NCBI RefSeq assembly: GCF_052425735.1
Contig: NC_135762.1
Location: forward strand, 7,192,001 to 7,256,000
Source: Oculina patagonica
Taxonomy: Eukaryota
Length of the DNA: 64,000 nt
Direction of reading: 5' to 3'
The notes beneath the pieces are model-generated. The model ran no database searches, was not told the origin of the DNA, and was given only the letters and a program-made list of their open reading frames with translations. Numbering within the stretch: the first letter of the stretch is position 1; every line of letters starts with the position of its first letter. The translations under genes were made by a program, and so were the position numbers. This document shows, in pieces, positions 1 through 64,000 of this stretch.

Positions 1-24
1 GTGTGAATGCTTTACATTGCTTAC

Positions 25-2936
25 CAGTTTTAACAATCAGTTGCACCTCAGTCTCCACATGAACGAACTCGCTCCGTGCAGAGCAGATATAGGTTCCACT
101 ATCTTTAGCCGTCAAACTGTTTATCTTCAGTTGTCCCCCTTGCACTTGAGAGCGTTCCTCTGGTATGTTTCCTTTGCATCGTGTCCACGTGATGCTGGGT
201 ACTGGGTGTCCGTCTGCGGAACAGTTCAGTGTGACTGACTGTCCGTGGTAAAGTTCTATCTTGTCTGGCGGCTTGACAGTAAACTGAGGCACTACGTTGA
301 CTATCAGAGCTGTCTTGGCGTACGATGTACCCATGGTGTTGGTAGCAGTACAGATGTACGTTCCTGCGTCTTTCTTGTCCGTCTTTGTTATGGTCAAGGT
401 TTGACCTTGGAAGGTGGCTCTGCTACCGGGAAATTGATCGAAGAGTTTGGTCCAAGATATCACCGGAGGGGGATATCCGATGATCCGGCACTTAGGGAGC
501 TTGACATCTTTTCCGCTCTCGGCGTATATCGGTCCAGCAGGAAGGGAGATCAGAGGACGAGCTGCGCACGAGAAAAATATTATTTTAATTTTGTGTATAC
601 AGTAGCAGATTAGTACTCATAATAAGATTGCTATACTTAAATAATATTCAAGTAAATAAAACTGACTGTTGATAGAAGAACTTTCCAATTCAGAAAACCA
701 TAGTTTAAAACATGCATTCTACATGTCGTCTGGCCCAAGCTTGCAGCTTATCATACTTTTTCATGTGCAGTTATTTCTAAATTAAAGAGTATAAATGGAA
801 GCCCACGTGATCACTTTCCAATAATTATAACAAAAAATAGGCGCGTGAAAAAACGAGGAAATTTGTTATTGGCAATAAGGTCTGTTGATGAACGATCAGG
901 TTCGATCGAGATCTTTTATACTTGGTGTTTTTAAACAAGTTAAAACTTGTTTTTATTTTTTCTACTAAGAAAGTCGAAACTTCAGTTTATTTACCTTGGA
1001 CGTTGAGCGTCACAGAAGCCTGTGCGGTCCCCTGATCAGTACGAATTGTACACACGTACATTCCATTATCACCGACTGTCGCATTCTTGATATAAAGTGT
1101 TCCATTGATGATGGAATATCGTCCGGCGGGCAGGGAACCATCTTCTTTGGACCACGACACTGTCGCGTCAACATTTCGCTTCGGAGAACACTTGAACACG
1201 GCGGACTGATCCAGGGCAGCGGTCCTTACTGCCGGCATAACGATAATCCCAGGGGCGGAAATAACATCCCCCGCCTGCCCACTAAATGGCTGCAGGGAAG
1301 TCGGAGTCAGTGAGGTGGGATCTCCAGGATCATCTTTTTGGCCCTTTATCCCGGGGGGTCCGATAGGGCCCCGTGGTCCTTGTGGTCCAATCTTTCCCGG
1401 TGGCCCCTCTGGTCCTTGTGGTCCAGGAGGTCCCTGCACACAAATCTGACTTTTGCTAGTGCAGATCTTTTGCGTTGCTGCGTGGACGGATTTTGTGATT
1501 TGTTCTTGTATTTCTGGAGCTAAAACGCCATTGTCTGCTTTGGACGATTCAGCATCTCGCGGATTCCGTTTTTGAGCTGAAGAACTGGTTGTGTTAACAT
1601 AAGAGACGGGAATGTCTAAAAAAAAAAGGAGTAAATACTGTTATGCTACCTCGATCGTCGACTTAAAATTTGTGAAATACAGGACTGTTTGTTCTTGCTG
1701 GGGATAAATGACGCCTTTCAACTTCTTTTGTATTATAAGAAGATAACAACATAAAAATCGAGATGGCTTAAGTTTTTTATTTTTATATTTCACACTTATG
1801 GAGGGTAAACCTGCGCTCAGAAAGACAGAACCATAAGAAACTTCACTCAAAATAATGAAAGGCCTCGGGCGGAAATTGCCGTTTTGCTCGGACACCCTAA
1901 GTGAGACCAAAAAATCCGCCCTTAGTGAGACGACTAGCATCTCCACCTCTTGCATATGGAAGCCCCTCACCGGGAATTTTTGATGCTCGCTTATCGCGAG
2001 GTTTTCCATCTTTGCTTGTTTACACGAAAATTCCAATGGAACAAGGTTGAAGTGTTTTTTGAGTCTCGACCGATAAATCAAATAGGACAAAAAGGCGATT
2101 GTCTAAAACAATGTTTCAGATCCACGATCCTAACTGCTTCAAAGCAAACACAGTCCAGAATCCAACCTCGCCAAAATTATCAAACGATAAGCAATCCACT
2201 GTATTTTCAACATCTGCATATCTGATTATCGTAGAATTCCGCAATCCGTGATCATTTTAAGGTGAAATCCGTTAATCCGCGAGCCTATTCACCCCCTCCC
2301 ATACACCCTCTCAATAATGTTTAAATTCTTTATGGCTTCTTTTAAGGCTTAGTTTTCGCCACGTATTTTCCCTAAATAATCCAAGATTGTCGCTATTATA
2401 TTATGTAAGGTTAGGACATCGACCGCGAGCTGCAGATAAATGTACGTGTCAGCACAGGCATAAAGGTGAATTAATGTTAATCGGACTCGCGTGTGGTGTT
2501 TTTTCGCGTTCCTGGGCCGTATTAAGCGTTTTTGTTTTATGTTACGTTCGGCCGAAGGCCGGTAAGAGGAGAAAAGAAGATGCACTCGACTAGATTAATT
2601 CCCAGAATTCCTGGTCGTCATTTTTAGCCGCGCCTGAATATCTCGTTTATATTTAAAAGCCGAATCAAAAAAGTCGTTAATGATGAAAAACAAGCCATCC
2701 AACTTACCTTCATTCAAGGATTTGAAAACTGGAACTGTTGTTGTCTTTTGCTGGTTTTCTTCTAGAGCCAGAATTCTCTCATTGTGAGCTTTTAACTCAT
2801 ATGCTAGTCTCATAAAACCAACGCTGTAGAAAACCACGCTGATTAAAGTCATAAAACAACAAAAACCCACGAGAAGGCGAGAAGATCCGCTACTGCCAGC
2901 ACTCGTCATTGTGTATGGTACAGTAGTGTCTAACAT
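25..2936 (-). CDS. CniFL-like type II TM-collagen-3xIg(-FReD) protein, copy A (partial; FReD exon expected beyond the left window edge)
   Basis: Exons 2936-2708 (229 nt; [24 protein letters not shown] plus coiled coil), 1615-995 (621 nt; KRNPR, C-x6-C, 11 Gly-X-Y triplets, Ig1) and 561-25 (537 nt; Ig2+Ig3). GT-AG boundaries, all phase 1. Exon 2 and 3 lengths equal those of copies B and D. Confidence 0.88.
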
Positions 2937-3325
2937 CTGGGGAAATCTTTGCCCAGCTTTAGCAATTTATGAAGCCAAAAGAAAAGTAGCATATATTGGC
3001 TTTTTGTCAAAACAAATTGAAAGCTTGCCTTCGATTCGTGTTTCAGAGTTGTTTCAGAGGCATTTTAGAGGTGTTTCGGAGGAGTTTTAGCGGGAGAAAA
3101 ATGTCGCTTGCCGTAACCTGCTGCTCTCACTGCCAAAAAAAATAAATACTGAGGTTCATTAGTTTACACATATATCAGGTTTTACGGGAGCTGTAAATTA
3201 TTGATATGCTGTTTTGAACTGGCAAATCTTGGCCTTTTTTAGACGGAACAAGACCGTCGCTCACAGTCAAAAATTTAGCGTTATTTTTATACTTTAGGCA
3301 TTAAGGGTCATGAAGGAGTCAGTTT

Positions 3326-3743
3326 GAGCCTCTCTATGGGTATTTCCGAAAAAATCAAAGACGCGAAGATCACCGCGGAAAAAACGAAGATTTCAAGATT
3401 GAAGCGAAGATCTGAAGTTGCCCAAAGTTCGCGTGATCAAATTGAACACTCAGATGTAAAACTGCAAAACTCGTAAACACAACAGAAAATATATGTAATT
3501 TCTGAATTTTGGCATTTGACAACAATTTACTGCGATTTCTTCGACAACAGTGGTTTCCAGTCACTGCTGCGAAACCTCATGAAGCCATTACAAGGCTGAA
3601 AACGAAAACTGCGAATTACACTGAATAAACGTTCAAACCGTTTCAATCCGTAAAACGAATATTTGCTTATAAAAAACGAATATTTGCAAAAAAAAAAAAA
3701 ATTGAAAAGAAAACGAAGACCGTGGGTACCCATAGAGAGGCTC
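3326..3743. mobile_element. MITE with GAG..CTC termini and 6-bp TSD
   Basis: 17-bp perfect TIR GAGCCTCTCTATGGGTA; TSD CAGTTT (3320-3325 / 3744-3749); empty paralogous site at ~37120-37130. Confidence 0.85.
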
Positions 3744-5434
3744 CAGTTTCTTATGTTGTTGAAATGGTTTTACTTGAGCCTGTACGCTGTACTGATTTCT
3801 CGTCGACGCACCCGTGCTAGAATTTGGGACGATTCCTTAACCGTTTATTTCCAATAGAATATAAGCACATTCAAATGAAAATGATACCGCTGTTGTAAAG
3901 CACCTATAAAAACTAACTTAAATTTTGAGCCCAGAAAAAAAAAAAACAGTTGAGGCATGTTTGCTTTTTCCGCAGCTCAAATACATATTTTTTTCTTAAT
4001 CTTCTATAATATCGGTAAATTTATAATAAAATCAAAAAACTTAAGGCATGAATAAAGAAAGTCATTGTCAACTCGGGAACTTGTTAAAAAAACACTCCGG
4101 ATTCTACGAGTTGGCATGAAAAAGCGTGGCGCCGGAGATTGATCAGTAAGGAACTGATCATATTTTGTGCTACAGGAACATGAGGGTTAACGTTACATCC
4201 GCTTCATTCGTTTAAGATTCGTTTAAGACTACTCTCTGTTACGGAAGTCTTCAGCGTATCGATAATAAATAGTTCACAGTAAATGAAACACTTTTTGTCG
4301 TATATTGTTGGGAGCTTAACTTTTTTTTTGTTCTCAGTCTTGGTTGCTGAAAGCGCTAAGTACCAATTTTAAAGAATCAGTTCCCCTTTTTACATGTTAT
4401 GCATTTCTTTAAATGTCAGTTCAGAGGATTTGGTGGCACGGCATCTTTATTGGTAAGAACTAGTGGATCTGAGGCCACTCCCGAGCATATTTAAAGCTTT
4501 GCAAGACATTGTTTTTTAAAATACTAATCATTATTCAGTGATAAAAAATATAAAAATGGAAGTCACCCGAGCTCGTTTGTGAGTTATAAGCACTTCGAGC
4601 TGAAATTAAGGGCGTTTTGGCACGTTAAAAGATGGCCATAACTTGTTTGCCAATGGTTAGGCATTCATTTCATGCCATTCTTTTAGCATCATCTGACATA
4701 GCGCCGGATAATATCGATCCAACAAAGCTCAACTGCTCAAAACCATTTCCACTTCCAAACCACTTACACTACCACACTGTAGTAGGATACATTGTAAATA
4801 CATCATTTTTATTGGAGCATTTTTATTTCGTGCTTGACATCATTATGCATCTGCCTGGAGATGTTGTTCAGGGAAGTGGGCACTTGATGTGCTCACTTCC
4901 GCAAAGTTTACACAAATAAAAATGTCGTCAACTAATCTATGTGCAAAATATATATATAATGTATATGAAACAAAACGCTCCTTCCTAGTATTGTAGAACA
5001 AACTGCTTACACTGCATGCTGATATTCGAGTTGCTTACACTCTCTAAAGTGATTATTAAAACATTTCCATTGCACAACCAAGGAGATGTTTTAGTTTTCG
5101 ACGAGCTGTTTAAACCAAGGCGCAAAATAAAGAATTGCAATAAAGAATGACTTTTAAATTCGTATCTTAGACGAATATATCATACTATGACATTAATATT
5201 TTCAAGCAGAAATTCAACCAACATCGTCTCCAGGGCGCTATCCTCTTCAATTATGTAAGACGGCAAAGACTCCCGGGACAGGGTTGCTAGCTGGCAAACG
5301 TGAACAACAAAGATTATGGTTGTTGACTATCGAAAACGATAGTTCAAAACAGCTACGAATTCCAAGTCCTACTAGCAAGAAAAAAATGTGGAATGGAAAT
5401 TTAATTTTAATTTTTATTATTTATCCTTGTTTAA

Positions 5435-5832
5435 AGGAGCTGTATCACGGATTTTAGCTAAATTGAGCCATAGGCTACGGCCATCAAATCCGGTGAAATA
5501 CGAGAATAACCGCTCAAAATTAAACAGTGAAGGAACATTCCAATAACACAGCAATTAAAGAAAAGAAGGTACGGATGGCCAAAAGTGAGGAAGATTGAAA
5601 CGGATTGCGATAAGGGTTTTTAAAATAATGTTGGGCTGAACAGTTTTCAAAGTTAATCTCGTTTGCTTGTAACTTTAAATGATAACACCTGGAAGACATA
5701 TTTGGTTGTAACAAAGCTATGGTTTTGTCATTTGGATCCACAGAAGTTATTTCTTCGCAAACATTAAGTCTCATAACGAGTGTTTGGCAAAACGTAATAA
5801 AATTAACTTAACTAAGCCATGACACAGTCCCT
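5435..5832. mobile_element. TTAA-flanked MITE (Kolobok-like) just 3' of the copy B stop codon
   Basis: TTAA|AGGAGCTGTATCA ... TGACACAGTCCCT|TTAA; the same family occurs inverted at 62749-63154. Confidence 0.7.
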
Positions 5833-5870
5833 TTAAAAGTGTTTTATCCTGGAAAAAATAAATGCATTGA

Positions 5871-8800
5871 TCATGGAGATTTTGGTTTGAGTTTCATCTC
5901 ACTTCCCTTGAGAAACCAGTTCCACTGATAATAACTGTTGTCATAGTTACCATTAAGAAGAGAATCGCCACAGGAGTTATACCACCAAGCTCCTCTGTTA
6001 TTTATAGCACAGTTGCTACTGGTCTTGTCGTTATCCCGATCCTTGGTAGAGAAAGACATGCCGTTATAATACTTTAGCTTATCCGTTGCTGAGCCAGAAT
6101 AGAAACCAACAAACAGCGTGTAGTTAGATGCCTCGTTAGTGACCGTAAAATTACTGTATTTAGCGTATTTATTTCCACTGGATGTTGTGTTGATTTCCAC
6201 TCGCAGCTGACTCGGAATCTCAGTCAGTTGATGAATCTTTTCATTTCCAAGCCAAAATTCTCCTCTGAGGTCACCGAACCCGTTCTTGTACTCGTCCCAA
6301 CCCCTGAAGAATCCAACGAACCCACTGAAGCGTTTGTGAAAGACAGTCCATCCACCACCATCCGTCTTCATGTCACAGTAGACTTCAAAACTGGTTTTGT
6401 TTGTTGGGTTCACTGTGTACACTCCACTCTTCTTGAAACCAGCAGAAAACAGCTCGGCGCAATCTCGGCCTGAGGAAATAAATTGCTTTAATTAATGATA
6501 GAAGTGAATCTTTTATCTTTTTTGCCTTGCCCAACTCAGTTGCGAATAAATATTTAGAACCTGCATTACGAGAAATGTATAGCTGCAATAAGTTCACGAG
6601 CTCTATGACAACCTACAAACGCTAGGTACCCCTTTTCTCATAGCCGCAAAAGACTAGTAACTTTAATAACAAAGAAAGAAGCAAAGATAAAGGGTTGAAA
6701 GAAAGATATCAAGAAAGAGAGAGAGAAAGACTCACTGTACAGAGGCAGAAAGACAGAGATAGAATAAAACCTGTCAAACCTGAACAAACAAGATGAAAAT
6801 GACATTATTATAATTAAATGTTTTAAATCAGTTTCGAGTTTGATAATAATATCATACTTAGCAACCAATTCTTCGTTAGGAGACACACATGCATAAAAAA
6901 ATAAGTAATCAACCTCGCTTACCAGTTTTTACAATCAGTTGCACCTCAGTCTCCACTTGAACAAACTCGCTCCGTGCAGAGCAGATATACGTTCCACTGT
7001 CTTTAGCCGTCAAACTGTTTATCTTCAGTTGTCCACCTTCCACTTGCGAGCGTTCCTCTGGTATGTTTCCTTTGCATCGTGTCCACGTGATGCTGGGTAC
7101 TGGGTGTCCGTCTGCGGAACAGTTCAGTGTGACTGTCTGTCCATGATAAAGTTCTATCTTGTCTGGCGGCTTGACTGTAAACTGAGGCACCACGTTGACT
7201 ATCAGAGCTGTCATGGCGTGCGATGTACCCATGACGTTGGTAGCAGTACAGATGTATGTTCCTGCGTCTTTCTTGTCTGTCTTTGTTATGGTCAAGGTCT
7301 GACCTTGGACAGTCGCTCTTCCACTGGGAAGTTGATCAAAGAGTTTGGTCCAAGATACCACCGGAGGGGGATATCCGATGACCTGGCACTTAGGGAGCTT
7401 GACATCTTTCCCGCTCTCGGCGTATATCGGTCCAGCGGGAAGAGATATCAGAGGGCGTGCTGGCAAGAGAAAGTTATTATTTTAATTAATCGGGCGTGGC
7501 CGATTTATAGTTTACCCTTTGGTCGTCCTAGACGATAGTCTCCTGTCGGGTAAAAATGACGGGGATAGCCTGGGCCAATCGGTTTCATTTCAGTTTTGAC
7601 AGTAAATCGTTGTAGGAACACTGGGTCGACTTTTGGGCTAATCTGCAATCTGGTTCTCTTCTTTGCTTCGGCGGGAGGACAGAGAAAAAAGCTTAAGGGG
7701 TAAAGTACTAATAATCACCATTGTGAAACTGTAGTTGCTTTGACAAGTTGAAGCTATTTTTGTAAATAAAAGGGGTAACGTCATTCATGTCACGCAATGT
7801 TTTTGTGGGAAACTTTGAAACTAGACGCTTTGCTGGTTTCTACAAATAGCAGTGTGATCTGGCGGTACATTTTTTTGAGGCGGACTCCACTTTAAAACTA
7901 TTTTTTATATATTTAGCAAGAAGTATGTCGATTTTCATTTCCGCACAGTTGGGCGTCAAAGTCGCCTGTCACAAAGAGTAGAATGTTTGCAGAACATGGT
8001 TTGGATATATTTTAGATTTGACTAGTGACGTTAGTAAGACACTTCTCAAGACGTCAGCAAAACATTGGTAATGTACAGTATTGGTGTGAACTTGAATGGA
8101 ATTTTTTACGAGATCAGTAAAGCTATCGAATGAAAAGATGACTTGAAAATGAAAACTTCGAATAATTATAATTAAATACCAATTGAATTTTAGATGAGAA
8201 ATTCCGGAAGTGACATCTGTGTTCAAAATAGGAATTTTTGTACAACTTAAAGTTCCGAAATAAAAGACCACATGTTTTGTAAAAATCACAGACAAACATG
8301 ATCAGGAAAACAAAACAGGCCAATGGGTTTTATTCACGAAAATACAACTTTCTTAAGAAAGAGTTTGTAAACAAGACAATGGAATCGAATTACATTTCAC
8401 ACGCAATTTGCATACATTTGAACTTGCAAAAAAGAAGTATCTCTGCCGAGACATAATAGCGAGACCTTACATTAATAATTATTGTATTCTGATCTGATTG
8501 TTATTTTTTATGCATTAACTATTTGAAAGTGGTTCTCATCGATGAAAACAAAACGGTTTTTCATTCACTGCTTGAAGTATTTATAGACGTGAAAACATTC
8601 GCTTAATCGAATTACATTCTGCACGAAATATTTTGTATCCATTTGTCCCGAAACTTTGAGGAAATTGAAATCTTTGTGGACAGTACTGCATAAAAGCAGT
8701 TCATAGAATTGAATAAAAAGATAAGAACCATATTGACAAAGGAAATTTTAAAACTTTATTTTGGCTCATTTTGACGAAATTCAGGATTTTCAAAGACTGC

Positions 8801-11800
8801 CAGTAAACGGCTGTATCTTGTCTGTCTCTAACGATTTTGCTACGGTTTCGAACGAGCTAATTTTTCAACATGATATCATGGTAGCGGGCAGAAGTCGGTT
8901 CGTTCTGAATTTTTCAATACGGTATACAAGTTACAGGTCAATATACAGACCTCTGTACAGTAAAAAACGTTTTGGGAACAAACCATTGTGAACTTATTTT
9001 CTATGTTGATCAGTAAAAATCCTTAGTACGACATGGGGTTTGTTATCAAGTTCGTTAGTACGTTAATACTGCAAGGTGTATAACCTCAGAGAATTATTAT
9101 CAAGTGTGTTTTGTTTTATTAGCGGTTTATACTCTAAGGTCTTGGTATGGGAGATCAAAATTAAGGCAAATTTCTGTTATTATCTGATTGCTTGGCACAG
9201 ATTAGTACGATACTGAATTGGTTAGGAAATGTAAACAAACATTAAATTGAATGAGAGTAGAAAGGGAGGGACAGGTGGGGGTGAAAGGAGATGGAAAGGG
9301 AGGGAGAATTAAAATCCATGCTTGGTTATATCACGGCAACCTTTGACTTCTGTTGTTTTCTCACAAGAACAAAACTTAAGGTGGGGTTCTACCTGAATTT
9401 GAATAGAACATTAAGAGATTTAAAGAAGGGATTGAAGAAAAGAATGGAAACACCTCCAAACAGTTGACCCCCTCGCAAGAGCACTCCGGGTTGTCAGGAG
9501 ACTGTTTGGTGTCCGTCCACCAATTTTTAACTTCAAATTCAAATTTTAAAATCACATTAAATCTCCAATATTTCTTATTTGTCTAAATTTTACTAATCCT
9601 TTGAGAAAAACTATCGCCTCCCAGACATCCCACAAAATCGTCCAAAAATTAACAAAATACTGCAAAACAAATATATATGGGATAAGTAAAGTTTTTTTGG
9701 ATTCCTTGAAACGCGGCTGAAATGGTTTTCAGTGTTTTCCAGCCCTTATACTTTGGGTCAGTACTACTATTCTTCACCAGTTGCTATTACAGTAATGGTA
9801 TGAAACAAATACCTAATCATTGGTCAATAAGTTGTGATCATTTTCTTGACAATAGTAGTTACCTGATTAGGAGTTGTTAGACTTGCCACAAGTCGCTCGT
9901 TTTTTCTTTGCATCTATAGTTACATAAATAAAATCGCTTTGAAATCAAGCACGAAAGACCACTTGAATAAAATCGCCTTTGTAATCGCGCGGGATTCATT
10001 TCTGTGAACGCGCACGCGAAGGAAAACAAATGACACTTGCCGAGGAATGGCTCGAAACGAGCGACTTGTGTCACTTGCAGGAAATCGATTCTAGCTGACG
10101 TTTTTTGCCGCGAAAATATTGCATCATTTCGTGTGCATTGAGTTGGTTTCTTTTATCGTGTTGACGTCAGTTTCGTGCGCCGTGTGCAGCTGACGTACGC
10201 TGTGGCGTGTGTTAAAATTGCGATTATGATTTTCTTCCCTTTTTGTGGAAAATCGTACTCAAGTCATTTGATGGCTCTCTCATTTCTGTAAGATTTAAAA
10301 GGGGCAGGCACAAAAGAAGAGTCTGTTCAAGAGGTAAAAAGTTAAACGCAAGCTTGTTTCACGAGCAGCGCGCGCTAAGTTGGCAAGCAGAGCGCGCTCA
10401 GTAAGGTCGCGCGCAATAATATGATTGACATAATCGCGATGGCGTCACCGGTAGAAAAATCCACCGGTGACGCCACATTTCAGAATTGGCGCGCTGCAGG
10501 TGAGACAAATCGCTCGTTCTGCCACGATCCTCCGCCATTTTGTTTCTCATATCTGCGCGCGCCCTCCCTTTCCGTATCCAGCGGTCTCCTGCGAATCTAA
10601 CGAGCGACTTGGAGCAAGTCTAAGGAGTTGTATACTGTTCCATTAAAGTGTAAGGGCTGCAAAATACTGAAATGCGTCAGCCACCTAAAGTGTTGAAAAA
10701 AGTGGTCTTCAGGTAAAAACCCCGCCTTTATTAAGTATTGCGAAAAGGCTGCACTTTGCTAAGTGTTACAAATTTATATTTTCTAGACGTCTAGTTCAAT
10801 CGTTTATTTGTATTGTGCGAAATATATTTTTATAAATTGCGACCATTATGTCATTAAGTAATAATGCAACCTTGAAAACATTCCAGATTTTCATTATTAA
10901 ATAAAAACACGAAAAATTCAAATTTGGGAAAACAAGCCTGTCAAAATGACGTTGCATGGTGATTTCAAGTTACTGGCACAATAACTAATCCTACCAAATT
11001 ATTGCGAGATAAATTTTAGATAAACGCGCAAACTTTGGCAGCGTTTGGTTGAATCTTGAAAAAGTTATAAGCGTCCAAAGTCAGCGCGGGCCTCAAAAGC
11101 CCCCACCCCCCCCCCCCCAGGCCTGAATAGGTTTAAGTGACTGTTTTTCCAGTGATTTTTACTGTACTGTACCCTGCCTTTCAAGTCAAAACAGATAGCT
11201 AATTATTAAGCGCCCGATTTTAAGCTTCTCAAGCTTCTCAAGCTTCTTGTTTTTTGTATAAAACAATATATAGTATAGCAGATAATGTTCATAATTACAT
11301 TGTTATACTTAAATAAAATGCAAGAAAATTTTTAACATTTTTTATGTGCAATTATTTCCAAATTAAGGTCATTGCTCAGAATTGCATTGCCCATCCTTTT
11401 TGCGGAAGATTTTTTTACCTAATCGTACCTTTTTGGTACGCTTCGGCGGCATATCAGGCGAGTTTGGTCGAGCCATGGTTCGTATTTTGGCGAGACGCAG
11501 TCGAGCCAAAATACCCATGGCGAGACCAAACTCGCCTGATATGCCGCCGAAGCGTACCAAAAAGGTACGATTAGGTATTTACCGTACCCAAATACAGCCA
11601 AAAATCCGGTTATATTTTTTGTTTTGTTTAAGGCATGCTTGCCATGTGCGTAATACAAATTGTGTTGACCTGCTTGTATTGATACTGTTTTGGTCTTCGA
11701 CACTGTTAACAAGTTCCTCTTCTGCCTTTTTTTCTGCTCGTTTGTTTGGCGTTTCATTCTCTAAATTTTTGTAATCCAAACTTAGCGAAAAATGTGGAAA

Positions 11801-14800
11801 TTCTAACTCCATTGTTTCAGTCTGAATGTCTCAGTACTCGTCGGCGAACATCGCGCAATTGGCGAGCGCGCTCAAGTTTAGTTTTGGCGGGAAAGTTTTT
11901 CTCCTTTTACGACCGCAAAACACCAGCTAAATTTAAATTACGAGGTTCTATTTCATTGGCAAAACGTCTTTTCAATTCATCGTACAGTAACACAACTTTA
12001 CTTCAAAGTGACCGTGATATGGTGGCATATCAGGTCAGTGACTTGATATCGTAGAATATCAGGACAGTAGATCGCGCTTCTGATTGGCTACTTGCGAATT
12101 TGGGTACGGTAATACGGGTAACAAGCGCGCGCACGTAAACAAAAGGCGGCTTTTCTCTATCCGGTTGAGCTCGCGAGAGAGATAAATCGTCGTTTTCTCG
12201 AAAATGACTGAGTACGGTGACCTATCAGTTTTTTCTCGTATTTTGAGTATAGTGATCAAATTCTTTCTATAAAATGAATACAGATCAATTTCTATGTTTG
12301 AAAAATAAATTATCACCGGAAACGTGTACTTTGCCAGTACTTGCAAAGGAATTATTAAGGAATTGTGCGGCATATACAAGGTTTTCCTGCTCCTAAACGA
12401 ATGGTGATCCACCTTTTTTATTTCAAAATTCAATTTCCCCTAAGGTAATCAACTAGTAGCTAGGCAAAGTTTGGCTGAAAATCTATGTTCAGTTCTGATT
12501 TCAGGGGTAATGACCTTAAAGAGTGCATAGTCCTAAACTATAAAATTGGAAACCGGCGTGATCACTCTCCAATAATAATAATAAAAATACTGAGGCGCGT
12601 GAAGAAACGAGAAATTTTTTCTTGACAATAGGGCCTGCTAATAAACAATCGGGTTTGAGATCCTTCATACTTGCGATTAAATTTGTTTCTATTTTTTCCG
12701 GCTGAGAAAGTTTATTTACCTTGGACGTTGAGTGTCACAGAAGCCTGAGCGGTCCCCTGGTCAGTACGAATTGTACACACGTACATTCCATTATCACCGA
12801 CTGTCGCATTTTTGATATGAAGTGTTCCTTTGATGATGGAATATCTTCCTGCTGGGAGGGAACCATCTTCTTTGGACCACGACACTGTCGCGTCAACATT
12901 TCGCTCCGGAGAACACTTGAACACGGCGGACTGATCCAGGGCAACGGTCCTAACTGCCGGCGTAACGATAATCCCAGGGGCAGAAATTACATCCCCCGCT
13001 TGCCCCCTGAATGGCTGCAGGGAAGTCGGAGTAGGCAAGGTGGGTTCTCCAGGTTCACCCTTTTGGCCTTTTATCCCTGGGGGTCCACGGAGACCCGGAT
13101 ATCCAGGGGACCCCTGTGGTCCTTGTGGTCCTATCTTTCCCGGTGGTCCCTGAACACAAATCTGACTTTGGCTAGTGCAGATCTTTTGCGTTGCAGTGTA
13201 GACGGATTTGGTGATTTGTTGTTGTATTTCAGGGGCCAAAACACCATTGTCTCCTTTAGGGGATTTGGAGGACTCAACATCTCGCCGGTCTCTTTTCTGA
13301 GCTGAAGAACTGTCTGACTCGTCTTTCGAGAAGCGAATTCCTATGATAAAGGAGTAAATGGTGTTACAATGCTACTTGGAGCATCATTGATGAGATAAAC
13401 AAGTGAAATACGTTTTCTTTCACTTTACGGTTTGCTGGGGTCAATTACAGCTCGTAGCCATAATTTCTTAACAGCATTGGATAAACGCATTTTTTCTGTA
13501 TTGTTATTTAACATACCAGTGAAAATCACTCAGAAAAGCACCATCGTAAGTATTAAGACGGAATCCACTAGGAAGTCGAGTAATATTTATTAAAGTTGGA
13601 CAAAAATCAAGTACCAGAATAATTTAAATCCTATTGCGTTATTTCCTACCCTTAATAAAAGGTAAAGATGTAAGTAATTATCCGTGATAACACCAACAAC
13701 AATTTCTTATCAGAGTCTGAGAAAATGAATTTCAAAGTTCACAAGGTATAGGCAAACTCTCACGTGTAGCCATTTTGGAAATTCGTCTTAAGCGATTCAG
13801 TGGAATTTAGCGGAACTTCGAAATTTGTTTTCGATGTTTGGTGTTGTTAGAAAAGATTTCTTTTGATAAGATATTTGAAGCAGTAACAAAAAAGTTTGCA
13901 ATAAGGTGGAAATAATTCTGGTACAACAATTTCTTATCAGAGTCTGAGAAAATGATATTCAAAGTTCACAAGCTATGGGCAAAAGCTCACATCTTTTAAG
14001 CGATTCATGGGAATTCAGTGGAACTTCGAAATTAGTTTTCGATGTTTGGTGTTGTTAGAAAAGATTTCTTTCGATAAGATATTTGAAGCAGTAACACAAA
14101 AGCTTGCAATCAGGTGTAAATAGTTTTGGTACATAATTTTGTCCAATAACTACTCGAAGTCCTGGCGGATTTCCTCTTAAAATACTTCTTTCTACAATTG
14201 TTACAACAACGCTCACCAAGTTGATATAACGTGACGGTTTACCTTCAGAAAGTCGATCGGGAGAAAACAAATGTTAATCTTATTATCAAATCACTTCTAA
14301 CTTCTAGGTCCCCACTCTTAACTTGAGCTAAAGATTGTCGAAGTGTCACAGATCGATAATGAGTCTGGGATTAGATCTCGCGCGGTATTAAATTGAAATA
14401 ATTCAATTGCTTTAGTGGAATTCAAAACACCGAGGTTACAGTTTTGCAGCTATTAATAACGACAAGGATTTCTAGAAAATTCTTAATAAGTAAGTAAATA
14501 TTCTAGAAATCTTTTGCGCTGATCCAACCGATAGATTATTTCCATTTCTGTCGCTTTCTAAAGACAACACGACCCGGCAAATATTTCATGCCAACGCCCC
14601 TTCCAGATAACATCGACTGTTGAAGAGAACAGAAAACACCGAGAAACCTTTTCGTTCAGGATATTTAATTGCAAAACATGCTACCATGATCCCACAGATT
14701 GTCTTTCTAGCAACCTGAGGCCACGAAGCAGCCGAAATCGAAACGAAAGAATCAAGCTTTTGGGAAGGGAGCGTTAAGTATACTGGTAATGTTTGCCTGC

Positions 14801-15813
14801 CGTGGTTGCTTTCTCAACTGAAATCACCCTGTAGTTGCATTAGCTAAACGATTAAACATAAAAAAATACTTTATACATTTTAGATATTCTTCCACTAATT
14901 TTGAAAGAGCTGCAGAATTGCTAGCCAGCTCTTGATTATTTTGGCGAAAATCGTTGAACACAAAAACGCCTTTGCCAAGAGGAAAACACCCTATAACTTA
15001 ACCTTTTCACGTTTTAAAATTATTGGTGAAAAGAAAATAAATAAACGTTCTTACTCAAATTTTTGGCCTGAGTTACATTTATAGGATGCTCTTACGGTAC
15101 TGTTTCACTTTTTTAAGTTTCAAAGATTCTTATTAGAGAAGATAGAAGAGAGTTCATTGATTCGAGTTGTAAACTAACGCTCAAGTTAAGTTTTCTAGGA
15201 ACGGTGACAGGAAGTCGTTAAACCCGAGTGACCAGAAGAGTTGTTCGGTATTGATACATCTGATGCATTTAATAGCAGTTCTTTCCAAAACACTCGTGGT
15301 GTATATTTTTCAAATTATGGGTTTTATAAATTAAATTATGTGTAAGAACTACGAAGCGAATATATTTTCGAGTACGTTTTAGTTGCAACTAAGACGTCGT
15401 CTCCATCTGTTCGAGGCTATCTAAGGGCATGTACTGGACTGAAAACCGAGCTCTTTTGGCATAAAATTATTGCAACAGGGCGAATTGAGCAAGCAAGAAA
15501 ACCAATCATTCTTAAGCCTTTTCCATCTAAACCTGAGAAACGCATGAAAAGAGCGCATCTACAGCGCGTCTACTCGGCAACGTACTGTACTGAATTCAAT
15601 AAAAATAAAAATAGACTCACCGTTTGTTGGAATGGGCGAAACGCGCGTCGTCGGTAACTGTTTTTCTCTTTGTTCGAGAGCCTCAAGTCTTTCCTTGTAA
15701 GATCGTAGCTCCAACTCAAGCCTCACATAACCAACACAGTACAAAAAAACGCTTGTAATCAAAACACAACAACAAACCATAAGAAGGCGGGAAGATCCAC
15801 CAGCGCTCATCAT
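5871..15813 (-). CDS. CniFL-like type II TM-collagen-3xIg-FReD protein, copy B (intact, ~649 aa)
   Basis: Exons 15813-15621 (193 nt, TM), 13340-12720 (621 nt; KRDRR, 12 Gly-X-Y triplets, Ig1), 7459-6923 (537 nt; Ig2+Ig3) and 6469-5871 (599 nt; FReD with [21 protein letters not shown]...EFWLG, FST.DRDND, GAWWY). Total 1950 nt, continuous frame, phase-1 GT-AG introns. Confidence 0.92.
9878..10622. mobile_element. Non-autonomous Academ(H)-like element, 745 bp
   Basis: 24-bp TIR TAGACTTGC(CA/TC)CAAGTCGCTCGTT and 9-bp TSD AGGAGTTGT (9869-9877 / 10623-10631). Interrupts a repeat whose uninterrupted relative lies at ~60170-60660. Confidence 0.8.
11416..11577. repeat. 162-bp near-perfect palindrome (hairpin element)
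   Basis: 54-bp perfect inverted arms (TACCTAATCGTACC...GGTC), CCATGG on both sides and an inner hairpin; absent from the paralogous copy D intron. Confidence 0.9.
11582..12109. mobile_element. TA-flanked MITE (Tc1/mariner/pogo-like)
   Basis: TA|CCGTACCCAAAT ... ATTTGGGTACGG|TA; absent in the copy D intron at ~40625. Confidence 0.7.
13697..14135. repeat. Tandem direct duplication, unit ~225 bp, in copy B intron 1
   Basis: ACAATTTCTTATCAGAGTCTGAGAAAATG...GATATTTGAAGCAGTAAC occurs at ~13697 and again at ~13925. Confidence 0.85.
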
Positions 15814-18443
15814 TGTGAACTGCGCAACTGCCTTTCACAAATGACTAACACTTAACTGCGGCAAATTATTTGTACTTTGAGCAAGATAACCTCGAACAGT
15901 TTGAATTTTTTGATAACTTTGTGTGCCGACCGTAAATTAAATTACCTTGCTTATCCTAAGATAGACAAGATAGAACTTGGTCGTTTTCCAAATAAAAAAG
16001 TCTTGCAAATGCAATGCAGTGCCTATTTTTGTCCGCAGAGAAAGATCGAGAAGTACTTCCTAGATATGCTGTCCATACTGAGTTGTGCTGACAAAGCTAC
16101 ACAGTATGGCATGGAATTGTTTAAGAACGGTTTAAATCTGAAATAGAATTAGAGATTTTGACATTTTGGTTTTGAAATTGGAATAAATTTTTGTGGGAAA
16201 ATCCACACAGTTCTCTCCAGAATACACTTGCTTGATTTCAAGAGACACTAATCTATCTATCAACAAATGAAAACGAGATACAGAGATGAAACTTATCCAG
16301 ACTAGATTGATAAGACCGTTTCCTCGTATTCACTAGAATGATAAGACCGTATCAGATTTGTAATAGCGTTCAAGTTCACAGAGTCTGTTCTAGAATAGAA
16401 TGCTATTTATACATTTAAAATGTTTGGTCTGAAAATAATATTGTGAGGGCTTGGAAAACTTTCACGGTACCTCATCCAAAAAAATACAAAAAATGTCTTC
16501 TTCCCACCATTCCTCTCCCCAATTCCCATTGCAATAGCCTTCAATCGGTCGCCACAACACGGAATGGGTGTTTCTCGTGCGCACGAAAAGGTCGTAGAGG
16601 CTAAGGAAATCGACAAGATAATTACATTTAAAGTATTCTGCATGGTGTTTATATCTTTTGGAACAGAAACTTTTCAATGAAAGGTTGATTAAAATGAAGG
16701 TGAAAGTTTAATCAAACAAGCAGAAGATAAGCTGCATTTTTTTCGTATTTTAACACACACATGCATACTGTCGATTTTACAATTGCGAGTGCCTTAGTTT
16801 TTTGCAAAAACAATTGTCTGTTTATACACACCTCTGTCAGACAGTGATAACTGTGGTTCATATGAATGATTCTTTTTAATGTCGAGTGTTAGTTTTGGCA
16901 GGAAATTAAGAGTGACGGTGCTCCGTGAAGGCTGATTAGTTGCTCAAGATGAACTTGAGTGGCCCTGGCGCGGATTTGTTAAGAAACAGTTAGCAGGCGC
17001 TTACCGTTACTAACAGTTTGCTAGTTTGTTTTTGCACATTGTACGCATTATTCATATTTAGGGTTGATTTTAGCAAGCGTAAAGTTCATCAACAACTAAC
17101 AGGACGGTGTTTGGTCAAAAATGGAAGTTAAATTGTGTTCGATTGAGGCACGTTTAGCAAAGATTTCAGGCGATAACCTGAAGTGCATGTTCTTTATCGC
17201 GGGTACTTGAAATATTATCATCTTCATTTAATATAACACCAGATTCTACGAGTTCACATAAAAAATGCCTAGCAGCTCAAGGGCAGTCAGTAAGAACTGA
17301 TCAAATTCAAAGCTAAGAACTAATAAATGTCATAACATGCTCAGAACATGCGCTTCAATCCGCTCAAGGTGCCCTTGTTTGTGCTTCTTCCTGTAACAAG
17401 AGTTCCCATCAAAATCTCTGTAACGAGTAGTTTATAATTCATGAAATATTTCCTGTCGCACCTGATAAGTAGATAGAGCCTTACCTATTTCAAATAAAAT
17501 ATATTGATCATTTTTACTTGTTAGTCTTGTGCCTGCTGGCTGTCAATACTCGCCCTCGTTTTCTATGAGCTGTGAGGTATTAGGGTTTTAGGGATGGTTT
17601 TGTATTGTGGTCGCCCGGGGCGATAGTCAATTCGGCTGCACCTCGTTGACTAAATAGAAACACGAGTGGAAGTTTGGGAGAACGCGAGAAATGTTGTGGG
17701 AACACGCGCCGGGTGGGGTTCTCAACCTTCACGACATACGGAAAGATGTGTTTTCTATTTCTTTTAGAAAACACCGCGAGGAAATTTATTTAATCGCTCG
17801 TTTATTTATTTTGATCATCAAAATGTAAATTCTCTATGCTCGCGCCGTCATAATTAGGAGTCATTTCGTCAACAGCTCGTGCCAGCTAAGTGTTTCTGTC
17901 CAATAATGGAACCGAAACCAATTGTGGAATTCCACTCATTTTTAGGCATCCAACTGGTGAACGGTTACGGCAATTAGATATTTTCAGGAGCGCCATTATG
18001 TTCATGGTCTGTCCCCTTAAAATTGGAGTACGGCTTTTAGTGTGCGCTTTCTTACAGAATGTTTTCTTAATATTTATGTTGGTTATGAAAGCAAGCTTTA
18101 TAGGCGAGCAAATAGTTGCGTTCAATTGAAGGAGGGACGTTTATTTCCTGCGCGTTGCAGACGAACGAAACCCCGGTGTTTTGTTCGCGAAACGCAGGCT
18201 ATTTATTTCCATACGCAGTATATGAGCCTTCGTCAACTTAGCTGAAGCACTTGCACAATTTCTTCCGGCTGTAGTATTACTGAGATTTTCAATGAGCCAG
18301 TTAATTTTCCTTCCTTTAATGTAAATGAGGGTTAATTTCTTTCCGTTACGGTTAGCAGAAGTGTAAAAATAGTTTCAAAAGGTTAAAAATGTATTTCCAT
18401 TGGTATTAAACATAATTAAGGTCTTAAGACCATCGAAGTGAAG

Positions 18444-20148
18444 CGGTGAGGGTAAAAGGCGGAATGAGTTTGCGGAATGGCATGTGGCATGACTTGCGGA
18501 ATGGCATAATTATGCGGAATGTAATTTACGCGGAATGACTCATTGACATAAATTTTACTGAAGAGCGCGCCAATTTTTAAAGAGCAGCCGCTTTATTAAA
18601 TACTGCGGGCTTAATGATGACAATCGATTGAAGATTGCATAGAGTCGTATGCTGTTCTTCACGGATTTTACAAAAATATTTCGGCGGCCAGTGTTTCCCC
18701 AATGCTAAGGATTTCCCATTCTGTGGACGGTTTATCGCTTTTAGTCAAAAGATAAAAACAGCGACGGAAAAGCATCCGATCGTAGATCTTTATCGCGAAC
18801 CGAAAAATGCCTCGGATACATCTTTGTATTAATATTCATGTAGCGGTTATTGGTATAAGTTAAACAAAACATCGAGACAGAAAGTCCAGTTTTGGCGGAT
18901 GTCATCTCAGCCTCAGTAAGTACAGGGTACAAAGCAGAGAGATTACGAACACTACGGCATAATTGTTTCATTAGAAGTTTACTAGCCCTGCTTTTCGTTA
19001 GTCTGCTTCGCAGCTGCTCGGGCTGAAATGACACAACGCTCCCGGTTCGGCTCGAGTGCCGGGCTGCGAAGGAGACTAGCTTTTCGCCTCCCATTATGAA
19101 GACTATATAAACTCAGTGGAAAACTTGAACATTAACTTAAAAAAGCGGCAACCGACCGCCGATCGAGTAGAGCGAAACTTTCATATAGTGACTGTAGTCA
19201 CTGCACGGTAAAAACAAGCTATCGTATTTCAAATCTAGCTCGCATTGCAGATTTACCGATAAGGCAGATAAGGAATCCGGCGAGTAATTATCACTGCCTG
19301 CTTGTTGTGAATACTTGGCTTTCTCTTAGGAAAATAAAATCATTCGCTAAACATACATTTTATTTTACCGCAAAGATCACGAGACGCACATCGATTAAAT
19401 CCACTGCGGTGTAAATAGTGTCACACCAGCGGAGAGGCCGTGTCACGATCTTTACATCGCTGTAATAAAAAGCTAGAAATATACCAAAAGTAGTTGTCTT
19501 CAATTAAACCACTAGCTTTTTCCCACCCCTAGCAAGTTTTGATTTAGAAAGAAACGATTCCTGGAACAAGGCAGTGACAGGGCGGTCACACATTATTTCG
19601 CGGGCGACTAACAACACGTCACTTGCTTTCATTTATTTAAATGCGTTGTCTTTTTAAAAACTTCTCTTCAAATGGGTTGAACTTGACAGTTATGTGTCTT
19701 GCCTTGAAGTACGTAGCTTTAGAACGAATATCGTTCTGTATTTTGAGGCAAATAGACGAGAGTTTTCATTCATGTTAACAGAACTACTCACACTGTACTC
19801 AGCCAACGCCAACGCCAGCTAGTCGATAATTCAAGTCCTCGGAAGCGTCACGGCAAATAGCGAAAATAATTTCTCTGCTTCTGTTCGGCGTAAATCGGTG
19901 ATTTGAACGGTAAAATGATCTTTACAACGATGTTCTATGGAAGTTTCCTCGTCCATACTGCTCAGTCCTTCATTGTTTGAGCCAGCAGTATTTAACAAGG
20001 CGGCTTCTCTTTTAAAATTTGGCGCGCTTTTTAGTATAATTTATGTCAATGAATCATTCCGCGTAAATTACATTCCGCATAATTATGCTATTCCGCAACT
20101 CATGCCACATGCCATTCCGCAAACTCATTCCTCCTTTTACCCTCACCG
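18444..20148. mobile_element. Non-autonomous long-TIR element, Mutator/MULE-like, 1705 bp
   Basis: ~170-bp imperfect TIRs starting CGGTGAGGGTAAAAGG with GCGGAATG subrepeats; 9-bp TSD GAAGTGAAG (18435-18443 / 20149-20157). Absent from the paralogous site at ~47490-47500. Confidence 0.82.
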
Positions 20149-23115
20149 GAAGTGAAGATATAGAGATACAGAGCAACAGTCAGAGCTGTCAAAACGTCTG
20201 TCAACTCGTGCCATGACACATTCGGTAGACACTTCCAAAAACTTCCTAATTAAGAGTATCGGCCTTTTTAGATACAAAAACACTGACATAAAAGGCAAGA
20301 CAGAAACAGTCTTGACAAGAGATCTTGAGACCTTCCTTTTAGTGGCTGGAATTTTTTTACGGTAAAATTTTTTAACGACTAACGGCAGCTAGAATGTTTA
20401 CAATTTTTACCACTAGCAGTTAAACTGTTGGCTGTTTTACGGCTTACGGCTAACCCCATTGAGACCCTCGTAAATGGCAATGCATATGTCAAAGTTATCA
20501 ATTTAAAAAAAATTAATACCTGTCGCATTGACTGAACAACTAACTTTATAATTTCAAACTCATATAAACAAATAAAAGAAACCAAGTGAGAAGAAATTTA
20601 CTATAAATATATTGAGAATGTGTTAACGTTGAATGATATTGGTTGAAACACAATTGCATGAAACAAAACTACGCCAACATCATCGATGTTAACGTTTCAC
20701 ATTCAAAGTTCCAATGTTGTAACTGTTTTCCACAGAAAACAAATGAGTTTTCGTCTTTCACTACATTTGTACTCGATATTGCCTGTTTCAACGTGTTTAA
20801 TTTGTTGGGCACTTAGGTATTTTTGAGCCGGCATTTAACCAGTCAAATGGTTGGTTGGTTTTGTCGAGATCGTCTTGGTTAGGGTGATGAGAATTAAGAG
20901 GGTTGTTTGAGCAAGCTTGGCAAAAATGGCAGATAGTGCTTGACACCTTCATCTCTCGTCTCAATTAAAAATGAAAACGAAAATTTAGTTTTAGAGTTAC
21001 TGTCCCATGATTATTGTCTGTTAATATAATTAATAAGTCCTTCTTATAAAATCTTTTAAATTATCCAGGAATAGAAAGGAAGCTGGGAAGAAATTATAAT
21101 TTTAACGACAATTTACGCACGTCATCGCCTCTTTTACTTCAAATTCCAGTTAGGCTATGGAAGGTTGTTAGAGTGCCATACAGTTAGCAATGCATCTTCC
21201 TAGTTGCCGCACAGAATCTTCGCATTCAAGAATCGAGCAGGCTAGTTTTGACCATTTTCATTGTCATTTTCGCCACCCAGGAACGAGGGTCTCAATGGGG
21301 TTAGCCGTTAGCCGTAAAACAGGCGGAACTAGACTAGTAGAGCGCAGGAAAAACCGATACTTGAAATAATCACACGACTGAGGTAGTCAGTGGGCCAATA
21401 ACTATAATTAGCCAATCAGACTCCTTCAAGTATTGCACAGGATAATTTTTGCAAATGATCCCGCACGTTAAAAAAAGAAACAAAAAAGTGAACTACACTC
21501 AATTTCACTGTAGCCAACCACACTTTCCATGCGGGAAGCAGCCACTGGTGTAGCCCGGCTTCACTAATGGCCAGTGTCCTTCGTCATACTTCCTTTTGAG
21601 ATACCGGCCAGCGGTCGAACCCATTTGGTCGCAGCGTCTCTCGTGATAAATCTTCTCTACCCTGGGCGTCCCTGAGGGTCTTCTCGTCTCTCGTTTACTT
21701 CTCGTCTCGTCGCGTAAAGGTAAGTTTTCTATTCTGTGTCATAATTTTCAACTTTTATAAGATATCCGTAAAAGATGCCTGTTTGAGTCAATTATAACTG
21801 TACAGATTTACAAAAAAGCCTGCTATGTTCGGGTGTTCCATTCCCACACGGCTGTGTGCATGTACGACTGCTGTGGTTTTCCAAATTAATAAATAAAACC
21901 ATGAATTGGAAATCATTGCGATAAATCTGCTACCCAGTTAAGGATTATGTTCATTTCATTAACAGCACGTTATAGCTCAATGGTTAGAATTTTTAAAACA
22001 GACTTTCAAATGCTTGCTCGGGCTTCCTGATTGTATATTAGTGTTGGCACGGTACGGATCGAGGTACTCCGCAACATATATTGGGCGTATGTGATCTCAC
22101 TTTGCATCTTCTTCATCAAGCGTACTGATCTACGCATACCTTATTATAGGAAATTAACGCTTGTGTAAATTTAGGTATTTGAAATTAACGCGAATCGAAA
22201 GAAATATTTATTGTAATTTCCTTACCCGAGTTGCATGTTTTTTTTTTTTATCTCGTGAAACTGAACTTATCATCTCCATTTAATATAACAACAGTGACGA
22301 GCGACTGAAGTTAAAATAGGGGATGATCACAAACCATAATTAATTTGAGATTCCGATAAAAAAGAACAATTTGACAACAGAAGATATCACTACATCTCGT
22401 TTAATTCAATTTCATCGATCTAATATATTTACAACATTCATGATGTATTATTATAACGGTCTGAGTAATTTCTCATAAATTAGGCTGTATGGCCTATACT
22501 CAGTGAAAAAAATGGAAGAAAAATGGAAATGGAAAAATAAAATGTTGTAATATTAATTTCTCCTTACTTACTGACATGTGTATTTTAATGTTAGTTTGGA
22601 GAATTAAGTGTTGCATCAAGACAATAGCTTTTTATTCTCACTATTTTCATAAATGTCTTTACTCGAACGTTTGCCTATAAATTCGTAAATTCAGAAATTT
22701 AATTTCTGTTTTGAAGCAGTCCGGCGGTTTAAAAGAGAGGAGTAATCTAATTTTATTTATTAATAAACGGCGAATGTGAAATAACAACTAAGACGTCTAT
22801 AAAATACAAAAAAGGCCGGGTCATTGGATTATTTTCAGTATTTAAACTTATCAAATATAACCCCCAATTCTCCAGCATCATTCGATTTGGTCTGCTATTA
22901 CAGTGGTTTTATTACTCCGTGTAGTTTCACAGAATCCATCCCCAAAACGCATTCAGTTTAGCGTCCTACACCGAGTTACTTTCCCGTCCATAGCAGGCAA
23001 ACCTTCTTCCACTTTTGGGCGGGTTGAAAAGGTTCTGTGACAGGCCAAAAGCATGTATGGTGTGAAACGCCAGTTATACTTGCTAGTGAATTAACAACTT
23101 TACTTTGTTAAGGGA

Positions 23116-23400
23116 TAGAGCAGTTTTCAATTGAGTGTCGTAAAACCAAAACCAAAGTAATTGCTCTAGCCAATCACAAAGGACACAGACAATCCAGTGA
23201 ACCAATCAAAACTCGAAGCAAATACACGAAACTGGCACGAAGCGCGGGAAAACGTGCGCGAGCAAGACACGATTGGTTTTGGTTTAAGTTCTGATTGGCT
23301 GAGAAAGTGGCGCGAGATTTTTAAGCCAATCACTAAGCGTAGTAATGCAAAACCAAAGCAAACGCAATTTACTTTCGACACTCAAGTGAAAACCGCTCTA
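23116..23400. mobile_element. MITE, 285 bp
   Basis: Imperfect TIRs TAGAGCAGTTTTCAATTGAGTGTCG / CGACACTCAAGTGAAAACCGCTCTA; several internal CCAATC/GATTGG motifs. Confidence 0.75.
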
Positions 23401-23713
23401 ATGCTTATTGCTTAAAACTAATTACACTACCATATAAGAGCTAAAGCCGCTTGATCAGAGTTCGACTGTTACAGAGCTACGAGTTCTAAAATCTATCAAT
23501 GAACCGGTTAATTAAAAGGCGATTTTTGCCTCGTCAGTTTTTTTTTCGTTTTTTTCCCTTGCCAGGTAGCCTGTGTACAGCCGCCCCCTCCCCTCAATAA
23601 AAATCGGGAAGGAGCGTCTGTGATTTACCGTTGATAATCGTGTTCCGGAATAATTTTGCATAAATTATGAAAAACGATTTACGCTGACCAAAATTTCCGT
23701 GGCGCACATTGTT

Positions 23714-25597
23714 ATGTCTCAAATTTTCAAAATGGCGGTCGATGCGAGTAATTTACAACGTGCTTTCGAGAGGGTCTGCGACACTTTTAAAATTCCTTCG
23801 CTTTACGACGAGCAAAAGGAATGCTTAGAAGCACTTTTCAATGGAAAGGATGTCTATGCAAGTCTTCCAACTGGATACGGGAAGTCCTTAATCTTTTATG
23901 CAGCCCCAATCGTTGCCGATGAGCTGTTTTGTCGACGCGGCAGCAAAATAATTATTATCTCACCTTTGAAAACGCTTATGGAAGACCAAGTGGCATTCTT
24001 ACGATCTTTGGGCCTATCGGCAATTGCTCTTCACGATGAGCAATCAGAAGAACGACTCAAGCAAGTTGAAAAAGGAGCGTTCACGTACTTGTTCGCTTCT
24101 CCTGAAAAAATGTTAAGCGTGGAGCGATGGCGCAAGCTTCTTTCAAGCGAGCATTATCGCAAGTTTCTGGTCGCGATAACTGTGGACGAAGCCCACTGCA
24201 TAAGCCAGTGGGGTCTCCCTGGAGTAACACAGGCTAGAAAGCAAGCAGCTGTCCCTTTTAGAATTTGGTACGGGAACCTTGGAGAACTCAAGTCGTTAAC
24301 CGCAAGTGATGTCCCTTCGATAATTTTGACTGCCACTGCTTCAATGTCAACAAAAAGAGACATTTTTAGGGCTTTGAACTTAAACCAGTCCTCATGTTTT
24401 ATTATGGAACACAGTCCAGAAAGGCCCAATGTTCAATTCGTTGTGCGATATTTAGATAAAAACATGCCAGTTTCTTGTATATTCAGTTCTTTGATTGAAG
24501 AGCTGAGGTGCAAAAATGTGTCATGTGAAAGAACAATGATTTTCTGCCAAACACGCAAGCAGTGTGCTCTGGTTTATTCAGCATTTAAGGAAAGCCTCGG
24601 AAATGGTTTCTTCGTTGATAATGAGCCGGACAGTAAAAGGAGAATTGTAGAAATGTTTCATGCTGGGACCCCAGAGTCTGTGAAAAAGCATGTTCTTCAT
24701 AACATGTCTCAAGCTAATGGCCACATTCGAGTTATAGCCTGTACAGTAGCATTTGGAATGGGAGTGAACTGTAAAGAAGTACATCGTGTTATCCATTTTG
24801 GCCCTTCTAAAAACCTTGAATGCTATGTCCAAGAATGCGGAAGGTCTGGTAGAGATGGTCAGCCAAGTTCCTGCCTTTTACTCCACAATGGGCTGCTTGG
24901 TGCACATTGCAATAATGACATCAAAGATTATATTTCTAATAGTACTGACTGCAGGCGCACCTACTTATACAGTCATTTTCCAGGAAAATTTACTTCCTCT
25001 GTGTCAGGTCACCGGTGCTGTGACATGTGTGCTACAACATGTGGTTGCGGACAGGAAATGTGCAAGGAACCTGCTACTTTGAGTTTCGATGCAACTGAAG
25101 AACAAATTTTACCCTCTGAATGTGTTCGTTCAGTTGAAGAAAAGGACAAGGTGGAACTCAAAAAGGAACTTTTTGAATACATGAAACACTTGTTAGTTCA
25201 AAACACTTCAGGTGCTGTGGCATCTGTAAACATGATGCACGAATTTACAGCACATCACATAAAGCAAGTGCTTGATAACTGTGACAGAATTAATACATTG
25301 CAGCATGTTGAACAATGTGTTGAAGTTTGGAGGAGAGAACATAGCCGGGCAATTTTACGCGTTATTCACCAGGTCTTTGGTGATTTCAATTGTGACGAGT
25401 TGGAGGCACCAGAAAATGAAGATGATGACATGGAGGAACTTGCTCAGGAATGGGCTGACATCAGAGACGACTCTGAACTATGTCAGCTATTAAGTGAAAG
25501 TGACTATTTTGACGTAGACGTTCAGATGGAAGAGATTGATCAGTCAGGTAATGAAGAAGTAAACATGAGTAGCATGATCGGCAATATTTTTAAATAA
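23714..25597 (+). CDS. Transposon-encoded RecQ-like SF2 DNA helicase (intronless)
   Basis: Motifs LPTGYGKS (I), ISPLKTLMEDQ (Ia), VDEAH (II), TATA (III), IFC (IV), TVAFGMGVN (V), QECGRSGRDG (VI), Zn-binding CRR...CCDMC and an acidic tail. First ATG at 23714; ATG at 23732 (aaaATGGCG) is an alternative start. Confidence 0.93.
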   Translation: MSQIFKMAVDASNLQRAFERVCDTFKIPSLYDEQKECLEALFNGKDVYASLPTGYGKSLIFYAAPIVADELFCRRGSKIIIISPLKTLMEDQVAFLRSLGLSAIALHDEQSEERLKQVEKGAFTYLFASPEKMLSVERWRKLLSSEHYRKFLVAITVDEAHCISQWGLPGVTQARKQAAVPFRIWYGNLGELKSLTASDVPSIILTATASMSTKRDIFRALNLNQSSCFIMEHSPERPNVQFVVRYLDKNMPVSCIFSSLIEELRCKNVSCERTMIFCQTRKQCALVYSAFKESLGNGFFVDNEPDSKRRIVEMFHAGTPESVKKHVLHNMSQANGHIRVIACTVAFGMGVNCKEVHRVIHFGPSKNLECYVQECGRSGRDGQPSSCLLLHNGLLGAHCNNDIKDYISNSTDCRRTYLYSHFPGKFTSSVSGHRCCDMCATTCGCGQEMCKEPATLSFDATEEQILPSECVRSVEEKDKVELKKELFEYMKHLLVQNTSGAVASVNMMHEFTAHHIKQVLDNCDRINTLQHVEQCVEVWRREHSRAILRVIHQVFGDFNCDELEAPENEDDDMEELAQEWADIRDDSELCQLLSESDYFDVDVQMEEIDQSGNEEVNMSSMIGNIFK

Positions 25598-27302
25598 TAT
25601 GTAATATATGTAAAGCTCCTGTTGAAACATTTGAGTTCCATGCTTCTGTTTTGTCAGAAAAAAATGTACGCTGAAGCTTCATTGATTTGTAAAATAATTT
25701 CATTTAGAGAGAGTTGTAAACAAAGGAAACAAAGAAAATTGTCAAGTAGTTGTTGATCGTTGGAGATGGTTCTCTGTTGCAAGTGTAATTCAAAGCATTG
25801 AATAAGGCAATTTTGGTGACATCAGTAAAACCCTCTGTTTTGCGTAATGGCATGTTGTCCTTATAGTTTGTAATCATGTAGTGCATGGAAAATTGTAAGG
25901 AGTGTTTGGAAAAATTAAGAAAATAGTTAACAGTATTTATTACATGTATTCACCAGTGGTGGAGGTGAACAGTGGTTGATATTTACCAAGCCACAAAGTG
26001 GCGAGGTAAATATCCACCACTTTCACCGAAACCGAGGTGAATAATATATAAACAATAGCCCCGATTTGGGGTGAAAATATGCAAGGATATTTGTTGCCGG
26101 ACATTATCTGTTCCAAGAAATGAACAGTTTTCCGAAAGCAAAGCTCAAGTAAAACTGTGAGCATTGAGGAAAGGATAATGTCCAAGGACAATATCCGTAC
26201 ATAATTTTGAAGCCAAATGGAGGCTATTGTGTTCATTATCCATCAAATATTTTTATGCAAGGCCGCATTGCTCAAAGCTTTGAAACATCAAAGTAATTCT
26301 GTCAGCATTCAAAATATTGTTAGTCTACTAAAAATGTTTAGTTCTATTAATTTTAACAATTTACTTGAAATCAAATCTTAACATTTGAACATAAATTGCA
26401 AAGTTCGTAAACTGGGGAATATCACTTGGGGAATATGATCTGATATTCCCCAATTTTGGCTGCATCATGTGACATGTTACAGTAAGCCTAATCGCAAGCG
26501 CAAAAAATATTTGATGGATTATAGAAAAGAACACAAGAAAGTGTTGGGGGAAGGAACATACAGCTCACAGCAAATCAAAAAATGGGTGATTGGCTTGAAA
26601 AATAATAGTGAAATATTGTTTAACTGAATTTATTAACAGCTTATATTACAGTGTGAATATTCCCATTTTTCTCATTTGAAATTTGCATGTAATTCCACAT
26701 TTTTCCTCCCTTCTAAGTTATTGTAACATATTTCCCACCCGAAACTAAAAATTGACAGGTGTCTTGCTAAGTTGTACTGATTCTACAGATCACCATGTGA
26801 CAACCTATTGTTTGTTTCAATGTTCAGTCTTTGCAAAACACAATATTGCCTTGAGGTGTGCAAAATTGAAAACCTTGAAAATTTCTCTAACTTGGCCAGA
26901 CTGTAGGTTACTGGAACTAATTGCAATTCAATGTCAATGGCTTAAGTTAACTTTTCTTTTATGTGAACAGGAACAAAAATGGTTTGCCAGCTACCACAAT
27001 GGGTGCATACAAGGCATGACTTCAAAATAAACCACAAATGAAACAAAATAAAAATCTGATTGAAAATGAATTAATTCGAAAAAAAATTCAGAATATCAAC
27101 TTTCTGGCCAAGTTTTCCATGGCATCACAGATTACTTAATATACATGTACATTTGAATGAAGGGGTTCATTGAATAAGGCCCTAAAGTGACTCCTGATCT
27201 TATATGAAATTCTCCCTTTGATTTACAAACATTACATAGGGCGGATAGGAAGGATCATAAGTCACCTGGAGGTCCATTCCAGGCATCCCTCATTATTGTA
27301 TT

Positions 27303-30300
27303 CTAACGTGCTTTTCTTTGTCTAGAAATGTTTCTCTTGTGCTTGTTTATCCACCTGAACATGTCTTGAAGGTCAAAGTTTGACAGGAGGGTAGACTTGG
27401 TATCACCAAAGTGGGCATAGGTACGCCCTGGTGTCCAACAGAAAGCCTTCTGGGTGATCAGCTCTGAGACAACCTTGCGTAAATCAGACTCCACTGAAAG
27501 TTCATAGTGGTGTCCAGAACGACGGATGACACAACACTCTTGATCAAAGTTGTCGAGTAACACCTTAGTGAAATCAATTGCATGGCAGTAGCGATCCATA
27601 GCCTTGTGGTTTGTTGCATTAGGTCCCAGTTTTTTCCTGACTTCTTTCAGTAATCGATTGAAAAACTCCAGGAGCAAATCAAGGGGAATGTTTTTCCCCA
27701 GCCCTGACTTTAACTGTGCAGTTCTGTTCCAAATAAGTTCATGAGAACTTTTGGGTGAGAGCAATGCATGTACCTGAAAAATCATCCCTAGGGCTTCAAG
27801 AGCATACTTTGTACTCCCAGGGTCCATTCTCAAGTAAGGCAATTGAAACTTCCAGCATCTGAAGATACGTTTCCCATCACCCTCTTTTATGGCATCAAAA
27901 AAGTTCAAAATCAGCATGCCATATTCTAGGAAAGAGCACTGATAATTGAACATGTCATCCTTCTCAGGAACTTTGTCTGAAGGTGCCATGTCACTTGAGA
28001 AAAGTAGCCCTTGGGAATCTGAAGATGGGATCTGCTGATTATGGGTAGATTCATGATCACTCATTCGCTTTCCCCTGCATGCAAAGGTCTTACCACAACC
28101 TGGAAAAAAACAAATGTATCTGCCATCATCAGTTTGACATCTGGCCTCTTCTTCCTCAACGGCCTCTGCAGCTAAAAGGCTGTTGAAAATTTTCTCAACA
28201 TTTTCTCTTTGAATGACATAGCCATCTACAATGCGTGTGGCAATTTTGCGGACATATTCCTTTCTCTCCATATTGCTGGCTTCAGGGAGGTCTGGGCGAA
28301 AATATTCACCTTTGGGGCTGTCTGAAATGCCATCCATCCCCAGCTCATGTACCGCGGCTGCTATTAACCTTGCTTTAACTTCAAGGTCAAAAAATTTTCT
28401 ACAGGGATTAACAGCTGCATCCACGTCGGCTCTAACATTTCTTCTGTTGATTAAATTTCTATCACTGTAGAGGGTACACTTGTCCCCAGATGATTTGGTG
28501 TCATAGAAGTTCTTGAAAGCAACCTAAAAACAGATTTGTGGTGACATTTAACTTACGTTTTGTACAAAATTGGTGTGCAAATGGAAATGCCACTGTATGC
28601 AATTTGAAGACATATTAGGAAACAGATATTTACCATATTATTTGCTTAATTAATACTGACTTGCATTGAAATTAGCATGGTGGCAGTGACTTGTAATTAT
28701 AAAAAAGGGGTCATAATAAAAAAGTGATAGTCTATGTCTATCCCCAGATGACTAAAAAAATACACAATAAAAACATACTTTTAAGCTTTAGTTTTATGCT
28801 CATTTGACCAAAAAGAAAAGAAGAAAAATAAATTTTACACAATTTTTTGTGTGGTGTCATAAAACATTGACTGGCTTTTTGTAGGTTAAGGCTTTGCCTT
28901 CAAAGGGTATCTCTAAGGCTGAAGGTGTTAAAGAGGGTTGGTATTTTACAAGATTGAGTATAGAAAAGATTACCAACTGGGGGTATATGAAAGGGGTACC
29001 ATTGGCAATTGAAGGTATCCAAAAGGGCTACCTTTTCTATCAAAAGTAGTTTGACATAAAGGAGAATGAGGACCTCGGAGCAGAACATCCCTGTTTTAAA
29101 AATTTTGGAGGTACCTAATCTAAAGGGGAGAATTCTTGTGATAGCCACATTCAGATAATTATTTCTAATGATTGATCTACATTGTTGGGAGAATTTGTTA
29201 AAGGTTCAAAACAATTTCACTTTGGTGACCATTTTATTAATTCTCCTAACCTCTTGAATTAGTATTTATATTGTGAGGAGAATTAAGTGAGTATAAATCC
29301 ATATTCACCAAGCTGCTAACATTTACATTGTGCAAAATACCTTTAAAAACTTATTTCCCGAGTGCCAATCAGCAATTTCCAGGTGAATTCCTTCCAGTCG
29401 TTCCTCAGGGGTAAAGCCATTTGCTAGCTCGAACAGTGCATTCACGCCTCGTTCTACTGAGAGCTGATCAGCAACCAAACCTTGTGAAGAATACACTCTT
29501 TCATCTCCATCACCATAGTAGGGTACATATTGATGCAGTTCTGTGAGTACTTGCTGAATGCCATCTGCATCATTTTCATTGTGATACAGCATTCCCAAAA
29601 AATTCTACAAAGAGAAAACACATGATATGCATAAAAGAAAAAAGAGGATTGATGTATATTCCAAGTCTGTCTTTGAGGATAAACAACCAAGAACAAAATT
29701 AAAAGTAACCTCTATATGGCATATCATCTACATTAAATGCCAACCAGCCATGCTGTAGATTTAATTTTTATAATTGAATTTTTTGACAAATTTACAATGT
29801 ATTACCATTTCTGATTTATCAGCCATTTCCTTGCTATACTGGTGTGGAATGTGTTTGCAGACCACAGGCTTGAGGAATGACAAACAGGGTATTTCCACGA
29901 CTGCCCTCTCAGTAAGGGTTATGTAATTTTCCCTCTGAAGTTGGTGCTCGTGACGACTTGGCAAGCACAGACCATTCTCCATCTGCATAAGAGCCTCTGT
30001 GGCAGGTTTGTCACTGGATAAGTGGTTTCCTGATACACGATTTTCAACGGACAGGTGGGAAACCCAGTGGACATCAACGTTTTGGTGCTCTTCGGTCATG
30101 TAGTGAACTTGCTGCTTGAAGTCGAAGTTGTCGAACACCAACTTTCTTCCTTTATCAGCAGATATAATTACAGCTTGCTCAGGCTGCGGCTCTTCTACTG
30201 CAGGATGGGAAATGGTGGCAGATGGTGCATTAGTTGGTGCTCTGTGTTTTTTCTCAAGCCGTGCTGTCTCCTCCTTGACCTTCTTTTGGACGGAAGCAGC

Positions 30301-31965
30301 ATGATCTTTTCCAAATTCGTCCAGCTTTTTGTAGTAGTAGGAATGGCCTGTAGTGACTCTGAGGGAACCCAGTCGACAAAGAGAGCCCTGTAATAAATAA
30401 AGCCTGTGTTGATGCATGCTAAAGTCAAAGGCTACATTGTTTTGACCAATGCACCATTAATTTGCAATACCAGATCATTCAGCCAGTACTACACTGTAGC
30501 TACAATTTTTTTTATTAACACCATAGTCTGCATAGAAAAATTTAAATTAGGTTAAAATTTATCATTTTGGTAACTAATGCTCTGAAAGGAAAATGGCATT
30601 TCTTATAAATTAAGCTGTAAAAAGTATGTGTTGTGGTTCAAATCTGTCTTTGGTTTAAAATGCTTCTAACCAGTTTTATTTTTATTTACCCTTGTTTTGG
30701 ATTACGATAATAAATTCAATTTTAGCTGGTTTAAAAAATTTTAAACCAAAGATTAATAATTTTCAAACCACATATATCATACCTATGACAATGCCTTGAG
30801 GTGGGATGCAATGTATTCAGATGCAAGAAAGCAACAACTACTGTATAGTGACATGCCAAATTATTCACTTAGCAAATAAAATTTAATATGGTCCTCAGTG
30901 CTTTACGTGTGGACTAATGGAGTACGTAAAAACATTTGATAAAAATTGTTAAATACTCACAATTATCCCTGAATGATACAAAGTGATAGTGTTGATCAGC
31001 TGCATTGCATTCATACATGGGGACCTGTTCTTCAGCAAGACTGCCGCGGACATGCACACTGATGGCTGCCAGAATCGATCATCTCTTTTGCTTTTTCTGA
31101 CGCTGGCCGTCCATAGCACGGCACTGAACAAGGGAGCTTTCGATTCAAGTTCGGTGTTGAACTTCTTGAGTGAGAAGGACTGAAGATCTTTTTTGCTTGG
31201 TGATCGTAGGCAACTAGGATTTTTTAACGAGCACATAGCAGTACACTCACGATCAACTTCCTCCAAATACAACTGTTGCACATGTTTTCTCAGAATGGGA
31301 TTTTTCCACACTGCCCTTGCGATTTGCTTGTACGTACCGCGGCAAAGCATCTTGCCGAGCGACTCCAAACCTTCGTGTAAGTTGTTGACTTTCGCATTTG
31401 GTCGGCTTGGCCACTTGATTGAGACTTGAACGACTGTCTTCTTTTCCTCGACGTCGACTTCGCGGGCAGGAATCGGCGAAACAGGTCCAGCGAAAGCAGC
31501 AATGTCAACAGGACGACTTTTCTCCTTACAAGGTGTCGAGGTAAGTATACTTGACAACTGATCCGCCGATGTTTTACTTGTGAATGCGCTGCTATCGTCT
31601 AATGTCACAGATGCGCTCGAATCCTCCAACGCAACACGCTTTGCAGCTTGTTCTTGGAAAGAGCTTGACTGGTTAGAGGACTGCGATGTGATAACATTGA
31701 CTGGTACTGGATTAACAGAAGACTTCTTTGCGAGGAAGATTTTTTGAATAGTGTTATTTACCTCTCGAAGGTTCGTCGAGAGCGCCCTTCGTTTCTTCAA
31801 CACCGACAGACAATTTCTACAAATGTACGGCGAATTAATTTCCACTTTATACTCTAACGATAGCAATTCCTCTCGCACGTTAAAAGGATTGCCCCTTCGT
31901 CCATCAACAAGATTTTTATCCGTATTTTTCACGATACCTAAACCACAAAGCACACACGAACTCAT
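27303..31965 (-). CDS. Academ-type transposase, 4 exons, ~1023 aa
   Basis: Exons 31965-30961 (1005 nt), 30387-29806 (582), 29604-29341 (264) and 28523-27303 (1221); all phase-0 GT-AG joins, no stops. N-terminal CxxC...CxxC; candidate catalytic motifs LVFDNFDF, VADQLS, EIADWH, NIPLDLLLEFFN; C2H2 finger CFFPGC...HESTH. Confidence 0.85.
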
Positions 31966-32365
31966 GACAAATCTCACATTTTGGTTGTTGGTGTGAAAAA
32001 AAGTGATAGACTATACAGAGAAGGCCCATTATGTAAACCCCGCGAAAATTATAACCAATCGAAACGCGTTCTTTCGATGATGTAATGATCCACTGGTGAT
32101 AGCCAATCAGATCATTTTCCAAACATTCCAGAAAAAGTCACGTGGTCCGGAACACGATTATCAACGGTAAATCACAGACGCTCCTTCCCGATTTTTATTG
32201 AGGGGAGGGGGCGGCTGTACACAGGCTATTGCCAGGCAAAAAGTCACTTATCGCGCCCATTAAAAAGATCTGCGATTTTTAAGTCTACAAACCACTAACA
32301 GTCAATTTAATCCTAGTTCTTAATTTCAAAGTCCTTGTTTGGAGCGGGGCTACCAAATGAAAGCA

Positions 32366-35300
32366 TCACGGAGATTTTGGTTTGAGTTTCATCTCACTTC
32401 CCTTGAGACCCCAGTACCAGTAATAATAAGAACTGTCTCCATAGTTACCATTCAGATGAGAACCAGAGGTACAGCTGTTAAACCACCAAGCTCCTCGGTT
32501 ACTTACAGCACAGTTGCCACCGTTCTTGTCACTATCTCTATTCTTGGTAGAGAAAGGCATGGTGTTATAATAGTAAAGTCGATCCTTTGCTGAGCCAGAA
32601 TAGAAATAAAACAAACAGCGTGTAGTTAGTTGCCTCGTTAGTAATCGTAAAATTACTGTATTTAGCGTATTTATTTCCATTGGTTGTTGTGTTGATTTCC
32701 ACTCGCAGCTGACTCGGAATCTCAGTCAGTTGATGAATCTTTTCGTTTCCAAGCCAAAACTCTCCTCTGACGTCACCAAACCCGTTCTTATACTCGTCCC
32801 AGTCCCTGTAGAATCCAACAAATCCATTGAAGCGTTTGTGAAAGACAGTCCATCCACCACCATCCGTCTTCATGTCACAGTACACTTCAAAACTGGTTTT
32901 GATTGTTGGGTTCACTGTGTTCACCTTCGCGTTTTGGCTCGACAAATAAATTTTCCGTAGAAGAGATGTATGATGTCTTGCCGAAGTTCCCCAAGCGAAT
33001 CGCGAATGAGCACCCGCATATTCTGCAAAAATTGGACGGACCGCTTGATTTCGTCTTTCTGCCTCTTTTTGCAGGTTTTTTGGGGGTTGAAGAAGTCGTC
33101 TCAGACGCAAACTCAACATCGAAATAAAAACTCACGAGTTGTTTTGTAAACTGACACTTGAACAAGCACTTAACCGCTCAAATTTTATTGGTCCGATTTA
33201 ATTGAAAGGTCAAGAGGCGGAGTTGTAAATTACAAGGCGATGACAAGGGGAGGAGTCTAATACTTCCACTTTTATTCAAAGATGTCTACAGCCTCTCTAT
33301 TTTTCCTTCGCTCGCTCCCCCCCCCCCTCCCCCCGCGCGCTCGCGCTTCGCGCTCGCTTCGTTTGCTTTTTTCCGTTGAAAACTCGAGAGGCTGTGGACA
33401 GTCTAAAAGATATCAAGAAATGGAGAGAAAGACTCCATATTTCCTTGTTAGCACTAGTAAAATTACTAATTTTAAAAACACGAAACAACTTTTTAAGAAA
33501 GACTTTTTAGCAGAGAAAGACTCGCTGTACAGAGGCAGAAAGACAGAGATAGAATAAAACCTGAACGAACAAGATGAAAATGACACAAATTAAATGTCAA
33601 TCAGTTTGAAGTTTGATAATTATATCATACTTAGCAACCAATTCTTCGTTAGGAGACACACATGCGTGAGTGATCAGCATTGCTTACCAGTTTTTACAAT
33701 AAGCTGCACCTCAGTCTCCACATGAACGAACTCGCTCCGTGCAGAGCAGATATAGGTTCCACTGTCTTTAGCCGTCAAACTGTTAATCTTCAGTTGTCCG
33801 CCTTTCACTTGAGAGCGTTTCTCTGGTATGTTTCCTTTACATCGTGCCCACGTGATGCTGGGTACTGGGTGTCCGTCTGCGGAACAGTTCAGTGTGACTG
33901 ACTGTCCGTGATAAAGTTCTATCTTGTCTGGCGGCTTGACTGTAAACTGAGGCACCACGTTGACTATCAGAGCTGTCATAGCGTGCGATGTACCCATGGC
34001 GTTCGTTGCAGTACAGATGTATGTTCCAGCGTCTTTCTTGTCCGTCTTTGTTATGGTCAGGGTCTGACCTTGGACGGAGGCTCTGCTACCGGGGAGCTGA
34101 TCAAAGAGTTTGGTCCAAGATACCACCGGAGGGGGATACCCGATGACCCGGCACTTAGGGAGCTTGACATCTTTTCCGCTCTCGGCGTATATCGGTCCAG
34201 CGGGAAGGAAGATCAGAGGACGAGCTGGGCACGAGAAAGATTCGATTTCAATTTGTGTATAAAACAATATATAGAAGCAGATAATACTCATAATATTCAA
34301 GTAAATATCCAGTAATTTTTCCATATTGGACAGTACGTGGATAAGTGCCCAATATGATTGACGGTTGATAGAACTACTGTCCAATTCAGAAGACCAGAGT
34401 TCAAAACATGCCTTCAACATTTGGCCAAGCCTAACTTGCTGCAGTTTTCTTGTGTAATTATTTCAAATTTAATAGTTAATATACCTATGCTCAATTTGAA
34501 GCCCACGTGATCATTTTCCAATTATTTAAATTTGTTATTGACAGTAAGCTACAATAAGACCTGCTGCTGAACGATCGGGTTCGAGGTCTTGTATCCTTGC
34601 AATTATTTCGTTTTTTACTTTTTTCTACTGAGATATTGAAACCTCAGTTTATTTACCTTGGACGTTGAGCGTCACAGAAGCCTGAGCGGTCTCCTTGTCA
34701 GAACAAACTGTACACACGTACATTCCCTTATCACCGACTGTCACATTCTTGATACGAAGTGTTCCATTGATGATGGAATATCTTCCGGCGGGGAGGGAAC
34801 CATCTTCTTTGGACCACAAAACTGTCGCGTCAACATTTCGCTCCGGAGAACACTTAAATACGGCGGACTGATCCAGGGCAACGGTCCTAACTGCCGGCGT
34901 CACCACAATCTCAGGGGCGGAAATAACATCCCCCGCCTGCCCCTGAATGGCTGCAAGGAAGTCGGAGTCAGTGAGGTGGGATCTCTAGGATCATCTTTTT
35001 GGCCCTTTATCCCGGGGGGTCCGAGAGGGCCCCGTGGTCCTCGTGGTCCAATCTTTCCCGGTGGCCCCTGTGGTCCTTGTGGTCCCGGAGGTCCCTGCAT
35101 ACAAATCTGACTTTTGCTAGTGCAGATCTTTTGCGTTGCTGCGTGGACGGATTTTGTGATTTGTTCTTGTATTTCTGGAGCTAAAACGCCATTGTCTCCT
35201 TTGGACGATTCAGCATCTCGCGAGTTCCGTTTTTGAGCTGAAGAACTGGTTATGTTAACATAAGCAACGGGAATGTCTAAAAAAAAAGGAGTAAATACTG

Positions 35301-36743
35301 TTATGCTATCTCGATCGTCGATTTAAAATTTGTGAAATACAAGAATGTTTGTTCTTGTTGGGGATAAATGACGCCTTTCAACTTCTTTTGTATTATAAGA
35401 AGATAACAACATAAAAATCGAGATGGCCTAAGTTTTTTATTTTTATATTTCATACTTATGGAGGGTAGGCCTGCGCTCAGAAAGACAGAACCATAAAACA
35501 CTTTACTCAAAATAATGAAAGGCCTCGGGCGGAAATTGCCTTTTGCTCGGACACCCTAAGTGAGACCAAAAAATCCGCCCTAAGTGAGACGACTAGCATA
35601 TCCACCTCTTGCATATTGGAGCCATTCACCGGAAATTTTTGATGCCCACTTATCGCGAGGTTTTCCATCTTTGCTTGTTTACACGAAAATTCCAATGGAA
35701 CAAGGTTGAAGTGTTTTTTTGAGTCTCGACCGAAAAATCAAATAGACAAAAAGCCGATCGTCTAAACCATTATTTAAGATCCTCCATCCACGATCCTAAC
35801 TGCTTCAAAGCAAACAGAGTCTAGAATCCAGCCTCGCCAAAATTATCAATCGATAAGCAATCCACTGTATTTTCAACATCTGCATATCTGATTATCGTAG
35901 AATTCCGCAATCCGTGATCATTTTAAGGTGAAATTCGTTAATCCGCGAGCCTACTCACCCCCTCCCCCCCCCCCCCCCCCTGCTCTCAATAATGTTTAAA
36001 TTCTTTATGGCTACTTTTGAGGCTTAGTTTTCGCAACGTATTTTCCCTAAATCGTGCATTTAGTAACCAAGATTGTCACTATTATATTATGTAAGGTAAG
36101 GACATCGACCGCGAGCTGCAGATAAATGTACGTGTCAGCACAGGCAGACCACACTATGTGTTCGTGGTTAATAATCGTTCACATACGATTAACAAAAGAA
36201 ATATGTTGAAATCTATGAGTGTTATGAATAAAGCCCTGAAAATTACATTTCTTAATGAATCTCGTTCTATATATTTCAATAAAGGTGAATTAATGTTAAT
36301 TGACTCGCGTGTGGTGTTTTTTCGCGTTCCTGGGCCGTATTAAGCGTTTTTGTTTTATGTTACGTTCGGCCAAAGGCCGGTAAGAGGAGAAAAGGAGATG
36401 CACTCGACTAGATTAATTCCTGGTTGTCTTTTTTAGCCGACTGAATATCTCGTTTATGTTTAAAAGGCGAATCAAAAAAGTCGTTAATAATGCGGAACAA
36501 GCCATCCAACTTACCTTCATTCAAGGATTTGAAAACTGGAACTGTTGTTGTCTTTTGCTGGTTTTCTTCCAGAGCCAGAATTCTCTCATTGAGAGCTTTT
36601 AACTCATATGCTAGTCTCATAAAACCAACGCTGTAGAAAACCACGCTGATTAAAGTCAAAAAACAACAAAAAGCCACGAGAAGGCGAGAAGATCCGCTAC
36701 TGCCAGCACTCGTCATTGTGTATGGTACAGTAGTGTCTAACAT
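32366..36743 (-). pseudogene. CniFL-like copy C, pseudogene
   Basis: Exons 36743-36515, 35276-34657 (620 nt; 1-nt deletion in a C-run at ~34940), 34224-33688 (intact Ig2+Ig3) and FReD remnant 32920-32366. The FReD acceptor and first codons are replaced by a TE fragment, and there is a +1 frameshift at ~32605-32612. Confidence 0.88.
32921..33405 (-). mobile_element. One-ended Academ-like fragment replacing the 5' end of the copy C FReD exon
   Basis: Ends in GAGAGGCTGTGGACAGTCTA (TAG terminus on the minus strand), with an internal inverted partial copy at 33284-33297. Carries a coding remnant (TPKKPAKRGRK...FCRICGCSF...STENLF) fused directly to FReD sequence at 32920. Confidence 0.6.
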
Positions 36744-38818
36744 CTGAGGAAATCTTTGCCCAGCTTTAGCAATTTATGAAGCCAAAAAGGAAAGTAGCAT
36801 ATGTTGGCTTTTTGTCAAAACAAATTAAAAGATTGCCTTCGTTTTTCAGAGGTATTTCAGAGGTGTTTTAGAGGTGTTTCGGAGGCGTTTTAGCGGGAAA
36901 AAATGTTGCTTGCCGTAACCTGCTGCTCTCACTGCCAAAAAAATAAATACTGAGGTTAATTAGTTTACACATATATCAGGTTATACGGGAGCTGTAAATG
37001 ATTGATATGCTGTTTTGAACTGGCCAATCTTGGCCTTTTTTAGACGGAAGAAGTCTGTCGCTCACAATCAAAAATTCAGTGTTATCTCATTTATCCTTTA
37101 GACATTAAGGGCCATGAAGGAGTCAGTTTCTTAATCGTTGAAATGGTTTTACCTACTTGAGCCTGTACACTGCACTGAGTTTTCGTCAACGCACCCGTGC
37201 TAGAATTTGGGACGATTCCTCAACCGTTTATTGCCAATAGAATACAAGTACATTCAAATGAAAAAAATGATACCACTGTTGTAAAGCACCTAAAAAACTA
37301 ACTTAAATTTTAAGCCCAGAAAAAAAAACATTCGAGGCATGTTTGCTTTTTCTGCCCCTCAAATACATATCTTTTCTTAAATGTTCCGAAATATCGGTAA
37401 ATTTATAATAAAATCAAACAGGCATATGACGCGAATAAAGAAAATCATTGTCAACTCGGGATCTTGTTACAAAACACTCCGGATTCAACGAGTTGGCATG
37501 AGAAAAAGCGTGGCGCCGGAGATTGATTAGCAAGAAGCTGATCATATTTCGTGCTACAGGAACATGAGGGTTAGCGCTACATCCGCTTCATTCGTTTAAG
37601 ATTCGTTCAGTAAGACTTCTTTCTGTTACAGAAGTCTTCAGCAAATCGATAATAAATAGTTCACAGTAAATGAAACACTTTTTGTCGTATATTGTTGTTG
37701 CGAGCTTAACTTTTTTTGTTCTCAGTCTTAGTTGCTGAAAGCGCAAAGTAGCAATGTTAAAGAATCAGTTCCCGTTATTACATGTTATACATTAAATGTC
37801 AGTTCAGAGGATTTGATGACACGGCATCTTTATTGGTAAAAACTAGTGGATATGAGGCCACTCCTGAGCAGTTTTAAAGCTTTTCAAGACATAATGTATC
37901 TTAACATACTAATCAATATTCAGTGATAAAAAAATATAAACATAGAAGTCACCCGAGCTCTTTTATGAGTTATAAGCACTTCGAGCTGAAATTATAGGCG
38001 TTTTGACACGATAAAAGATGACCATAACTTGTTTGCCAATGGTTAGGCATTCGTTTGATGACATTATTTTAGCATCATCTGACATAGGGCGGATAATATC
38101 GATCCAACAAAGCACAACTGCTCTAAACCATTTCCACTTGTGCCTTCCAAACCACTTACACTAAAAGGGCAATAGGTTACATTGCAAATCTTTTTATTAT
38201 ACCATTTTTATATCGTGCTTGACATCATTATAACATCTACCTGTAGATCTTCAATGTTGATGAGGGAAGTAGTCCCCAGCTGATATGCTCACATGTGAAA
38301 AAATTTTACACAGAAAAAAATGTTGTCCACGGCTCTAAAAGCTCTACGTGCGAAATATATTTATGAAACAAAACATCCCTTTTTTTAGTACGAACTGCTT
38401 AGACTGCCGTATTCGAATTGTAAAACAGGTCCATTGAACAGTCGAGAAAGATGTATTAGTTTTTGGCGAGGAAACGCAAAATAAAGACCTGTATTAAAGA
38501 ATGTATTTTGACATTCCTTGACATTAAACCATTAATACTATTATTAATAAAGCAGTAAATTAACCAATCCTGACTCATCCTCTGAGTTCTTTTAATTTAA
38601 TTTCTCTGCAAACTGGTAAATGACGGAATCCCAGGGATGAGTTTGCTTGCCGCTTAATGATCGAAGACTTTCATTCAAACGAACACTTATAAAACAAAAT
38701 ATTTAAATTACAACGATAAAACTATTTATTGAACAGTAATTTTTGTAATTTTTTTTCATTGTCTTTTTTATCCTTTTGATATGTCCTTCCAGTTTTTCGT
38801 TTTTTTAATAGGCCTTGA

Positions 38819-41800
38819 TCAGGGAGATTTTGGTTTCAGTTTCATCTCACTTTCCTTGAGGTCCCAGTTCCACCGATAATAACTTCCTGCATATTGAGCG
38901 TTCAGAATATGACTGGTGCCACAGCTGCTATACCACCAAGCTCCGTAGGCTTTAGCACAGTCACTGCCGGTCGACTTGTCATTATCCCGATCCTTGGTAG
39001 AGAAAGGCATGCCGTTTACATACTGCTTAAGATAATCCGGTGCTGAGCCAGAATAGAAACCAACAAACAGCGTGTAGTTAGATGCCTCGTTAGTAACTGT
39101 GAAGTTGCCATATTTTGCATACCTTTGGAGACCTGATGTTGTGTTGATTTCCACTCGCAGCTGGCTCGGAATCTCAGTCAGTTGATGAATCTTTTCGTTT
39201 CCAAGCCAATACTCTCCTCTGACGTCACCAAACCCGTTTTTATACTCGTCCCAGCCCCTGTAGAATCCAACGAACCCATTGAAGCGTTTGTGAAAGACAG
39301 TCCATCCACCACCGTCCGTCTTCATGTCACAGTACACTTCAAAACTGGTTTTGTTTGTTGGGTTGACTGTGTACACTCCACTTTCCTTGAAGCCAGCAGA
39401 AAACAGCTCGGCGCAGTCTCGGGCTAAAAAAATAGAATGAATAAATGAATGACTGAAATGCAGAATTTTTGGCTAATACTCCAGCTGTCTTGTCCAATAA
39501 CTATAAGTACTGGCAACAAAGTTATCAAAATGTAGAAGTGGCTAACATAAATATAGAGTACAGGCGATCTAGTCAACCTATGTCTTAGTAACTTGAAAAA
39601 AATGCACAAAAATATTGAACAAACTGGACTATTCACAGCCCTCGAGCTCCATTTTTTTGTTCTGCATTTTTCTTCGACCGTTGAACGCAGGAAAAAAAAT
39701 ACGAGAGAACAGGACGCAAGGGAACAGTTTACTAGAAACTGACAGAAATAAAAGAGTTTTAATCTAAGGGATCGAGGAGAACGAGGTAATTTCAACATTT
39801 AAAGAATAAAAGAACGCATATATACTTATGATTTGCATATAGGAGATAACGCATGTGTACAGTGCTTACCAGTTTTAACAATCAGTTGCACCTCAGTCTC
39901 CACATGAACGAACTCGCTCCGTGCAGAGCAAATATAGGTTCCACTGTCTTTAGCCGTCAAACTGTTTATCTTCAGTTGTCCGCCTTCCACTTGAGAGCGT
40001 TCCTCTGGTATGTTTCCTTTGCATCGTGTCCACGTGATGCTGGGTAATGGGTGTCCGTCTGCGGAACAGTTCAATGTGACTGTCTGTCCATGGTAAAGTT
40101 CTATCTTGTCTGGCGGCTTGACTGTAAACTGAGGCACCACGTTGACTATCAGAGCTGTCATGGCGTGTGATGTACCCATGGCGTTGGTAGCAGTGCAGAT
40201 GTACGTTCCTGCGTCTTTCTTGTCTGTCTTTGTTATAGTCAAGGTCTGACCTTGAACGGTGGCTCTTCCACTAGGAAGTTGATCGAAGAGTTTGGTCCAA
40301 GATACCACCGGAGGGGGATATCCGATGACCCGGCACTTAGGGAGCTTGACATCTTTCCCGCTCTCGGCGTATATCGGTCCGTTAGGAAGGGAGATCAGAG
40401 GGCGAGCTGACACGAGAAAGTTATTATTTTAATTTTGTGTATAAAACCAGAAGCATATATATATGCTTCTGATAAAACAATATGAAGTATAGCAGATAAT
40501 GATCATAATTACATTGCTATACTTAAATAAAATGCAAGGAAATTTTTAAATTTTTTTATGTGCAATTATTTCCAAATTAAGGTCATTGCTTAGAATTGCA
40601 TTGCGCATCCTTTTTGCGCAGGATTTTACGGGTAACAAGCGCGCGCACGTAAACAAAATGGCGGCTTTTCTCTATCCGGTTGAGCTCGCGAGAGAGATAA
40701 ATCGTTGTTTTCTCGAAAATGACTGAGTACGGTGACCTATCAGTTTTTTCTCGTATTTTGAGTATAGTGATCTATAAAATGAATACAGATCAATTTTTAT
40801 GATTGAAAAATAAATTATTACCGGAAACGTGTACTTTGCCAGTCCTCGCAAGACTCTCGCAAGGGAATTATTAAGGAATTGTGCGGCATATACAAGGTCT
40901 TCCTGCTCCTAAACGAATGGCGATCCACCTTTTTTATTTCAAAATTCAATTTCCCTTAAGGTAATCAACTAGTATGCAAAGTTTGGCTGAAAATCTATGT
41001 TCAGTTCTATTTCGGGGGAATGACCTTAAAGAGTACATAGTCCTATACTAAATTGTAAGCCCGCGTGATCACTCTTCAATAATAAAAAAGAAAAAAAAAT
41101 GAGACGCGTGGAGACACGAGAAATTTGTTCTTGACAATAGGGCCTGCTGATAAACGCCAGATCGGGCTTGAGATCTTTCATACTTGCGATTAAATTTGTT
41201 TCTACTTTTTTCCGGCTGAGAAAGTTGAAACTTAAGTTTATACCTTGGACGTTGAGCGTCACAGAAGCCTGAGCTGTCCCCTGGTCAGTACGAATTGTAC
41301 ACACGTACATTCCATTATCACCGACTGTCGCATTCTTGACATGAAGCGTTCCTTTGATGATGGAATATCTTCCGGCGGGGAGGGAACCATCTTCTTTGGA
41401 CCACGTTACTGTCGCGTCAACATTTTTCTCTGGCGAACACTTGAACACTGCGGACTGATCCAGGGCAACGGTCCGAACTGCCGGCGTAACTTTAATCCCA
41501 GGGGCAGAGATAACATCCCCCGCCTGCCCCCTGAATGGCTGCAGGGACGTAGGAGTCGGTAAGGTGGGTTCTCCAGGTTCACCCTTTTGGCCTTTTATCC
41601 CTGGGGGTCCACGGAGACCCGGATATCCAGGGGATCCCTGTGGTCCTTGTGGTCCTATCTTTCCCGGAGGTCCCTGCACGCAAATCTGACTTTGGCTAGT
41701 GCAGATCTTTTGCGTTGCAGTGTAGACGGATTTGGTGATTTGTTGTTGAATCTCAGGAGCCAGAACGCCATTGTCTCCTTTGGGGGACTTGGAGGACTCA

Positions 41801-43963
41801 ACATCTCGTGGGCTTCTTTTCAGAGCTGAAGATCTGACTGTCTCGTCTTTCGAGGAGAGGATTTCTTTGAAAAAGCAGTAAAAAGTGTTACAATGATAAG
41901 TCTTACGTCCTGGACAGACAAATGTGAAATGCGCCATTTTTCACTGTTTGCTTTGGTATTAAAGGATCCCACAGCTTGCAGCCATTATTTAACGATATTG
42001 GAGAAACGTAAACTTCTTTTTTGTTATTTTTGTTATTTACGGGTTCGAATCCCGTCGAAAAGTTGATATCAGTTTTGCTAGGCTTCTTTTCCCCAATTGT
42101 TTAAATTGGTGGGATCACATTGAGGATCGTGTTATTGCTTAACGCTTACTGAGGTAACATCATGTGACGGTTGCCTTCAGAAGTTGTGGAGAAATAAATG
42201 TAAAGCATATAATCGAATTACTTATAACTACCGGGCGCCCGTTATAAACTCGAGCTCAAAACATTCTGTTATAGACCTTAGTGGGATGTTTTCCAATTAA
42301 AGGGCTTATCTAATTTTATTTTTAAGAGTAAAAACTGTTAAGATGTCAAAGATCGATAACTAAGGTTGGATTAGATGTCGGTAATTAAAATAATTAAATT
42401 GCTTTAGTGGAATTCAAAACACCCAGCCTAGGGTTACAATTTTGCAGCTATTAATAACGACTAGGATTTCTAGAAACTTCCCAAAATCTTCTAGTAATCT
42501 TCAGTGTGCTGATCAAACCGATAGACTAATTTTATTTCTCTTGCTTTCTGAAGGCAACCCAATCCAGCAAACATTACTCGTTAACGCCCTTTCCAGCTAG
42601 CATAGACTTTTAAAGAAAACATGTGAAAGATAACAGCGGGGCCCCTTTTCGTTGCGAGATAAACTTCCCTTCTGCCATAGATTGTCTTTCTTAAAAAGAC
42701 AATCAACAAAGAATCAAGCTTTGGGAATAGGGCGTTCACAGGCAATGTTTCTTGGCCGGGATTGCTCTCTCAACAGAAATAGAGATATTTCTCGCTAACG
42801 CCCCTTCCTGACAACATCGATTGCTGAAGAGAGCAGAAAACAGAATGGTACCTTTCCGTTCAGGATATTTAAATTCCAAAATATGCTTCCATATAATCCC
42901 ACAGATTGTTTTTCTAGCAACCTGAGGCCACGAAGCAAAAACGAAACAAAAGAATGAAGCTTTTGGGAAGGTGGGCGTCTACTGGTAATATTTTGGCCGG
43001 GGTTGCTTTCTCAAAAGAAATCATGCATTAGTTGCATTGGCTGAACGATTAAACCTGAAAATATACTTTACTTATTTAAGATATATTTTTCATCAATTTT
43101 GAAAGAAATACAGGAAATTGCTATAGCCAGCTTGTGATTATTTCGGGCCTGGCTTTGAGTCGAAAACTCGTTGAACACATGTACAGAAACGCCTTTGTCA
43201 CTTTTTACATTAAATTAATTATGGTAAAAAAAAAAATTAAGAGTTCTTAACCAATTCTTGGGCCTGGGCTACTATCGTAGGATGTTTCGATACATTTTGA
43301 CTTTTCTTAGTCTTCAAATTCTCATTAAAAATGGTAAAATAGAGTTCACTGATTTGTAAACTGTCGCTCTAGTAGCTTCCAGTGTGCTTGCTCGGTACGT
43401 GTGGATACATCCGATGCATTTATTTAACAGTTATTTTGCAAAATAACAATGTAAAAGTTTCAAAATTGTGGGTTTATGAATTAAAGAATGGGCTAGAACT
43501 ACCACACCAAATTTTCGACCTTGTCTTTGTTGCAACTTAGATGTCGTCTCTAGCTATTCGAGGCTATCTATTTGGCATGTACGTATACCATACTGAAAAC
43601 CGAGCTCTTTTGGCATATTGCAAGAAAAGCGATCATTCTTATTGGCCTTTTTTAAAAACTGCGAGACGCACATTAAGAGCGGAAAAGTTTACATAGCTTT
43701 CGAGGAAATAATAATGTAAGTTCCTCTCCATAATGAATTTAACAAAAAGACAGACTTAATGACTCACCGTTTGTTGCCGGAACAGGCGGAATGTGCGTTG
43801 TCGCTAACTCTTTTTCTCTTTGTTCGAGAGCCTCAAGTCTTTCCTTGTAAGCTCGTAGCTCCAACTCAAGCCTCACATAACCAACACAGTACAAAAAAAC
43901 GCTTGTAATCAAAACACAACAACAAACCACAAGAAGGCGGGAAGATCCACCAGCGCTCGTCAT
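38819..43963 (-). CDS. CniFL-like type II TM-collagen-3xIg-FReD protein, copy D (intact, ~652 aa)
   Basis: Exons 43963-43768 (196 nt), 41864-41244 (621 nt; AAG acceptor; KRSPR), 40406-39870 (537 nt) and 39423-38819 (605 nt; FReD). Total 1959 nt, continuous frame. Confidence 0.92.
40448..40471. mobile_element. 24-bp palindromic micro-insertion with 7-bp TSD
   Basis: ATAAAAC|CAGAAGCATATATATATGCTTCTG|ATAAAAC; a single ATAAAAC at the paralogous sites in copies B (~11258) and C (~34259). Confidence 0.85.
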
Positions 43964-44226
43964 TGTGAACTGCGCAACTGCCTTTCACAAATGATCTACA
44001 CAGAACTGAGGCAAATTATTTGTACCTTGGGCAATGATAACCTCGCACAGTCTGGATTTTTTTGATAACTTTGTGTGCCGACCGTAAATTAAATTACCTT
44101 GCTTATCCTAAGATGGGCAAGATAGAACTTGGTCGTTTTCCAAATAAAAACGTCTTGCAAATGCAATGCAGTGCCTATTTTTGTCTGCAGAGAAAGATCA
44201 AGAAGTACTTTCCTGGATATGCTGTC

Positions 44227-44658
44227 CCCAGGGGGGGGGGGGGTACTCAGAAAAAGTTTTATACGGGGAGGCTCCGCCTCAAGTTCTAACCCCTTACCCT
44301 TTTATATACCATTTTTGACAGAAATTGTACCCCTTTCGTATACCTTTAACTGAAAAAAGGTACCCCTTTCATATACCTAAGAGTCATGGCGTGGACTTAA
44401 AATAGGACGTTTTCTTGTCATTTTTATGTAGCGCTTAATAAATTAAAATAATACAGCCATAAATTGCGTCTGTTCGAAATATTTTAATTAAAGGCTCTTT
44501 TAAATAGCCAAATGACAGATTTCCATACCCTTTCATATACTTAAACTCGTGAAATCCCTACCCTTTTATATACCTAAAGCCTGAAAAAGGTACCCCTTTC
44601 GGGCGGAGCCTCCCCGTATAGGCCATTATAGGGAGTCCCCCCCCCCCCCCCCCCCGGG
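44227..44658. mobile_element. MITE with poly-G/poly-C termini, 8-bp TSD, ~260 bp upstream of the copy D ATG
   Basis: CCCAGGGGG...CCCCCGGG ends; TSD ATGCTGTC (44219-44226 / 44659-44666); empty site at ~16066 upstream of copy B. Confidence 0.82.
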
Positions 44659-45564
44659 ATGCTGTCTATGCTGTGTAGTATTGTGCCGACACAAATTAAG
44701 AGTATGGTTTTGGAACTGTTTAAGTCTGAAATAGAATTAGAGATTTTGACATTTTGGTTTTGAAATTGGAATAAGTTTTTGTGGGAAAATCCACACAGTT
44801 CCCATGAATACACTTCCTTGATTTTAAGAGACACTAATCTATCTATTAATAAATGAAAACGAGATACAGAGATGAAACTTTTCCAGACTAGATTGATAAG
44901 ACCGTTTCACCGTATTCACTAGAATGATAAGACCGTATCAGATCTGTAATAGCGTTCAAGTCACAGAATAGTATACGGATTTTACAATTAAAATGTTTGG
45001 TCTGAAATATTGTAAGGGCTCGGAAAACTTTCACGGTACCTCATCCAAAACAAATACAAGAAATGCCTCCTTCCTACCATTCCACTCCCCCCATTCCCAT
45101 TGCAATAGCCTTCAATCGGTCATCACAACACTGAATGGGTGTTTCTCGTGCGCACGAAAAGGTCGTAGTGGCTAAGGATATCGACTGATTGATTACGTTT
45201 AAAGTATTCCGGTGTTTATATCTTTTGGAACAGAAACTTTTCAATGAAAGGTTGATTAAAATGAAGGTGAAAGTTTAATCAAACAAGCAGAAGATATAAG
45301 CTGCATTTTTTCGTATTTTACAACACGCTCATGCATGCTGTCGATTCTACAATTGCAAGTGCCTTAGTTTTTTTCAAATGCAATTCTGTTTATACACAGT
45401 AAGAGGTAACTGTGGTTCATATGAATAATTCTTTTTAATGTCGAGTGTTAGTTTTGGCAGGAAATAGAGAGTGACGGTGCTCCGTGAAGGCTGATTAGTT
45501 GCTCAATATGAAAGTGGCCCTGGCGCGAATTTGCCGTTGAGAAACAGTTAGCAGGCGCTTACCG

Positions 45565-45704
45565 GTTTTTTTATGTTTTATTTTTTTATTCTTTTTTTTT
45601 TGATTAATGCTTACAACAATGCTTACAACAATACAATACACACAAGGAAGGAAAAAATTACAAGGTAAAATAAATGAAACAAAAAGAAACGATGTATTAC
45701 AAAT
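45565..45704 (-). mobile_element. 5'-truncated non-LTR retroposon 3' tail
   Basis: 12-bp TSD AGGCGCTTACCG (45553-45564 / 45705-45716); T-rich tract at the left end; empty site at ~16995. Confidence 0.75.
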
Positions 45705-46611
45705 AGGCGCTTACCGTTACTAACAGTTTGCTTGTGTGTTTTGCACATTGTACGCATTATTCATATTTAGGGTTGAGTTCGGCAAGCGTAAAGTTCATCA
45801 ACAGCTAACAGGACGGTGTTTGGTCAAATATGGAAGTTAAATTGTGTTCGATTGAGGCACGTTTAGCAAAGATTTCAGGCGATAACCTAAAGTGCATGTT
45901 TTTTTATCGCGGGGTACTTGTAATATTTTCACCCGTCTTCAATTAATATAACACCAGATTCTACGAGTTCACATAAAAATGCCTTGCGGCTCAAGGGCAG
46001 TCAGTAAGAACTGATCAAATTCAAAACTAAGAAATAATAAATGTCATAATTATATAGCTCTCAGTAAATCCTATATTGTCAGCGCAGCTTTTTTTCCTTA
46101 ATTTCTGAGAACTGTCCAATTTGGAATTAAATTTGGACAGTTTCAATTGGGACTTTCAGGTAAAATGCACAAAGAAAAATTGGACAGTTTTTCGCACCCA
46201 ATCAAATCGAAGGAAAAACAACATGTGACGGATATTAGCCAATTAGCACAAAGCATAGCGTCAGCCCTCTAAAGTTATCGCGGGATCTTCATTTAATATA
46301 ACACCAGATTCTACGAGTTCACATAAAAAATGCCTGGCAGCTGAAGGGCAGTCAGTAAGAATTGATCAAATTCAAAGCTAAGAACTAATAAATGCCATAA
46401 CATGCTCAGAACATGTGCTTCAATCCGCTCAAGGTGCTCTTGTTTGTGCTTCATGCTGTAACAAGAGTTGCCATCAAAATCTCTGTAACGAGTAGCTTAT
46501 AATTCATAAAATATTTCATGTCGCACCTGATAAGTAGATAGAACCTTACCTATTTCAAAAAAATACATTGATCAATTTTACTTGTTAGCCGTGTGCCTGC
46601 TGAGCGGTAGT

Positions 46612-46735
46612 GAGGCCCCATTAGGGGTTTTAGAGATACAGGATATTTGGGGAGAAAATTATAGGGATACGGGGGATATTTTAAGGCTAAAAACTAATGG
46701 GATACGGGATACTCGGACCCCCCTAATGGGGCCTC
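46612..46735. mobile_element. Small MITE with GAG..CTC termini
   Basis: 16-bp perfect TIR GAGGCCCCATTAGGGG; flanks GGTAGT / GATAGT (6 bp, one mismatch); internal GGGATAC repeats. Confidence 0.7.
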
Positions 46736-48959
46736 GATAGTCAATTCGGCTGCACCTCGTTGACTAAATAGAAACACGAGTATGTTGAGGGAACAAGAGC
46801 CGATAGGCGAGTGTTTCCACAGCTTCTTCGAGTTCTCTCAAACTTTCACAACACCCGGAAAGCATGTTTCTATTTCTTTTAGAAAACACCGCGAGGAAAT
46901 TTATTTAATCACTCGTTTTTTTTTTTTTTTTTGATCATCAAAATGTAAATTCTCTTTGCTCGCGCCGTCATAACGTCAACATACAGCTCGTACCAGCTAA
47001 GTGTTTCTGTCCAATAATAGAGCCGAAACCAATCGTGGAATTCCACTCATTTTTAGGCATCCTACTGGTGAACGGTTACGGCAATTAGATATTTTCAGGA
47101 GCGTCATTGTGTCCATGGTCTGTCCCCTTAAAACACGAGTACGGCTTTTAGTGCGCGCTTTCTTACAGAATGTTTTCTAAATATTTATGTTGGTTATGAA
47201 AGCAAGCTTTATAGGCGAGCAAACAGTTGCGTTCAATTGAAGGAGGGACGTTTATTTCCATACGCAGTATATGAGCCTTCGTCAACTTAGCTGAGGCACT
47301 TGCACAATTTCTTCCGGCTGTAATATTACTGAGATTTTCAATGAGCCAGTTAATTTTCCTTCCTTTGATGTAAATGAAGGTTAATTTCTTTCCGTTACGG
47401 TTAACAGAAGAGTAAAAATACTTTTCCAATGTCTTAAAATGTTAAAAATGTATTTCCATTGGTATTAAACATAATTAAGGTCTTACGACCTTCGAATTGA
47501 GCTGTCAAAACGTCTGTCAACTCGTGCCATGACACATTCGGTAGACACTTCCAAAAACTTCCTAATTAAGAGTATCGGCCTTTTTAGATACCAAAACACA
47601 TAAAAGGCAAGACAGAAACAGTCTTGACAAGAGATCTTGAGACCTTCCTTTAAGTGGCTTGAATTTTTTACGGTAAAAATTTTTAACGGCTAACGGTTAG
47701 AATGTTTACAATTTTTACCACTGGCAGTTAAATTTTTGGCTGTTTTACGGCTAACGGCTGACCCCATTGAGACCCTCGTAAATGGCAATGCATATGTCAA
47801 AGTTATCAATTCAAAAAATTTATACCTGTCGCATTGACTGAACAACTAACTTTATAATTTCAAACAGCCAAAAAATTAGCCGTTAGGCATAAAAATTAAA
47901 AAAATTAACCGTTAGTCGAAAAATCTGAAAAATTTCCAGTCACTAAAATGAAGGTCTCAAGATTTCTTGACAAGGCTTTTTTGGCTTGTCTTTTATGTGT
48001 TTTGGAACCTAAAAAGGCCGATACTCTTAACTAGGCAAGCCGGAAGTGTTAGAAGTGTCTGCCGAATGTGTCATGGCACGAGTTGACAGAAGTTTTGACA
48101 GCTGGAAATTAATTTTTAACTTTTTTAAACAACTGAAATTAGTTTTCACACTTCTGTTAACCGTAACGAAAAGAAATTTATCGCTAGCCGAAAAAGAGCC
48201 AAAATATTAACCGTTAGCCGTTAATGCCACAACCCCATTTAGACCCTCAGGAACGCCCAAAATGGGTTCGACCGCTGGCCATGGTCATTTGTCTCTCAAG
48301 AGGGAGTATGACGAAGGACTCTGTCTATTAGTGAAGCCGGGCTACACCAATGGCTGCTTCCTGCATGGAAAGCGTGGTTGGCTACAGTGAAACTGAGTGT
48401 AGTTCACTTTTTTTGTTTCATTTTTTGCGTGCGGAATCATTTGCAAAAATACTCTGTGCAATACTTGAAGGAGTCTGATTGGCTTATTATAGTTATTGGC
48501 CCACTGACTATCTCAGTCGTGTGGTTTGGCAAGTATCGGTTTTGCCTGCGCTTTGCTAATCGTGTTCCGCCTTCCTTTGGACTTCTCGTCTCGTCTCACA
48601 ACGGTAAGATTTCTATTCTGTGCCATAATTATAATTTTCAACTTTTATAAGATACCATACTTAAAGATACTTGTTTGAGTCGATTATAACTGTACAGATT
48701 CACAAAAAAGGCTGCTATTTTCGGATTTTCCATTTCCGCACGGGTGTGTACGACTGTTGTGCTTTGCCAAATTAATAAATAAAACCATGAACTGGAAATA
48801 ATTGCGATAAATCTGCTACCCAGGTAAGTATTATGTCCATATCATTAATAGCTCATATGATAATAGCTCAACGGTTGGAATTTTTAAAACAGACTTTCAA
48901 ATGCTTGCTCGGGCTTCCTTATTGCTTGTACTAGTGTTGGTACGGGATGCCTCGAGGTA

Positions 48960-49387
48960 CAGAAAAAGCCCGCGAGTAAGAACCTTTTGTTTTTAAAATT
49001 AGCCTAAACAGGTTCTAACATAAAGGGTTAAAACACAAATCTAGGGCAATTTGGTTCTTAATAGGTTCTTAACTGATTTCTGAAGAAAAATTTCGTTATA
49101 GAGATTTTAGTGGTATTTGGTCTTTTTCTTATATGAAATCTGCATACCATATAGCGTTTATGCAAAAATGAAGCACTAATCATTCAGAACATAACATTAT
49201 ATACATGTACAGTAATTTCTTGTCCAAACCATTTTCCCAAAAGTAGACATTTCTAATCAATTTTAAAAATTAAAAACCTGTTTCCAAATTTTAGGCTAAA
49301 TAGGTTCTTATAAAAATGGCATCTAATTAGCAAATTTTAGCCTAACAGGTTCTTTAATGTTAGGTTCTTACTCGCGGGTTTTTACTG
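48960..49387. mobile_element. Tc1/mariner-like MITE
   Basis: TA|CAGAAAAAGCCCGCGAGTAAGAACCT ... AGGTTCTTACTCGCGGGTTTTTACTG|TA; empty site GAGGTACTCC at ~22065. Confidence 0.85.
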
Positions 49388-52147
49388 TACTACACAACAT
49401 ATATTGGGCGAACGTGATCTCACTTTGCATCTTCTTCATCCTGAAGCGTTCCGATCTAAGCGAAGGAAGAAACCTTTGACGCTTGTTTAAAGTGAAATTT
49501 TCTTTTAAGGGGGTCGGTTGAGTTAAAAATGAGATAAACGAACTTTAGGGATATACAGATGAGATGCACAAAGATAGTTCTCGGAAAAGGATATGACTGG
49601 GTCTTCTTGTCGTAGTAGGTTTTATCTTAATAACTTTTATCAGTGTGTATGTTGTGTTTTAAATTTATATTTTTTGAATTTGTCAAACCAGTTTGAATTT
49701 GATTTTCCATTGTCTCATATGGCTTGCCTTATCATGAAACAAAGGAAAATTAAAATCAAGCTGAATTAAACCAAAGAGAAATTTAAACCACAACATGTAT
49801 GCACAATAATGATTTATATCCATCAGAAAGTAAATTAAGAGGTGACTAACTCATCGAATTTACAATGTATTACTAAGTAGGCTTTTCCGAATTTCATTTT
49901 TTGACGCATCAGTTGCGTTCTTTGAACTTCCGTGTACAATATCATGCACAATAGGTTATACTGTTCTGATTTACCCCCGGCGATCGCTTCTAATATTGTG
50001 AGAAATTAAACCTTTCACTCCTAAACGCGCATTTTAGGCGCTATTTGGAGGTACAGTCATTGAACCACTTGTGACGTCATTAATTAGCACGTCAGTGGAA
50101 TTTCTTGATAAGAATTTGATAGAGCTTGGATCCACCTTTCTACAGGAAAGTTTATTTTAAATATCGGTTGCATTATGACAGAGCTAATCAAAGAAAAACA
50201 CAATCCATGTTTGGTGCAAAATCGTTGCTACTAACCTGTACAAGTAATTGGTCGAGGTCCCCTTTTCAGGGTTTTCCAATGATAACGTCAGACCTTTTTT
50301 GGTCAGAAGAAAGGATTTGAAGAGTAGAAAGTATAAACGAGAATAAAAAATCGGAGAAAACGGAAGCGAAGGGGGCAAAAAAAATCGGAACGGTTCAGGA
50401 AAAAAAGTCCAAATTTTGGCTTATGTGCATGCACCAAAGTGAAATATTGTACATTTTGCACAGAATCTTTATCAATATGTCGCTGAAGTGTAAAAAAAAG
50501 TGCTTCTTTGGCAAAGTTGAGGTAAATTCAAGACCATAGCACCAAAATTTCAGTTTAGCGGTTAAGAAAACGCGTTTTTTTGGGAAAATGTGGAAGTCAA
50601 AGGGTTAACGTTAAAGAGACAATACAATAATTTTTCACAATGGCGCACGTTGGCCGTGATATGAGATGGTAGATTTCCAATGAGGCGCGTAGCACCGAGT
50701 TGGCTATACTTATGCCATATCCAACAAGCGCGAGTGGAATAACTGTCTTATCAAAATACCCGGCTTTTCTTGTTGATGCGTATACCTACCATATTTGTGC
50801 TCAATATATACACCTTATTTGATGGTTTAACATATAATACGCGCGGATATTTTGCGAGTTGCGTAGTATTTTTCCGAGCCCCGTAGCGGCGAGGAAAAAT
50901 GCGAGCAATGAGCAAAATGTCCGCTCGTATTATATGTTTAACCATCGAATAAGGGATCTATTATTCCACTATTTCTTCCACTAAAGTTTGGGTCCGTATT
51001 CCGTAAGTTTGTCCGTTCGTATTTTTGCCCTGTTCTACAGTGTAATAACGTGACCTATTTTGCGGGTTCTTTTGCCCTAATATGGTAGAATGGCGCAATA
51101 GTGGAATAATGCAAGCTCATATACCACTGCTGTTAACCACGCAAAACTCAGGAATTGCAATATATCATTGCTAGTTTTAAATAATATGGAATATCCTACT
51201 TGTCACTTGTATTTTTTTGTAAACACTCTTGCCTTAGCTTTTCATTAATATTTCATAATAGGCATCCATTTTTCCGAAATGTGCAACGCATAAGTGATAA
51301 ATTAAACTTAAACTGAAAAGCTTTTTGAAAATTTTACATTACTGGAAAAAACTATAAATCTAGCAACATTATATCTACTGTCAGCGTCAATTTCGTTACA
51401 TTTCCTATACAGTAATACGCTGCAGAGTCTAAAACATCAAAGCAGTCTGTAGAACACGAGGCAAGACAAGTCTCTGAACTCTGTAGATGTTTGAATACAT
51501 TGGAAGATTTGTCCAATGATAAGTTAGTACTCGCGCACACGCGAAGAAAAATGCCGGTTTGTTTCACCGATGTAACAAGCTTGTTGTTGTTACGTTGAAA
51601 GTTTAAATCAAATGTATTCGCGTATGTTATGTGAAGTACGATAAAATTTTATAGTCAAGTCAAACTTGTTATTTCCAGCATGCCAATTCAGTGGCCAAAT
51701 GACTGAAGGCATCTTGAGTAAAATGTTCTTGAAGTATTATTCGGTTTATTCACAAAAAGGCATTATTTGAGGGTCTGAATGTGGGTACCTCAATAACACT
51801 TAACACATAATTTTTTGGCTCTGTAACATGAAACAGTTAAATTTTAGGCCATTTAACACTAACAGCAAAAAAATCACTTTAACAGTAAATTTTATCCAGA
51901 AAGAAACAACAAGGGCTCCAAAAAGGCCAAAGTTATTTCAGTTTAATATATAAAAAAGTTTTCGGCCATTTTCTGACGATTTCCGATCATTTTGGAAGAT
52001 TTCCGAAGACTACCAAATAACCCCGAAGACTGCCAAAGATTGCCGACAACTACTGAAAATTTCTAGAGAGTACCGAAGATGACCGAAGACTACCGAAGAT
52101 TTCCGAGGAGAAATCCGAAAATTTTAATCCGATTTTTGAGGAGCAGA

Positions 52148-52746
52148 TAGGGCTTTCCACAAGTTGCTCGAGATTTCCCAAAAAGTTGCCCGTAATATCT
52201 CAAAAAGTTGCTCCAAAAATCCAAAAACGTTGCTTCATATAATAAAGGTTGCTCGAAAGTTGCTCCAAAAAATGCAAAACGCTACTTCTAACCAAAAGAA
52301 TTTTTTCTAAATATATGTTAATTTCCCTTTGAGAGTAAGATCTTCAAAGCAGTTTTAAGCAATTTTACAGCAAAAGTATCTAAATAACATATTAAAGGGA
52401 ATATTATTTTGTTAAGTAACAAAGATTCCTTTAACTGGGAAAAATCGTGAAGATATTGATGACGTCATGTTTGCTAACGAGTTTTGTAATGTTTTATACA
52501 GAATGAGCCGAATGTTGAAACGTCTTCAGATGTCCCTCGAAAATCTTCGGCAAACGTCGTAAGTCTTCGGAAACGTTCGTTTTACCTTAGAACAGCACTC
52601 GTATAATCTTCGGAAATCTTCGGTCTGGAAATTGCTCAAAATGCAACAAGTTGCTCGAGAGGAAAAAAGTTGCTCCAAGGGGGAAAAAGTTGCTCGAAAC
52701 ATGAAAAAATGCCAAAAAGTTGCCGAGCAACTTGTGGAAAGCCCTA
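52148..52746. mobile_element. hAT-like MITE, 599 bp
   Basis: 23-bp perfect TIR TAGGGCTTTCCACAAGTTGCTCG; 8-bp TSD GGAGCAGA; multiple AAGTTGCTC subterminal repeats. Confidence 0.85.
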
Positions 52747-52819
52747 GGAGCAGATAAGAATTAACAATGCTAACATTTTTCACGAAAAACCCTCCAAACA
52801 CTTACATGTAACAGTATTA

Positions 52820-53325
52820 AATAATAAAGATGGTAAATTTCAAGCTCGGTAATAAATAATGAAGATGAAGTATTCAACATGACACGAACATGGGACAAAG
52901 AAAAAATCTGAGTCTCCGACGGGAATCGAACCCATGGGCTCTAACCAACTGAGCTACGAGAGACTCGTTGTGAGCTGGGCCATTTACTTGGTTGATATGT
53001 GACACGCGTCCTGCATACTGCTTGGATCAGCAATGTCGAAATCATCTGTCCTATGCTCGTGCCATGTTGAATACTTCATCTTCATTATTTATTATCGAGC
53101 TAGAAATTAACCATCTTTATTATTTACTACAAACTTGATGATTTCGACATTGCTGATCCTAGCAGTATGCAGGATGCGTGTCACTTATCAACCGAGGAAA
53201 TGGCCCAGCTCAGTTGGTTAGAGCGCCCAACCGGTATCTGGGAGGCCATGGGTTCGATTCCCGTCGGGGTTTCAGATTTTTCTTTGTCCCAGGCTCGTGA
53301 CATATTGAATACTTCATCTTCATTA
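52820..53325. repeat. Inverted pair of tRNA-derived SINE copies
   Basis: tRNA-like A box/B box (AGCTCAGTTGGTTAGAGC...GGTTCGATTCCC) at ~53205-53265; reverse-complement copy at ~52850-53045 with shared non-tRNA flanks. Confidence 0.7.
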
Positions 53326-53703
53326 CTTAACAGTAGTAACAGTATGTCCTTTGGAAACAGTAAACATTAAAAAAATGGCCAATGTAACAGCAAACACTAA
53401 AAATTATGGAAAAATAACACTAAACACTAAACCCCATTCATACCCTCTTATTTCAGTTTTTGTTTAAGAGCATCTAGCACACATGTTATAACCAAGTTGA
53501 AAAACGCGTGGTTCAGTCTCCGTAGGTGTTTCGGGTTTTTAAACTCAACTACCTTTCTAGAATAGCGAGCCGCTGGTCGGCCAAATAGCGAGTAACTTGA
53601 ATAGAAATATATTCATCACAGGATTTACGTTTTCTATATTTAATCTTTAGATTAAACTTGGTTTTGACTGTCTGATACAGATAATTGCTTAAAGATTTCA
53701 GAG

Positions 53704-56700
53704 ATGGACAGCAGCGAGAAAGTTCCTCCAGGTATGCTTACATTTCCGCTCTTTGCTACTGAGGGAATAAGGAGGAAGAGGAGGGGAGGGGAGGGGCGGG
53801 GAGTGATAGAAGTGGATGAAACGCAAAACAGTAGTTTGTAGTACATGGTAGTAGTACCGGCTACTGCATAGCCTCCGAGCGTATTAATGTTCAGCGCTCA
53901 AGGTCAAAGTAATGGTGAGGTGTTGACATATACATCAAAGGGACACTGTCACCAATTTTACTTCAAAAACTCAAGAGCCTAAAAACTTATGACAACTACG
54001 AATAGTGGTCCAATTTTGTTGAAAATCACTATGCAAGTGTACTAAAGCGGTAAACAACTGATATTATTGTGATGCCATCAGGAACTTTAGATCGATCTCA
54101 ACTTGAAAAAGTCAGGCTGATTATTTCAAGTTTTGTCCTTGTGGACTGGAAAAAACATCTCAAAATAAATATGGCTCCCTTCTTCTTCCTTTAACAAAAA
54201 TTTACCTTATATCTCCATCATGATGTACAAAGTGTATTTTATGTGCTATTCACCAATTTTAGTACTTTTTACCGAAAAGCATCACCCCAGTGTCTCTTGA
54301 CATTCAATTGGCGCAAAACGAAGCTTGAAATATTCCTCAAAAATAATAATGGAAGCCAATACAGCTAGTCCATCAGGCTTGTAACCCACAGAACATTAAA
54401 ACAGAAGATAAATAATACCATTTGTGATGACCATGCTTAGCGATTAGTACTCTCTGTCTTTGCATATAGATAATTTGTATAATAGTCTTTGGTTATATTA
54501 TGTTCAAATGAAGATACCTTATTATAGATTATAGGAAATTAACGCGTCATGAAATTAACGCGAATTTCACATTTTAGCGTTAATTTAAGTCGCGTTAATT
54601 CTTGTTAACGTTAATTTCCGCGCCGTTAATTAAGTGGAGCGTTAATTTCCATGACGTTAAATTCCATTATTTTGGCCCCAATTTTTCGTTACAGTCCAGA
54701 TGTTCTTGACTCCAAGGAAAAAACATAATTTTATCTTGCCACTATCATTGATACTGCGAAGAACGCTCAAAGTGGGAAAAGTACCACGAACATTGTTTTC
54801 GTTTAAGATTATTCGCCTACAAGTGTTGAACTAAACTTGTCCCTGTTGTGTACGTCGCGTTAATTTCCTTTATTTTGAAATGTTACTCCCTCTTTCGCGT
54901 TAATGTCCTTTATTGGGAAGTAATTTTTTCTCAGTTCAATTCGCGTTAATTTAAGTCGCGTTAATTTCAAATACCTTAATTAACCCAAGCGTTAATTTCC
55001 TATAATAAGGTAGTCAGGATTATCACATTTTCACATTTTAGAGATCATATGTAAGCTTTCGTAATTTAATAATATTGTTGCAGTGGATCCTCCACCGTAC
55101 ACACAGCAACCTGGTTACCCAGCTCAGCCTGGTTACCCAGCTCAGCCTGGCTACCCAGCTCAACCTGGTCAGCAGTTACAGCATGGTTACCCAGCTCAGA
55201 CTGGTAACACAGCTCAGCCTGGTTACCCAGCCCAGCCTGGTCAGCTGCCTCAGCCTGGTTACCCAGCTCAATCCAGAAACTCGCCACCTCAACAGCCAGG
55301 TTATCTATCACAGCCTGCCCAGCAATTCCAACAAAGTACAGCCGTGGTCAGTCTGGGCATGCCTGTAAGTTCTTTTATGCGTCTTTGTTCCTTGATATAA
55401 TTAAATACTACTTATTCAAAGTACCAGTGTGTTTTCTTTTGGCTAAGCTCTGTTTGCTGGGACAAAACACAACTACTCATTTTGGGATCTTTTTTGGTCA
55501 CAGGTGTGACCGTTTAATTACATAACAGTGACTGAAAGATCATTTTACAAAAACATACAAATTATCAACCCAGCACCGGTGAGGAGAAATCTGCCGTACC
55601 ACTGATAACCGGGTGATAAGTGTAACCGAAAACTGGAATGAAGGGAGGGAAAAATGGTATTTGCTTGTTAACGAAAGAGAATTGAACAAGTTTGCCTCGA
55701 TTCTAATGTAATTAGGACACATGAAGAATATCCCGTATGACCAAAAGTACCACCTAACGGAATGTTTAAATTATTTATTTAGTAAAACAGATACTCATGT
55801 GAATTAAGGAATGGCTCTTTTGCTCATGTGACGTTTTGGTCATTTCTTTGTGATTTGTTCCTTTTCTCAAACCTTTGCTTCTTTTAGTTTGTTATATTGG
55901 AAATGAAACTTTCCAATGATTGGCTCAGCCCCAAGCCCCAAGTGGTCACATGACGGACCACGCCCTTAAATGTAAAAATTATGAGCTTTTAAGTTACGGG
56001 ATGCAAATGTACAAGAAAACTCTCGTTTTTTCTCTCAAAACCTTTACCTCACGTAGCCAAACGTCCTGCTAAACGGAGATTTGGAAAATTCTTTATTATT
56101 TCTTCATTATTTCCCATTTTTGTCTGGTCCCACTCCCTCTCCAAGGGAAAGACGTTGTAATTGAAACAAAAGAAATAAATTTGTAAATCCCCGATTAGTT
56201 CTTCACACTTGGTAGTTACAGCCATTTAGTCAATCATTATACCTGCAAGTTCTCGTAACTTTGGTTTGAAATTTATATCAATAATTTGGGTGTGGTTTGT
56301 CACGTGACCAAGCAGGAATGACCTTTAAACCAAAAACTGAAACATTTCGTACAAACACTTTACCTTATGCATGCTTCTAAGCGAAAGCTTGAATAACGAT
56401 TAGATTAGATTACCCCCTCCAAAATTTAGCCTGACCCATTCCTTATTCATCTGAGTAGCCTTTATAAATTAAAATAGAAGCATATAACTGCTTGAGCCTT
56501 GTATTTTGCAAACCAGTTCGAACTGCTCAATCGTAATTCCTCAAATCTAGATTTAGGTCTCTAAAAGCGTTTTGGTTTGCATAGATTAACAACTCAGAAA
56601 TAAAAATAGTGCATACCACTGTACTGGAGATCTAAAGGATTTCTGTTATCGATCCGGACAATTTTTTTTTAACTTTGCAAAAAGTTGAACCTTAACATGC

Positions 56701-57049
56701 TGATCATTATTCAGTTGTTAAAAATGGGGGTCACCGGACTTGTTTTTGAGTTTAAGCACTGACACCTGTAAAGCTAAAATAAAGGGTGCTTTTAAAACCG
56801 TTACTATGGTTACGACTGACGTGAAAAAAATAACCATAATTTGTTTATCAATGATTGGTAAATTGTTTGATACCATTTTTGTAGCACTGACCCATAAAAG
56901 TATGAGAGCCGGAAAGTGCTGAAAACTGTTGTGAGTCTCCTTAAAGCCATTTCCGAGGATATAATTAATAAATTATTTCACGAGCGCGCGTTGGATATAA
57001 GCTGGTCATGGGCTCCTGATATGAGATGGTAGCGCCGAGTTGGATATCG

Positions 57050-57082
<33 letters not shown>

Positions 57083-59526
57083 TTTTTACTAGAAACGCCC
57101 CAAAATTGCAATATTTGAGCTCCCTAGCTGTTTTGTTGACGCGTATCGGCTACCATCTTGTGGTCAATGGTATATGAGCTCATAAACCATTGCCTGTTAA
57201 CCAATCAAAACGCAGGAAATGCAATACACCATTGCTGGTTTTTAATGATGATTAGTAGAGGGAACGTTTAGCTACTTTTATCAGTCCGTCCGTCCTTCCA
57301 TCAGCAACTGTAAACATTTTGTTTTAAATCCTTTATAGGAGGTAGCGTGGCCGAGTGGTTTAGGGAGCTGGTGTTGTAATCCGGTTTTTCCGGGTTAAAA
57401 ACGCTCCACCCTGCCACGCACTTGCTGAATTTGTATCTCGGTCGTCCTGAATTCAAATCCTCGGACACGCTTTGTATAGCCAACTGGTTTGCCTCCTGCC
57501 AGTTGGGATTTTTAATCATGTAATGTCTATTTAGAATATTTGTTTGCTCTGTTTCATTGGCATGTCTGCAAACAAGCTATTTCGAAGCTAAGTAAACGAC
57601 CGCTATAAACAACATTAATTTTTTTATTTTAATTTTAAATCTACTGACTAGTTCAGGGCGCTTGCGCGAGCCATGTGTCACTTAAACTTTATTGCAAAGT
57701 AGCGATAATAAAAGGATTGCATGAGAATTACACAAGACAGAGCAACAGGCCGTTTACTTCATTTATCAGTAATAAATTTATTAATTTATTTTTTTCCGTT
57801 ATTTTGTCCTAGGTCTCACAAACAATCACGTTGCCACCGAACCGTCCTCCAAATTACCTTTACGTTTCAATATGTACCTGCCTGTTTTGCTTTTGGCCTC
57901 TTGGATTAGTTGCGATTGTGTTCTCTTGTATGGTAAGGGAAAACTCTAGACCTAATACGAAGGAAACAAGTCCCAACACAGAATAGAAAGAACTGAATAT
58001 TTTTTTCACAGCCACGGGGGATGGTAGTGTTGTCAGAGCACAGGCGGCCTGAAACCCGGGTAGTGATTTTGATTGGTTGATTTAAAACTTGTTTTCATAA
58101 TTATGTGTAATATGGTTGAATTTCAACGTGAAAAAGCGTTTGCAAAGAGTTCCGTTTCCGAGAAATGAATTTATTACTACTTTAGTCTACCTACCATGGT
58201 CGGCGGAGCATTTTTCCAACTGGGGGAGGGGGGAGGCTGACTGGTGACTTGAAGTGGGGGGAGGACTTAAGGGACTCTTCTCTTATTAATTCTTCATTTT
58301 TTCTGTAAAAGTGTGTGTGTGTGTGTGGGGGGGGGGGGGCTAAGGCCCTCCAGCTCCCTCCCCCCCCCCTCGGCTCCGCCGTCCCTGCCTACGGATACAG
58401 AATCAGTTACGTTTTCTTGTTTTGTCAACAAAGCCGCTGGACACTTTTGTCACGTCCAACTAAACTCCGGTTCTTGATGCCTCTGTAACCGTGCAAATTG
58501 ATTCATTTAAGTACTCAGGAGTGTATTTATCCGCTGTGTAACATATTATATTTTGATCGCTATATAAAGCAAATCAGTTCAGATTAAATCGGTTCCGTAA
58601 AGTATATAGTTGCAGTCGATTAAAATCTCATCCATTTCATGCACGTTTTCGGCAGTTTACTTTTAGAACAATTTTATACCCTGCAATCCTTTAATAAAGC
58701 AATTTTTCTTTCGCAAAGTCATGGCCTCAACAGAAACTTTTCGGTATTAGCGGCCAATTTTTTCAGACGTCCCTTCTCAGGAGCAGGCCACCAGAGGGAG
58801 ACGTCTGGAATTCAGGCTAGCCCAGACGTTGTATTCGATCACTGTGACATTCCATATACCGTACTGGTATACAGCTATTTCAGTTGACGTTGTCCCGATC
58901 AATGCTTAAAGACAAGAATGAAAGGCAGTATGGGTAGAAGAAGAGAGTAACTGCAAGTGCTGAGTACTAAAATATATAGTGACATGACAAACGCGAATTT
59001 GCACGTTTTCTTTTTCTTCAAACATGTGAAACAAGGTGCTTTTAGCCACACTGAAAAAAAAAAAAAGAATTTTCAAAACTCAGAGCCAAGCGACAGTGAA
59101 AGTAAAGCTACAGAAAGGCTTCCTGAAATGAAAAACAAACTCGTGAATTATTCACGTGCGAAATACAAATTTGTGCATTTAATGAAGCTTATATGTAAAT
59201 TTGAAGTAAATACCCAAAACGTCATACGGTCTTGCCTTTTAGGTTTTAGCTTTGAACCGACAACGTTTATTGAAATAGCTGTATTGAATTGCAATTGAAA
59301 CGCAAATCGCATGGTAAATGCAACATGATTTTTGGACCAAAAAGGTTTTTTCCAAGTAAAGGTAACAATAACAAAATAATGTTTTTTTGGTTCCCAGGTG
59401 GACAGCTCATATGACGCAGGAGATTACACTGGTGCCTTAACAAACGCGACCATCGCCAAGTTGCTGAATTCAATTTCTTATCTTTTCGGTTTATTCCTGA
59501 TCATTGTTTTCATTACTACTCTGTAG
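53704..59526 (+). CDS. Proline-rich CD225/dispanin-family membrane protein (PRRT1/IFITM-like), ~185 aa
   Basis: Exons 53704-53731 (MDSSEKVPP), 55084-55364 (PPPY, QPGYPA repeats), 57813-57932 ([27 protein letters not shown]) and 59398-59526 ([13 protein letters not shown]...TM, TAG). GT-AG joins, 558 nt, continuous frame. Exon 1 is the least certain. Confidence 0.88.
54517..55010. mobile_element. TA-flanked MITE rich in CGCGTTAATTT repeats
   Basis: TA|CCTTATTATAG..GAAATTAACGC ... GCGTTAATTTCCTATAATAAGG|TA; a fragment of the same family starts at ~22137. Confidence 0.7.
57338..57530 (+). repeat. tRNA-derived SINE-like repeat in the dispanin gene intron
   Basis: 5' head GCGTGGCCGAGTGGTTTAGG (A-box-like), degenerate B box, then a non-tRNA body ending CCTCCTGCCAGTTGGGATTTTTAA. 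Confidence 0.6.
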
Positions 59527-60300
59527 TCAGTTGATAGTGTAACATTTTTTTTACTTTCACTTCAGAGAGATTAAAATTGTTAAGGTGCGCTTCCTTTTTG
59601 TGAGATCTGATTCTATAGGCTAATTCATTCCACTGCATGTTAATGTTACTAGTTGAAACTGAGCTAAATTTCATGCCGTTTTGCGGCTCTTAATAAAGGG
59701 GAGACCCTTTAGTTAACTACATAATGGTTACTATGGATGACTTCTAACTGTCTTATCTTAGGTTTCCTCAGTATCCTTGGTTTAGTTTTTGGTCATGTTT
59801 GCTCTATTGGAGGTCGGCTTCATTTTCGGTAGTAAACTAAGTCACGTGACCAGAACAGAAACCCTAAAAACTCACACAGCTTACATTTTTCTCCTTTATA
59901 TCAACACCTCGGATAGAGTGCATTTTAGAAGCAAATCTGTAGCATGGATGCATTTGTTAAAATTCACGTTACTGAAAAAACTATGACGTCATAAAGCTTT
60001 TCTGACGTCATAACTTTTAAAATAATGTAAATTTCATTATTAAACCCAGTATTCTAAGGGAGTCGAAGATATGACTAACAACCATTTTGTAGTTTAGGGT
60101 CTCCCCCGGCCCTTAAGGCTAGTTCGTAAATTATCTCCAATTTTACTAATCCATTGATAAAACTTTGGCCTCCCAAACATCCCCAAAAATCACCCAAAAA
60201 ATTATAAAAAAAAGCACTGCAAAATATATGGGATGAGTGAAGCGTTTTTGAATTCCTTGAAACGCGAACAAGATATTTCCATCCGTTTAACCCATATTAA

Positions 60301-60498
60301 GGTGGTTGATAACGGTTTCAGTGTTTTCCAGCGTTTATACTTTGGGTCAGTTGGTATTTCGGTAATGGTATGAAACAAATTCCCAATCATTGATCAATAA
60401 GTTGTTATCATTTTCTTGACAAAGTACCGGAAGAGTTGTAATACTGTCCCATCAAAGTGTTAGGTCTGGAAAATATCGAAAACCGTTATCAGCCACCT
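60301..60498. mobile_element. TTAA-flanked MITE
   Basis: TTAA|GGTGGTTGATAACGGTTT ... AAACCGTTATCAGCCACC|TTAA; degraded relatives at ~4600-4750, ~9715-10690, ~37970-38130 and ~56760-56945. Confidence 0.7.
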
Positions 60499-60772
60499 TA
60501 AGCGTTGGAAAAACGGCCTTCCCGGGTGAAACTCCGCCTTAAAGTATTGTAAATAGGCTGCACATTGTAAAGTGTTTAAAATTTATATTTTTTAGTCGTG
60601 TAGTTCCATCGTTTATTTGTGTTATGCGAAATATATTTTTTAAAGTAATAATGCAATCTTGCCACCTTTTTAGATATTATGTTATGCCCACTTATACAGC
60701 TCATGCAAACCGTGTGACTTATGCAAACCTCGGGCTGAGTGTTAGTGAAGTGACAGAGAAAAGTAGCCTGTG

Positions 60773-60837
60773 GTAGCCGAGTAGTAGCCGAGTAGTAGCC
60801 AAGTAGTAGCCGAGTAGTAGCCGAGTAGTAGCCGAGT
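60773..60837. repeat. Minisatellite, 11-bp unit x ~6
   Basis: (GTAGCCGAGTA)n with one variant unit. Confidence 0.9.
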
Positions 60838-61118
60838 TGCCAGTTCGAAATAGGAATTCTCCATACTGATCTTCACACATTTGCTTTAATGTAGGTTATG
60901 AGAATTGGCTGGAACATAGAGACACATTATGATTCTTGGAGACCGCCAATTAGTCTGGGTAATCAAATGGTGACGAGTGAAAATAGGAAATTGAATTTCA
61001 CGCGCGTTTTGTCAAAATTCTAATAATTTCCCATAATTTGACATCAGAAGAAGTCGCTGCATTTCGTTTTATTCAACTTCAACAAATATATTTACGACGT
61101 ACATTTATGTCCGCTTTA

Positions 61119-62021
61119 AGGTGGATTTCCACTGTCGCGTTTTTGTTTACGCACGTTAACGCGCGTAAAAATTATAAACGTACGTAAAATGAAATTTTAC
61201 GCGCGCGATTACGTGCGTCGAATTTACGTTGTCCAATTTCCAATGCCACGTTTTTTTCTAGGTATTTACGCACGTGACGCGCACGTTTACGCACGTAGCG
61301 ATTTTGGGGGTTTTGAAAAAAGTTGAACCGAGTTCAACTTTTTTTTCGCGGCTGTCTGCGGTTACGCAACGATTTACCCAATCATACTTTTGGATTTCGT
61401 CACTTGACACCACTTACCATGTGGAAAACCATTTTGTTTTAAATCGCCCATCGATTTACTTGGGAAAGCATTCAGATGTAGAAGTACTTCTCATCGAGAA
61501 AGTCAACATTTCAAGAAATAATCTATAGAACTGACTACAGAACCAAATTACACGAACGCAGTAGTAAAAGAAAACGCCTGGCGTCAGGTCACGTAGGCTT
61601 TGAACCGGGAATCCGGGAAGGTCGCCTCAAATCTTTTTTTACTTGATGGTGTCTTTCGGAAGTATTTATAAAATGTCTCTTGGTCATATTCACGCATTTC
61701 TTTTTCTAGCGTGTGGTACAAAGTGTTTTCATGGCAGCCATGTTGGAAGAGTCAAACAACAAGATATTTGCATAAAAATGTTAATGATTTTTTCCCAAAG
61801 GAAAAACAATTTATTGTTTCACTCCTCCAATATGGCCGACAATCACACACTCTATTCCCCAACTTGATAATTCAGTATGGCGGGCATTTACGCACGTTCA
61901 ACGCGCGTAAAAAGGAAACACTTTTTATTACTTTTTACGCGACAGTGGAAATTTGCCTACGTATCTTTTTTTACGCACGTTTTACGTACGTAAATATTTA
62001 CGCGTCAGTGGAAATCCACCT
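61119..62021. mobile_element. PIF/Harbinger-like non-autonomous element with MADF remnant
   Basis: TIR AGGTGGATTTCCACTG(T/A)CGCGT with TTA-like flanks and TTTACGCACGT subterminal repeats. Internal broken frame EVLLIEKV...EPNYTNAVVKENAWRQV resembles a MADF/Myb-like domain. Confidence 0.68.
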
Positions 62022-62748
62022 TTAGTAACAGCGTGGTACTTATAAAAATGTACCCTAACGTACGTATATCTACGTACTTTAATTTCAGTGTCTAAAATAT
62101 TTTATATCTCGATAGTCTTTGGTTATAAACTTACGTTTTTGACAGGAAGGAGTCAAGGTTAAGCAAACAAATTCTTCGCTTTCTTTGTTGGATTCGCGAC
62201 GGGAAATTTGATGTTACCGTGACGCAGGTTCTGAACCAAAATGAATAGCATAATTAATGTTATTTTCAATGTTTAATAGAAAACGTCTTGAATTGAAGGA
62301 CTTATGGTTAATAACGGCCCTAGAGACAAAAGGAGCTGTTACGTCAGCAAAAACTGTGACGTCAGCAAGGAAAAATCCAGTTCCCAGCCACCATATTTTC
62401 CTTTCGTGCTTTCCCTTCTCGATTATTTTAGAAACGACCGTTGTATATACCTAGTGTATGGCAGCGAAGTATCATTGGTAAAACGGGCTAACTTGTCGCA
62501 ACATAACAGTTACTCCTTTATTTGCGGAATTCTAGAATATTCACATTATATTTTTATATCGGTATGAGAAATTTCTCATTAATTAGACTGTGTGGTATTC
62601 ACAGTGAATAAAATGCAAGATAAATGTTGAAATATTAATTTCTCCTTACTTACTGCCATATGTCTTTTCAGTGTTAGTTTGGAGAATTTAGTGTTACATC
62701 AAGACAAGAGTTGTCAACAGTTTTCATATTGGAACGATTGCAAATTAA

Positions 62749-63154
62749 AGGGACTGTGTCAGGGCTGAGTTTAGTGTACTATATCAAGTTTTGCCAAATA
62801 CTCACTATCAAGCTTAATGCTTTCAAAGAAATTACTTCTTTCATTGGATCTAAAAAACAAAACCATGGCTTCATTACAACAAAATTTGTCTCCTGGGCAT
62901 TATTTTGAGCATTATAATTTAAAGTTACAAGCAATTGAGATTAACTTTGAAAACTGTTCAGCCCAACAGTACTTTAAAAACCCATATCGCAATCCCAGTT
63001 TCAATCTTCTTCACTTTTGGCCATCCGTACGATCATTTGCATTTGCTGTGTTATTGTTTTATTTCACTGTTTTAAGCGGTTCTTTTTATATTAAACCGAA
63101 TTTTATGGCCATTTCCCATGCCTAAATTTAGCAAAAATGCGTGACACAGTTCCA
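62749..63154. mobile_element. TTAA-flanked MITE, inverted relative of 5435-5832
   Basis: TTAA flanks; internal sequence is the reverse complement of 5435-5832 (the chance translation NFENCSAQ.YFKNPYRNP is shared). Confidence 0.72.
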
Positions 63155-63431
63155 TTAAGAAAACCCCAGCTCACTGGATGTTACCCAATGACTGTTAACA
63201 TTATAATCGTCGACAAACTTTCTAAGATAACCACTGAATAGTACCAATGTTCTTGGTTCTTAGACAATTAACAGGAAGGTAGATGAGTTATGTATGGCCG
63301 CTTTGTTGCTAAATTTCATCGATAAATATTAGCCATTTCATCAGACATTCTGCGGAGTGGCTAGACTCTGCGACAGAAACTCCGCGAACTGTTTCTGCGC
63401 CTGTTACCTTCATACAGTAGACTCCTCTGCC

Positions 63432-63938
63432 TTAATTATTATTAGAATCTTCCTCTTCCATTTTACAGTACTTTCTGGTTTCTGGCATAAACTGAGAATC
63501 TTCCTCAAGCTTACTTCCTTCCGCATTGATATCGATAACTTTTCTACTTTTCCGCAGTTTTAGAATTCTCTTAAACTCTGCGGCAAAGTCTTCATCCATG
63601 TTTGCAATAATCAAAGGCTTAACGCAGCAGGAGGCATTAACAAAAAGCGTGCTCAGCAAGTACACGGAGCGAGGAAGGCATTGTTCGTGTGTAAACGCAT
63701 CAACTATGTCGCAAACATAACTAGGGACACAGAAAAGCAGTGTTCCTAGTATTAAAGCCGCAAAGAGCCTCGTTTTACTATCCTCTTCTTTCCAAGAATT
63801 TCTATTCACCATTCGTCCCTCTTGCGCCCAACGTTTAGCGTTCTTGAAAGTTTTCTGTAGATTCGCACTCGTTCTACAGTAGCACGTTGACCGGCATTTA
63901 TTAGTTTTCAGCGAGGATACCGAGGTAGAGACCGGCAA
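63432..63938 (-). CDS. Rhodopsin-like GPCR C-terminal fragment (TM6-TM7-helix 8); terminal exon or pseudogene
   Basis: TM6 RLFAALILGTLLFCVPSYVC, TM7 VYLLSTLFVNASCCVKPLII, helix 8 DEDFAAEFKRIL. All three frames are closed upstream of 63938, so a splice or a lesion is needed. 5' boundary uncertain. Confidence 0.55.
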   Translation of the reverse strand: MPVSTSVSSLKTNKCRSTCYCRTSANLQKTFKNAKRWAQEGRMVNRNSWKEEDSKTRLFAALILGTLLFCVPSYVCDIVDAFTHEQCLPRSVYLLSTLFVNASCCVKPLIIANMDEDFAAEFKRILKLRKSRKVIDINAEGSKLEEDSQFMPETRKYCKMEEEDSNNN

Positions 63939-64000
63939 GATTTGTTAGTTAACGTTTTGGTAATTTTTTTCAGTTGCTAGTTAACTTCACTTTTTTTTAG

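Follow-up and report, generated by a model that had tools for sequence, protein, structure and literature searches.

A tandem CniFL array in the coral Oculina patagonica with a constrained scaffold and hypervariable, probably positively selected loops in the P subdomain

How corals distinguish symbionts, pathogens, and neighbours is an open question, for which CniFLs have so far been candidates by domain content alone. CniFLs were initially described alongside the Aiptasia genome, and a survey of actiniarians followed. They have the domain order collagen, three Ig, and FReD, mostly plus a transmembrane domain; their copy number is multiple and variable, and it has been proposed that they act as pattern-recognition receptors upstream of the lectin-complement pathway (PMC5094078). 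The adaptiveness of this copy-number variation "remains unexplored" (PMC5094078). The window analyzed here, a 64,000-nucleotide stretch of the O. patagonica genome, raises the question of whether such genes carry a diversified ligand-binding region on a constant scaffold and, if so, which processes produce the diversity.

Four tandem CniFL genes in the window

The window contains four tandem CniFL genes, A to D, all on the minus strand (Table 1). The first-pass annotation had placed three FReD exons on this strand, and all three are there, in B, C, and D. B and D are intact, but C is a pseudogene with a frameshift near 34940 in exon 2 (collagen/Ig1) and a FReD remnant in which the first 15 codons are replaced and a +1 frameshift lies near 32618. 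The family contains pseudogenes frequently, with L035 and L036 as further cases beside C. The FReD exon of gene A falls outside the window, past its left end; A and C are paralogous, with 92% identity, introns included.

Pfam searches of the exons identify Collagen, three Ig, and Fibrinogen_C domains. The PF00147 profile matches B with an E value of 3.3e-59 (profile positions 3 to 196 of 221) and D with an E value of 2e-56. In both genes, a collagen repeat, Ig domains, and a FReD lie in a single polypeptide, and inspection places a 21-residue hydrophobic stretch, the presumed N-terminal transmembrane domain of a CniFL, after MMSAGGSSR. In a related coral contig (L083), exons 3 and 4 are joined exactly at the predicted junction. 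The architecture seen in the Pfam matches and spliced models agrees with the CniFL identity proposed earlier. PGKIGP is present in four of four copies and at the sequence level fits the collagen motif of lectin-pathway recognition molecules; the MASP-binding motif of MBL and ficolins is Hyp-Gly-Lys-Xaa(aliphatic)-Gly-Pro (PMC2856262). The predicted protein would begin with a short cytoplasmic tail, a signal-anchor, and a coiled coil, followed by a furin-like site. A collagen stalk of 12 triplets and three I-set Ig domains would lead from there to a C-terminal ficolin-type FReD. B and D would be type II membrane proteins whose stalk bears an MBL/ficolin-type PGKIGP.

Table 1. Positions of CniFL genes and their features in the window
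Feature	Position	Strand	Remarks
Gene A	25..2909	-	CniFL truncated at window edge; stop-free segments and splice sites
Gene A exons	exon 1 (TM) 2909-2708; exon 2 (collagen+Ig1) 1615-995; exon 3 (Ig2-3) 561-25	-	
Gene B	5871..15813	-	Intact CniFL, 649 aa; spliced model is an unbroken ORF
Gene B exons	15813-15621, 13340-12720, 7459-6923, 6469-5871	-	Every intron phase 1
Gene B exon 1	15621..15813	-	Short cytoplasmic tail, anchor, and coiled coil, by reading of the translation
Gene B hydrophobic anchor	15789-15724	-	
Gene B heptad-like coiled coil	15723-15661	-	
Gene B exon 2	12720..13340	-	Furin-like site, collagen, and Ig1
Gene B furin-like KRDRR	13296-13282	-	
Gene B collagen, 12 G-X-Y triplets	13149-13042	-	
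Gene B PGKIGP motif	13143-13126	-	Within collagen triplets
Gene B Ig2-Ig3 exon	6923..7459	-	Part of near-invariant scaffold; 5/181 residues differ from D
Gene B FReD CDS	6467-5871	-	
Gene B FReD N-terminal region, conserved (subdomains A and B, through FYSGSA)	6087..6467	-	Family omega 0.18, no omega>1 class; AF2 pLDDT ~90
Gene B FReD P subdomain with hypervariable loops	5892..6086	-	M2a/M8 posteriors, FEL, FIBCD1 alignment
Gene B selected codons	T579/K581/K583 6086-6072; I606/N607/N608 6005-5997; G618/D619 5969-5964; Q632 5927-5925; F636 5915-5913	-	
Gene B invariant Ca motif DRDNDK	6041-6024	-	
Gene C	32366..36716	-	CniFL pseudogene
Gene C exons	exon 1 36716-36515; exon 2 35276-34657; exon 3 34224-33688; FReD remnant 32924-32366	-	
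Gene D	38819..43963	-	Intact CniFL, 652 aa; spliced model is an unbroken ORF
Gene D exons	43963-43768, 41864-41244, 40406-39870, 39423-38819	-	Every intron phase 1
Gene D FReD CDS	39421-38819	-	
Gene D FReD conserved N-terminal part	39041..39421	-	10/127 residues differ from B; dS 0.37, dN 0.041
Gene D FReD P subdomain with hypervariable loops	38840..39040	-	Differs from B and from own ortholog

Divergence, selection, and exchange in the FReD exon

In a Cys-anchored alignment of B and D, 5 of 181 residues differ in the Ig2-Ig3 exon (5 of ~179 in the first-pass annotation), with a dS of 0.19 and an omega of 0.08; Ig2-3 exon comparisons overall give dS of 0.15 to 0.27 and omega of 0.08 to 0.24. 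Five differences fall within FReD residues 1 to 80, where about 4 had been reported, and 10 within the 127 residues through FYSGSA. Past FYSGSA, 20 of the 70 aligned residues differ and there are 4 frame-preserving indel columns, in line with the earlier estimate of 20 to 25 of ~72. This contrast is beyond chance, both between the C and N halves of the FReD (Fisher p = 2.8e-4) and between the C half and Ig2-3 (p = 1.4e-8). Nonsynonymous and synonymous changes stand at 33:12 in the C half versus 12:24 in the N half (Fisher p = 6e-4).

The first-pass annotation had named dN/dS at or below 1 with equally raised dS as evidence against its reading. Mean dN/dS in the P subdomain is indeed below 1 (0.5 to 1.0 pairwise, 0.48 by maximum likelihood), but dS is alike in the two halves (0.37 in N versus 0.41 in C), whereas dN differs 5.4-fold (0.041 versus 0.220). 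Because dS is equal in both halves, homogenization of the 5' half fails to explain the contrast. This result bears on concerted evolution as the sole cause, under which the 5' part would have been repeatedly homogenized and the 3' end would retain older divergence, a matter of history rather than selection. Such a history would fit B and D, which share 90 to 96% identity in their 5' gene regions with introns included (K2P 0.04 to 0.09) but cannot be aligned in intron 3 and the 3' flank, and it would fit the family-wide synonymous divergence, for which the C half has a ~1.8-fold greater tree length and a mean pairwise pS of 0.40 versus 0.27. For the FReD exon, however, it is largely refuted by the halves' shared dS, and the N half is held by purifying selection (omega 0.11 to 0.18), not by recent homogenization; the dS and low omega of the Ig2-3 exon argue in the same direction. 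We therefore regard this explanation as very improbable.

The same pattern extends across the family. More than 110 distinct clusters (90% identity), 73 to 85% identical to B, all repeat the conserved frame with its variable loops. Codon analyses were carried out on 33 family exons, all uninterrupted and full length; these are coral sequences from more than one species or sample, so that alleles and copies without expression may stand among the paralogues. Both Cys residues, G164, W167, and the two Ca-binding Asp residues are invariant in 33 of 33 exons, and LN.NY stays invariant as well. The cysteines, GAWW, and SEMK, described at first as fixed, are so in B, C, and D and nearly so across the 33 members. 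The hypervariability originally assigned to the whole C-terminal half is real but is concentrated in four or five short loops.

Site models separate the two halves clearly. Under M0, the 127 codons of the N half have an omega of 0.18 and the 69 codons of the C half an omega of 0.48. For the C half, M2a (lnL -2706.14) improves on M1a (-2748.36) with a 2dlnL of 84.4, an omega2 of 3.5, and a p2 of 0.16, while 28% of sites are placed at omega = 1 and 55% of codons at omega 0.09. M8 (-2698.82) likewise exceeds M7 (-2737.02) and M8a (-2731.42), with 2dlnL values of 76 and 65. About 11 C-half codons (~16%) fall in the omega ~3.5 class. In the N half, the site models yield no omega>1 class, and M2a equals M1a. 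When dS is allowed to vary by site, FEL finds beta>alpha in four columns (135, 160, 172, and 192) at p<0.05 and in three more (161, 162, and 186) at p<0.1, a modest per-site support. Averaged over sequence pairs without a tree, pN/pS is only 1.17 for the 11 codons, a post hoc choice of codons that are near saturation. Strong purifying selection acts on the stalk, on the Ig domains, and on FReD residues 1 to 127.

The codon-model code kept branch lengths fixed up to one scale factor, and null data sets (n=47) were simulated under M1a, each divided into 3 or 6 blocks whose trees were unrelated. Recombination lifts ~40% of the null replicates above the nominal chi-square cutoff; the likelihood-ratio p value is thus unusable at face value, and what counts is the margin over the simulated null. 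The null LRT reaches at most 32.2 in 47 replicates versus 98.1 for the real data in the same pipeline, and null omega2 is at most 2.55 on ≤8% of sites. The signal of positive selection in the P subdomain is far above this recombination-inflated null. The omega>1 class, favored by nested models and robust to recombination, is what we take operationally as diversifying selection, which the first-pass annotation had proposed; it lies entirely in the C half.

Indel misalignment, decaying or unexpressed copies, or chimeric metagenome contigs could in principle fake a nonsynonymous excess. Selected columns 135, 174, and 193 adjoin indel columns, and a MAFFT alignment moved a cysteine of D by one codon, raising both dS and dN. 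Loop lengths are nevertheless identical in most sequences at columns 160 to 162, 172 to 174, and 188 to 192, with the cysteines and GAWW as anchors, and the input was restricted to uninterrupted full-length exons. The same positions also vary across >110 independent protein clusters. An artefact of this kind appears highly unlikely.

Exchange between paralogues is demonstrably at work as well. N-half data reject the C-half tree and the reverse (dlnL 123 and 165; AU 7e-5 and 1e-6), and the discordance persists at third codon positions and without the selected codons. Since the genealogies differ even at third codon positions, exchange shuffles the loops too. Gene D has an ortholog on locus L001 with flanks 94 to 96% identical, yet their P subdomains differ at 15 of 72 residues and 2 indel columns. 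The differences lie in clustered patches, one of them B-like, with a dS of 0.21 versus 0.038 for flanking noncoding divergence.

The predicted pocket and a proposed explanation

The head matches FIBCD1 (4m7f) with an E value of 2e-53. Its AF2 model (pTM 0.83) has the three-subdomain FReD fold, with M-ficolin, FIBCD1, and L-ficolin as the best Foldseek matches (TM 0.87 to 0.89). Because the P loops are modeled at low confidence (pLDDT ~50), the pocket mapping rests on sequence alignment to FIBCD1. The variable segment aligns with FIBCD1 residues ~376 to 450, consistent with its earlier assignment to the P subdomain; in FIBCD1 this stretch contains the Ca site and the S1 pocket along with the disulfide between Cys401 and Cys414 (PMC3908420). 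Selected columns 162 and 172 correspond to Tyr405 and His415, column 188 adjoins the invariant Trp aligned to Trp443, and columns 130/132/135 fall just before the Lys381 (S1(2)) position. By homology to FIBCD1, ficolins, and TL5A, the variable loops are predicted to make up the rim around S1, the acetyl/glycan pocket, and around S1(2), which extends it.

Both FReD disulfides are invariant, one formed by Cys3/Cys31 and the other by the equivalents of Cys401/Cys414, and so are the equivalents of the Ca ligands Asp393/Asp395, which lie in a D-x-D ahead of the loop to the first P-domain Cys. Position 405 is Asn in B and Tyr in D, and position 415 is Gly in both; each has 11 residue types family-wide. 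The HMMER alignment to FIBCD1 deletes the Tyr431-Ala432 segment, and the coral pocket may therefore have a different construction. Among the S1 pocket residues (Tyr405, His415, Tyr431, Ala432, and Trp/Tyr443), the Trp443 equivalent alone is invariant.

Unconserved His415 and Tyr431 equivalents, a shortened loop, and Asn and Gly as S1 residues in B are also what would be seen under relaxed constraint with a gene-conversion mosaic and no positive selection. In that case the acetyl pocket would have been lost, the loops would drift neutrally, and exchange among old lineages would inflate dN and the site statistics. Region-mean omega (0.48 to 0.98), the 28% of C-half sites at omega = 1, the low tree-free pN/pS, and the abundance of pseudogenes are compatible with this, and the demonstrated recombination does raise the LRT in simulations. 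The observed LRT of 84 to 98 is nevertheless three times the largest of the 47 recombination-null replicates, the advantage of M8 over M8a amounts to 65 log-likelihood-ratio units, and no null replicate reaches an omega2 of 3.5 or a share of 16% of sites. Further, the invariant core (Ca ligands, both disulfides, GAWW, and LN.NY) and the 55% of C-half codons at omega 0.09 indicate that the domain is maintained as a functional binding module. Relaxed constraint is an alternative that we consider rather unlikely.

We favor, with a probability of roughly 60%, a tandem CniFL array in which P loops on a constrained scaffold are diversified by paralogue exchange and positive selection into a germline lectin repertoire. 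The P subdomain, which binds Ca, carries four or five short loops that are hypervariable among paralogues and even orthologues, and this hypervariability would have two sources: repeated gene conversion or recombination in and around the FReD exon and positive diversifying selection on ~11 pocket-rim codons. The outcome would be a set of germline-encoded trimeric lectins that share an effector scaffold but differ in ligand specificity. A conserved framework with fast-evolving pocket residues is the pattern expected for an inherited recognition-receptor repertoire. We infer trimerization, shedding, MASP coupling, and glycan binding, as well as any immune or symbiosis role. As candidate uses of such a repertoire, the first-pass annotation had named microbe, symbiont, or allorecognition.

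A bolder version, which strikes us as speculative and improbable, holds that stony corals keep a germline CDR-like repertoire. Neighbouring FReD cassettes would continually reassort their pocket-rim loops through exchange of short patches, the donors including phase-1 exon boundaries and pseudogenes like C, and selection would hold the diversity. Each colony would then have its own lectin set sorting Symbiodiniaceae, microbes, or conspecific tissue, coupled through one invariant PGKIGP stalk to MASP/C3.

Relation to other FReD lectins and significance

The family and its mode of evolution are already known. The coral genes are CniFL members that do not differ in architecture; added here are a scleractinian tandem array, loop-restricted P-subdomain hypervariability, omega>1 sites, and paralogue exchange. 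We found no published report of this mode of evolution in coral CniFLs.

With ficolins, FIBCD1, and TL5A, the coral proteins share the FReD fold (TM 0.87 to 0.89; 44 to 47% identity), the Ca site, both disulfides, and the Trp443 equivalent, and with FIBCD1 also the type II anchor and coiled coil. Unlike those lectins, they have three Ig domains between stalk and head, a Tyr431-Ala432 segment ~13 residues shorter, and Tyr405 and His415 positions that are the most variable and positively selected rather than conserved; the family is also large and tandem, compared with one to three genes. A ficolin sensu stricto, secreted and with collagen directly followed by FReD, is ruled out by the three Ig domains and the signal-anchor.

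Large FReD families specific to single lineages, namely Biomphalaria FREPs, mosquito FBNs, and oyster and mussel FREPs, are regarded as diversified immune lectins. These invertebrate expansions are accompanied by gene conversion and positive selection, and Biomphalaria FREPs pair Ig with FReD. Diversification in snail FREPs mainly affects the N-terminal IgSF domain, and it has been claimed to be somatic as well. In the coral genes, by contrast, the Ig domains are near-invariant, the FReD pocket rim varies, and there are a collagen stalk and a membrane anchor; the stalk, the anchor, and the Ig omega of 0.08 to 0.24 rule out a molluscan FREP (secreted IgSF-FReD with diversified IgSF). FREP expansion has been described in the oyster (PMC4346834). 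Coral tachylectin-2, a putative coral immune lectin with high amino-acid diversity and positive selection (PMC2880987), is a precedent for a diversified, selected coral lectin, but its fold is unrelated and its diversity is allelic at a single locus rather than spread over a tandem paralogue array.

If diversification of the pocket rim is confirmed, the ~11 residues and the two intact, easily expressed heads of B and D would be targets for binding tests, and the family would offer a natural scaffold-plus-variable-loop system for relating receptor repertoire to symbiont type or disease resistance. Cnidaria would then join the phyla with FReD lectins as diversified multigene repertoires, which suggests that innate diversification of FReD lectins is ancient or has arisen repeatedly.

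Architecture and relatives of the tandem CniFL genes

The window carries four tandem minus-strand genes, A to D. Their common four-exon plan, read from splice sites, motif positions, and stop-free segments, starts with a first exon for a short tail, a hydrophobic anchor, and a segment rich in heptads. The second exon contains a furin-like basic site, 12 G-X-Y triplets of collagen, and Ig1, the third covers Ig2-Ig3, and the fourth specifies the fibrinogen-related domain (FReD). Pfam matches Collagen, three Ig-type domains, and Fibrinogen_C, the last with E values of 3e-59 (B) and 2e-56 (D). Cnidarian ficolin-like proteins (CniFLs), for which a role as receptors of the lectin pathway has been suggested, are defined by the presence of collagen, Ig, and FReD, and most of them also have a transmembrane domain (PMC5094078); by architecture, the window genes are members of this family. 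The best solved relative of the head by sequence is FIBCD1 (E 2e-53), and an AF2 model of the head (pTM 0.83) first matches M-ficolin, FIBCD1, and L-ficolin, with TM scores of 0.87 to 0.89. The head is a true ficolin-type FReD.

Gene C has a frameshift in exon 2, unrelated sequence in place of its first 15 FReD codons, and a +1 frameshift further on. Every intron in all four genes is phase 1, so that the FReD exon, like any other, is exchangeable between copies with the reading frame kept. One contig, L083, comes from a related coral sample and runs from exon 3 directly into exon 4, precisely at the junction that we predicted ([11 protein letters not shown]); it represents either a relative lacking introns or a transcript with only some of its introns spliced out. 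The segment holding A and B matches that holding C and D at 87 to 94% identity, introns included, and the array is a segmental duplication. A large insertion between B and C contains long minus-strand ORFs of 353, 231, and 406 aa, one of them with a C2H2-like motif, and its right end comes within ~140 bp of the pseudogene C stop codon. Intron 2 measures ~5.3 kb in B and ~0.84 kb in D and is common to the two only in short stretches, indicating that B acquired inserted DNA, which is probably repeat-derived.

Positions of genes, exons, and other features in the window
Feature	Position	Strand	Remark
Gene A	2909-25	minus	FReD exon past left window edge
Gene B, exons 1 to 4	15813-15621, 13340-12720, 7459-6923, 6469-5871	minus	uninterrupted 649-aa spliced ORF
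Gene C	36716-32366	minus	pseudogene
Gene C, +1 frameshift	near 32618
Gene D, exons 1 to 4	43963-43768, 41864-41244, 40406-39870, 39423-38819	minus	652-aa spliced ORF
Duplicated segments	1-22000 (A, B); 33678-48900 (C, D)
Insertion between B and C	23567-32228
Intron 2	7460-12719 (B); 40407-41243 (D)		common stretches 11258-11413 and from 12113 onward
Intron 3	6922-6470 (B); 39869-39424 (D)
PGKIGP	13143-13126 (B); 41667-41650 (D)		also in exon 2 of A and of C
Furin-type basic site	13296-13282 (B); 41820-41806 (D)		KRDRR (B); KRSPR (D)
Loop, FReD codons 95-103	6185-6159 (B); 39139-39113 (D)		SSGNKYAKY (B); SGLQRYAKY (D and its orthologue)

The homologues that we analyzed are FReD-exon-sized products and genomic loci, full-length CniFLs lying outside the length filter of the homologue search. 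The nearest public proteins belong to scleractinians; they form more than 110 distinct clusters at 73 to 85% identity to B, with few named members (Montipora foliosa and Orbicella faveolata). A representative search returned mostly multi-FReD proteins and, among them, no protein from the window. Long contigs of other coral assemblies hold five, three, and three distinct FReD-exon proteins, the contigs in question being L002 (305,946 bp) and others of 945,286 bp and 240,442 bp. Tandem arrays of this family are therefore not peculiar to the Oculina patagonica genome. Premature stops interrupt two related FReD exons found on coral metagenome contigs (L035:1103-1684 and L036:1-537), and dead copies seem common in the family, as with gene C.

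Divergence and selection within the FReD

On a cysteine-anchored family alignment, B and D differ at 5/181 residues of the Ig2-3 exon, at 5 positions within FReD residues 1 to 80, at 10/127 residues of the FReD up to the FYSGSA motif (N half), and at 20/70 residues after it (C half, the P subdomain), where four frame-preserving indel columns are added. Fisher tests of the C-half excess are significant (P = 2.8e-4 versus the N half; P = 1.4e-8 versus Ig2-3). The near-invariant scaffold and variable FReD end described in the first-pass annotation are thus borne out, as are the fixed cysteines, GAWW, and SEMK. The variability that it placed after FYSGSA is real but is confined to a few loops rather than extending over the entire half.

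Diversifying selection had been proposed to underlie this pattern; the rival reading, homogenization of the scaffold, goes with dN/dS at or below 1 and equally raised synonymous divergence. Between the FReDs of B and D, dS is alike in the two halves (0.37 in N and 0.41 in C), and dN is 0.041 in N versus 0.220 in C. Equal dS in both halves leads us to reject pure scaffold homogenization for the FReD exon and, together with the low dN, indicates that the N half is kept by purifying selection (omega 0.11) rather than by recent homogenization. A different regime governs the evolution of the C half. Pairwise dN/dS over the whole region nevertheless stays at 0.53 to 0.98 among B, C, and D, never above 1. 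Three sequences being too few for a decision, we added family members: L001, an orthologue of D found in a coral assembly at NCBI (K2P 0.038 to D in the flanks), and FReD exons of coral metagenome contigs.

The resulting codon-model set comprises 33 distinct uninterrupted exons. Site models used GY+F3X4, with beta distributions in 5 categories, and our in-house codon-likelihood code exactly reproduced the IQ-TREE likelihood. M0 gives omega values of 0.18 in the N half (127 codons) and 0.48 in the C half (69 codons). Comparison of M1a with M2a in the C half gives 2dlnL of 84.4 and a class with omega2 = 3.5 at 16% of codons (lnL: M1a, -2748.36; M2a, -2706.14; M7, -2737.02; M8, -2698.82; M8a, -2731.42). 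No extra class appears across the 127 N-half codons of the 33 exons, for which M2a collapses onto M1a. A FEL-like test with a free synonymous rate finds beta>alpha at alignment columns 135, 160, 172, and 192 (p<0.05), and columns 161, 162, and 186 are added at p<0.1. Averaged over sequence pairs without a tree, pN/pS is 0.17 for the N half, 1.17 for the 11 selected codons, and 0.28 for the remaining C-half codons. The 11 codons were picked post hoc and are close to saturation, and their value fits diversifying selection without being strong evidence alone.

Exchange between paralogues

The N and C halves of the FReD exon follow discordant genealogies, and each rejects the tree of the other: dlnL is 123 (AU 7e-5) for N-half data on the C-half tree and 165 (AU 1e-6) for the reverse. 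The discordance persists at third codon positions alone and without the selected codons (dlnL 50 to 81), showing that it is genealogical and not merely convergent amino acid change. Recombination in these exons is real. Within the window, dS forms a mosaic, with values over codons 95 to 127 of 0.05 for B-C and 0.79 for B-D. The loop at codons 95 to 103 lies in the conserved half, and its residue changes are accompanied by many synonymous ones; it looks like an old conversion-tract boundary rather than a product of selection.

D and its own orthologue differ at 15/72 C-half residues, clustered in patches, one of which is B-like; dS in the patches, at 0.21, far exceeds the flanking noncoding divergence of 0.038. 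Neither B nor the orthologue could be aligned to D in intron 3 or the 3' flank. Intron 3 of the orthologue (L001:3192-3455) partly resembles that of B (50 bp at 92%, with weaker similarity in other stretches) and shows no match at all to that of D. One lineage has had the DNA directly flanking its FReD exon replaced.

Because recombination inflates site-model tests, we simulated a null under M1a with fitted parameters, in which 3 or 6 blocks evolved on unrelated trees and each replicate was analyzed on one inferred tree. Of the 47 replicates, about 40% exceeded the nominal threshold, with a maximum LRT of 32.2. The real data reach 98.1 in the same pipeline, so recombination alone, as modeled, does not explain the signal.

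The predicted pocket rim and its possible role

Columns with posterior probability >0.95 (or 0.92 to 0.95) are 130, 132, 135, 160, 161, 162, 172, 174, 188, 192, and 193; B has T579, K581, K583, I606, N607, N608, G618, D619, Q632, and F636 at selected columns. We mapped these by HMMER alignment to FIBCD1 and its structure papers (PMC3908420, PMC10825690). Columns 162 and 172 align with Tyr405 and His415, which wall the FIBCD1 acetyl pocket S1; column 188 adjoins an invariant Trp aligned to Trp443; and columns 130 to 135 fall just before Lys381 of the neighboring S1(2) pocket. The loop of varying length ahead of the first cysteine corresponds to FIBCD1 residues 396 to 399, where Ca ligands are provided and extended glycans are contacted (PMC3908420, PMC10825690). 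No variation is seen at the two Ca-binding aspartates, the two cysteines, GAWW, or LN.NY. The Tyr431-Ala432 segment is ~13 residues shorter than in FIBCD1, suggesting a remodeled pocket. By this homology, the selected sites would cluster in three dimensions; AF2 models the P loops with low confidence (pLDDT ~50 over residues 141 to 180).

FReD lectin families have diversified through gene conversion and positive selection in molluscs and insects. The Ig part is variable in snail FREPs, whereas in the window CniFLs it hardly changes and the variability lies at the FReD pocket rim. Literature searches turned up no account of coral CniFL or FReD genes being hypervariable or positively selected, which is no proof that none exists, and an actiniarian survey called the adaptive value of CniFL copy number unexplored (PMC5094078). 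Both the family and the diversified-FReD mode are already known; we found no paper showing that mode in coral CniFLs.

All four collagen stalks contain PGKIGP, and the MASP-binding motif of MBL and ficolins is Hyp-Gly-Lys-Xaa(aliphatic)-Gly-Pro (PMC2856262); judging from this motif, the window CniFLs could be coupled to the lectin-complement pathway. The stretch separating the membrane anchor and coiled coil from the collagen stalk includes a furin-type basic site, where cleavage might release the ectodomain as a soluble lectin. The data show the architecture, the pattern of variability, the class with omega>1, and the discordant genealogies; trimerization, shedding, MASP coupling, ligand type, and biological role are inferred. 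The conserved scaffold would be a membrane-anchored, probably trimeric, collagen-stalked lectin, with a pocket rim diversified by paralogue exchange and positive selection, such that paralogues of differing specificity would feed one effector route.

What the first reader, a model, noticed from the sequence alone, without database searches (positions are those of the whole stretch)
6470..39869. Mosaic genes: 5' halves pair A-C and B-D, but intron 3 and FReD pair B-C
Seen: exon 1, exon 2 and upstream DNA group A with C and B with D. Yet intron 3 of B (6700-6890) aligns closely with intron 3 of C (33407-33665), while intron 3 of D (39424-39869) is largely unalignable. FReD diagnostics agree: B and C share [20 protein letters not shown] and KGSEMK, whereas D has [21 protein letters not shown] and KESEMK. 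Inference: gene conversion or unequal crossover through the near-identical 537-bp Ig exon swaps recognition heads between stalks and promoters, a germline combinatorial diversification route.
Basis: partly seen in the sequence, partly recalled or inferred. Interest (0 to 1): 0.75.

Follow-up and report, generated by a model that had tools for sequence, protein, structure and literature searches.

The report
Mosaic coral ficolin-like receptor gene array
Four neighbouring coral genes for a membrane-anchored collagen-immunoglobulin-fibrinogen receptor belong to a 17-copy tandem array whose members have repeatedly exchanged pieces, so no copy has one family tree; this is a familiar way for immune-type gene clusters to evolve, though it has not been described for this family.

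Summary
All genes are on the minus strand. Upstream DNA, exon 1 and exon 2 pair A with C and B with D: quartet-informative sites are 71:1:1 and 44:0:0. Part of intron 3 pairs B with C (94.7% over about 150 nt), and D's intron 3 is unalignable.

The FReD claim is only partly right. B-C support sits in the last ~145 nt of the exon. Sites e4:314-453 favour A-C|B-D. Two of the four "diagnostic" motifs are simply D-specific changes.

A-D are 4 of 17 paralogs of the known CniFL family (hydrophobic anchor, collagen, three Ig, fibrinogen domain) in a gapless 235-kb array.
- AU tests reject congruence between the stalk and FReD trees in both directions (p 4e-7 and 1e-5; third codon positions 7e-4).
- PHI is significant, and intron classes are reshuffled.
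- More than ten tracts of 270-510 nt are at least 98.5% identical in an 82-93% background.
- Promoter, exon 1 and collagen stalk (to e2:307) stay as two non-mixing types. Everything 3' of that is a shared pool.

The chimera is C, not B: an A-type 5' half joined in intron 2 to a g17-like 3' half. C is decayed, and 9 of 17 copies carry frame lesions.

Ectopic recombination is well supported. An exchange specifically through the Ig exon, and an adaptive role, are not shown. An earlier follow-up in this scan (s1-316944) noted loop swapping in the same kind of family elsewhere in this genome.

The parts
15732..15813 (-). Gene B exon 1 (inferred): start codon plus hydrophobic anchor [27 protein letters not shown], phase-1 donor
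   Evidence: A homologous segment lies upstream of 15 of the 17 copies. The sequence and donor were read. No RNA evidence for the splice.
12720..13340 (-). Gene B exon 2 (621 nt): linker, collagen G-X-Y stalk, Ig1. B-type stalk.
   Evidence: Pfam Collagen plus Ig.
6923..7459 (-). Gene B exon 3 (537 nt): Ig2-Ig3
6470..6922 (-). Gene B intron 3. The stretch 6722-6892 aligns with C 33512-33665 at about 95%. The whole intron is nearest to g17 (84-89% over 92% of its length).
5871..6469 (-). Gene B exon 4 (599 nt): FReD with stop codon. Only about 5871-6015 (e4:455-599) groups with C. e4:314-453 groups with D.
25..561 (-). Gene A exon 3. A's FReD exon lies outside the window at C5:7190923-7191521.
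995..1615 (-). Gene A exon 2 (621 nt), A-type stalk
2819..2909 (-). Gene A exon 1 (inferred): [30 protein letters not shown], phase-1 donor
36626..36716 (-). Gene C exon 1 (inferred), 98% identical to A's
34657..35276 (-). Gene C exon 2 (620 nt), A-type stalk, with a 1-nt deletion that shifts the frame. Identical to g11 apart from that indel.
   Evidence: Unitigs with and without the extra base occur in runs X1 and X2.
33688..34224 (-). Gene C exon 3. The g17-like part of C begins about 70 nt upstream of it, in intron 2 (about 34293).
32925..33405 (-). Dispersed ~480-nt repeat (at least 40 genomic copies at 81-93%) in C's intron 3. It replaces the 3' part of the intron, the acceptor and the first 47 nt of the FReD exon. 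g11 has the same lesion.
   Evidence: Unitig depth there is 10-40 times higher.
32366..32924 (-). Gene C FReD remnant (e4:48 to the stop codon) with a 1-nt insertion. It is 98.4-99.1% identical to g11 and g17.
23567..32228 (.). Transposon inserted 137 nt downstream of C's stop codon. With it removed, C's flank runs on without a break against g17's flank (98.3% over 3.7 kb).
   Evidence: One search gave the lead. Searches tested it.
43882..43963 (-). Gene D exon 1 (inferred), B-type
41244..41864 (-). Gene D exon 2 (621 nt), B-type stalk
39870..40406 (-). Gene D exon 3
39424..39869 (-). Gene D intron 3. It belongs to a class shared with g01 and g10 and does not align with B or C.
38819..39423 (-). 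Gene D exon 4: FReD, nearest to g13, g08 and g16, with unique motif states

Best explanation
A, B, C and D are four of 17 same-strand paralogs of a cnidarian ficolin-like (CniFL) gene in one gapless ~235-kb tandem array.

Each gene has four coding exons:
- exon 1 encodes an N-terminal hydrophobic anchor;
- exon 2 encodes the collagen stalk and Ig1;
- exon 3 encodes Ig2-Ig3;
- exon 4 encodes the fibrinogen-related head.

The copies are mosaics made by repeated non-allelic homologous recombination in the germline. Two processes contribute. One is short-tract gene conversion of a few hundred bases. The other is at least one larger exchange or duplication whose edge falls inside a gene, in intron 2.

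The promoter, exon 1 and collagen stalk (up to e2:307) persist as two sequence types that do not mix. A, C and seven others are one type; B, D and six others are the other. Everything 3' of that point (Ig1, Ig2-3, introns, FReD) behaves as a common pool exchanged among both types.

The B-C resemblance arises because C, and its near-copy g11, carry an A-type 5' half joined to a 3' half of a B-type lineage. That lineage is now best represented by g17, and B is an older relative of it.

Shown: the incongruence, the tracts and the junctions. Inferred: the mechanism by which each junction formed, the direction of transfer, and any selective benefit.
For: Array and architecture: with no N in 244 kb.

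Trees:
- Exon 2 splits the two stalk types at 100/99 support.
- Exon 4 has a different deep split at 98/98 that places B with C/g11/g17 and D with A.
- AU tests: exon 4 data reject the stalk split (delta lnL 128, p 3.7e-7), and exon 2 data reject the FReD split (delta lnL 158, p 1e-5).
- Third codon positions of exon 4 alone still reject the stalk split (p 7e-4), so amino-acid convergence does not explain it.

Quartet support differs among eight segments (chi-square 216, p 3e-38), with a switch inside exon 4 at e4:453/455 (p 1.5e-4).

All 38 near-fixed differences between the types lie in e2:44-307. None lies in exon 3 or exon 4.

Pairwise-distance matrices correlate only within the block from upstream DNA to e2:360 (r 0.69-0.83). 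Correlations involving any block 3' of e2:360 are mostly near zero and at most 0.51.

PHI gives p <= 0.001 for the concatenated exons and for exon 2, and 0.004-0.008 for exon 3.

Intron classes show all four combinations between the 3' end of intron 2 and intron 3.

Discrete tracts of at least 98.5% identity sit in an 82-93% background:
- g02-A, intron 3, 331 nt, P 7e-17;
- g02-g10, intron 2 into e3:121, 412 nt, P 4e-13;
- g13-g16, from e2:308, 506 nt, P 5e-19.

C against g17 is 98.3% from e4:48 through 3.7 kb of flank. C's 5' half is 84% to g17 but 94-97% to A-type genes.
Against: PHI is not significant within exon 4 alone (p 0.13-0.19). There 40-50% of all site pairs are incompatible, so recurrent mutation at hypervariable sites may add to the signal.

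Each junction could come from conversion, unequal crossover or a duplication edge, and these are not told apart.

Public short-read unitigs are only 100-230 nt long here, so the long-range joins of the assembly could not be checked independently.

No transcript evidence links particular stalks to particular heads.

Nine of 17 copies carry frame lesions, so much of the mosaicism may have no functional effect.
Confidence: 0.8

Rival explanations
1. One gene conversion or unequal crossover, resolved inside the conserved 537-bp Ig exon, moved a whole FReD head plus intron 3 between the B and C lineages, giving clean module swapping.
For: Intron classes on the two sides of exon 3 occur in all four combinations. 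Exon 3 data reject the stalk split (p 0.005) but not the FReD split (p 0.07). One tract ends at e3:121.
Against: B-C identity is only 89% in the FReD, and their shared intron stretch is about 150 nt long. C's junction with its g17-like half lies in intron 2, about 70 nt upstream of exon 3. The stalk block ends at e2:307. The FReD exon switches partner at e4:454. Most tract ends lie outside exon 3.
Confidence: 0.12
2. There was no recombination. The FReD tree differs from the stalk tree because of convergent or diversifying selection and uneven rates in the binding loops.
For: The 3' third of the FReD exon is the most variable coding block (mean distance 0.20, dN/dS 0.47). Incompatibility there is high even between neighbouring sites.
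Against: Third-position-only data still reject the stalk split. Non-coding intron classes and multi-hundred-base intronic tracts at 99% identity show the same reshuffling. C and g17 share 3.7 kb that includes non-coding flank.
Confidence: 0.03
3. The mosaics are assembly chimeras, for example collapsed or mis-joined haplotypes or paralogs in a repetitive array.
For: The copies are 90-99% alike, which is hard to assemble. C and g11 are near-identical over 3.1 kb. In run X1 the only unitig across C's exon 4 insertion (32608) lacks that base.
Against: There are no gaps in 244 kb. The mosaic pattern involves all 17 copies with many different junctions. C and g11 have quite different flanks, and g11 lacks exon 1. 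X1 unitigs tile the C junction region 34179-34407 with 0-1 differences, though X1 may be the source sample. Both states of C's exon 2 indel occur in two runs labelled as different organisms.
Confidence: 0.05

Closest known systems
CniFL, cnidarian ficolin-like proteins (first reported with the Aiptasia genome, ref. 27 of PMC5094078; surveyed in actiniarians in PMC5094078)
   Same: The domain set and order are the same: N-terminal transmembrane-type segment, collagen repeats, three Ig domains and a C-terminal fibrinogen domain (PMC5094078, Fig. 4 legend and methods). Database relatives carry this name (Anthopleura 'ficolin-like protein 1', Exaiptasia 'Ficolin-2').
   Different: Published counts are 1-7 transcripts per sea anemone. 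Here there are 17 copies in one array, and more than 100 further FReD matches on other chromosomes. I found no report of tandem organisation, pseudogene content or recombination for this family.
Biomphalaria glabrata FREPs (IgSF plus fibrinogen domain), diversified by gene conversion and point mutation (PMC12074976; PMC3313920)
   Same: Ig domains precede a fibrinogen-related head. Both are multigene families, and in both gene conversion is invoked as a source of variant heads.
   Different: FREPs are described as soluble proteins with no collagen stalk in their listed domain set, and their diversification is reported as somatic. Here only germline mosaicism between paralogs is shown, and the exchange is not confined to one domain.
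Concerted or mosaic evolution of tandem immune-receptor arrays by ectopic gene conversion and unequal crossover (vertebrate MHC and KIR, Ig V segments, plant NLR clusters; from general knowledge)
   Same: Short near-identical tracts lie in a diverged background, trees differ along the gene, pseudogenes are interspersed, and duplication units have different edges.
   Different: Here a sharp boundary at e2:307 separates a non-exchanging promoter/stalk dimorphism from a freely exchanging 3' pool. A coral genome paper states that gene conversion is very rare in corals (PMC10236652), so this array is a counter-example.
Vertebrate ficolins (collagen stalk plus fibrinogen head)
   Same: A collagen stalk presumably trimerises and presents fibrinogen-type heads.
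   Different: Ficolins have no Ig domains and are secreted. These genes have three Ig domains and an N-terminal hydrophobic anchor.

Membership tests
CniFL (cnidarian ficolin-like protein) | Collagen triple-helix repeats (PF01391) | tested here: met
   Exon 2 of B scores PF01391 at E 4.4e-7, above the cutoff. G-X-Y runs are visible in all four genes.
CniFL (cnidarian ficolin-like protein) | Ig-clan domains between collagen and head (three in most members) | tested here: met
   One Ig domain in exon 2 and two in exon 3, with I-set/Ig_3 E values of 1e-10 to 6e-33.
CniFL (cnidarian ficolin-like protein) | C-terminal fibrinogen domain (PF00147) | tested here: met
   B scores E 9e-60 and D scores E 7e-57.
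CniFL (cnidarian ficolin-like protein) | N-terminal transmembrane segment (reported for most members) | tested here: inconclusive
   A conserved upstream exon encodes a 19-20-residue hydrophobic run after a short polar start. Its phase-1 donor matches the phase of exon 2. No topology predictor was run, and no RNA evidence shows the splice. It could be a cleaved signal peptide.
CniFL (cnidarian ficolin-like protein) | Cnidarian (anthozoan) origin | tested here: met
   The runs holding the stretch include ones labelled 'coral metagenome'. The nearest full-length relatives are from Actinia, Exaiptasia, Anthopleura and Nematostella.
Ectopic gene conversion among paralogs | Discrete tracts much more similar than the surrounding sequence, including non-coding DNA | tested here: met
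   Sixteen tract listings of at least 98.2% identity in an 82-96% background (thirteen of them 266-506 nt long), with binomial P from 1e-7 to 1e-27.
Ectopic gene conversion among paralogs | Statistically incongruent phylogenies along the gene | tested here: met
   AU tests, PHI and quartet heterogeneity.
Ectopic gene conversion among paralogs | Non-reciprocal transfer with an identified donor and recipient | not testable with these tools
   This needs outgroup arrays from sister species or population data to give the events a direction.
Gastropod FREP | Secreted IgSF-FBG protein without a collagen stalk; somatic diversification | tested here: not met
   A collagen stalk and a hydrophobic N-terminal exon are present. 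Somatic variation was not examined.
Ficolin | Collagen domain directly followed by the fibrinogen domain | tested here: not met
   Three Ig domains lie between the two.

The most novel reading that the evidence does not exclude
The array may work as a true diversification system rather than a by-product of tandem repetition. In this reading, two fixed promoter/stalk chassis draw on a shared pool of Ig and FReD cassettes. That pool would include the many frame-broken copies acting as donors, as pseudo-V genes do in birds. Exchange could even occur somatically, so that each colony or cell lineage displays new stalk-head and loop combinations.
Probability: 0.1. Interest if true: 0.85.

Novelty: new member of a known kind. 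Interest (0 to 1): 0.5.

Why it matters
CniFLs are candidate pattern-recognition receptors for microbes and symbionts in corals and anemones. This array shows three things:
- The family can grow into large tandem arrays.
- Its binding heads and Ig modules are reshuffled among copies.
- Two promoter/stalk types are kept apart while the rest is exchanged.

That gives a concrete germline source of receptor variety in an animal without adaptive immunity.

It also runs against the published generalisation that gene conversion is very rare in coral tandem arrays (PMC10236652).

Finally, it is a warning for phylogenies and selection scans of this family. Single-tree methods will mislead, and recombination inflates signals of positive selection.

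Tried and rejected
1. Plus-strand reading. The long ORFs and all Pfam hits are on the minus strand.

2. B-C as a recent exchange. Rejected: no tract of at least 98.5% identity involves B or D, and B's best FReD matches are only about 90%.

3. C and g11 as a haplotig-type assembly duplicate. Rejected: their near-identity ends 92 nt upstream of exon 2 and at the transposon site. The flanks differ, and g11 lacks exon 1.

4. The same transposon downstream of both C and g11. Rejected: the two inserts show no similarity.

5. The 99%-identical intron 2 core as a mobile repeat. Rejected: it occurs only in this array.

6. Public reads as a test of chimerism. Only 100-230-nt unitigs lay on the stretch, so long-range joins could not be tested. 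The one polyA raw-read run gave 2 reads.

7. A profile-free search with exon 2 for family size. It was swamped by giant multi-Ig proteins, and only about 10 hits were informative.

8. First-pass exon 1 prediction from ORF and donor heuristics. It gave wrong donors for the B-type, corrected by homology.

9. Block-wise dN/dS above 1 in the FReD. Not found; the maximum was 0.47.
Full report
WHAT IS THERE

The window is G000:C5:7192001-7256000. The genes of the finding lie on the minus strand. Each has four coding exons.
- Exon 1 is a short exon, about 1.4-2.4 kb upstream of exon 2, that encodes the start codon and a 19-20-residue hydrophobic run. It is inferred from conservation and matching phase. 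There is no RNA evidence for it.
- Exon 2 (621 nt) encodes a linker, a collagen G-X-Y stalk and Ig1.
- Exon 3 (537 nt) encodes Ig2 and Ig3.
- Exon 4 (about 600 nt) encodes the fibrinogen-related domain and the stop codon.

B's exons 2-4 splice into an open 585-codon frame. This hydrophobic anchor + collagen + three Ig + fibrinogen architecture is that of the cnidarian ficolin-like proteins (CniFL; PMC5094078). The nearest full-length database relatives are anthozoan proteins, some of which are named ficolin-like.

A-D are not a closed set. A tblastn of the surrounding 244 kb, which contains no N, finds 17 minus-strand copies between C5:7172015 and 7400567. I call them g01, g02, A, B, C, D and g07-g17. 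Four diverged plus-strand copies are interspersed. A's FReD exon lies just left of the window, at C5:7190923-7191521.

CHECK OF THE OBSERVATION

I scored quartet-informative sites for A, B, C and D as AC|BD: AD|BC: AB|CD.

| Segment | AC\|BD | AD\|BC | AB\|CD |
|---|---|---|---|
| 500 nt upstream of exon 2 | 71 | 1 | 1 |
| exon 2 | 44 | 0 | 0 |
| intron 2, 5' part | 17 | 0 | 2 |
| exon 3 | 8 | 5 | 0 |
| intron 3 | 5 | 18 | 9 |
| exon 4 | 10 | 15 | 3 |
| 500 nt downstream | 3 | 5 | 25 |

The heterogeneity among segments is extreme (chi-square 216, p 3e-38).

B 6722-6890 aligns with C 33512-33663 at 94.7% over 152 columns. B against D scores like shuffled sequence.

The FReD claim is only partly right.
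- All quoted motifs exist. [10 protein letters not shown] and KGSEMK are the family-majority states, and D is unique at both. Only NRGAWW (shared with C, g11 and g17) and NGNY (shared with C, g09, g10 and g17) are shared derived states.
- Within exon 4, sites at e4:327-453 favour AC|BD and sites at e4:455-581 favour AD|BC. The breakpoint lies between positions 453 and 455 (permutation p 1.5e-4).
- So B resembles C only in the last ~145 nt of the exon (window about 5871-6015).

FAMILY-WIDE TESTS

- The exon 2 tree splits an A-type (g02, A, C, g07, g11, g12, g14, g15, with g08 intermediate) from a B-type (g01, B, D, g09, g10, g13, g16, g17) at 100/99 support.
- The exon 4 tree has a different deep split at 98/98: {A, g02, g12, g15, D, g08, g13, g16} against {B, g01, g10, g07, g14, g09, C, g11, g17}.
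- AU tests reject each split on the other exon's data (delta lnL 128, p 3.7e-7; delta lnL 158, p 1e-5).
- Exon 3 rejects the stalk split (p 0.005) but not the FReD split (p 0.07).
- Third codon positions of exon 4 alone still reject the stalk split (p 7e-4) and still place B beside g09 and C/g11/g17. Protein-level convergence is therefore not the cause.
- PHI is significant for the concatenated exons and for exon 2 (p <= 0.001) and for exon 3 (p 0.004-0.008). It is not significant within exon 4, where incompatibility is high everywhere.

WHERE THE BLOCKS END

All 38 near-fixed differences between the two stalk types lie at e2:44-307. There are none in exon 3 or exon 4.

Pairwise-distance matrices correlate strongly only among upstream DNA, e2:1-200 and e2:201-360 (r 0.69-0.83). 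Correlations involving any block 3' of e2:360 are mostly near zero and at most 0.51. Even adjacent thirds of exon 4 are weakly correlated or uncorrelated.

The array therefore holds two promoter/anchor/collagen chassis that do not mix, and a 3' pool (Ig1 to FReD) that is shared by both.

Synonymous divergence is lowest in the centre of the gene (Ig3 0.15; FReD 5' part 0.20). It is highest at the ends (stalk 0.35; FReD 3' part 0.47). dN/dS is below 1 in every block, with a maximum of 0.47.

NON-CODING EVIDENCE AND TRACTS

Clustering the introns gives classes that are recombined among genes. For example, one class of the 3' end of intron 2 occurs with intron 3 classes a, c and d. Another occurs with a, b and c. 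That is a four-gamete pattern across exon 3, so some exchanges did resolve in or next to the Ig exon.

A scan for near-identical runs finds tracts of at least 98.5% identity inside HSPs that are otherwise 82-93% identical:
- g02-A, intron 3, 331 nt, 2 mismatches against 41 expected, P 7e-17;
- g02-g10, from intron 2 into e3:121, 412 nt, P 4e-13, between an A-type and a B-type gene;
- g13-g16, from e2:308 into intron 2, 506 nt, P 5e-19;
- C-g12, from upstream into e2:131, 400 nt, P 2e-27;
- g11-g17, intron 3, 267 nt;
- g01-g17, e2:66-514.

Five A-type genes also share a 99%-identical intron 2 core. Only one tract end lies in exon 3.

WHO IS THE CHIMERA

C is 98-100% identical to g11 from 92 nt upstream of exon 2 to 137 nt past the stop codon, and not beyond. 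g11 has no exon 1.

From e4:48 onward, C is 98.3% identical to g17. Once the transposon at 23567-32228 is removed, that identity continues for 3.7 kb through the downstream flank. It is 94% from about 70 nt upstream of exon 3 through the first half of intron 3. A third copy of that flank lies between g10 and g11.

C's 5' half is A-type, at 94-97% to other A-type genes, and only 84% to g17. g17's own 5' half is B-type, at 96% to g01.

Either C/g11 or g17 is therefore a chimera, with its junction in intron 2. B's intron 3 is nearest to g17 (84-89% over 92% of its length). D's intron 3 belongs with g01 and g10, while D's FReD is nearest to g13, g08 and g16. That is a further switch.

STATE OF THE COPIES

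C has three lesions:
- a 1-nt deletion in exon 2;
- a 1-nt insertion in exon 4;
- a ~480-nt dispersed repeat (at least 40 genomic copies) in place of the 3' part of intron 3, the acceptor and the first 47 nt of exon 4.

Nine of the 17 copies have frame-breaking lesions. Eight look intact in exons 2-4: g01, A, B, D, g07, g10, g14 and g16.

READS

Four public runs were laid on 32100-37000. The contigs are 100-230-nt unitigs, so long-range joins cannot be tested.
- Both states of C's exon 2 indel occur in two runs labelled as different organisms.
- C's exon 4 insertion is not seen in the one unitig that covers it.
- The repeat in intron 3 shows 10-40 times higher depth.
- A run guessed to be RNA covers exons 2-4 but neither intron 2 nor the upstream DNA. 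This fits transcription of C or of copies at least 97% alike.

INTERPRETATION

The best reading is repeated germline ectopic recombination in a tandem array. It combines short-tract gene conversion with at least one larger exchange or duplication that has an intragenic edge. The divergent promoter/stalk block is excluded from exchange, either because about 15% divergence blocks homologous pairing or because selection keeps it apart.

New stalk-head and loop combinations are a demonstrated outcome. That they are used or selected is an inference.

The kind of process is well known from other immune-type arrays, and gene conversion is invoked for snail FREPs (PMC12074976). I found no report of it for CniFLs. 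A coral genome study states that gene conversion is very rare in corals (PMC10236652).

An earlier follow-up in this scan (s1-316944) described variable loops swapped between copies of the same kind of family on another piece of this genome. My results agree with it and add the stalk/pool boundary and the C/g17 junction.

Noticed in passing
window 612-955 (A intron 2) and the matching stretches in g07, g12, g14, g15 (C5:7259989-7260332, 7333578-7333921, 7365229-7365572, 7374275-7374622): A 344-nt core of intron 2 is 98-99% identical in five A-type genes, although their flanking exons are only about 95% alike. It occurs nowhere else in the genome. It is either a hot spot of conversion or a constrained intronic element such as a regulator or an RNA.
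   Followed up: partly
database relatives P0068, P0088, P0126, P0127: In anthozoans the same collagen plus three-Ig chassis carries other C-terminal heads: TLDc (Acropora, Pocillopora), F5/8 type C (unnamed contig) and C-type lectin (Nematostella). Head replacement on this chassis has therefore also happened on a deep evolutionary scale.
   Followed up: partly
window 32925-33405, and the same in g11 (C5:7321530-7322117): A dispersed ~480-nt repeat (at least 40 copies at 81-93%, 692 first-look candidates) replaces the acceptor and the first 47 nt of the FReD exon in C and g11. g17's intron 3 shares only the last ~110 nt of it.
   Followed up: partly
window 23567-32228: The transposon noted by another reader sits 137 nt downstream of C's stop codon. 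g17 provides the empty site, because C's flanks are continuous in g17 at 98.3%.
   Followed up: yes
whole array C5:7172015-7400567: Nine of 17 copies carry frame-breaking lesions: 1-nt indels in g02, C, g08, g13 and g15; 5+1 nt in g09; 10 nt in g17 exon 3; large deletions in g12; a lost acceptor in C and g11. Some single-base indels could be assembly errors.
   Followed up: partly
g17, C5:7397399-7400567: The end of g17's exon 2 is interrupted by about 2.1 kb. The sequence from e2:612 to intron 2:274 reappears at intron position 2178-2462, and the annotated donor is not GT.
   Followed up: no
C5:7284295-7284454 (window-relative 92295-92454): An orphan A-type exon 1 copy (93% identical) lies 16 kb from the nearest exon 2. 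g08 and g11 have no exon 1 of their own.
   Followed up: no
C5:7163805-7167639, 7256164-7256778, 7295555-7297008, 7356484-7360354 (plus strand): Four diverged paralogs (about 50% amino-acid identity in the FReD) lie on the opposite strand, interspersed in the array. One FReD lies just right of the window.
   Followed up: no
window 20149-23566; C5:7307762-7311172; C5:7391980-7395390: A 3.4-kb intergenic block is present three times at 98.6-98.7% identity: downstream of C, between g10 and g11, and downstream of g17. This points to recent multi-kb segmental duplications within the array.
   Followed up: partly

Follow-up and report, generated by a model that had tools for sequence, protein, structure and literature searches.

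The question raised by this locus is whether two convergent genes lying between inverted repeats in Oculina patagonica make up a complete and still mobile DNA transposon and, if so, to which superfamily it belongs. The window analysed is a stretch of 64 kb, and the features recognized in it are collected in Table 1. Very likely the element is a cut-and-paste transposon with two genes that is autonomous, has moved very recently, and comes from the lineage that combines a DUF6589 transposase with a RecQ-like helicase, here equated with AcademH.

The termini of the element are TAG..CTA. The first-pass annotation described TIRs of 83 bp with zero mismatches and an exact 8-bp TSD, and both were confirmed: the TIRs are perfect over all 83 nt, and TTGCCAGG is present on both sides as a repeat of exactly 8 bp, one-base extension of either repeat failing to match. 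The 32-nt terminal sequence has two sites within the window, one in each TIR, with 0 expected by chance, and no extra copy or MITE with the same TIRs was found in the 64 kb. Also as described, the genes converge, their starts lying 65 nt (helicase) and about 180 nt (transposase) inside opposite TIRs. An Ig/fibrinogen-domain gene lies upstream of the element, at a distance of about 140 bp, and the element has already given rise to chimeric GenBank gene models. BED and THAP domains were not found inside the element; the THAP domain of GenBank model P0156 was considered as a part of it and rejected, as it is encoded outside the TIR (positions 10001-11609 of L001, the locus of a second copy).

Table 1. 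Coordinates of the transposon and its parts in the window.
Feature	Position	Strand	Description or evidence
Left TSD, TTGCCAGG	23559-23566		Read directly; same letters as 32229-32236
Whole transposon	23567-32228		8,662 bp; both ends TIR-bounded
Left TIR, 83 bp	23567-23649	+	Begins TAGCCTGTG; 100% complementary to 32146-32228
RecQ-like SF2 helicase gene	23714-25597	+	Single exon, 627 aa + stop; ATG at 23714, stop at 25595-25597; Pfam, PDB matches, motifs
Spacer between convergent genes	25598-27302		Contains transposase 3' UTR; no long ORF
Transposase exon 4, aa 618-1023 + stop	27303-28523 (coding 28523-27306)	-	Predicted helical insertion domain, C2H2 finger, E903
E903 codon	27666-27668	-	Exon 4; 44/44 sequences
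C2H2 finger	28041-28112	-	Exon 4; C755/C760/H774/H778 conserved
Intron 3, 817 nt	28524-29340	-	GT..AG, phase 0; absent from X5 RNA contig
Transposase exon 3, aa 530-617	29341-29604	-	D575 (29467-29469), invariant H610
Intron 2, 201 nt	29605-29805	-	GT..AG, phase 0; skipped by RNA contig
Transposase exon 2, aa 336-529	29806-30387	-	Predicted first RNase H-like core strands, D421 (30130-30132)
Intron 1, 573 nt	30388-30960	-	GT..AG, phase 0; skipped by RNA contig
Transposase exon 1, aa 1-335	30961-31965	-	ATG at 31965; ZAD-like module, disordered linker, helical domain
Transposase 5' UTR, 96 nt or more	31966-32061	-	X5 spliced contig extends to 32061
Right TIR, 83 bp	32146-32228	-	Ends CACAGGCTA; 100% complementary to left TIR
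Right TSD, TTGCCAGG	32229-32236		Matches left TSD

The transposase gene had been proposed to consist of four ORFs that splice via three phase-0 introns into a protein of about 1023 aa, and both RNA and annotation agree with this model. All three splice junctions were seen within one 3,833-nt RNA contig with a depth of 29, the single assembled contig from a single run (X5) that provides the RNA evidence for splicing; it continues 362 nt past position 27000. The coding exons on the minus strand sum to 335+194+88+406 = 1,023 aa, and RefSeq protein XP_078371566.1 of Oculina patagonica, annotated as 'uncharacterized protein', is the spliced model residue for residue. Cnidarian homologues align collinearly over all three junctions. 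Run X1 yielded unspliced RNA contigs, possibly through carry-over of DNA.

The helicase gene proved to be uninterrupted, as the first-pass annotation had it, and motifs I (GYGKS), II (DEAH), III, V, and VI (QECGRSGRDG) are all intact in its single open frame, with K57 as the Walker A lysine. In Pfam, the protein matched DEAD (1.4e-18), Helicase_C (7.8e-18), and weakly RecQ_Zn_bind, and RQC and HRDC domains were not detected there. WRN, RecQ, RECQ1, and BLM were the top PDB sequence matches, at about 1e-37. The exact protein is present in NCBI (P0151), where RefSeq annotates it as 'uncharacterized protein'.

DUF6589 (5.8e-33) is the sole Pfam family matched by the 1,023-aa transposase; exon 4 by itself matches it at 4e-23, and every full-length homologue carries this domain. 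The AF2 model (pLDDT 82.7, pTM 0.72, with pLDDT below 50 at residues 81-175) has a beta1-3/alpha/beta4/alpha/beta5 pattern at residues 416-623. Foldseek returned weak E-values of 0.02-0.3 for the whole 1,023-aa model; in a second look with VIA-align, structural matches were Hermes (Z 9.2), P element (9.2), ISCth4 (7.9), PFV integrase core (7.9), and RAG1 (7.5). An RNase H fold had been expected, and the model with these matches supports it: the core is predicted to be an RNase H-like DDE fold with D421, D575, and E903 as the candidate triad and a large helical insertion, which separates D575 from E903 by 328 aa. In aligned sequences, D421 is conserved in 33/36, D575 in 34/36, and E903 in 44/44. 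Residues 2-77 (31735-31962) match the ZAD structure of Grauzone (1pzw, Z 7.2). The C2H2 finger was the only match in a profile search of PDB sequences with the transposase, and the ESM-Atlas feature search with exon 4 revealed nothing beyond C2H2-finger noise.

The second copy is on another chromosome (L001, 11610-20271). It is also 8,662 bp long and differs from the copy in the window at five of 8,662 bases (99.94% identity), all of them substitutions. Its TIRs are perfect, neither of its genes is interrupted, and it is flanked by an 8-bp TSD of its own, TTCCACTT; the protein changes are P65S in the helicase and Q484H and L572Y in the transposase, without stops. Similarity between the two loci begins and ends precisely at the TIR ends, and the flanks are unrelated. 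As the second copy has only these five differences and a separate TSD, transposition was very recent. RNA contigs point to further copies, as they show different flanks beside the same TIR; at the right TIR, where several such flanks are seen, RNA-contig depth exceeds that of the interior 4-8 times. The X5 contig is a mix of alleles from the two genomic copies, suggesting that there are additional copies or alleles. A young and possibly active element had been claimed, and the second copy and the correctly spliced transposase mRNA speak in favour of this; judged from its intactness and from the near-identity of the copies, the element is probably active.

A convergent homologous helicase (30-44% identity) adjoins the DUF6589 gene in Nematostella, Porites, and Branchiostoma lanceolatum, so the co-occurrence of the two genes, looked for beyond this locus, was found in these animals and in the second Oculina copy. 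The amphioxus elements have termini TAGCCTGG and 9-bp TSDs in 3/3 insertions, and the terminus TAGCCTG is common to the Oculina element, the amphioxus elements, and one Porites end. An 8-bp TSD thus holds for the second Oculina copy but not for the amphioxus relatives with the same ends. No clean TIR/TSD pairs were resolved for the element ends at the Nematostella (L004) and Porites (L005) loci, and for a 516-bp Porites element bounded by TAGCCT, the 9-bp TSD is degenerate (7/9 matching). At the Paramuricea locus (L006), no helicase is within reach of the DUF6589 gene. Transposase relatives were found in animals and fungi, and PHD-bearing relatives exist; animal AcademH is said to include a PHD-finger sublineage. 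XPG-fused DUF6589 relatives were not found by profile and structural Atlas searches, the reach of which is limited by the word prefilter. Runs that bear the labels of four organisms contain near-identical sequence, and Montipora has an 85%-identical protein; such sharing among corals may be due to horizontal transfer.

That the gene pair is a duplicated host locus, arisen by segmental duplication or as an assembly artefact, and no transposon would agree with the RefSeq annotation of both genes as ordinary 'uncharacterized protein' loci. It is hardly credible, as similarity ends exactly at the TIRs, the two copies have separate 8-bp direct repeats and unrelated flanks, and amphioxus has elements of this layout that are likewise bounded by TIRs and TSDs; segmental duplication as the origin of the copies was ruled out by the coincidence of their boundaries with the TIRs. 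A transposon with intact structure could, on the other hand, be immobile, either silenced or disabled by the few amino-acid changes; its family would then have ceased to move, with these two copies as the final ones. Full-length copies encoding proteins of the same 90% cluster number two only, four of the five differences between them are non-synonymous, and polyA RNA runs of organism A gave only 4-6 reads. Against immobility are the near-identity of the copies, their perfect TIRs and intact catalytic and helicase motifs, the depth of the spliced mRNA in run X5, and the RNA contig with alleles of both copies, so that this explanation is possible but rather doubtful.

Membership of the transposon in other superfamilies was also considered. 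The termini of hAT elements follow the pattern YARNG, and the TSD of Kolobok elements is TTAA. The TSD length of the Oculina element fits hAT, but neither the hAT dimerisation domain PF05699 nor any other hAT Pfam model matched the transposase at E<=1, and the TAGCC ends are outside YARNG; the Hermes match reflects a common core and insertion-domain architecture only. A P element was rejected, with no THAP or Tnp_P_element catalytic/GTP-binding Pfam match in the 1,023-aa protein. Zisupton/KDZ is fitted by the 8-bp TSD length only, PF18758 being unmatched at E<=1, as were MULE and any other transposase Pfam model. Kolobok (KolobokH) was rejected because the TSD is not TTAA, the termini are TA..TA, and the helicase is unfused. 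The assignment to AcademH, drawn via published descriptions and a Pfam proxy, is itself supported only indirectly. What upholds it are the DUF6589-only Pfam match, the RecQ-type partner, the animal and fungal range, and the 9-bp TSDs with TAGCCTG ends in amphioxus. The TSD of AcademH is 9-10 bp in a passage of PMC10045372 that cites Kojima 2020, which is the length given in the first-pass annotation; the 8 bp called atypical there are real, in 2/2 Oculina copies. A RecQ helicase has been reported in Academ (PMC3627910), and the range of AcademH is animals and fungi (PMC10799480). Literature text searches on DUF6589/PF20231 and on Academ with XPG gave nothing useful, and the supplements of PMC10799480 have no mention of DUF6589 or Academ. 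The element could instead be a real young transposon of a separate or undescribed hAT/P/Transib-like DDE lineage with 8-bp TSDs, its DUF6589 transposase not Academ and its RecQ-like helicase acquired independently. The TSD length as in hAT and P, the lead of Hermes and P-element transposases in structural matches, the failure to find XPG-fused relatives, and the RecQ helicases of some Kolobok lineages (PMC9587614) are in agreement with such a lineage. It is nevertheless improbable: besides the unmatched Pfam models and the termini outside hAT, Kolobok ends are RR..YY (PMC9587614), the animal-plus-fungal range is that published for AcademH, and amphioxus family members with the same TAGCCTG ends and a helicase have TSDs of the published AcademH length. 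The AcademH reading is retained.

We know of no Academ transposase studied biochemically, nor of an established role for the helicase in AcademH or for the XPG nuclease in AcademX. The transposase would recognize the TAGCCTG termini and the 83-bp TIRs, with end binding through the N-terminal ZAD-like zinc module and the internal C2H2 finger. D421, D575, and E903 would be the catalytic residues both for cutting the ends and for transferring the strands to target positions staggered by 8 bp, and repair of the stagger would give rise to the 8-bp duplication. A speculative role for the helicase is that of a cofactor in transposition, by which a DNA intermediate would be unwound or remodelled, either at the ends of the transposon or at the donor gap; the idea comes from the helicase having remained alongside the transposase in cnidarians and amphioxus alike, and from AcademX having an XPG nuclease where AcademH has the helicase (PMC10045372). 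Only tentatively do we propose that the family is an AcademH sublineage which is active at present, is shared by several coral taxa in nearly the same form, and has a transpososome that places its two strand-transfer sites 8 bp apart versus 9-10. If this is true, it would be the first reconstitutable Academ element, and the need of DDE transposition for a transposon RecQ helicase could be tested directly. The element is a practical candidate for testing what the helicase does because it is intact. It supplies a full parts list of exact ends, verified spliced CDS, intact helicase, and candidate residues D421, D575, E903, and K57. With the amphioxus relative of 9-bp TSD available for comparison, both the function of the helicase and the determinant of TSD length are testable. 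For coral genomics, the element is probably an active mutagen.

Of the known systems, hAT (Hermes) and P-element transposases appear similar in the RNase H-like DDE core, in which a large insertion, helical throughout, separates the second D from the E; they are also alike in the 8-bp TSD and are the top structural matches (Z 9.2), but have only about 10% sequence identity to the Oculina transposase and different termini. To our knowledge, a RecQ helicase is not carried by hAT or P elements. Solved cellular RecQ proteins (WRN, RECQ1, BLM, E. coli RecQ) are similar to the helicase of the element in the helicase core and zinc-binding subdomain, from which the latter differs in a distinct acidic C-terminal tail and in the lack of detected RQC/HRDC; they are much more distant from it than transposon-borne animal helicases (tblastn E 1e-43 to 1e-112). 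KolobokH and Kolobok-1_CCri are likewise DDE transposons with RecQ-type helicases, fused downstream of the transposase in KolobokH, which is reported only from fungi, and encoded on the complementary strand in Kolobok-1_CCri (PMC9587614), whereas the Oculina element has TAG..CTA ends, an 8-bp TSD, and a separate convergent helicase gene. In AcademX, the sister lineage, an XPG nuclease replaces the helicase and TSDs are 3-4 bp (PMC10045372); the transposase superfamily is presumed to be common to both, but the Oculina element has a helicase, no XPG domain, and a much longer TSD. With AcademH (Kojima 2020, Mob DNA 11:15, cited in PMC10045372 and PMC10799480), the element has in common the two-gene organization, TIRs, SF2 (RecQ-type) helicase, and, according to the AF2 model, an RNase H-like DDE transposase. 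The 9-bp TSDs of the amphioxus relatives fit the published length, and the Oculina family differs by its 8-bp TSDs. The AcademH-like kind is already known but little studied, and the Oculina element is judged to be a new, probably active member of it with a shorter TSD.

The coral transposon is 8,662 bp long and is bounded by two 83-nt inverted repeats (TIRs) in a window that contains no Ns. Its termini are TAGCCTGTG...CACAGGCTA, and the terminal 32-mer of the TIR has no other occurrence in the 64-kb window (0 expected by chance). The flanking repeat (TSD) TTGCCAGG is broken by a one-base extension on either side and is therefore exactly 8 bp. Perfect TIRs and an exact 8-bp TSD had been claimed in the first-pass annotation, as had an uninterrupted RecQ-like helicase and a four-exon transposase, and its observations were confirmed in every detail.

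Features of the coral element, its proteins, neighbours and relatives (window positions unless a locus or residues are named)
Feature	Position	Strand	Remarks
Inverted repeat, left	23567-23649		83 nt, perfect match to 32146-32228
Inverted repeat, right	32146-32228		83 nt, perfect match to 23567-23649
TSD TTGCCAGG	23559-23566 and 32229-32236		both 8-bp flanks identical
Helicase ORF	ATG 23714 to stop 25595-25597	+	single open frame, 627 aa
Helicase motif I	residues 54-58		GYGKS
Helicase motif II	residues 158-161		DEAH
Transposase exon 1	31965-30961	-	335 aa, ATG at 31965
Intron 1	30960-30388	-	573 nt, GT..AG, phase 0
Exon 2	30387-29806	-	194 aa
Intron 2	29805-29605	-	201 nt, GT..AG, phase 0
Exon 3	29604-29341	-	88 aa
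Intron 3	29340-28524	-	817 nt, GT..AG, phase 0
Exon 4	28523-27306	-	406 aa, stop 27303-27305
Transposase zinc-finger-associated domain fold	residues 2-77		Grauzone ZAD 1pzw, Z 7.2
Transposase disordered part	residues 81-175		AlphaFold2 model
Transposase helical part	residues 198-384		AlphaFold2 model
Transposase RNase H-like strand-helix pattern	residues 416-623		AlphaFold2 model
Transposase helical insertion	residues ~626-880		AlphaFold2 model, C2H2 finger C755, C760, H774, H778
Transposase helix bearing E903	residues 898-921		AlphaFold2 model
Tandem immunoglobulin + fibrinogen-C genes	26-2813, 5874-7460, 12715-13311, 32366-36620, 38822-41832	-
Copy 2	CM126638.1, L001 11610-20271	inverted	8,662 bp
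Amphioxus elements (Branchiostoma lanceolatum)	L007 8568-19637, L008 8602-19678		11.1 kb each, 99.2% alike
Amphioxus miniature element	L007 23366-23532		167 bp, same ends, exact 9-bp TSD
Porites evermanni element	L005 7821-8336		516 bp, TAGCCT..AGGCTA ends, degenerate 9-bp TSD (7/9 matching)

A second copy, located through the protein cluster on another O. patagonica chromosome, has perfect TIRs and its own 8-bp flanking repeat, TTCCACTT. The two copies differ at five positions without indels, and neither gene of copy 2 has a stop (P65S in the helicase, Q484H and L572Y in the transposase), which supports the proposed young and possibly active state. Similarity between the copies ends exactly at the TIRs; they therefore arose by transposition, and segmental duplication is ruled out. 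In RNA contigs the TIR end is joined to several other flanks, and TIR depth is 4-8 times the interior depth, so the sampled animals have further copies or derivatives that share these ends. In the two RNA assemblies the bases after position 32228 vary, with at least four sequences represented. These observations suggest other insertions, possibly miniature derivatives, transcribed inside host transcripts.

The transposase is coded by four minus-strand open frames separated by three introns, 1,023 aa in total. A single contig from RNA run X5 (3,833 nt, depth 29), extending from 32061 to past 27000, skips exactly the three intron intervals; it has the copy-2 base at 29941 and the window bases at 29476-29477. 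RefSeq XP_078371566.1 (Oculina patagonica) is identical to the spliced sequence. Other cnidarian homologues align collinearly over all three junctions, and against the DNA of Nematostella, Porites, and Paramuricea the tblastn segments are interrupted at matching residues (~335, 529, 617). The gene model is thus backed by three independent lines. Contigs of RNA run X1 span the introns and may derive from unspliced RNA or from DNA; nearly zero reads come from the two polyA runs.

The helicase matched Pfam DEAD (1.4e-18), Helicase_C (7.8e-18) and, weakly, RecQ_Zn_bind. Among solved structures it is closest in sequence to WRN, E. coli RecQ, RECQ1, BLM, and RECQ5 (E 1e-37 to 1e-29). Besides motifs I and II, motifs III, V, and VI (QECGRSGRDG) and the zinc-subdomain cysteine cluster are intact. 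The Pfam scan gave neither an RQC nor an HRDC domain, and the C-terminal end is highly acidic.

One Ig-plus-fibrinogen-C gene of the tandem family has its stop (~32366) close to the element, which sits about 140 bp farther downstream. This gene and the transposase gene are oriented alike, and GenBank KAL9972070.1 (1,488 aa) wrongly fuses the two. This paralogue shows an apparent frame change near 32641-32655 relative to its neighbours. For copy 2, KAL9977866.1 is a chimeric model with an extra upstream THAP exon (7.7e-07; L001 10001-11609), which lies beyond the TIR, is ruled out as part of the element, and is perhaps a relic of another transposon.

DUF6589 is the only Pfam family in the transposase (5.8e-33, residues 523-956), with no match to hAT, P, MULE, KDZ, PIF, piggyBac, or other transposase Pfam models even at E<=1. 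Exhaustive HMMER search recovered 2,873 relatives of exon 4, and every full-length one scanned carries DUF6589. They include corals (Montipora foliosa, 85% identity; Porites; Desmophyllum), anemones (Exaiptasia, Nematostella), octocorals (Dendronephthya, Paramuricea), the jellyfish Rhopilema, the hydrozoan Clytia, and several Branchiostoma species. Structural and Atlas searches found DUF6589 relatives in Cnidaria, Mollusca (some with PHD fingers), and Mucoromycota, and AFDB entries with no organism listed. The Montipora protein P0161 reaches its 85% over 71% of its length, and runs X5 and X10-X19, labelled as four different organisms, contain 30-98% of the 31-mers of the element. This leaves two readings, strong conservation of the family across corals or its movement between them.

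The AlphaFold2 model (47 sequences) is confident, with pLDDT 82.7 and pTM 0.72, and includes the anticipated RNase H-like fold. Conservation is 33/36 for D421, 34/36 for D575, 37/37 for H610, and 44/44 for E903, with more invariant acidic residues inside the helical insertion. Top structural matches were Hermes and P-element transposase (both Z 9.2), ISCth4 and the foamy-virus integrase core (both 7.9), and RAG1 (7.5), followed by Prp8 RNase H-like domains. By this ranking the protein is a DDE enzyme of the class whose second D and E are separated by a large insertion, with D421/D575/E903 as candidate triad. The catalytic region also resembles in structure a bacterial cluster in which 24% of members carry Pfam UPF0236 (model m57606e552c91, Atlas row 7; TM 0.60 normalised by hit, 282 residues aligned), a possible hint of a prokaryotic relative for the family.

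The data establish the element's boundaries, two insertions, a spliced mRNA and the fold. Transposition would proceed as cut-and-paste by DDE chemistry on D421, D575 and E903, with the ends recognised via the zinc modules of the transposase and the target cut with an 8-bp stagger. One speculative role for the helicase is that of a cofactor remodelling a DNA intermediate; the hints are that it has been kept in lineages as far apart as cnidarians and chordates, and that AcademX reportedly has an XPG nuclease in its place. The element is a useful experimental entry point rather than a surprise.

Both 11.1-kb amphioxus copies have TAGCCTGG at start and end, the first seven bases being those of the coral element, the same two-gene layout, and 9-bp TSDs (CGTAGAAAT and GCTACCCAG); this family looks recently mobile too. 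At the Porites evermanni locus, a right end TAGCCTGCGGTGCAGCC (L005 20229-20249) lies beside the helicase gene, and no matching left end was found there, which points to truncation or rearrangement of this copy.

RecQ helicases are reported for Academ elements (PMC3627910), and AcademH is known from animals, Basidiomycota, Ascomycota, and Mucoromycota (PMC10799480). In keeping with this, Nematostella, Porites evermanni, and Branchiostoma lanceolatum each have a DUF6589 gene and, converging on it, a homologous helicase gene (30-44% identity). The DUF6589 family, helicase partner, and termini therefore tie the coral element to a lineage behaving as published for AcademH. Judged by these descriptions rather than by Repbase reference sequences, the element probably belongs to AcademH, in support of the first reading. 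The main rival, a lineage of its own with affinity to the hAT/P group, is rather improbable. The element is a new member of a known, little-studied kind and is probably active. Otherwise, DNA transposons with RecQ helicases are known from Kolobok lineages, whose ends and architecture differ (PMC9587614). TSDs of 9-10 bp, as stated in the first reading, are indeed published for AcademH and of 3-4 bp for AcademX (PMC10045372), whereas the coral family has 8 bp in both copies seen, one base below the published length.
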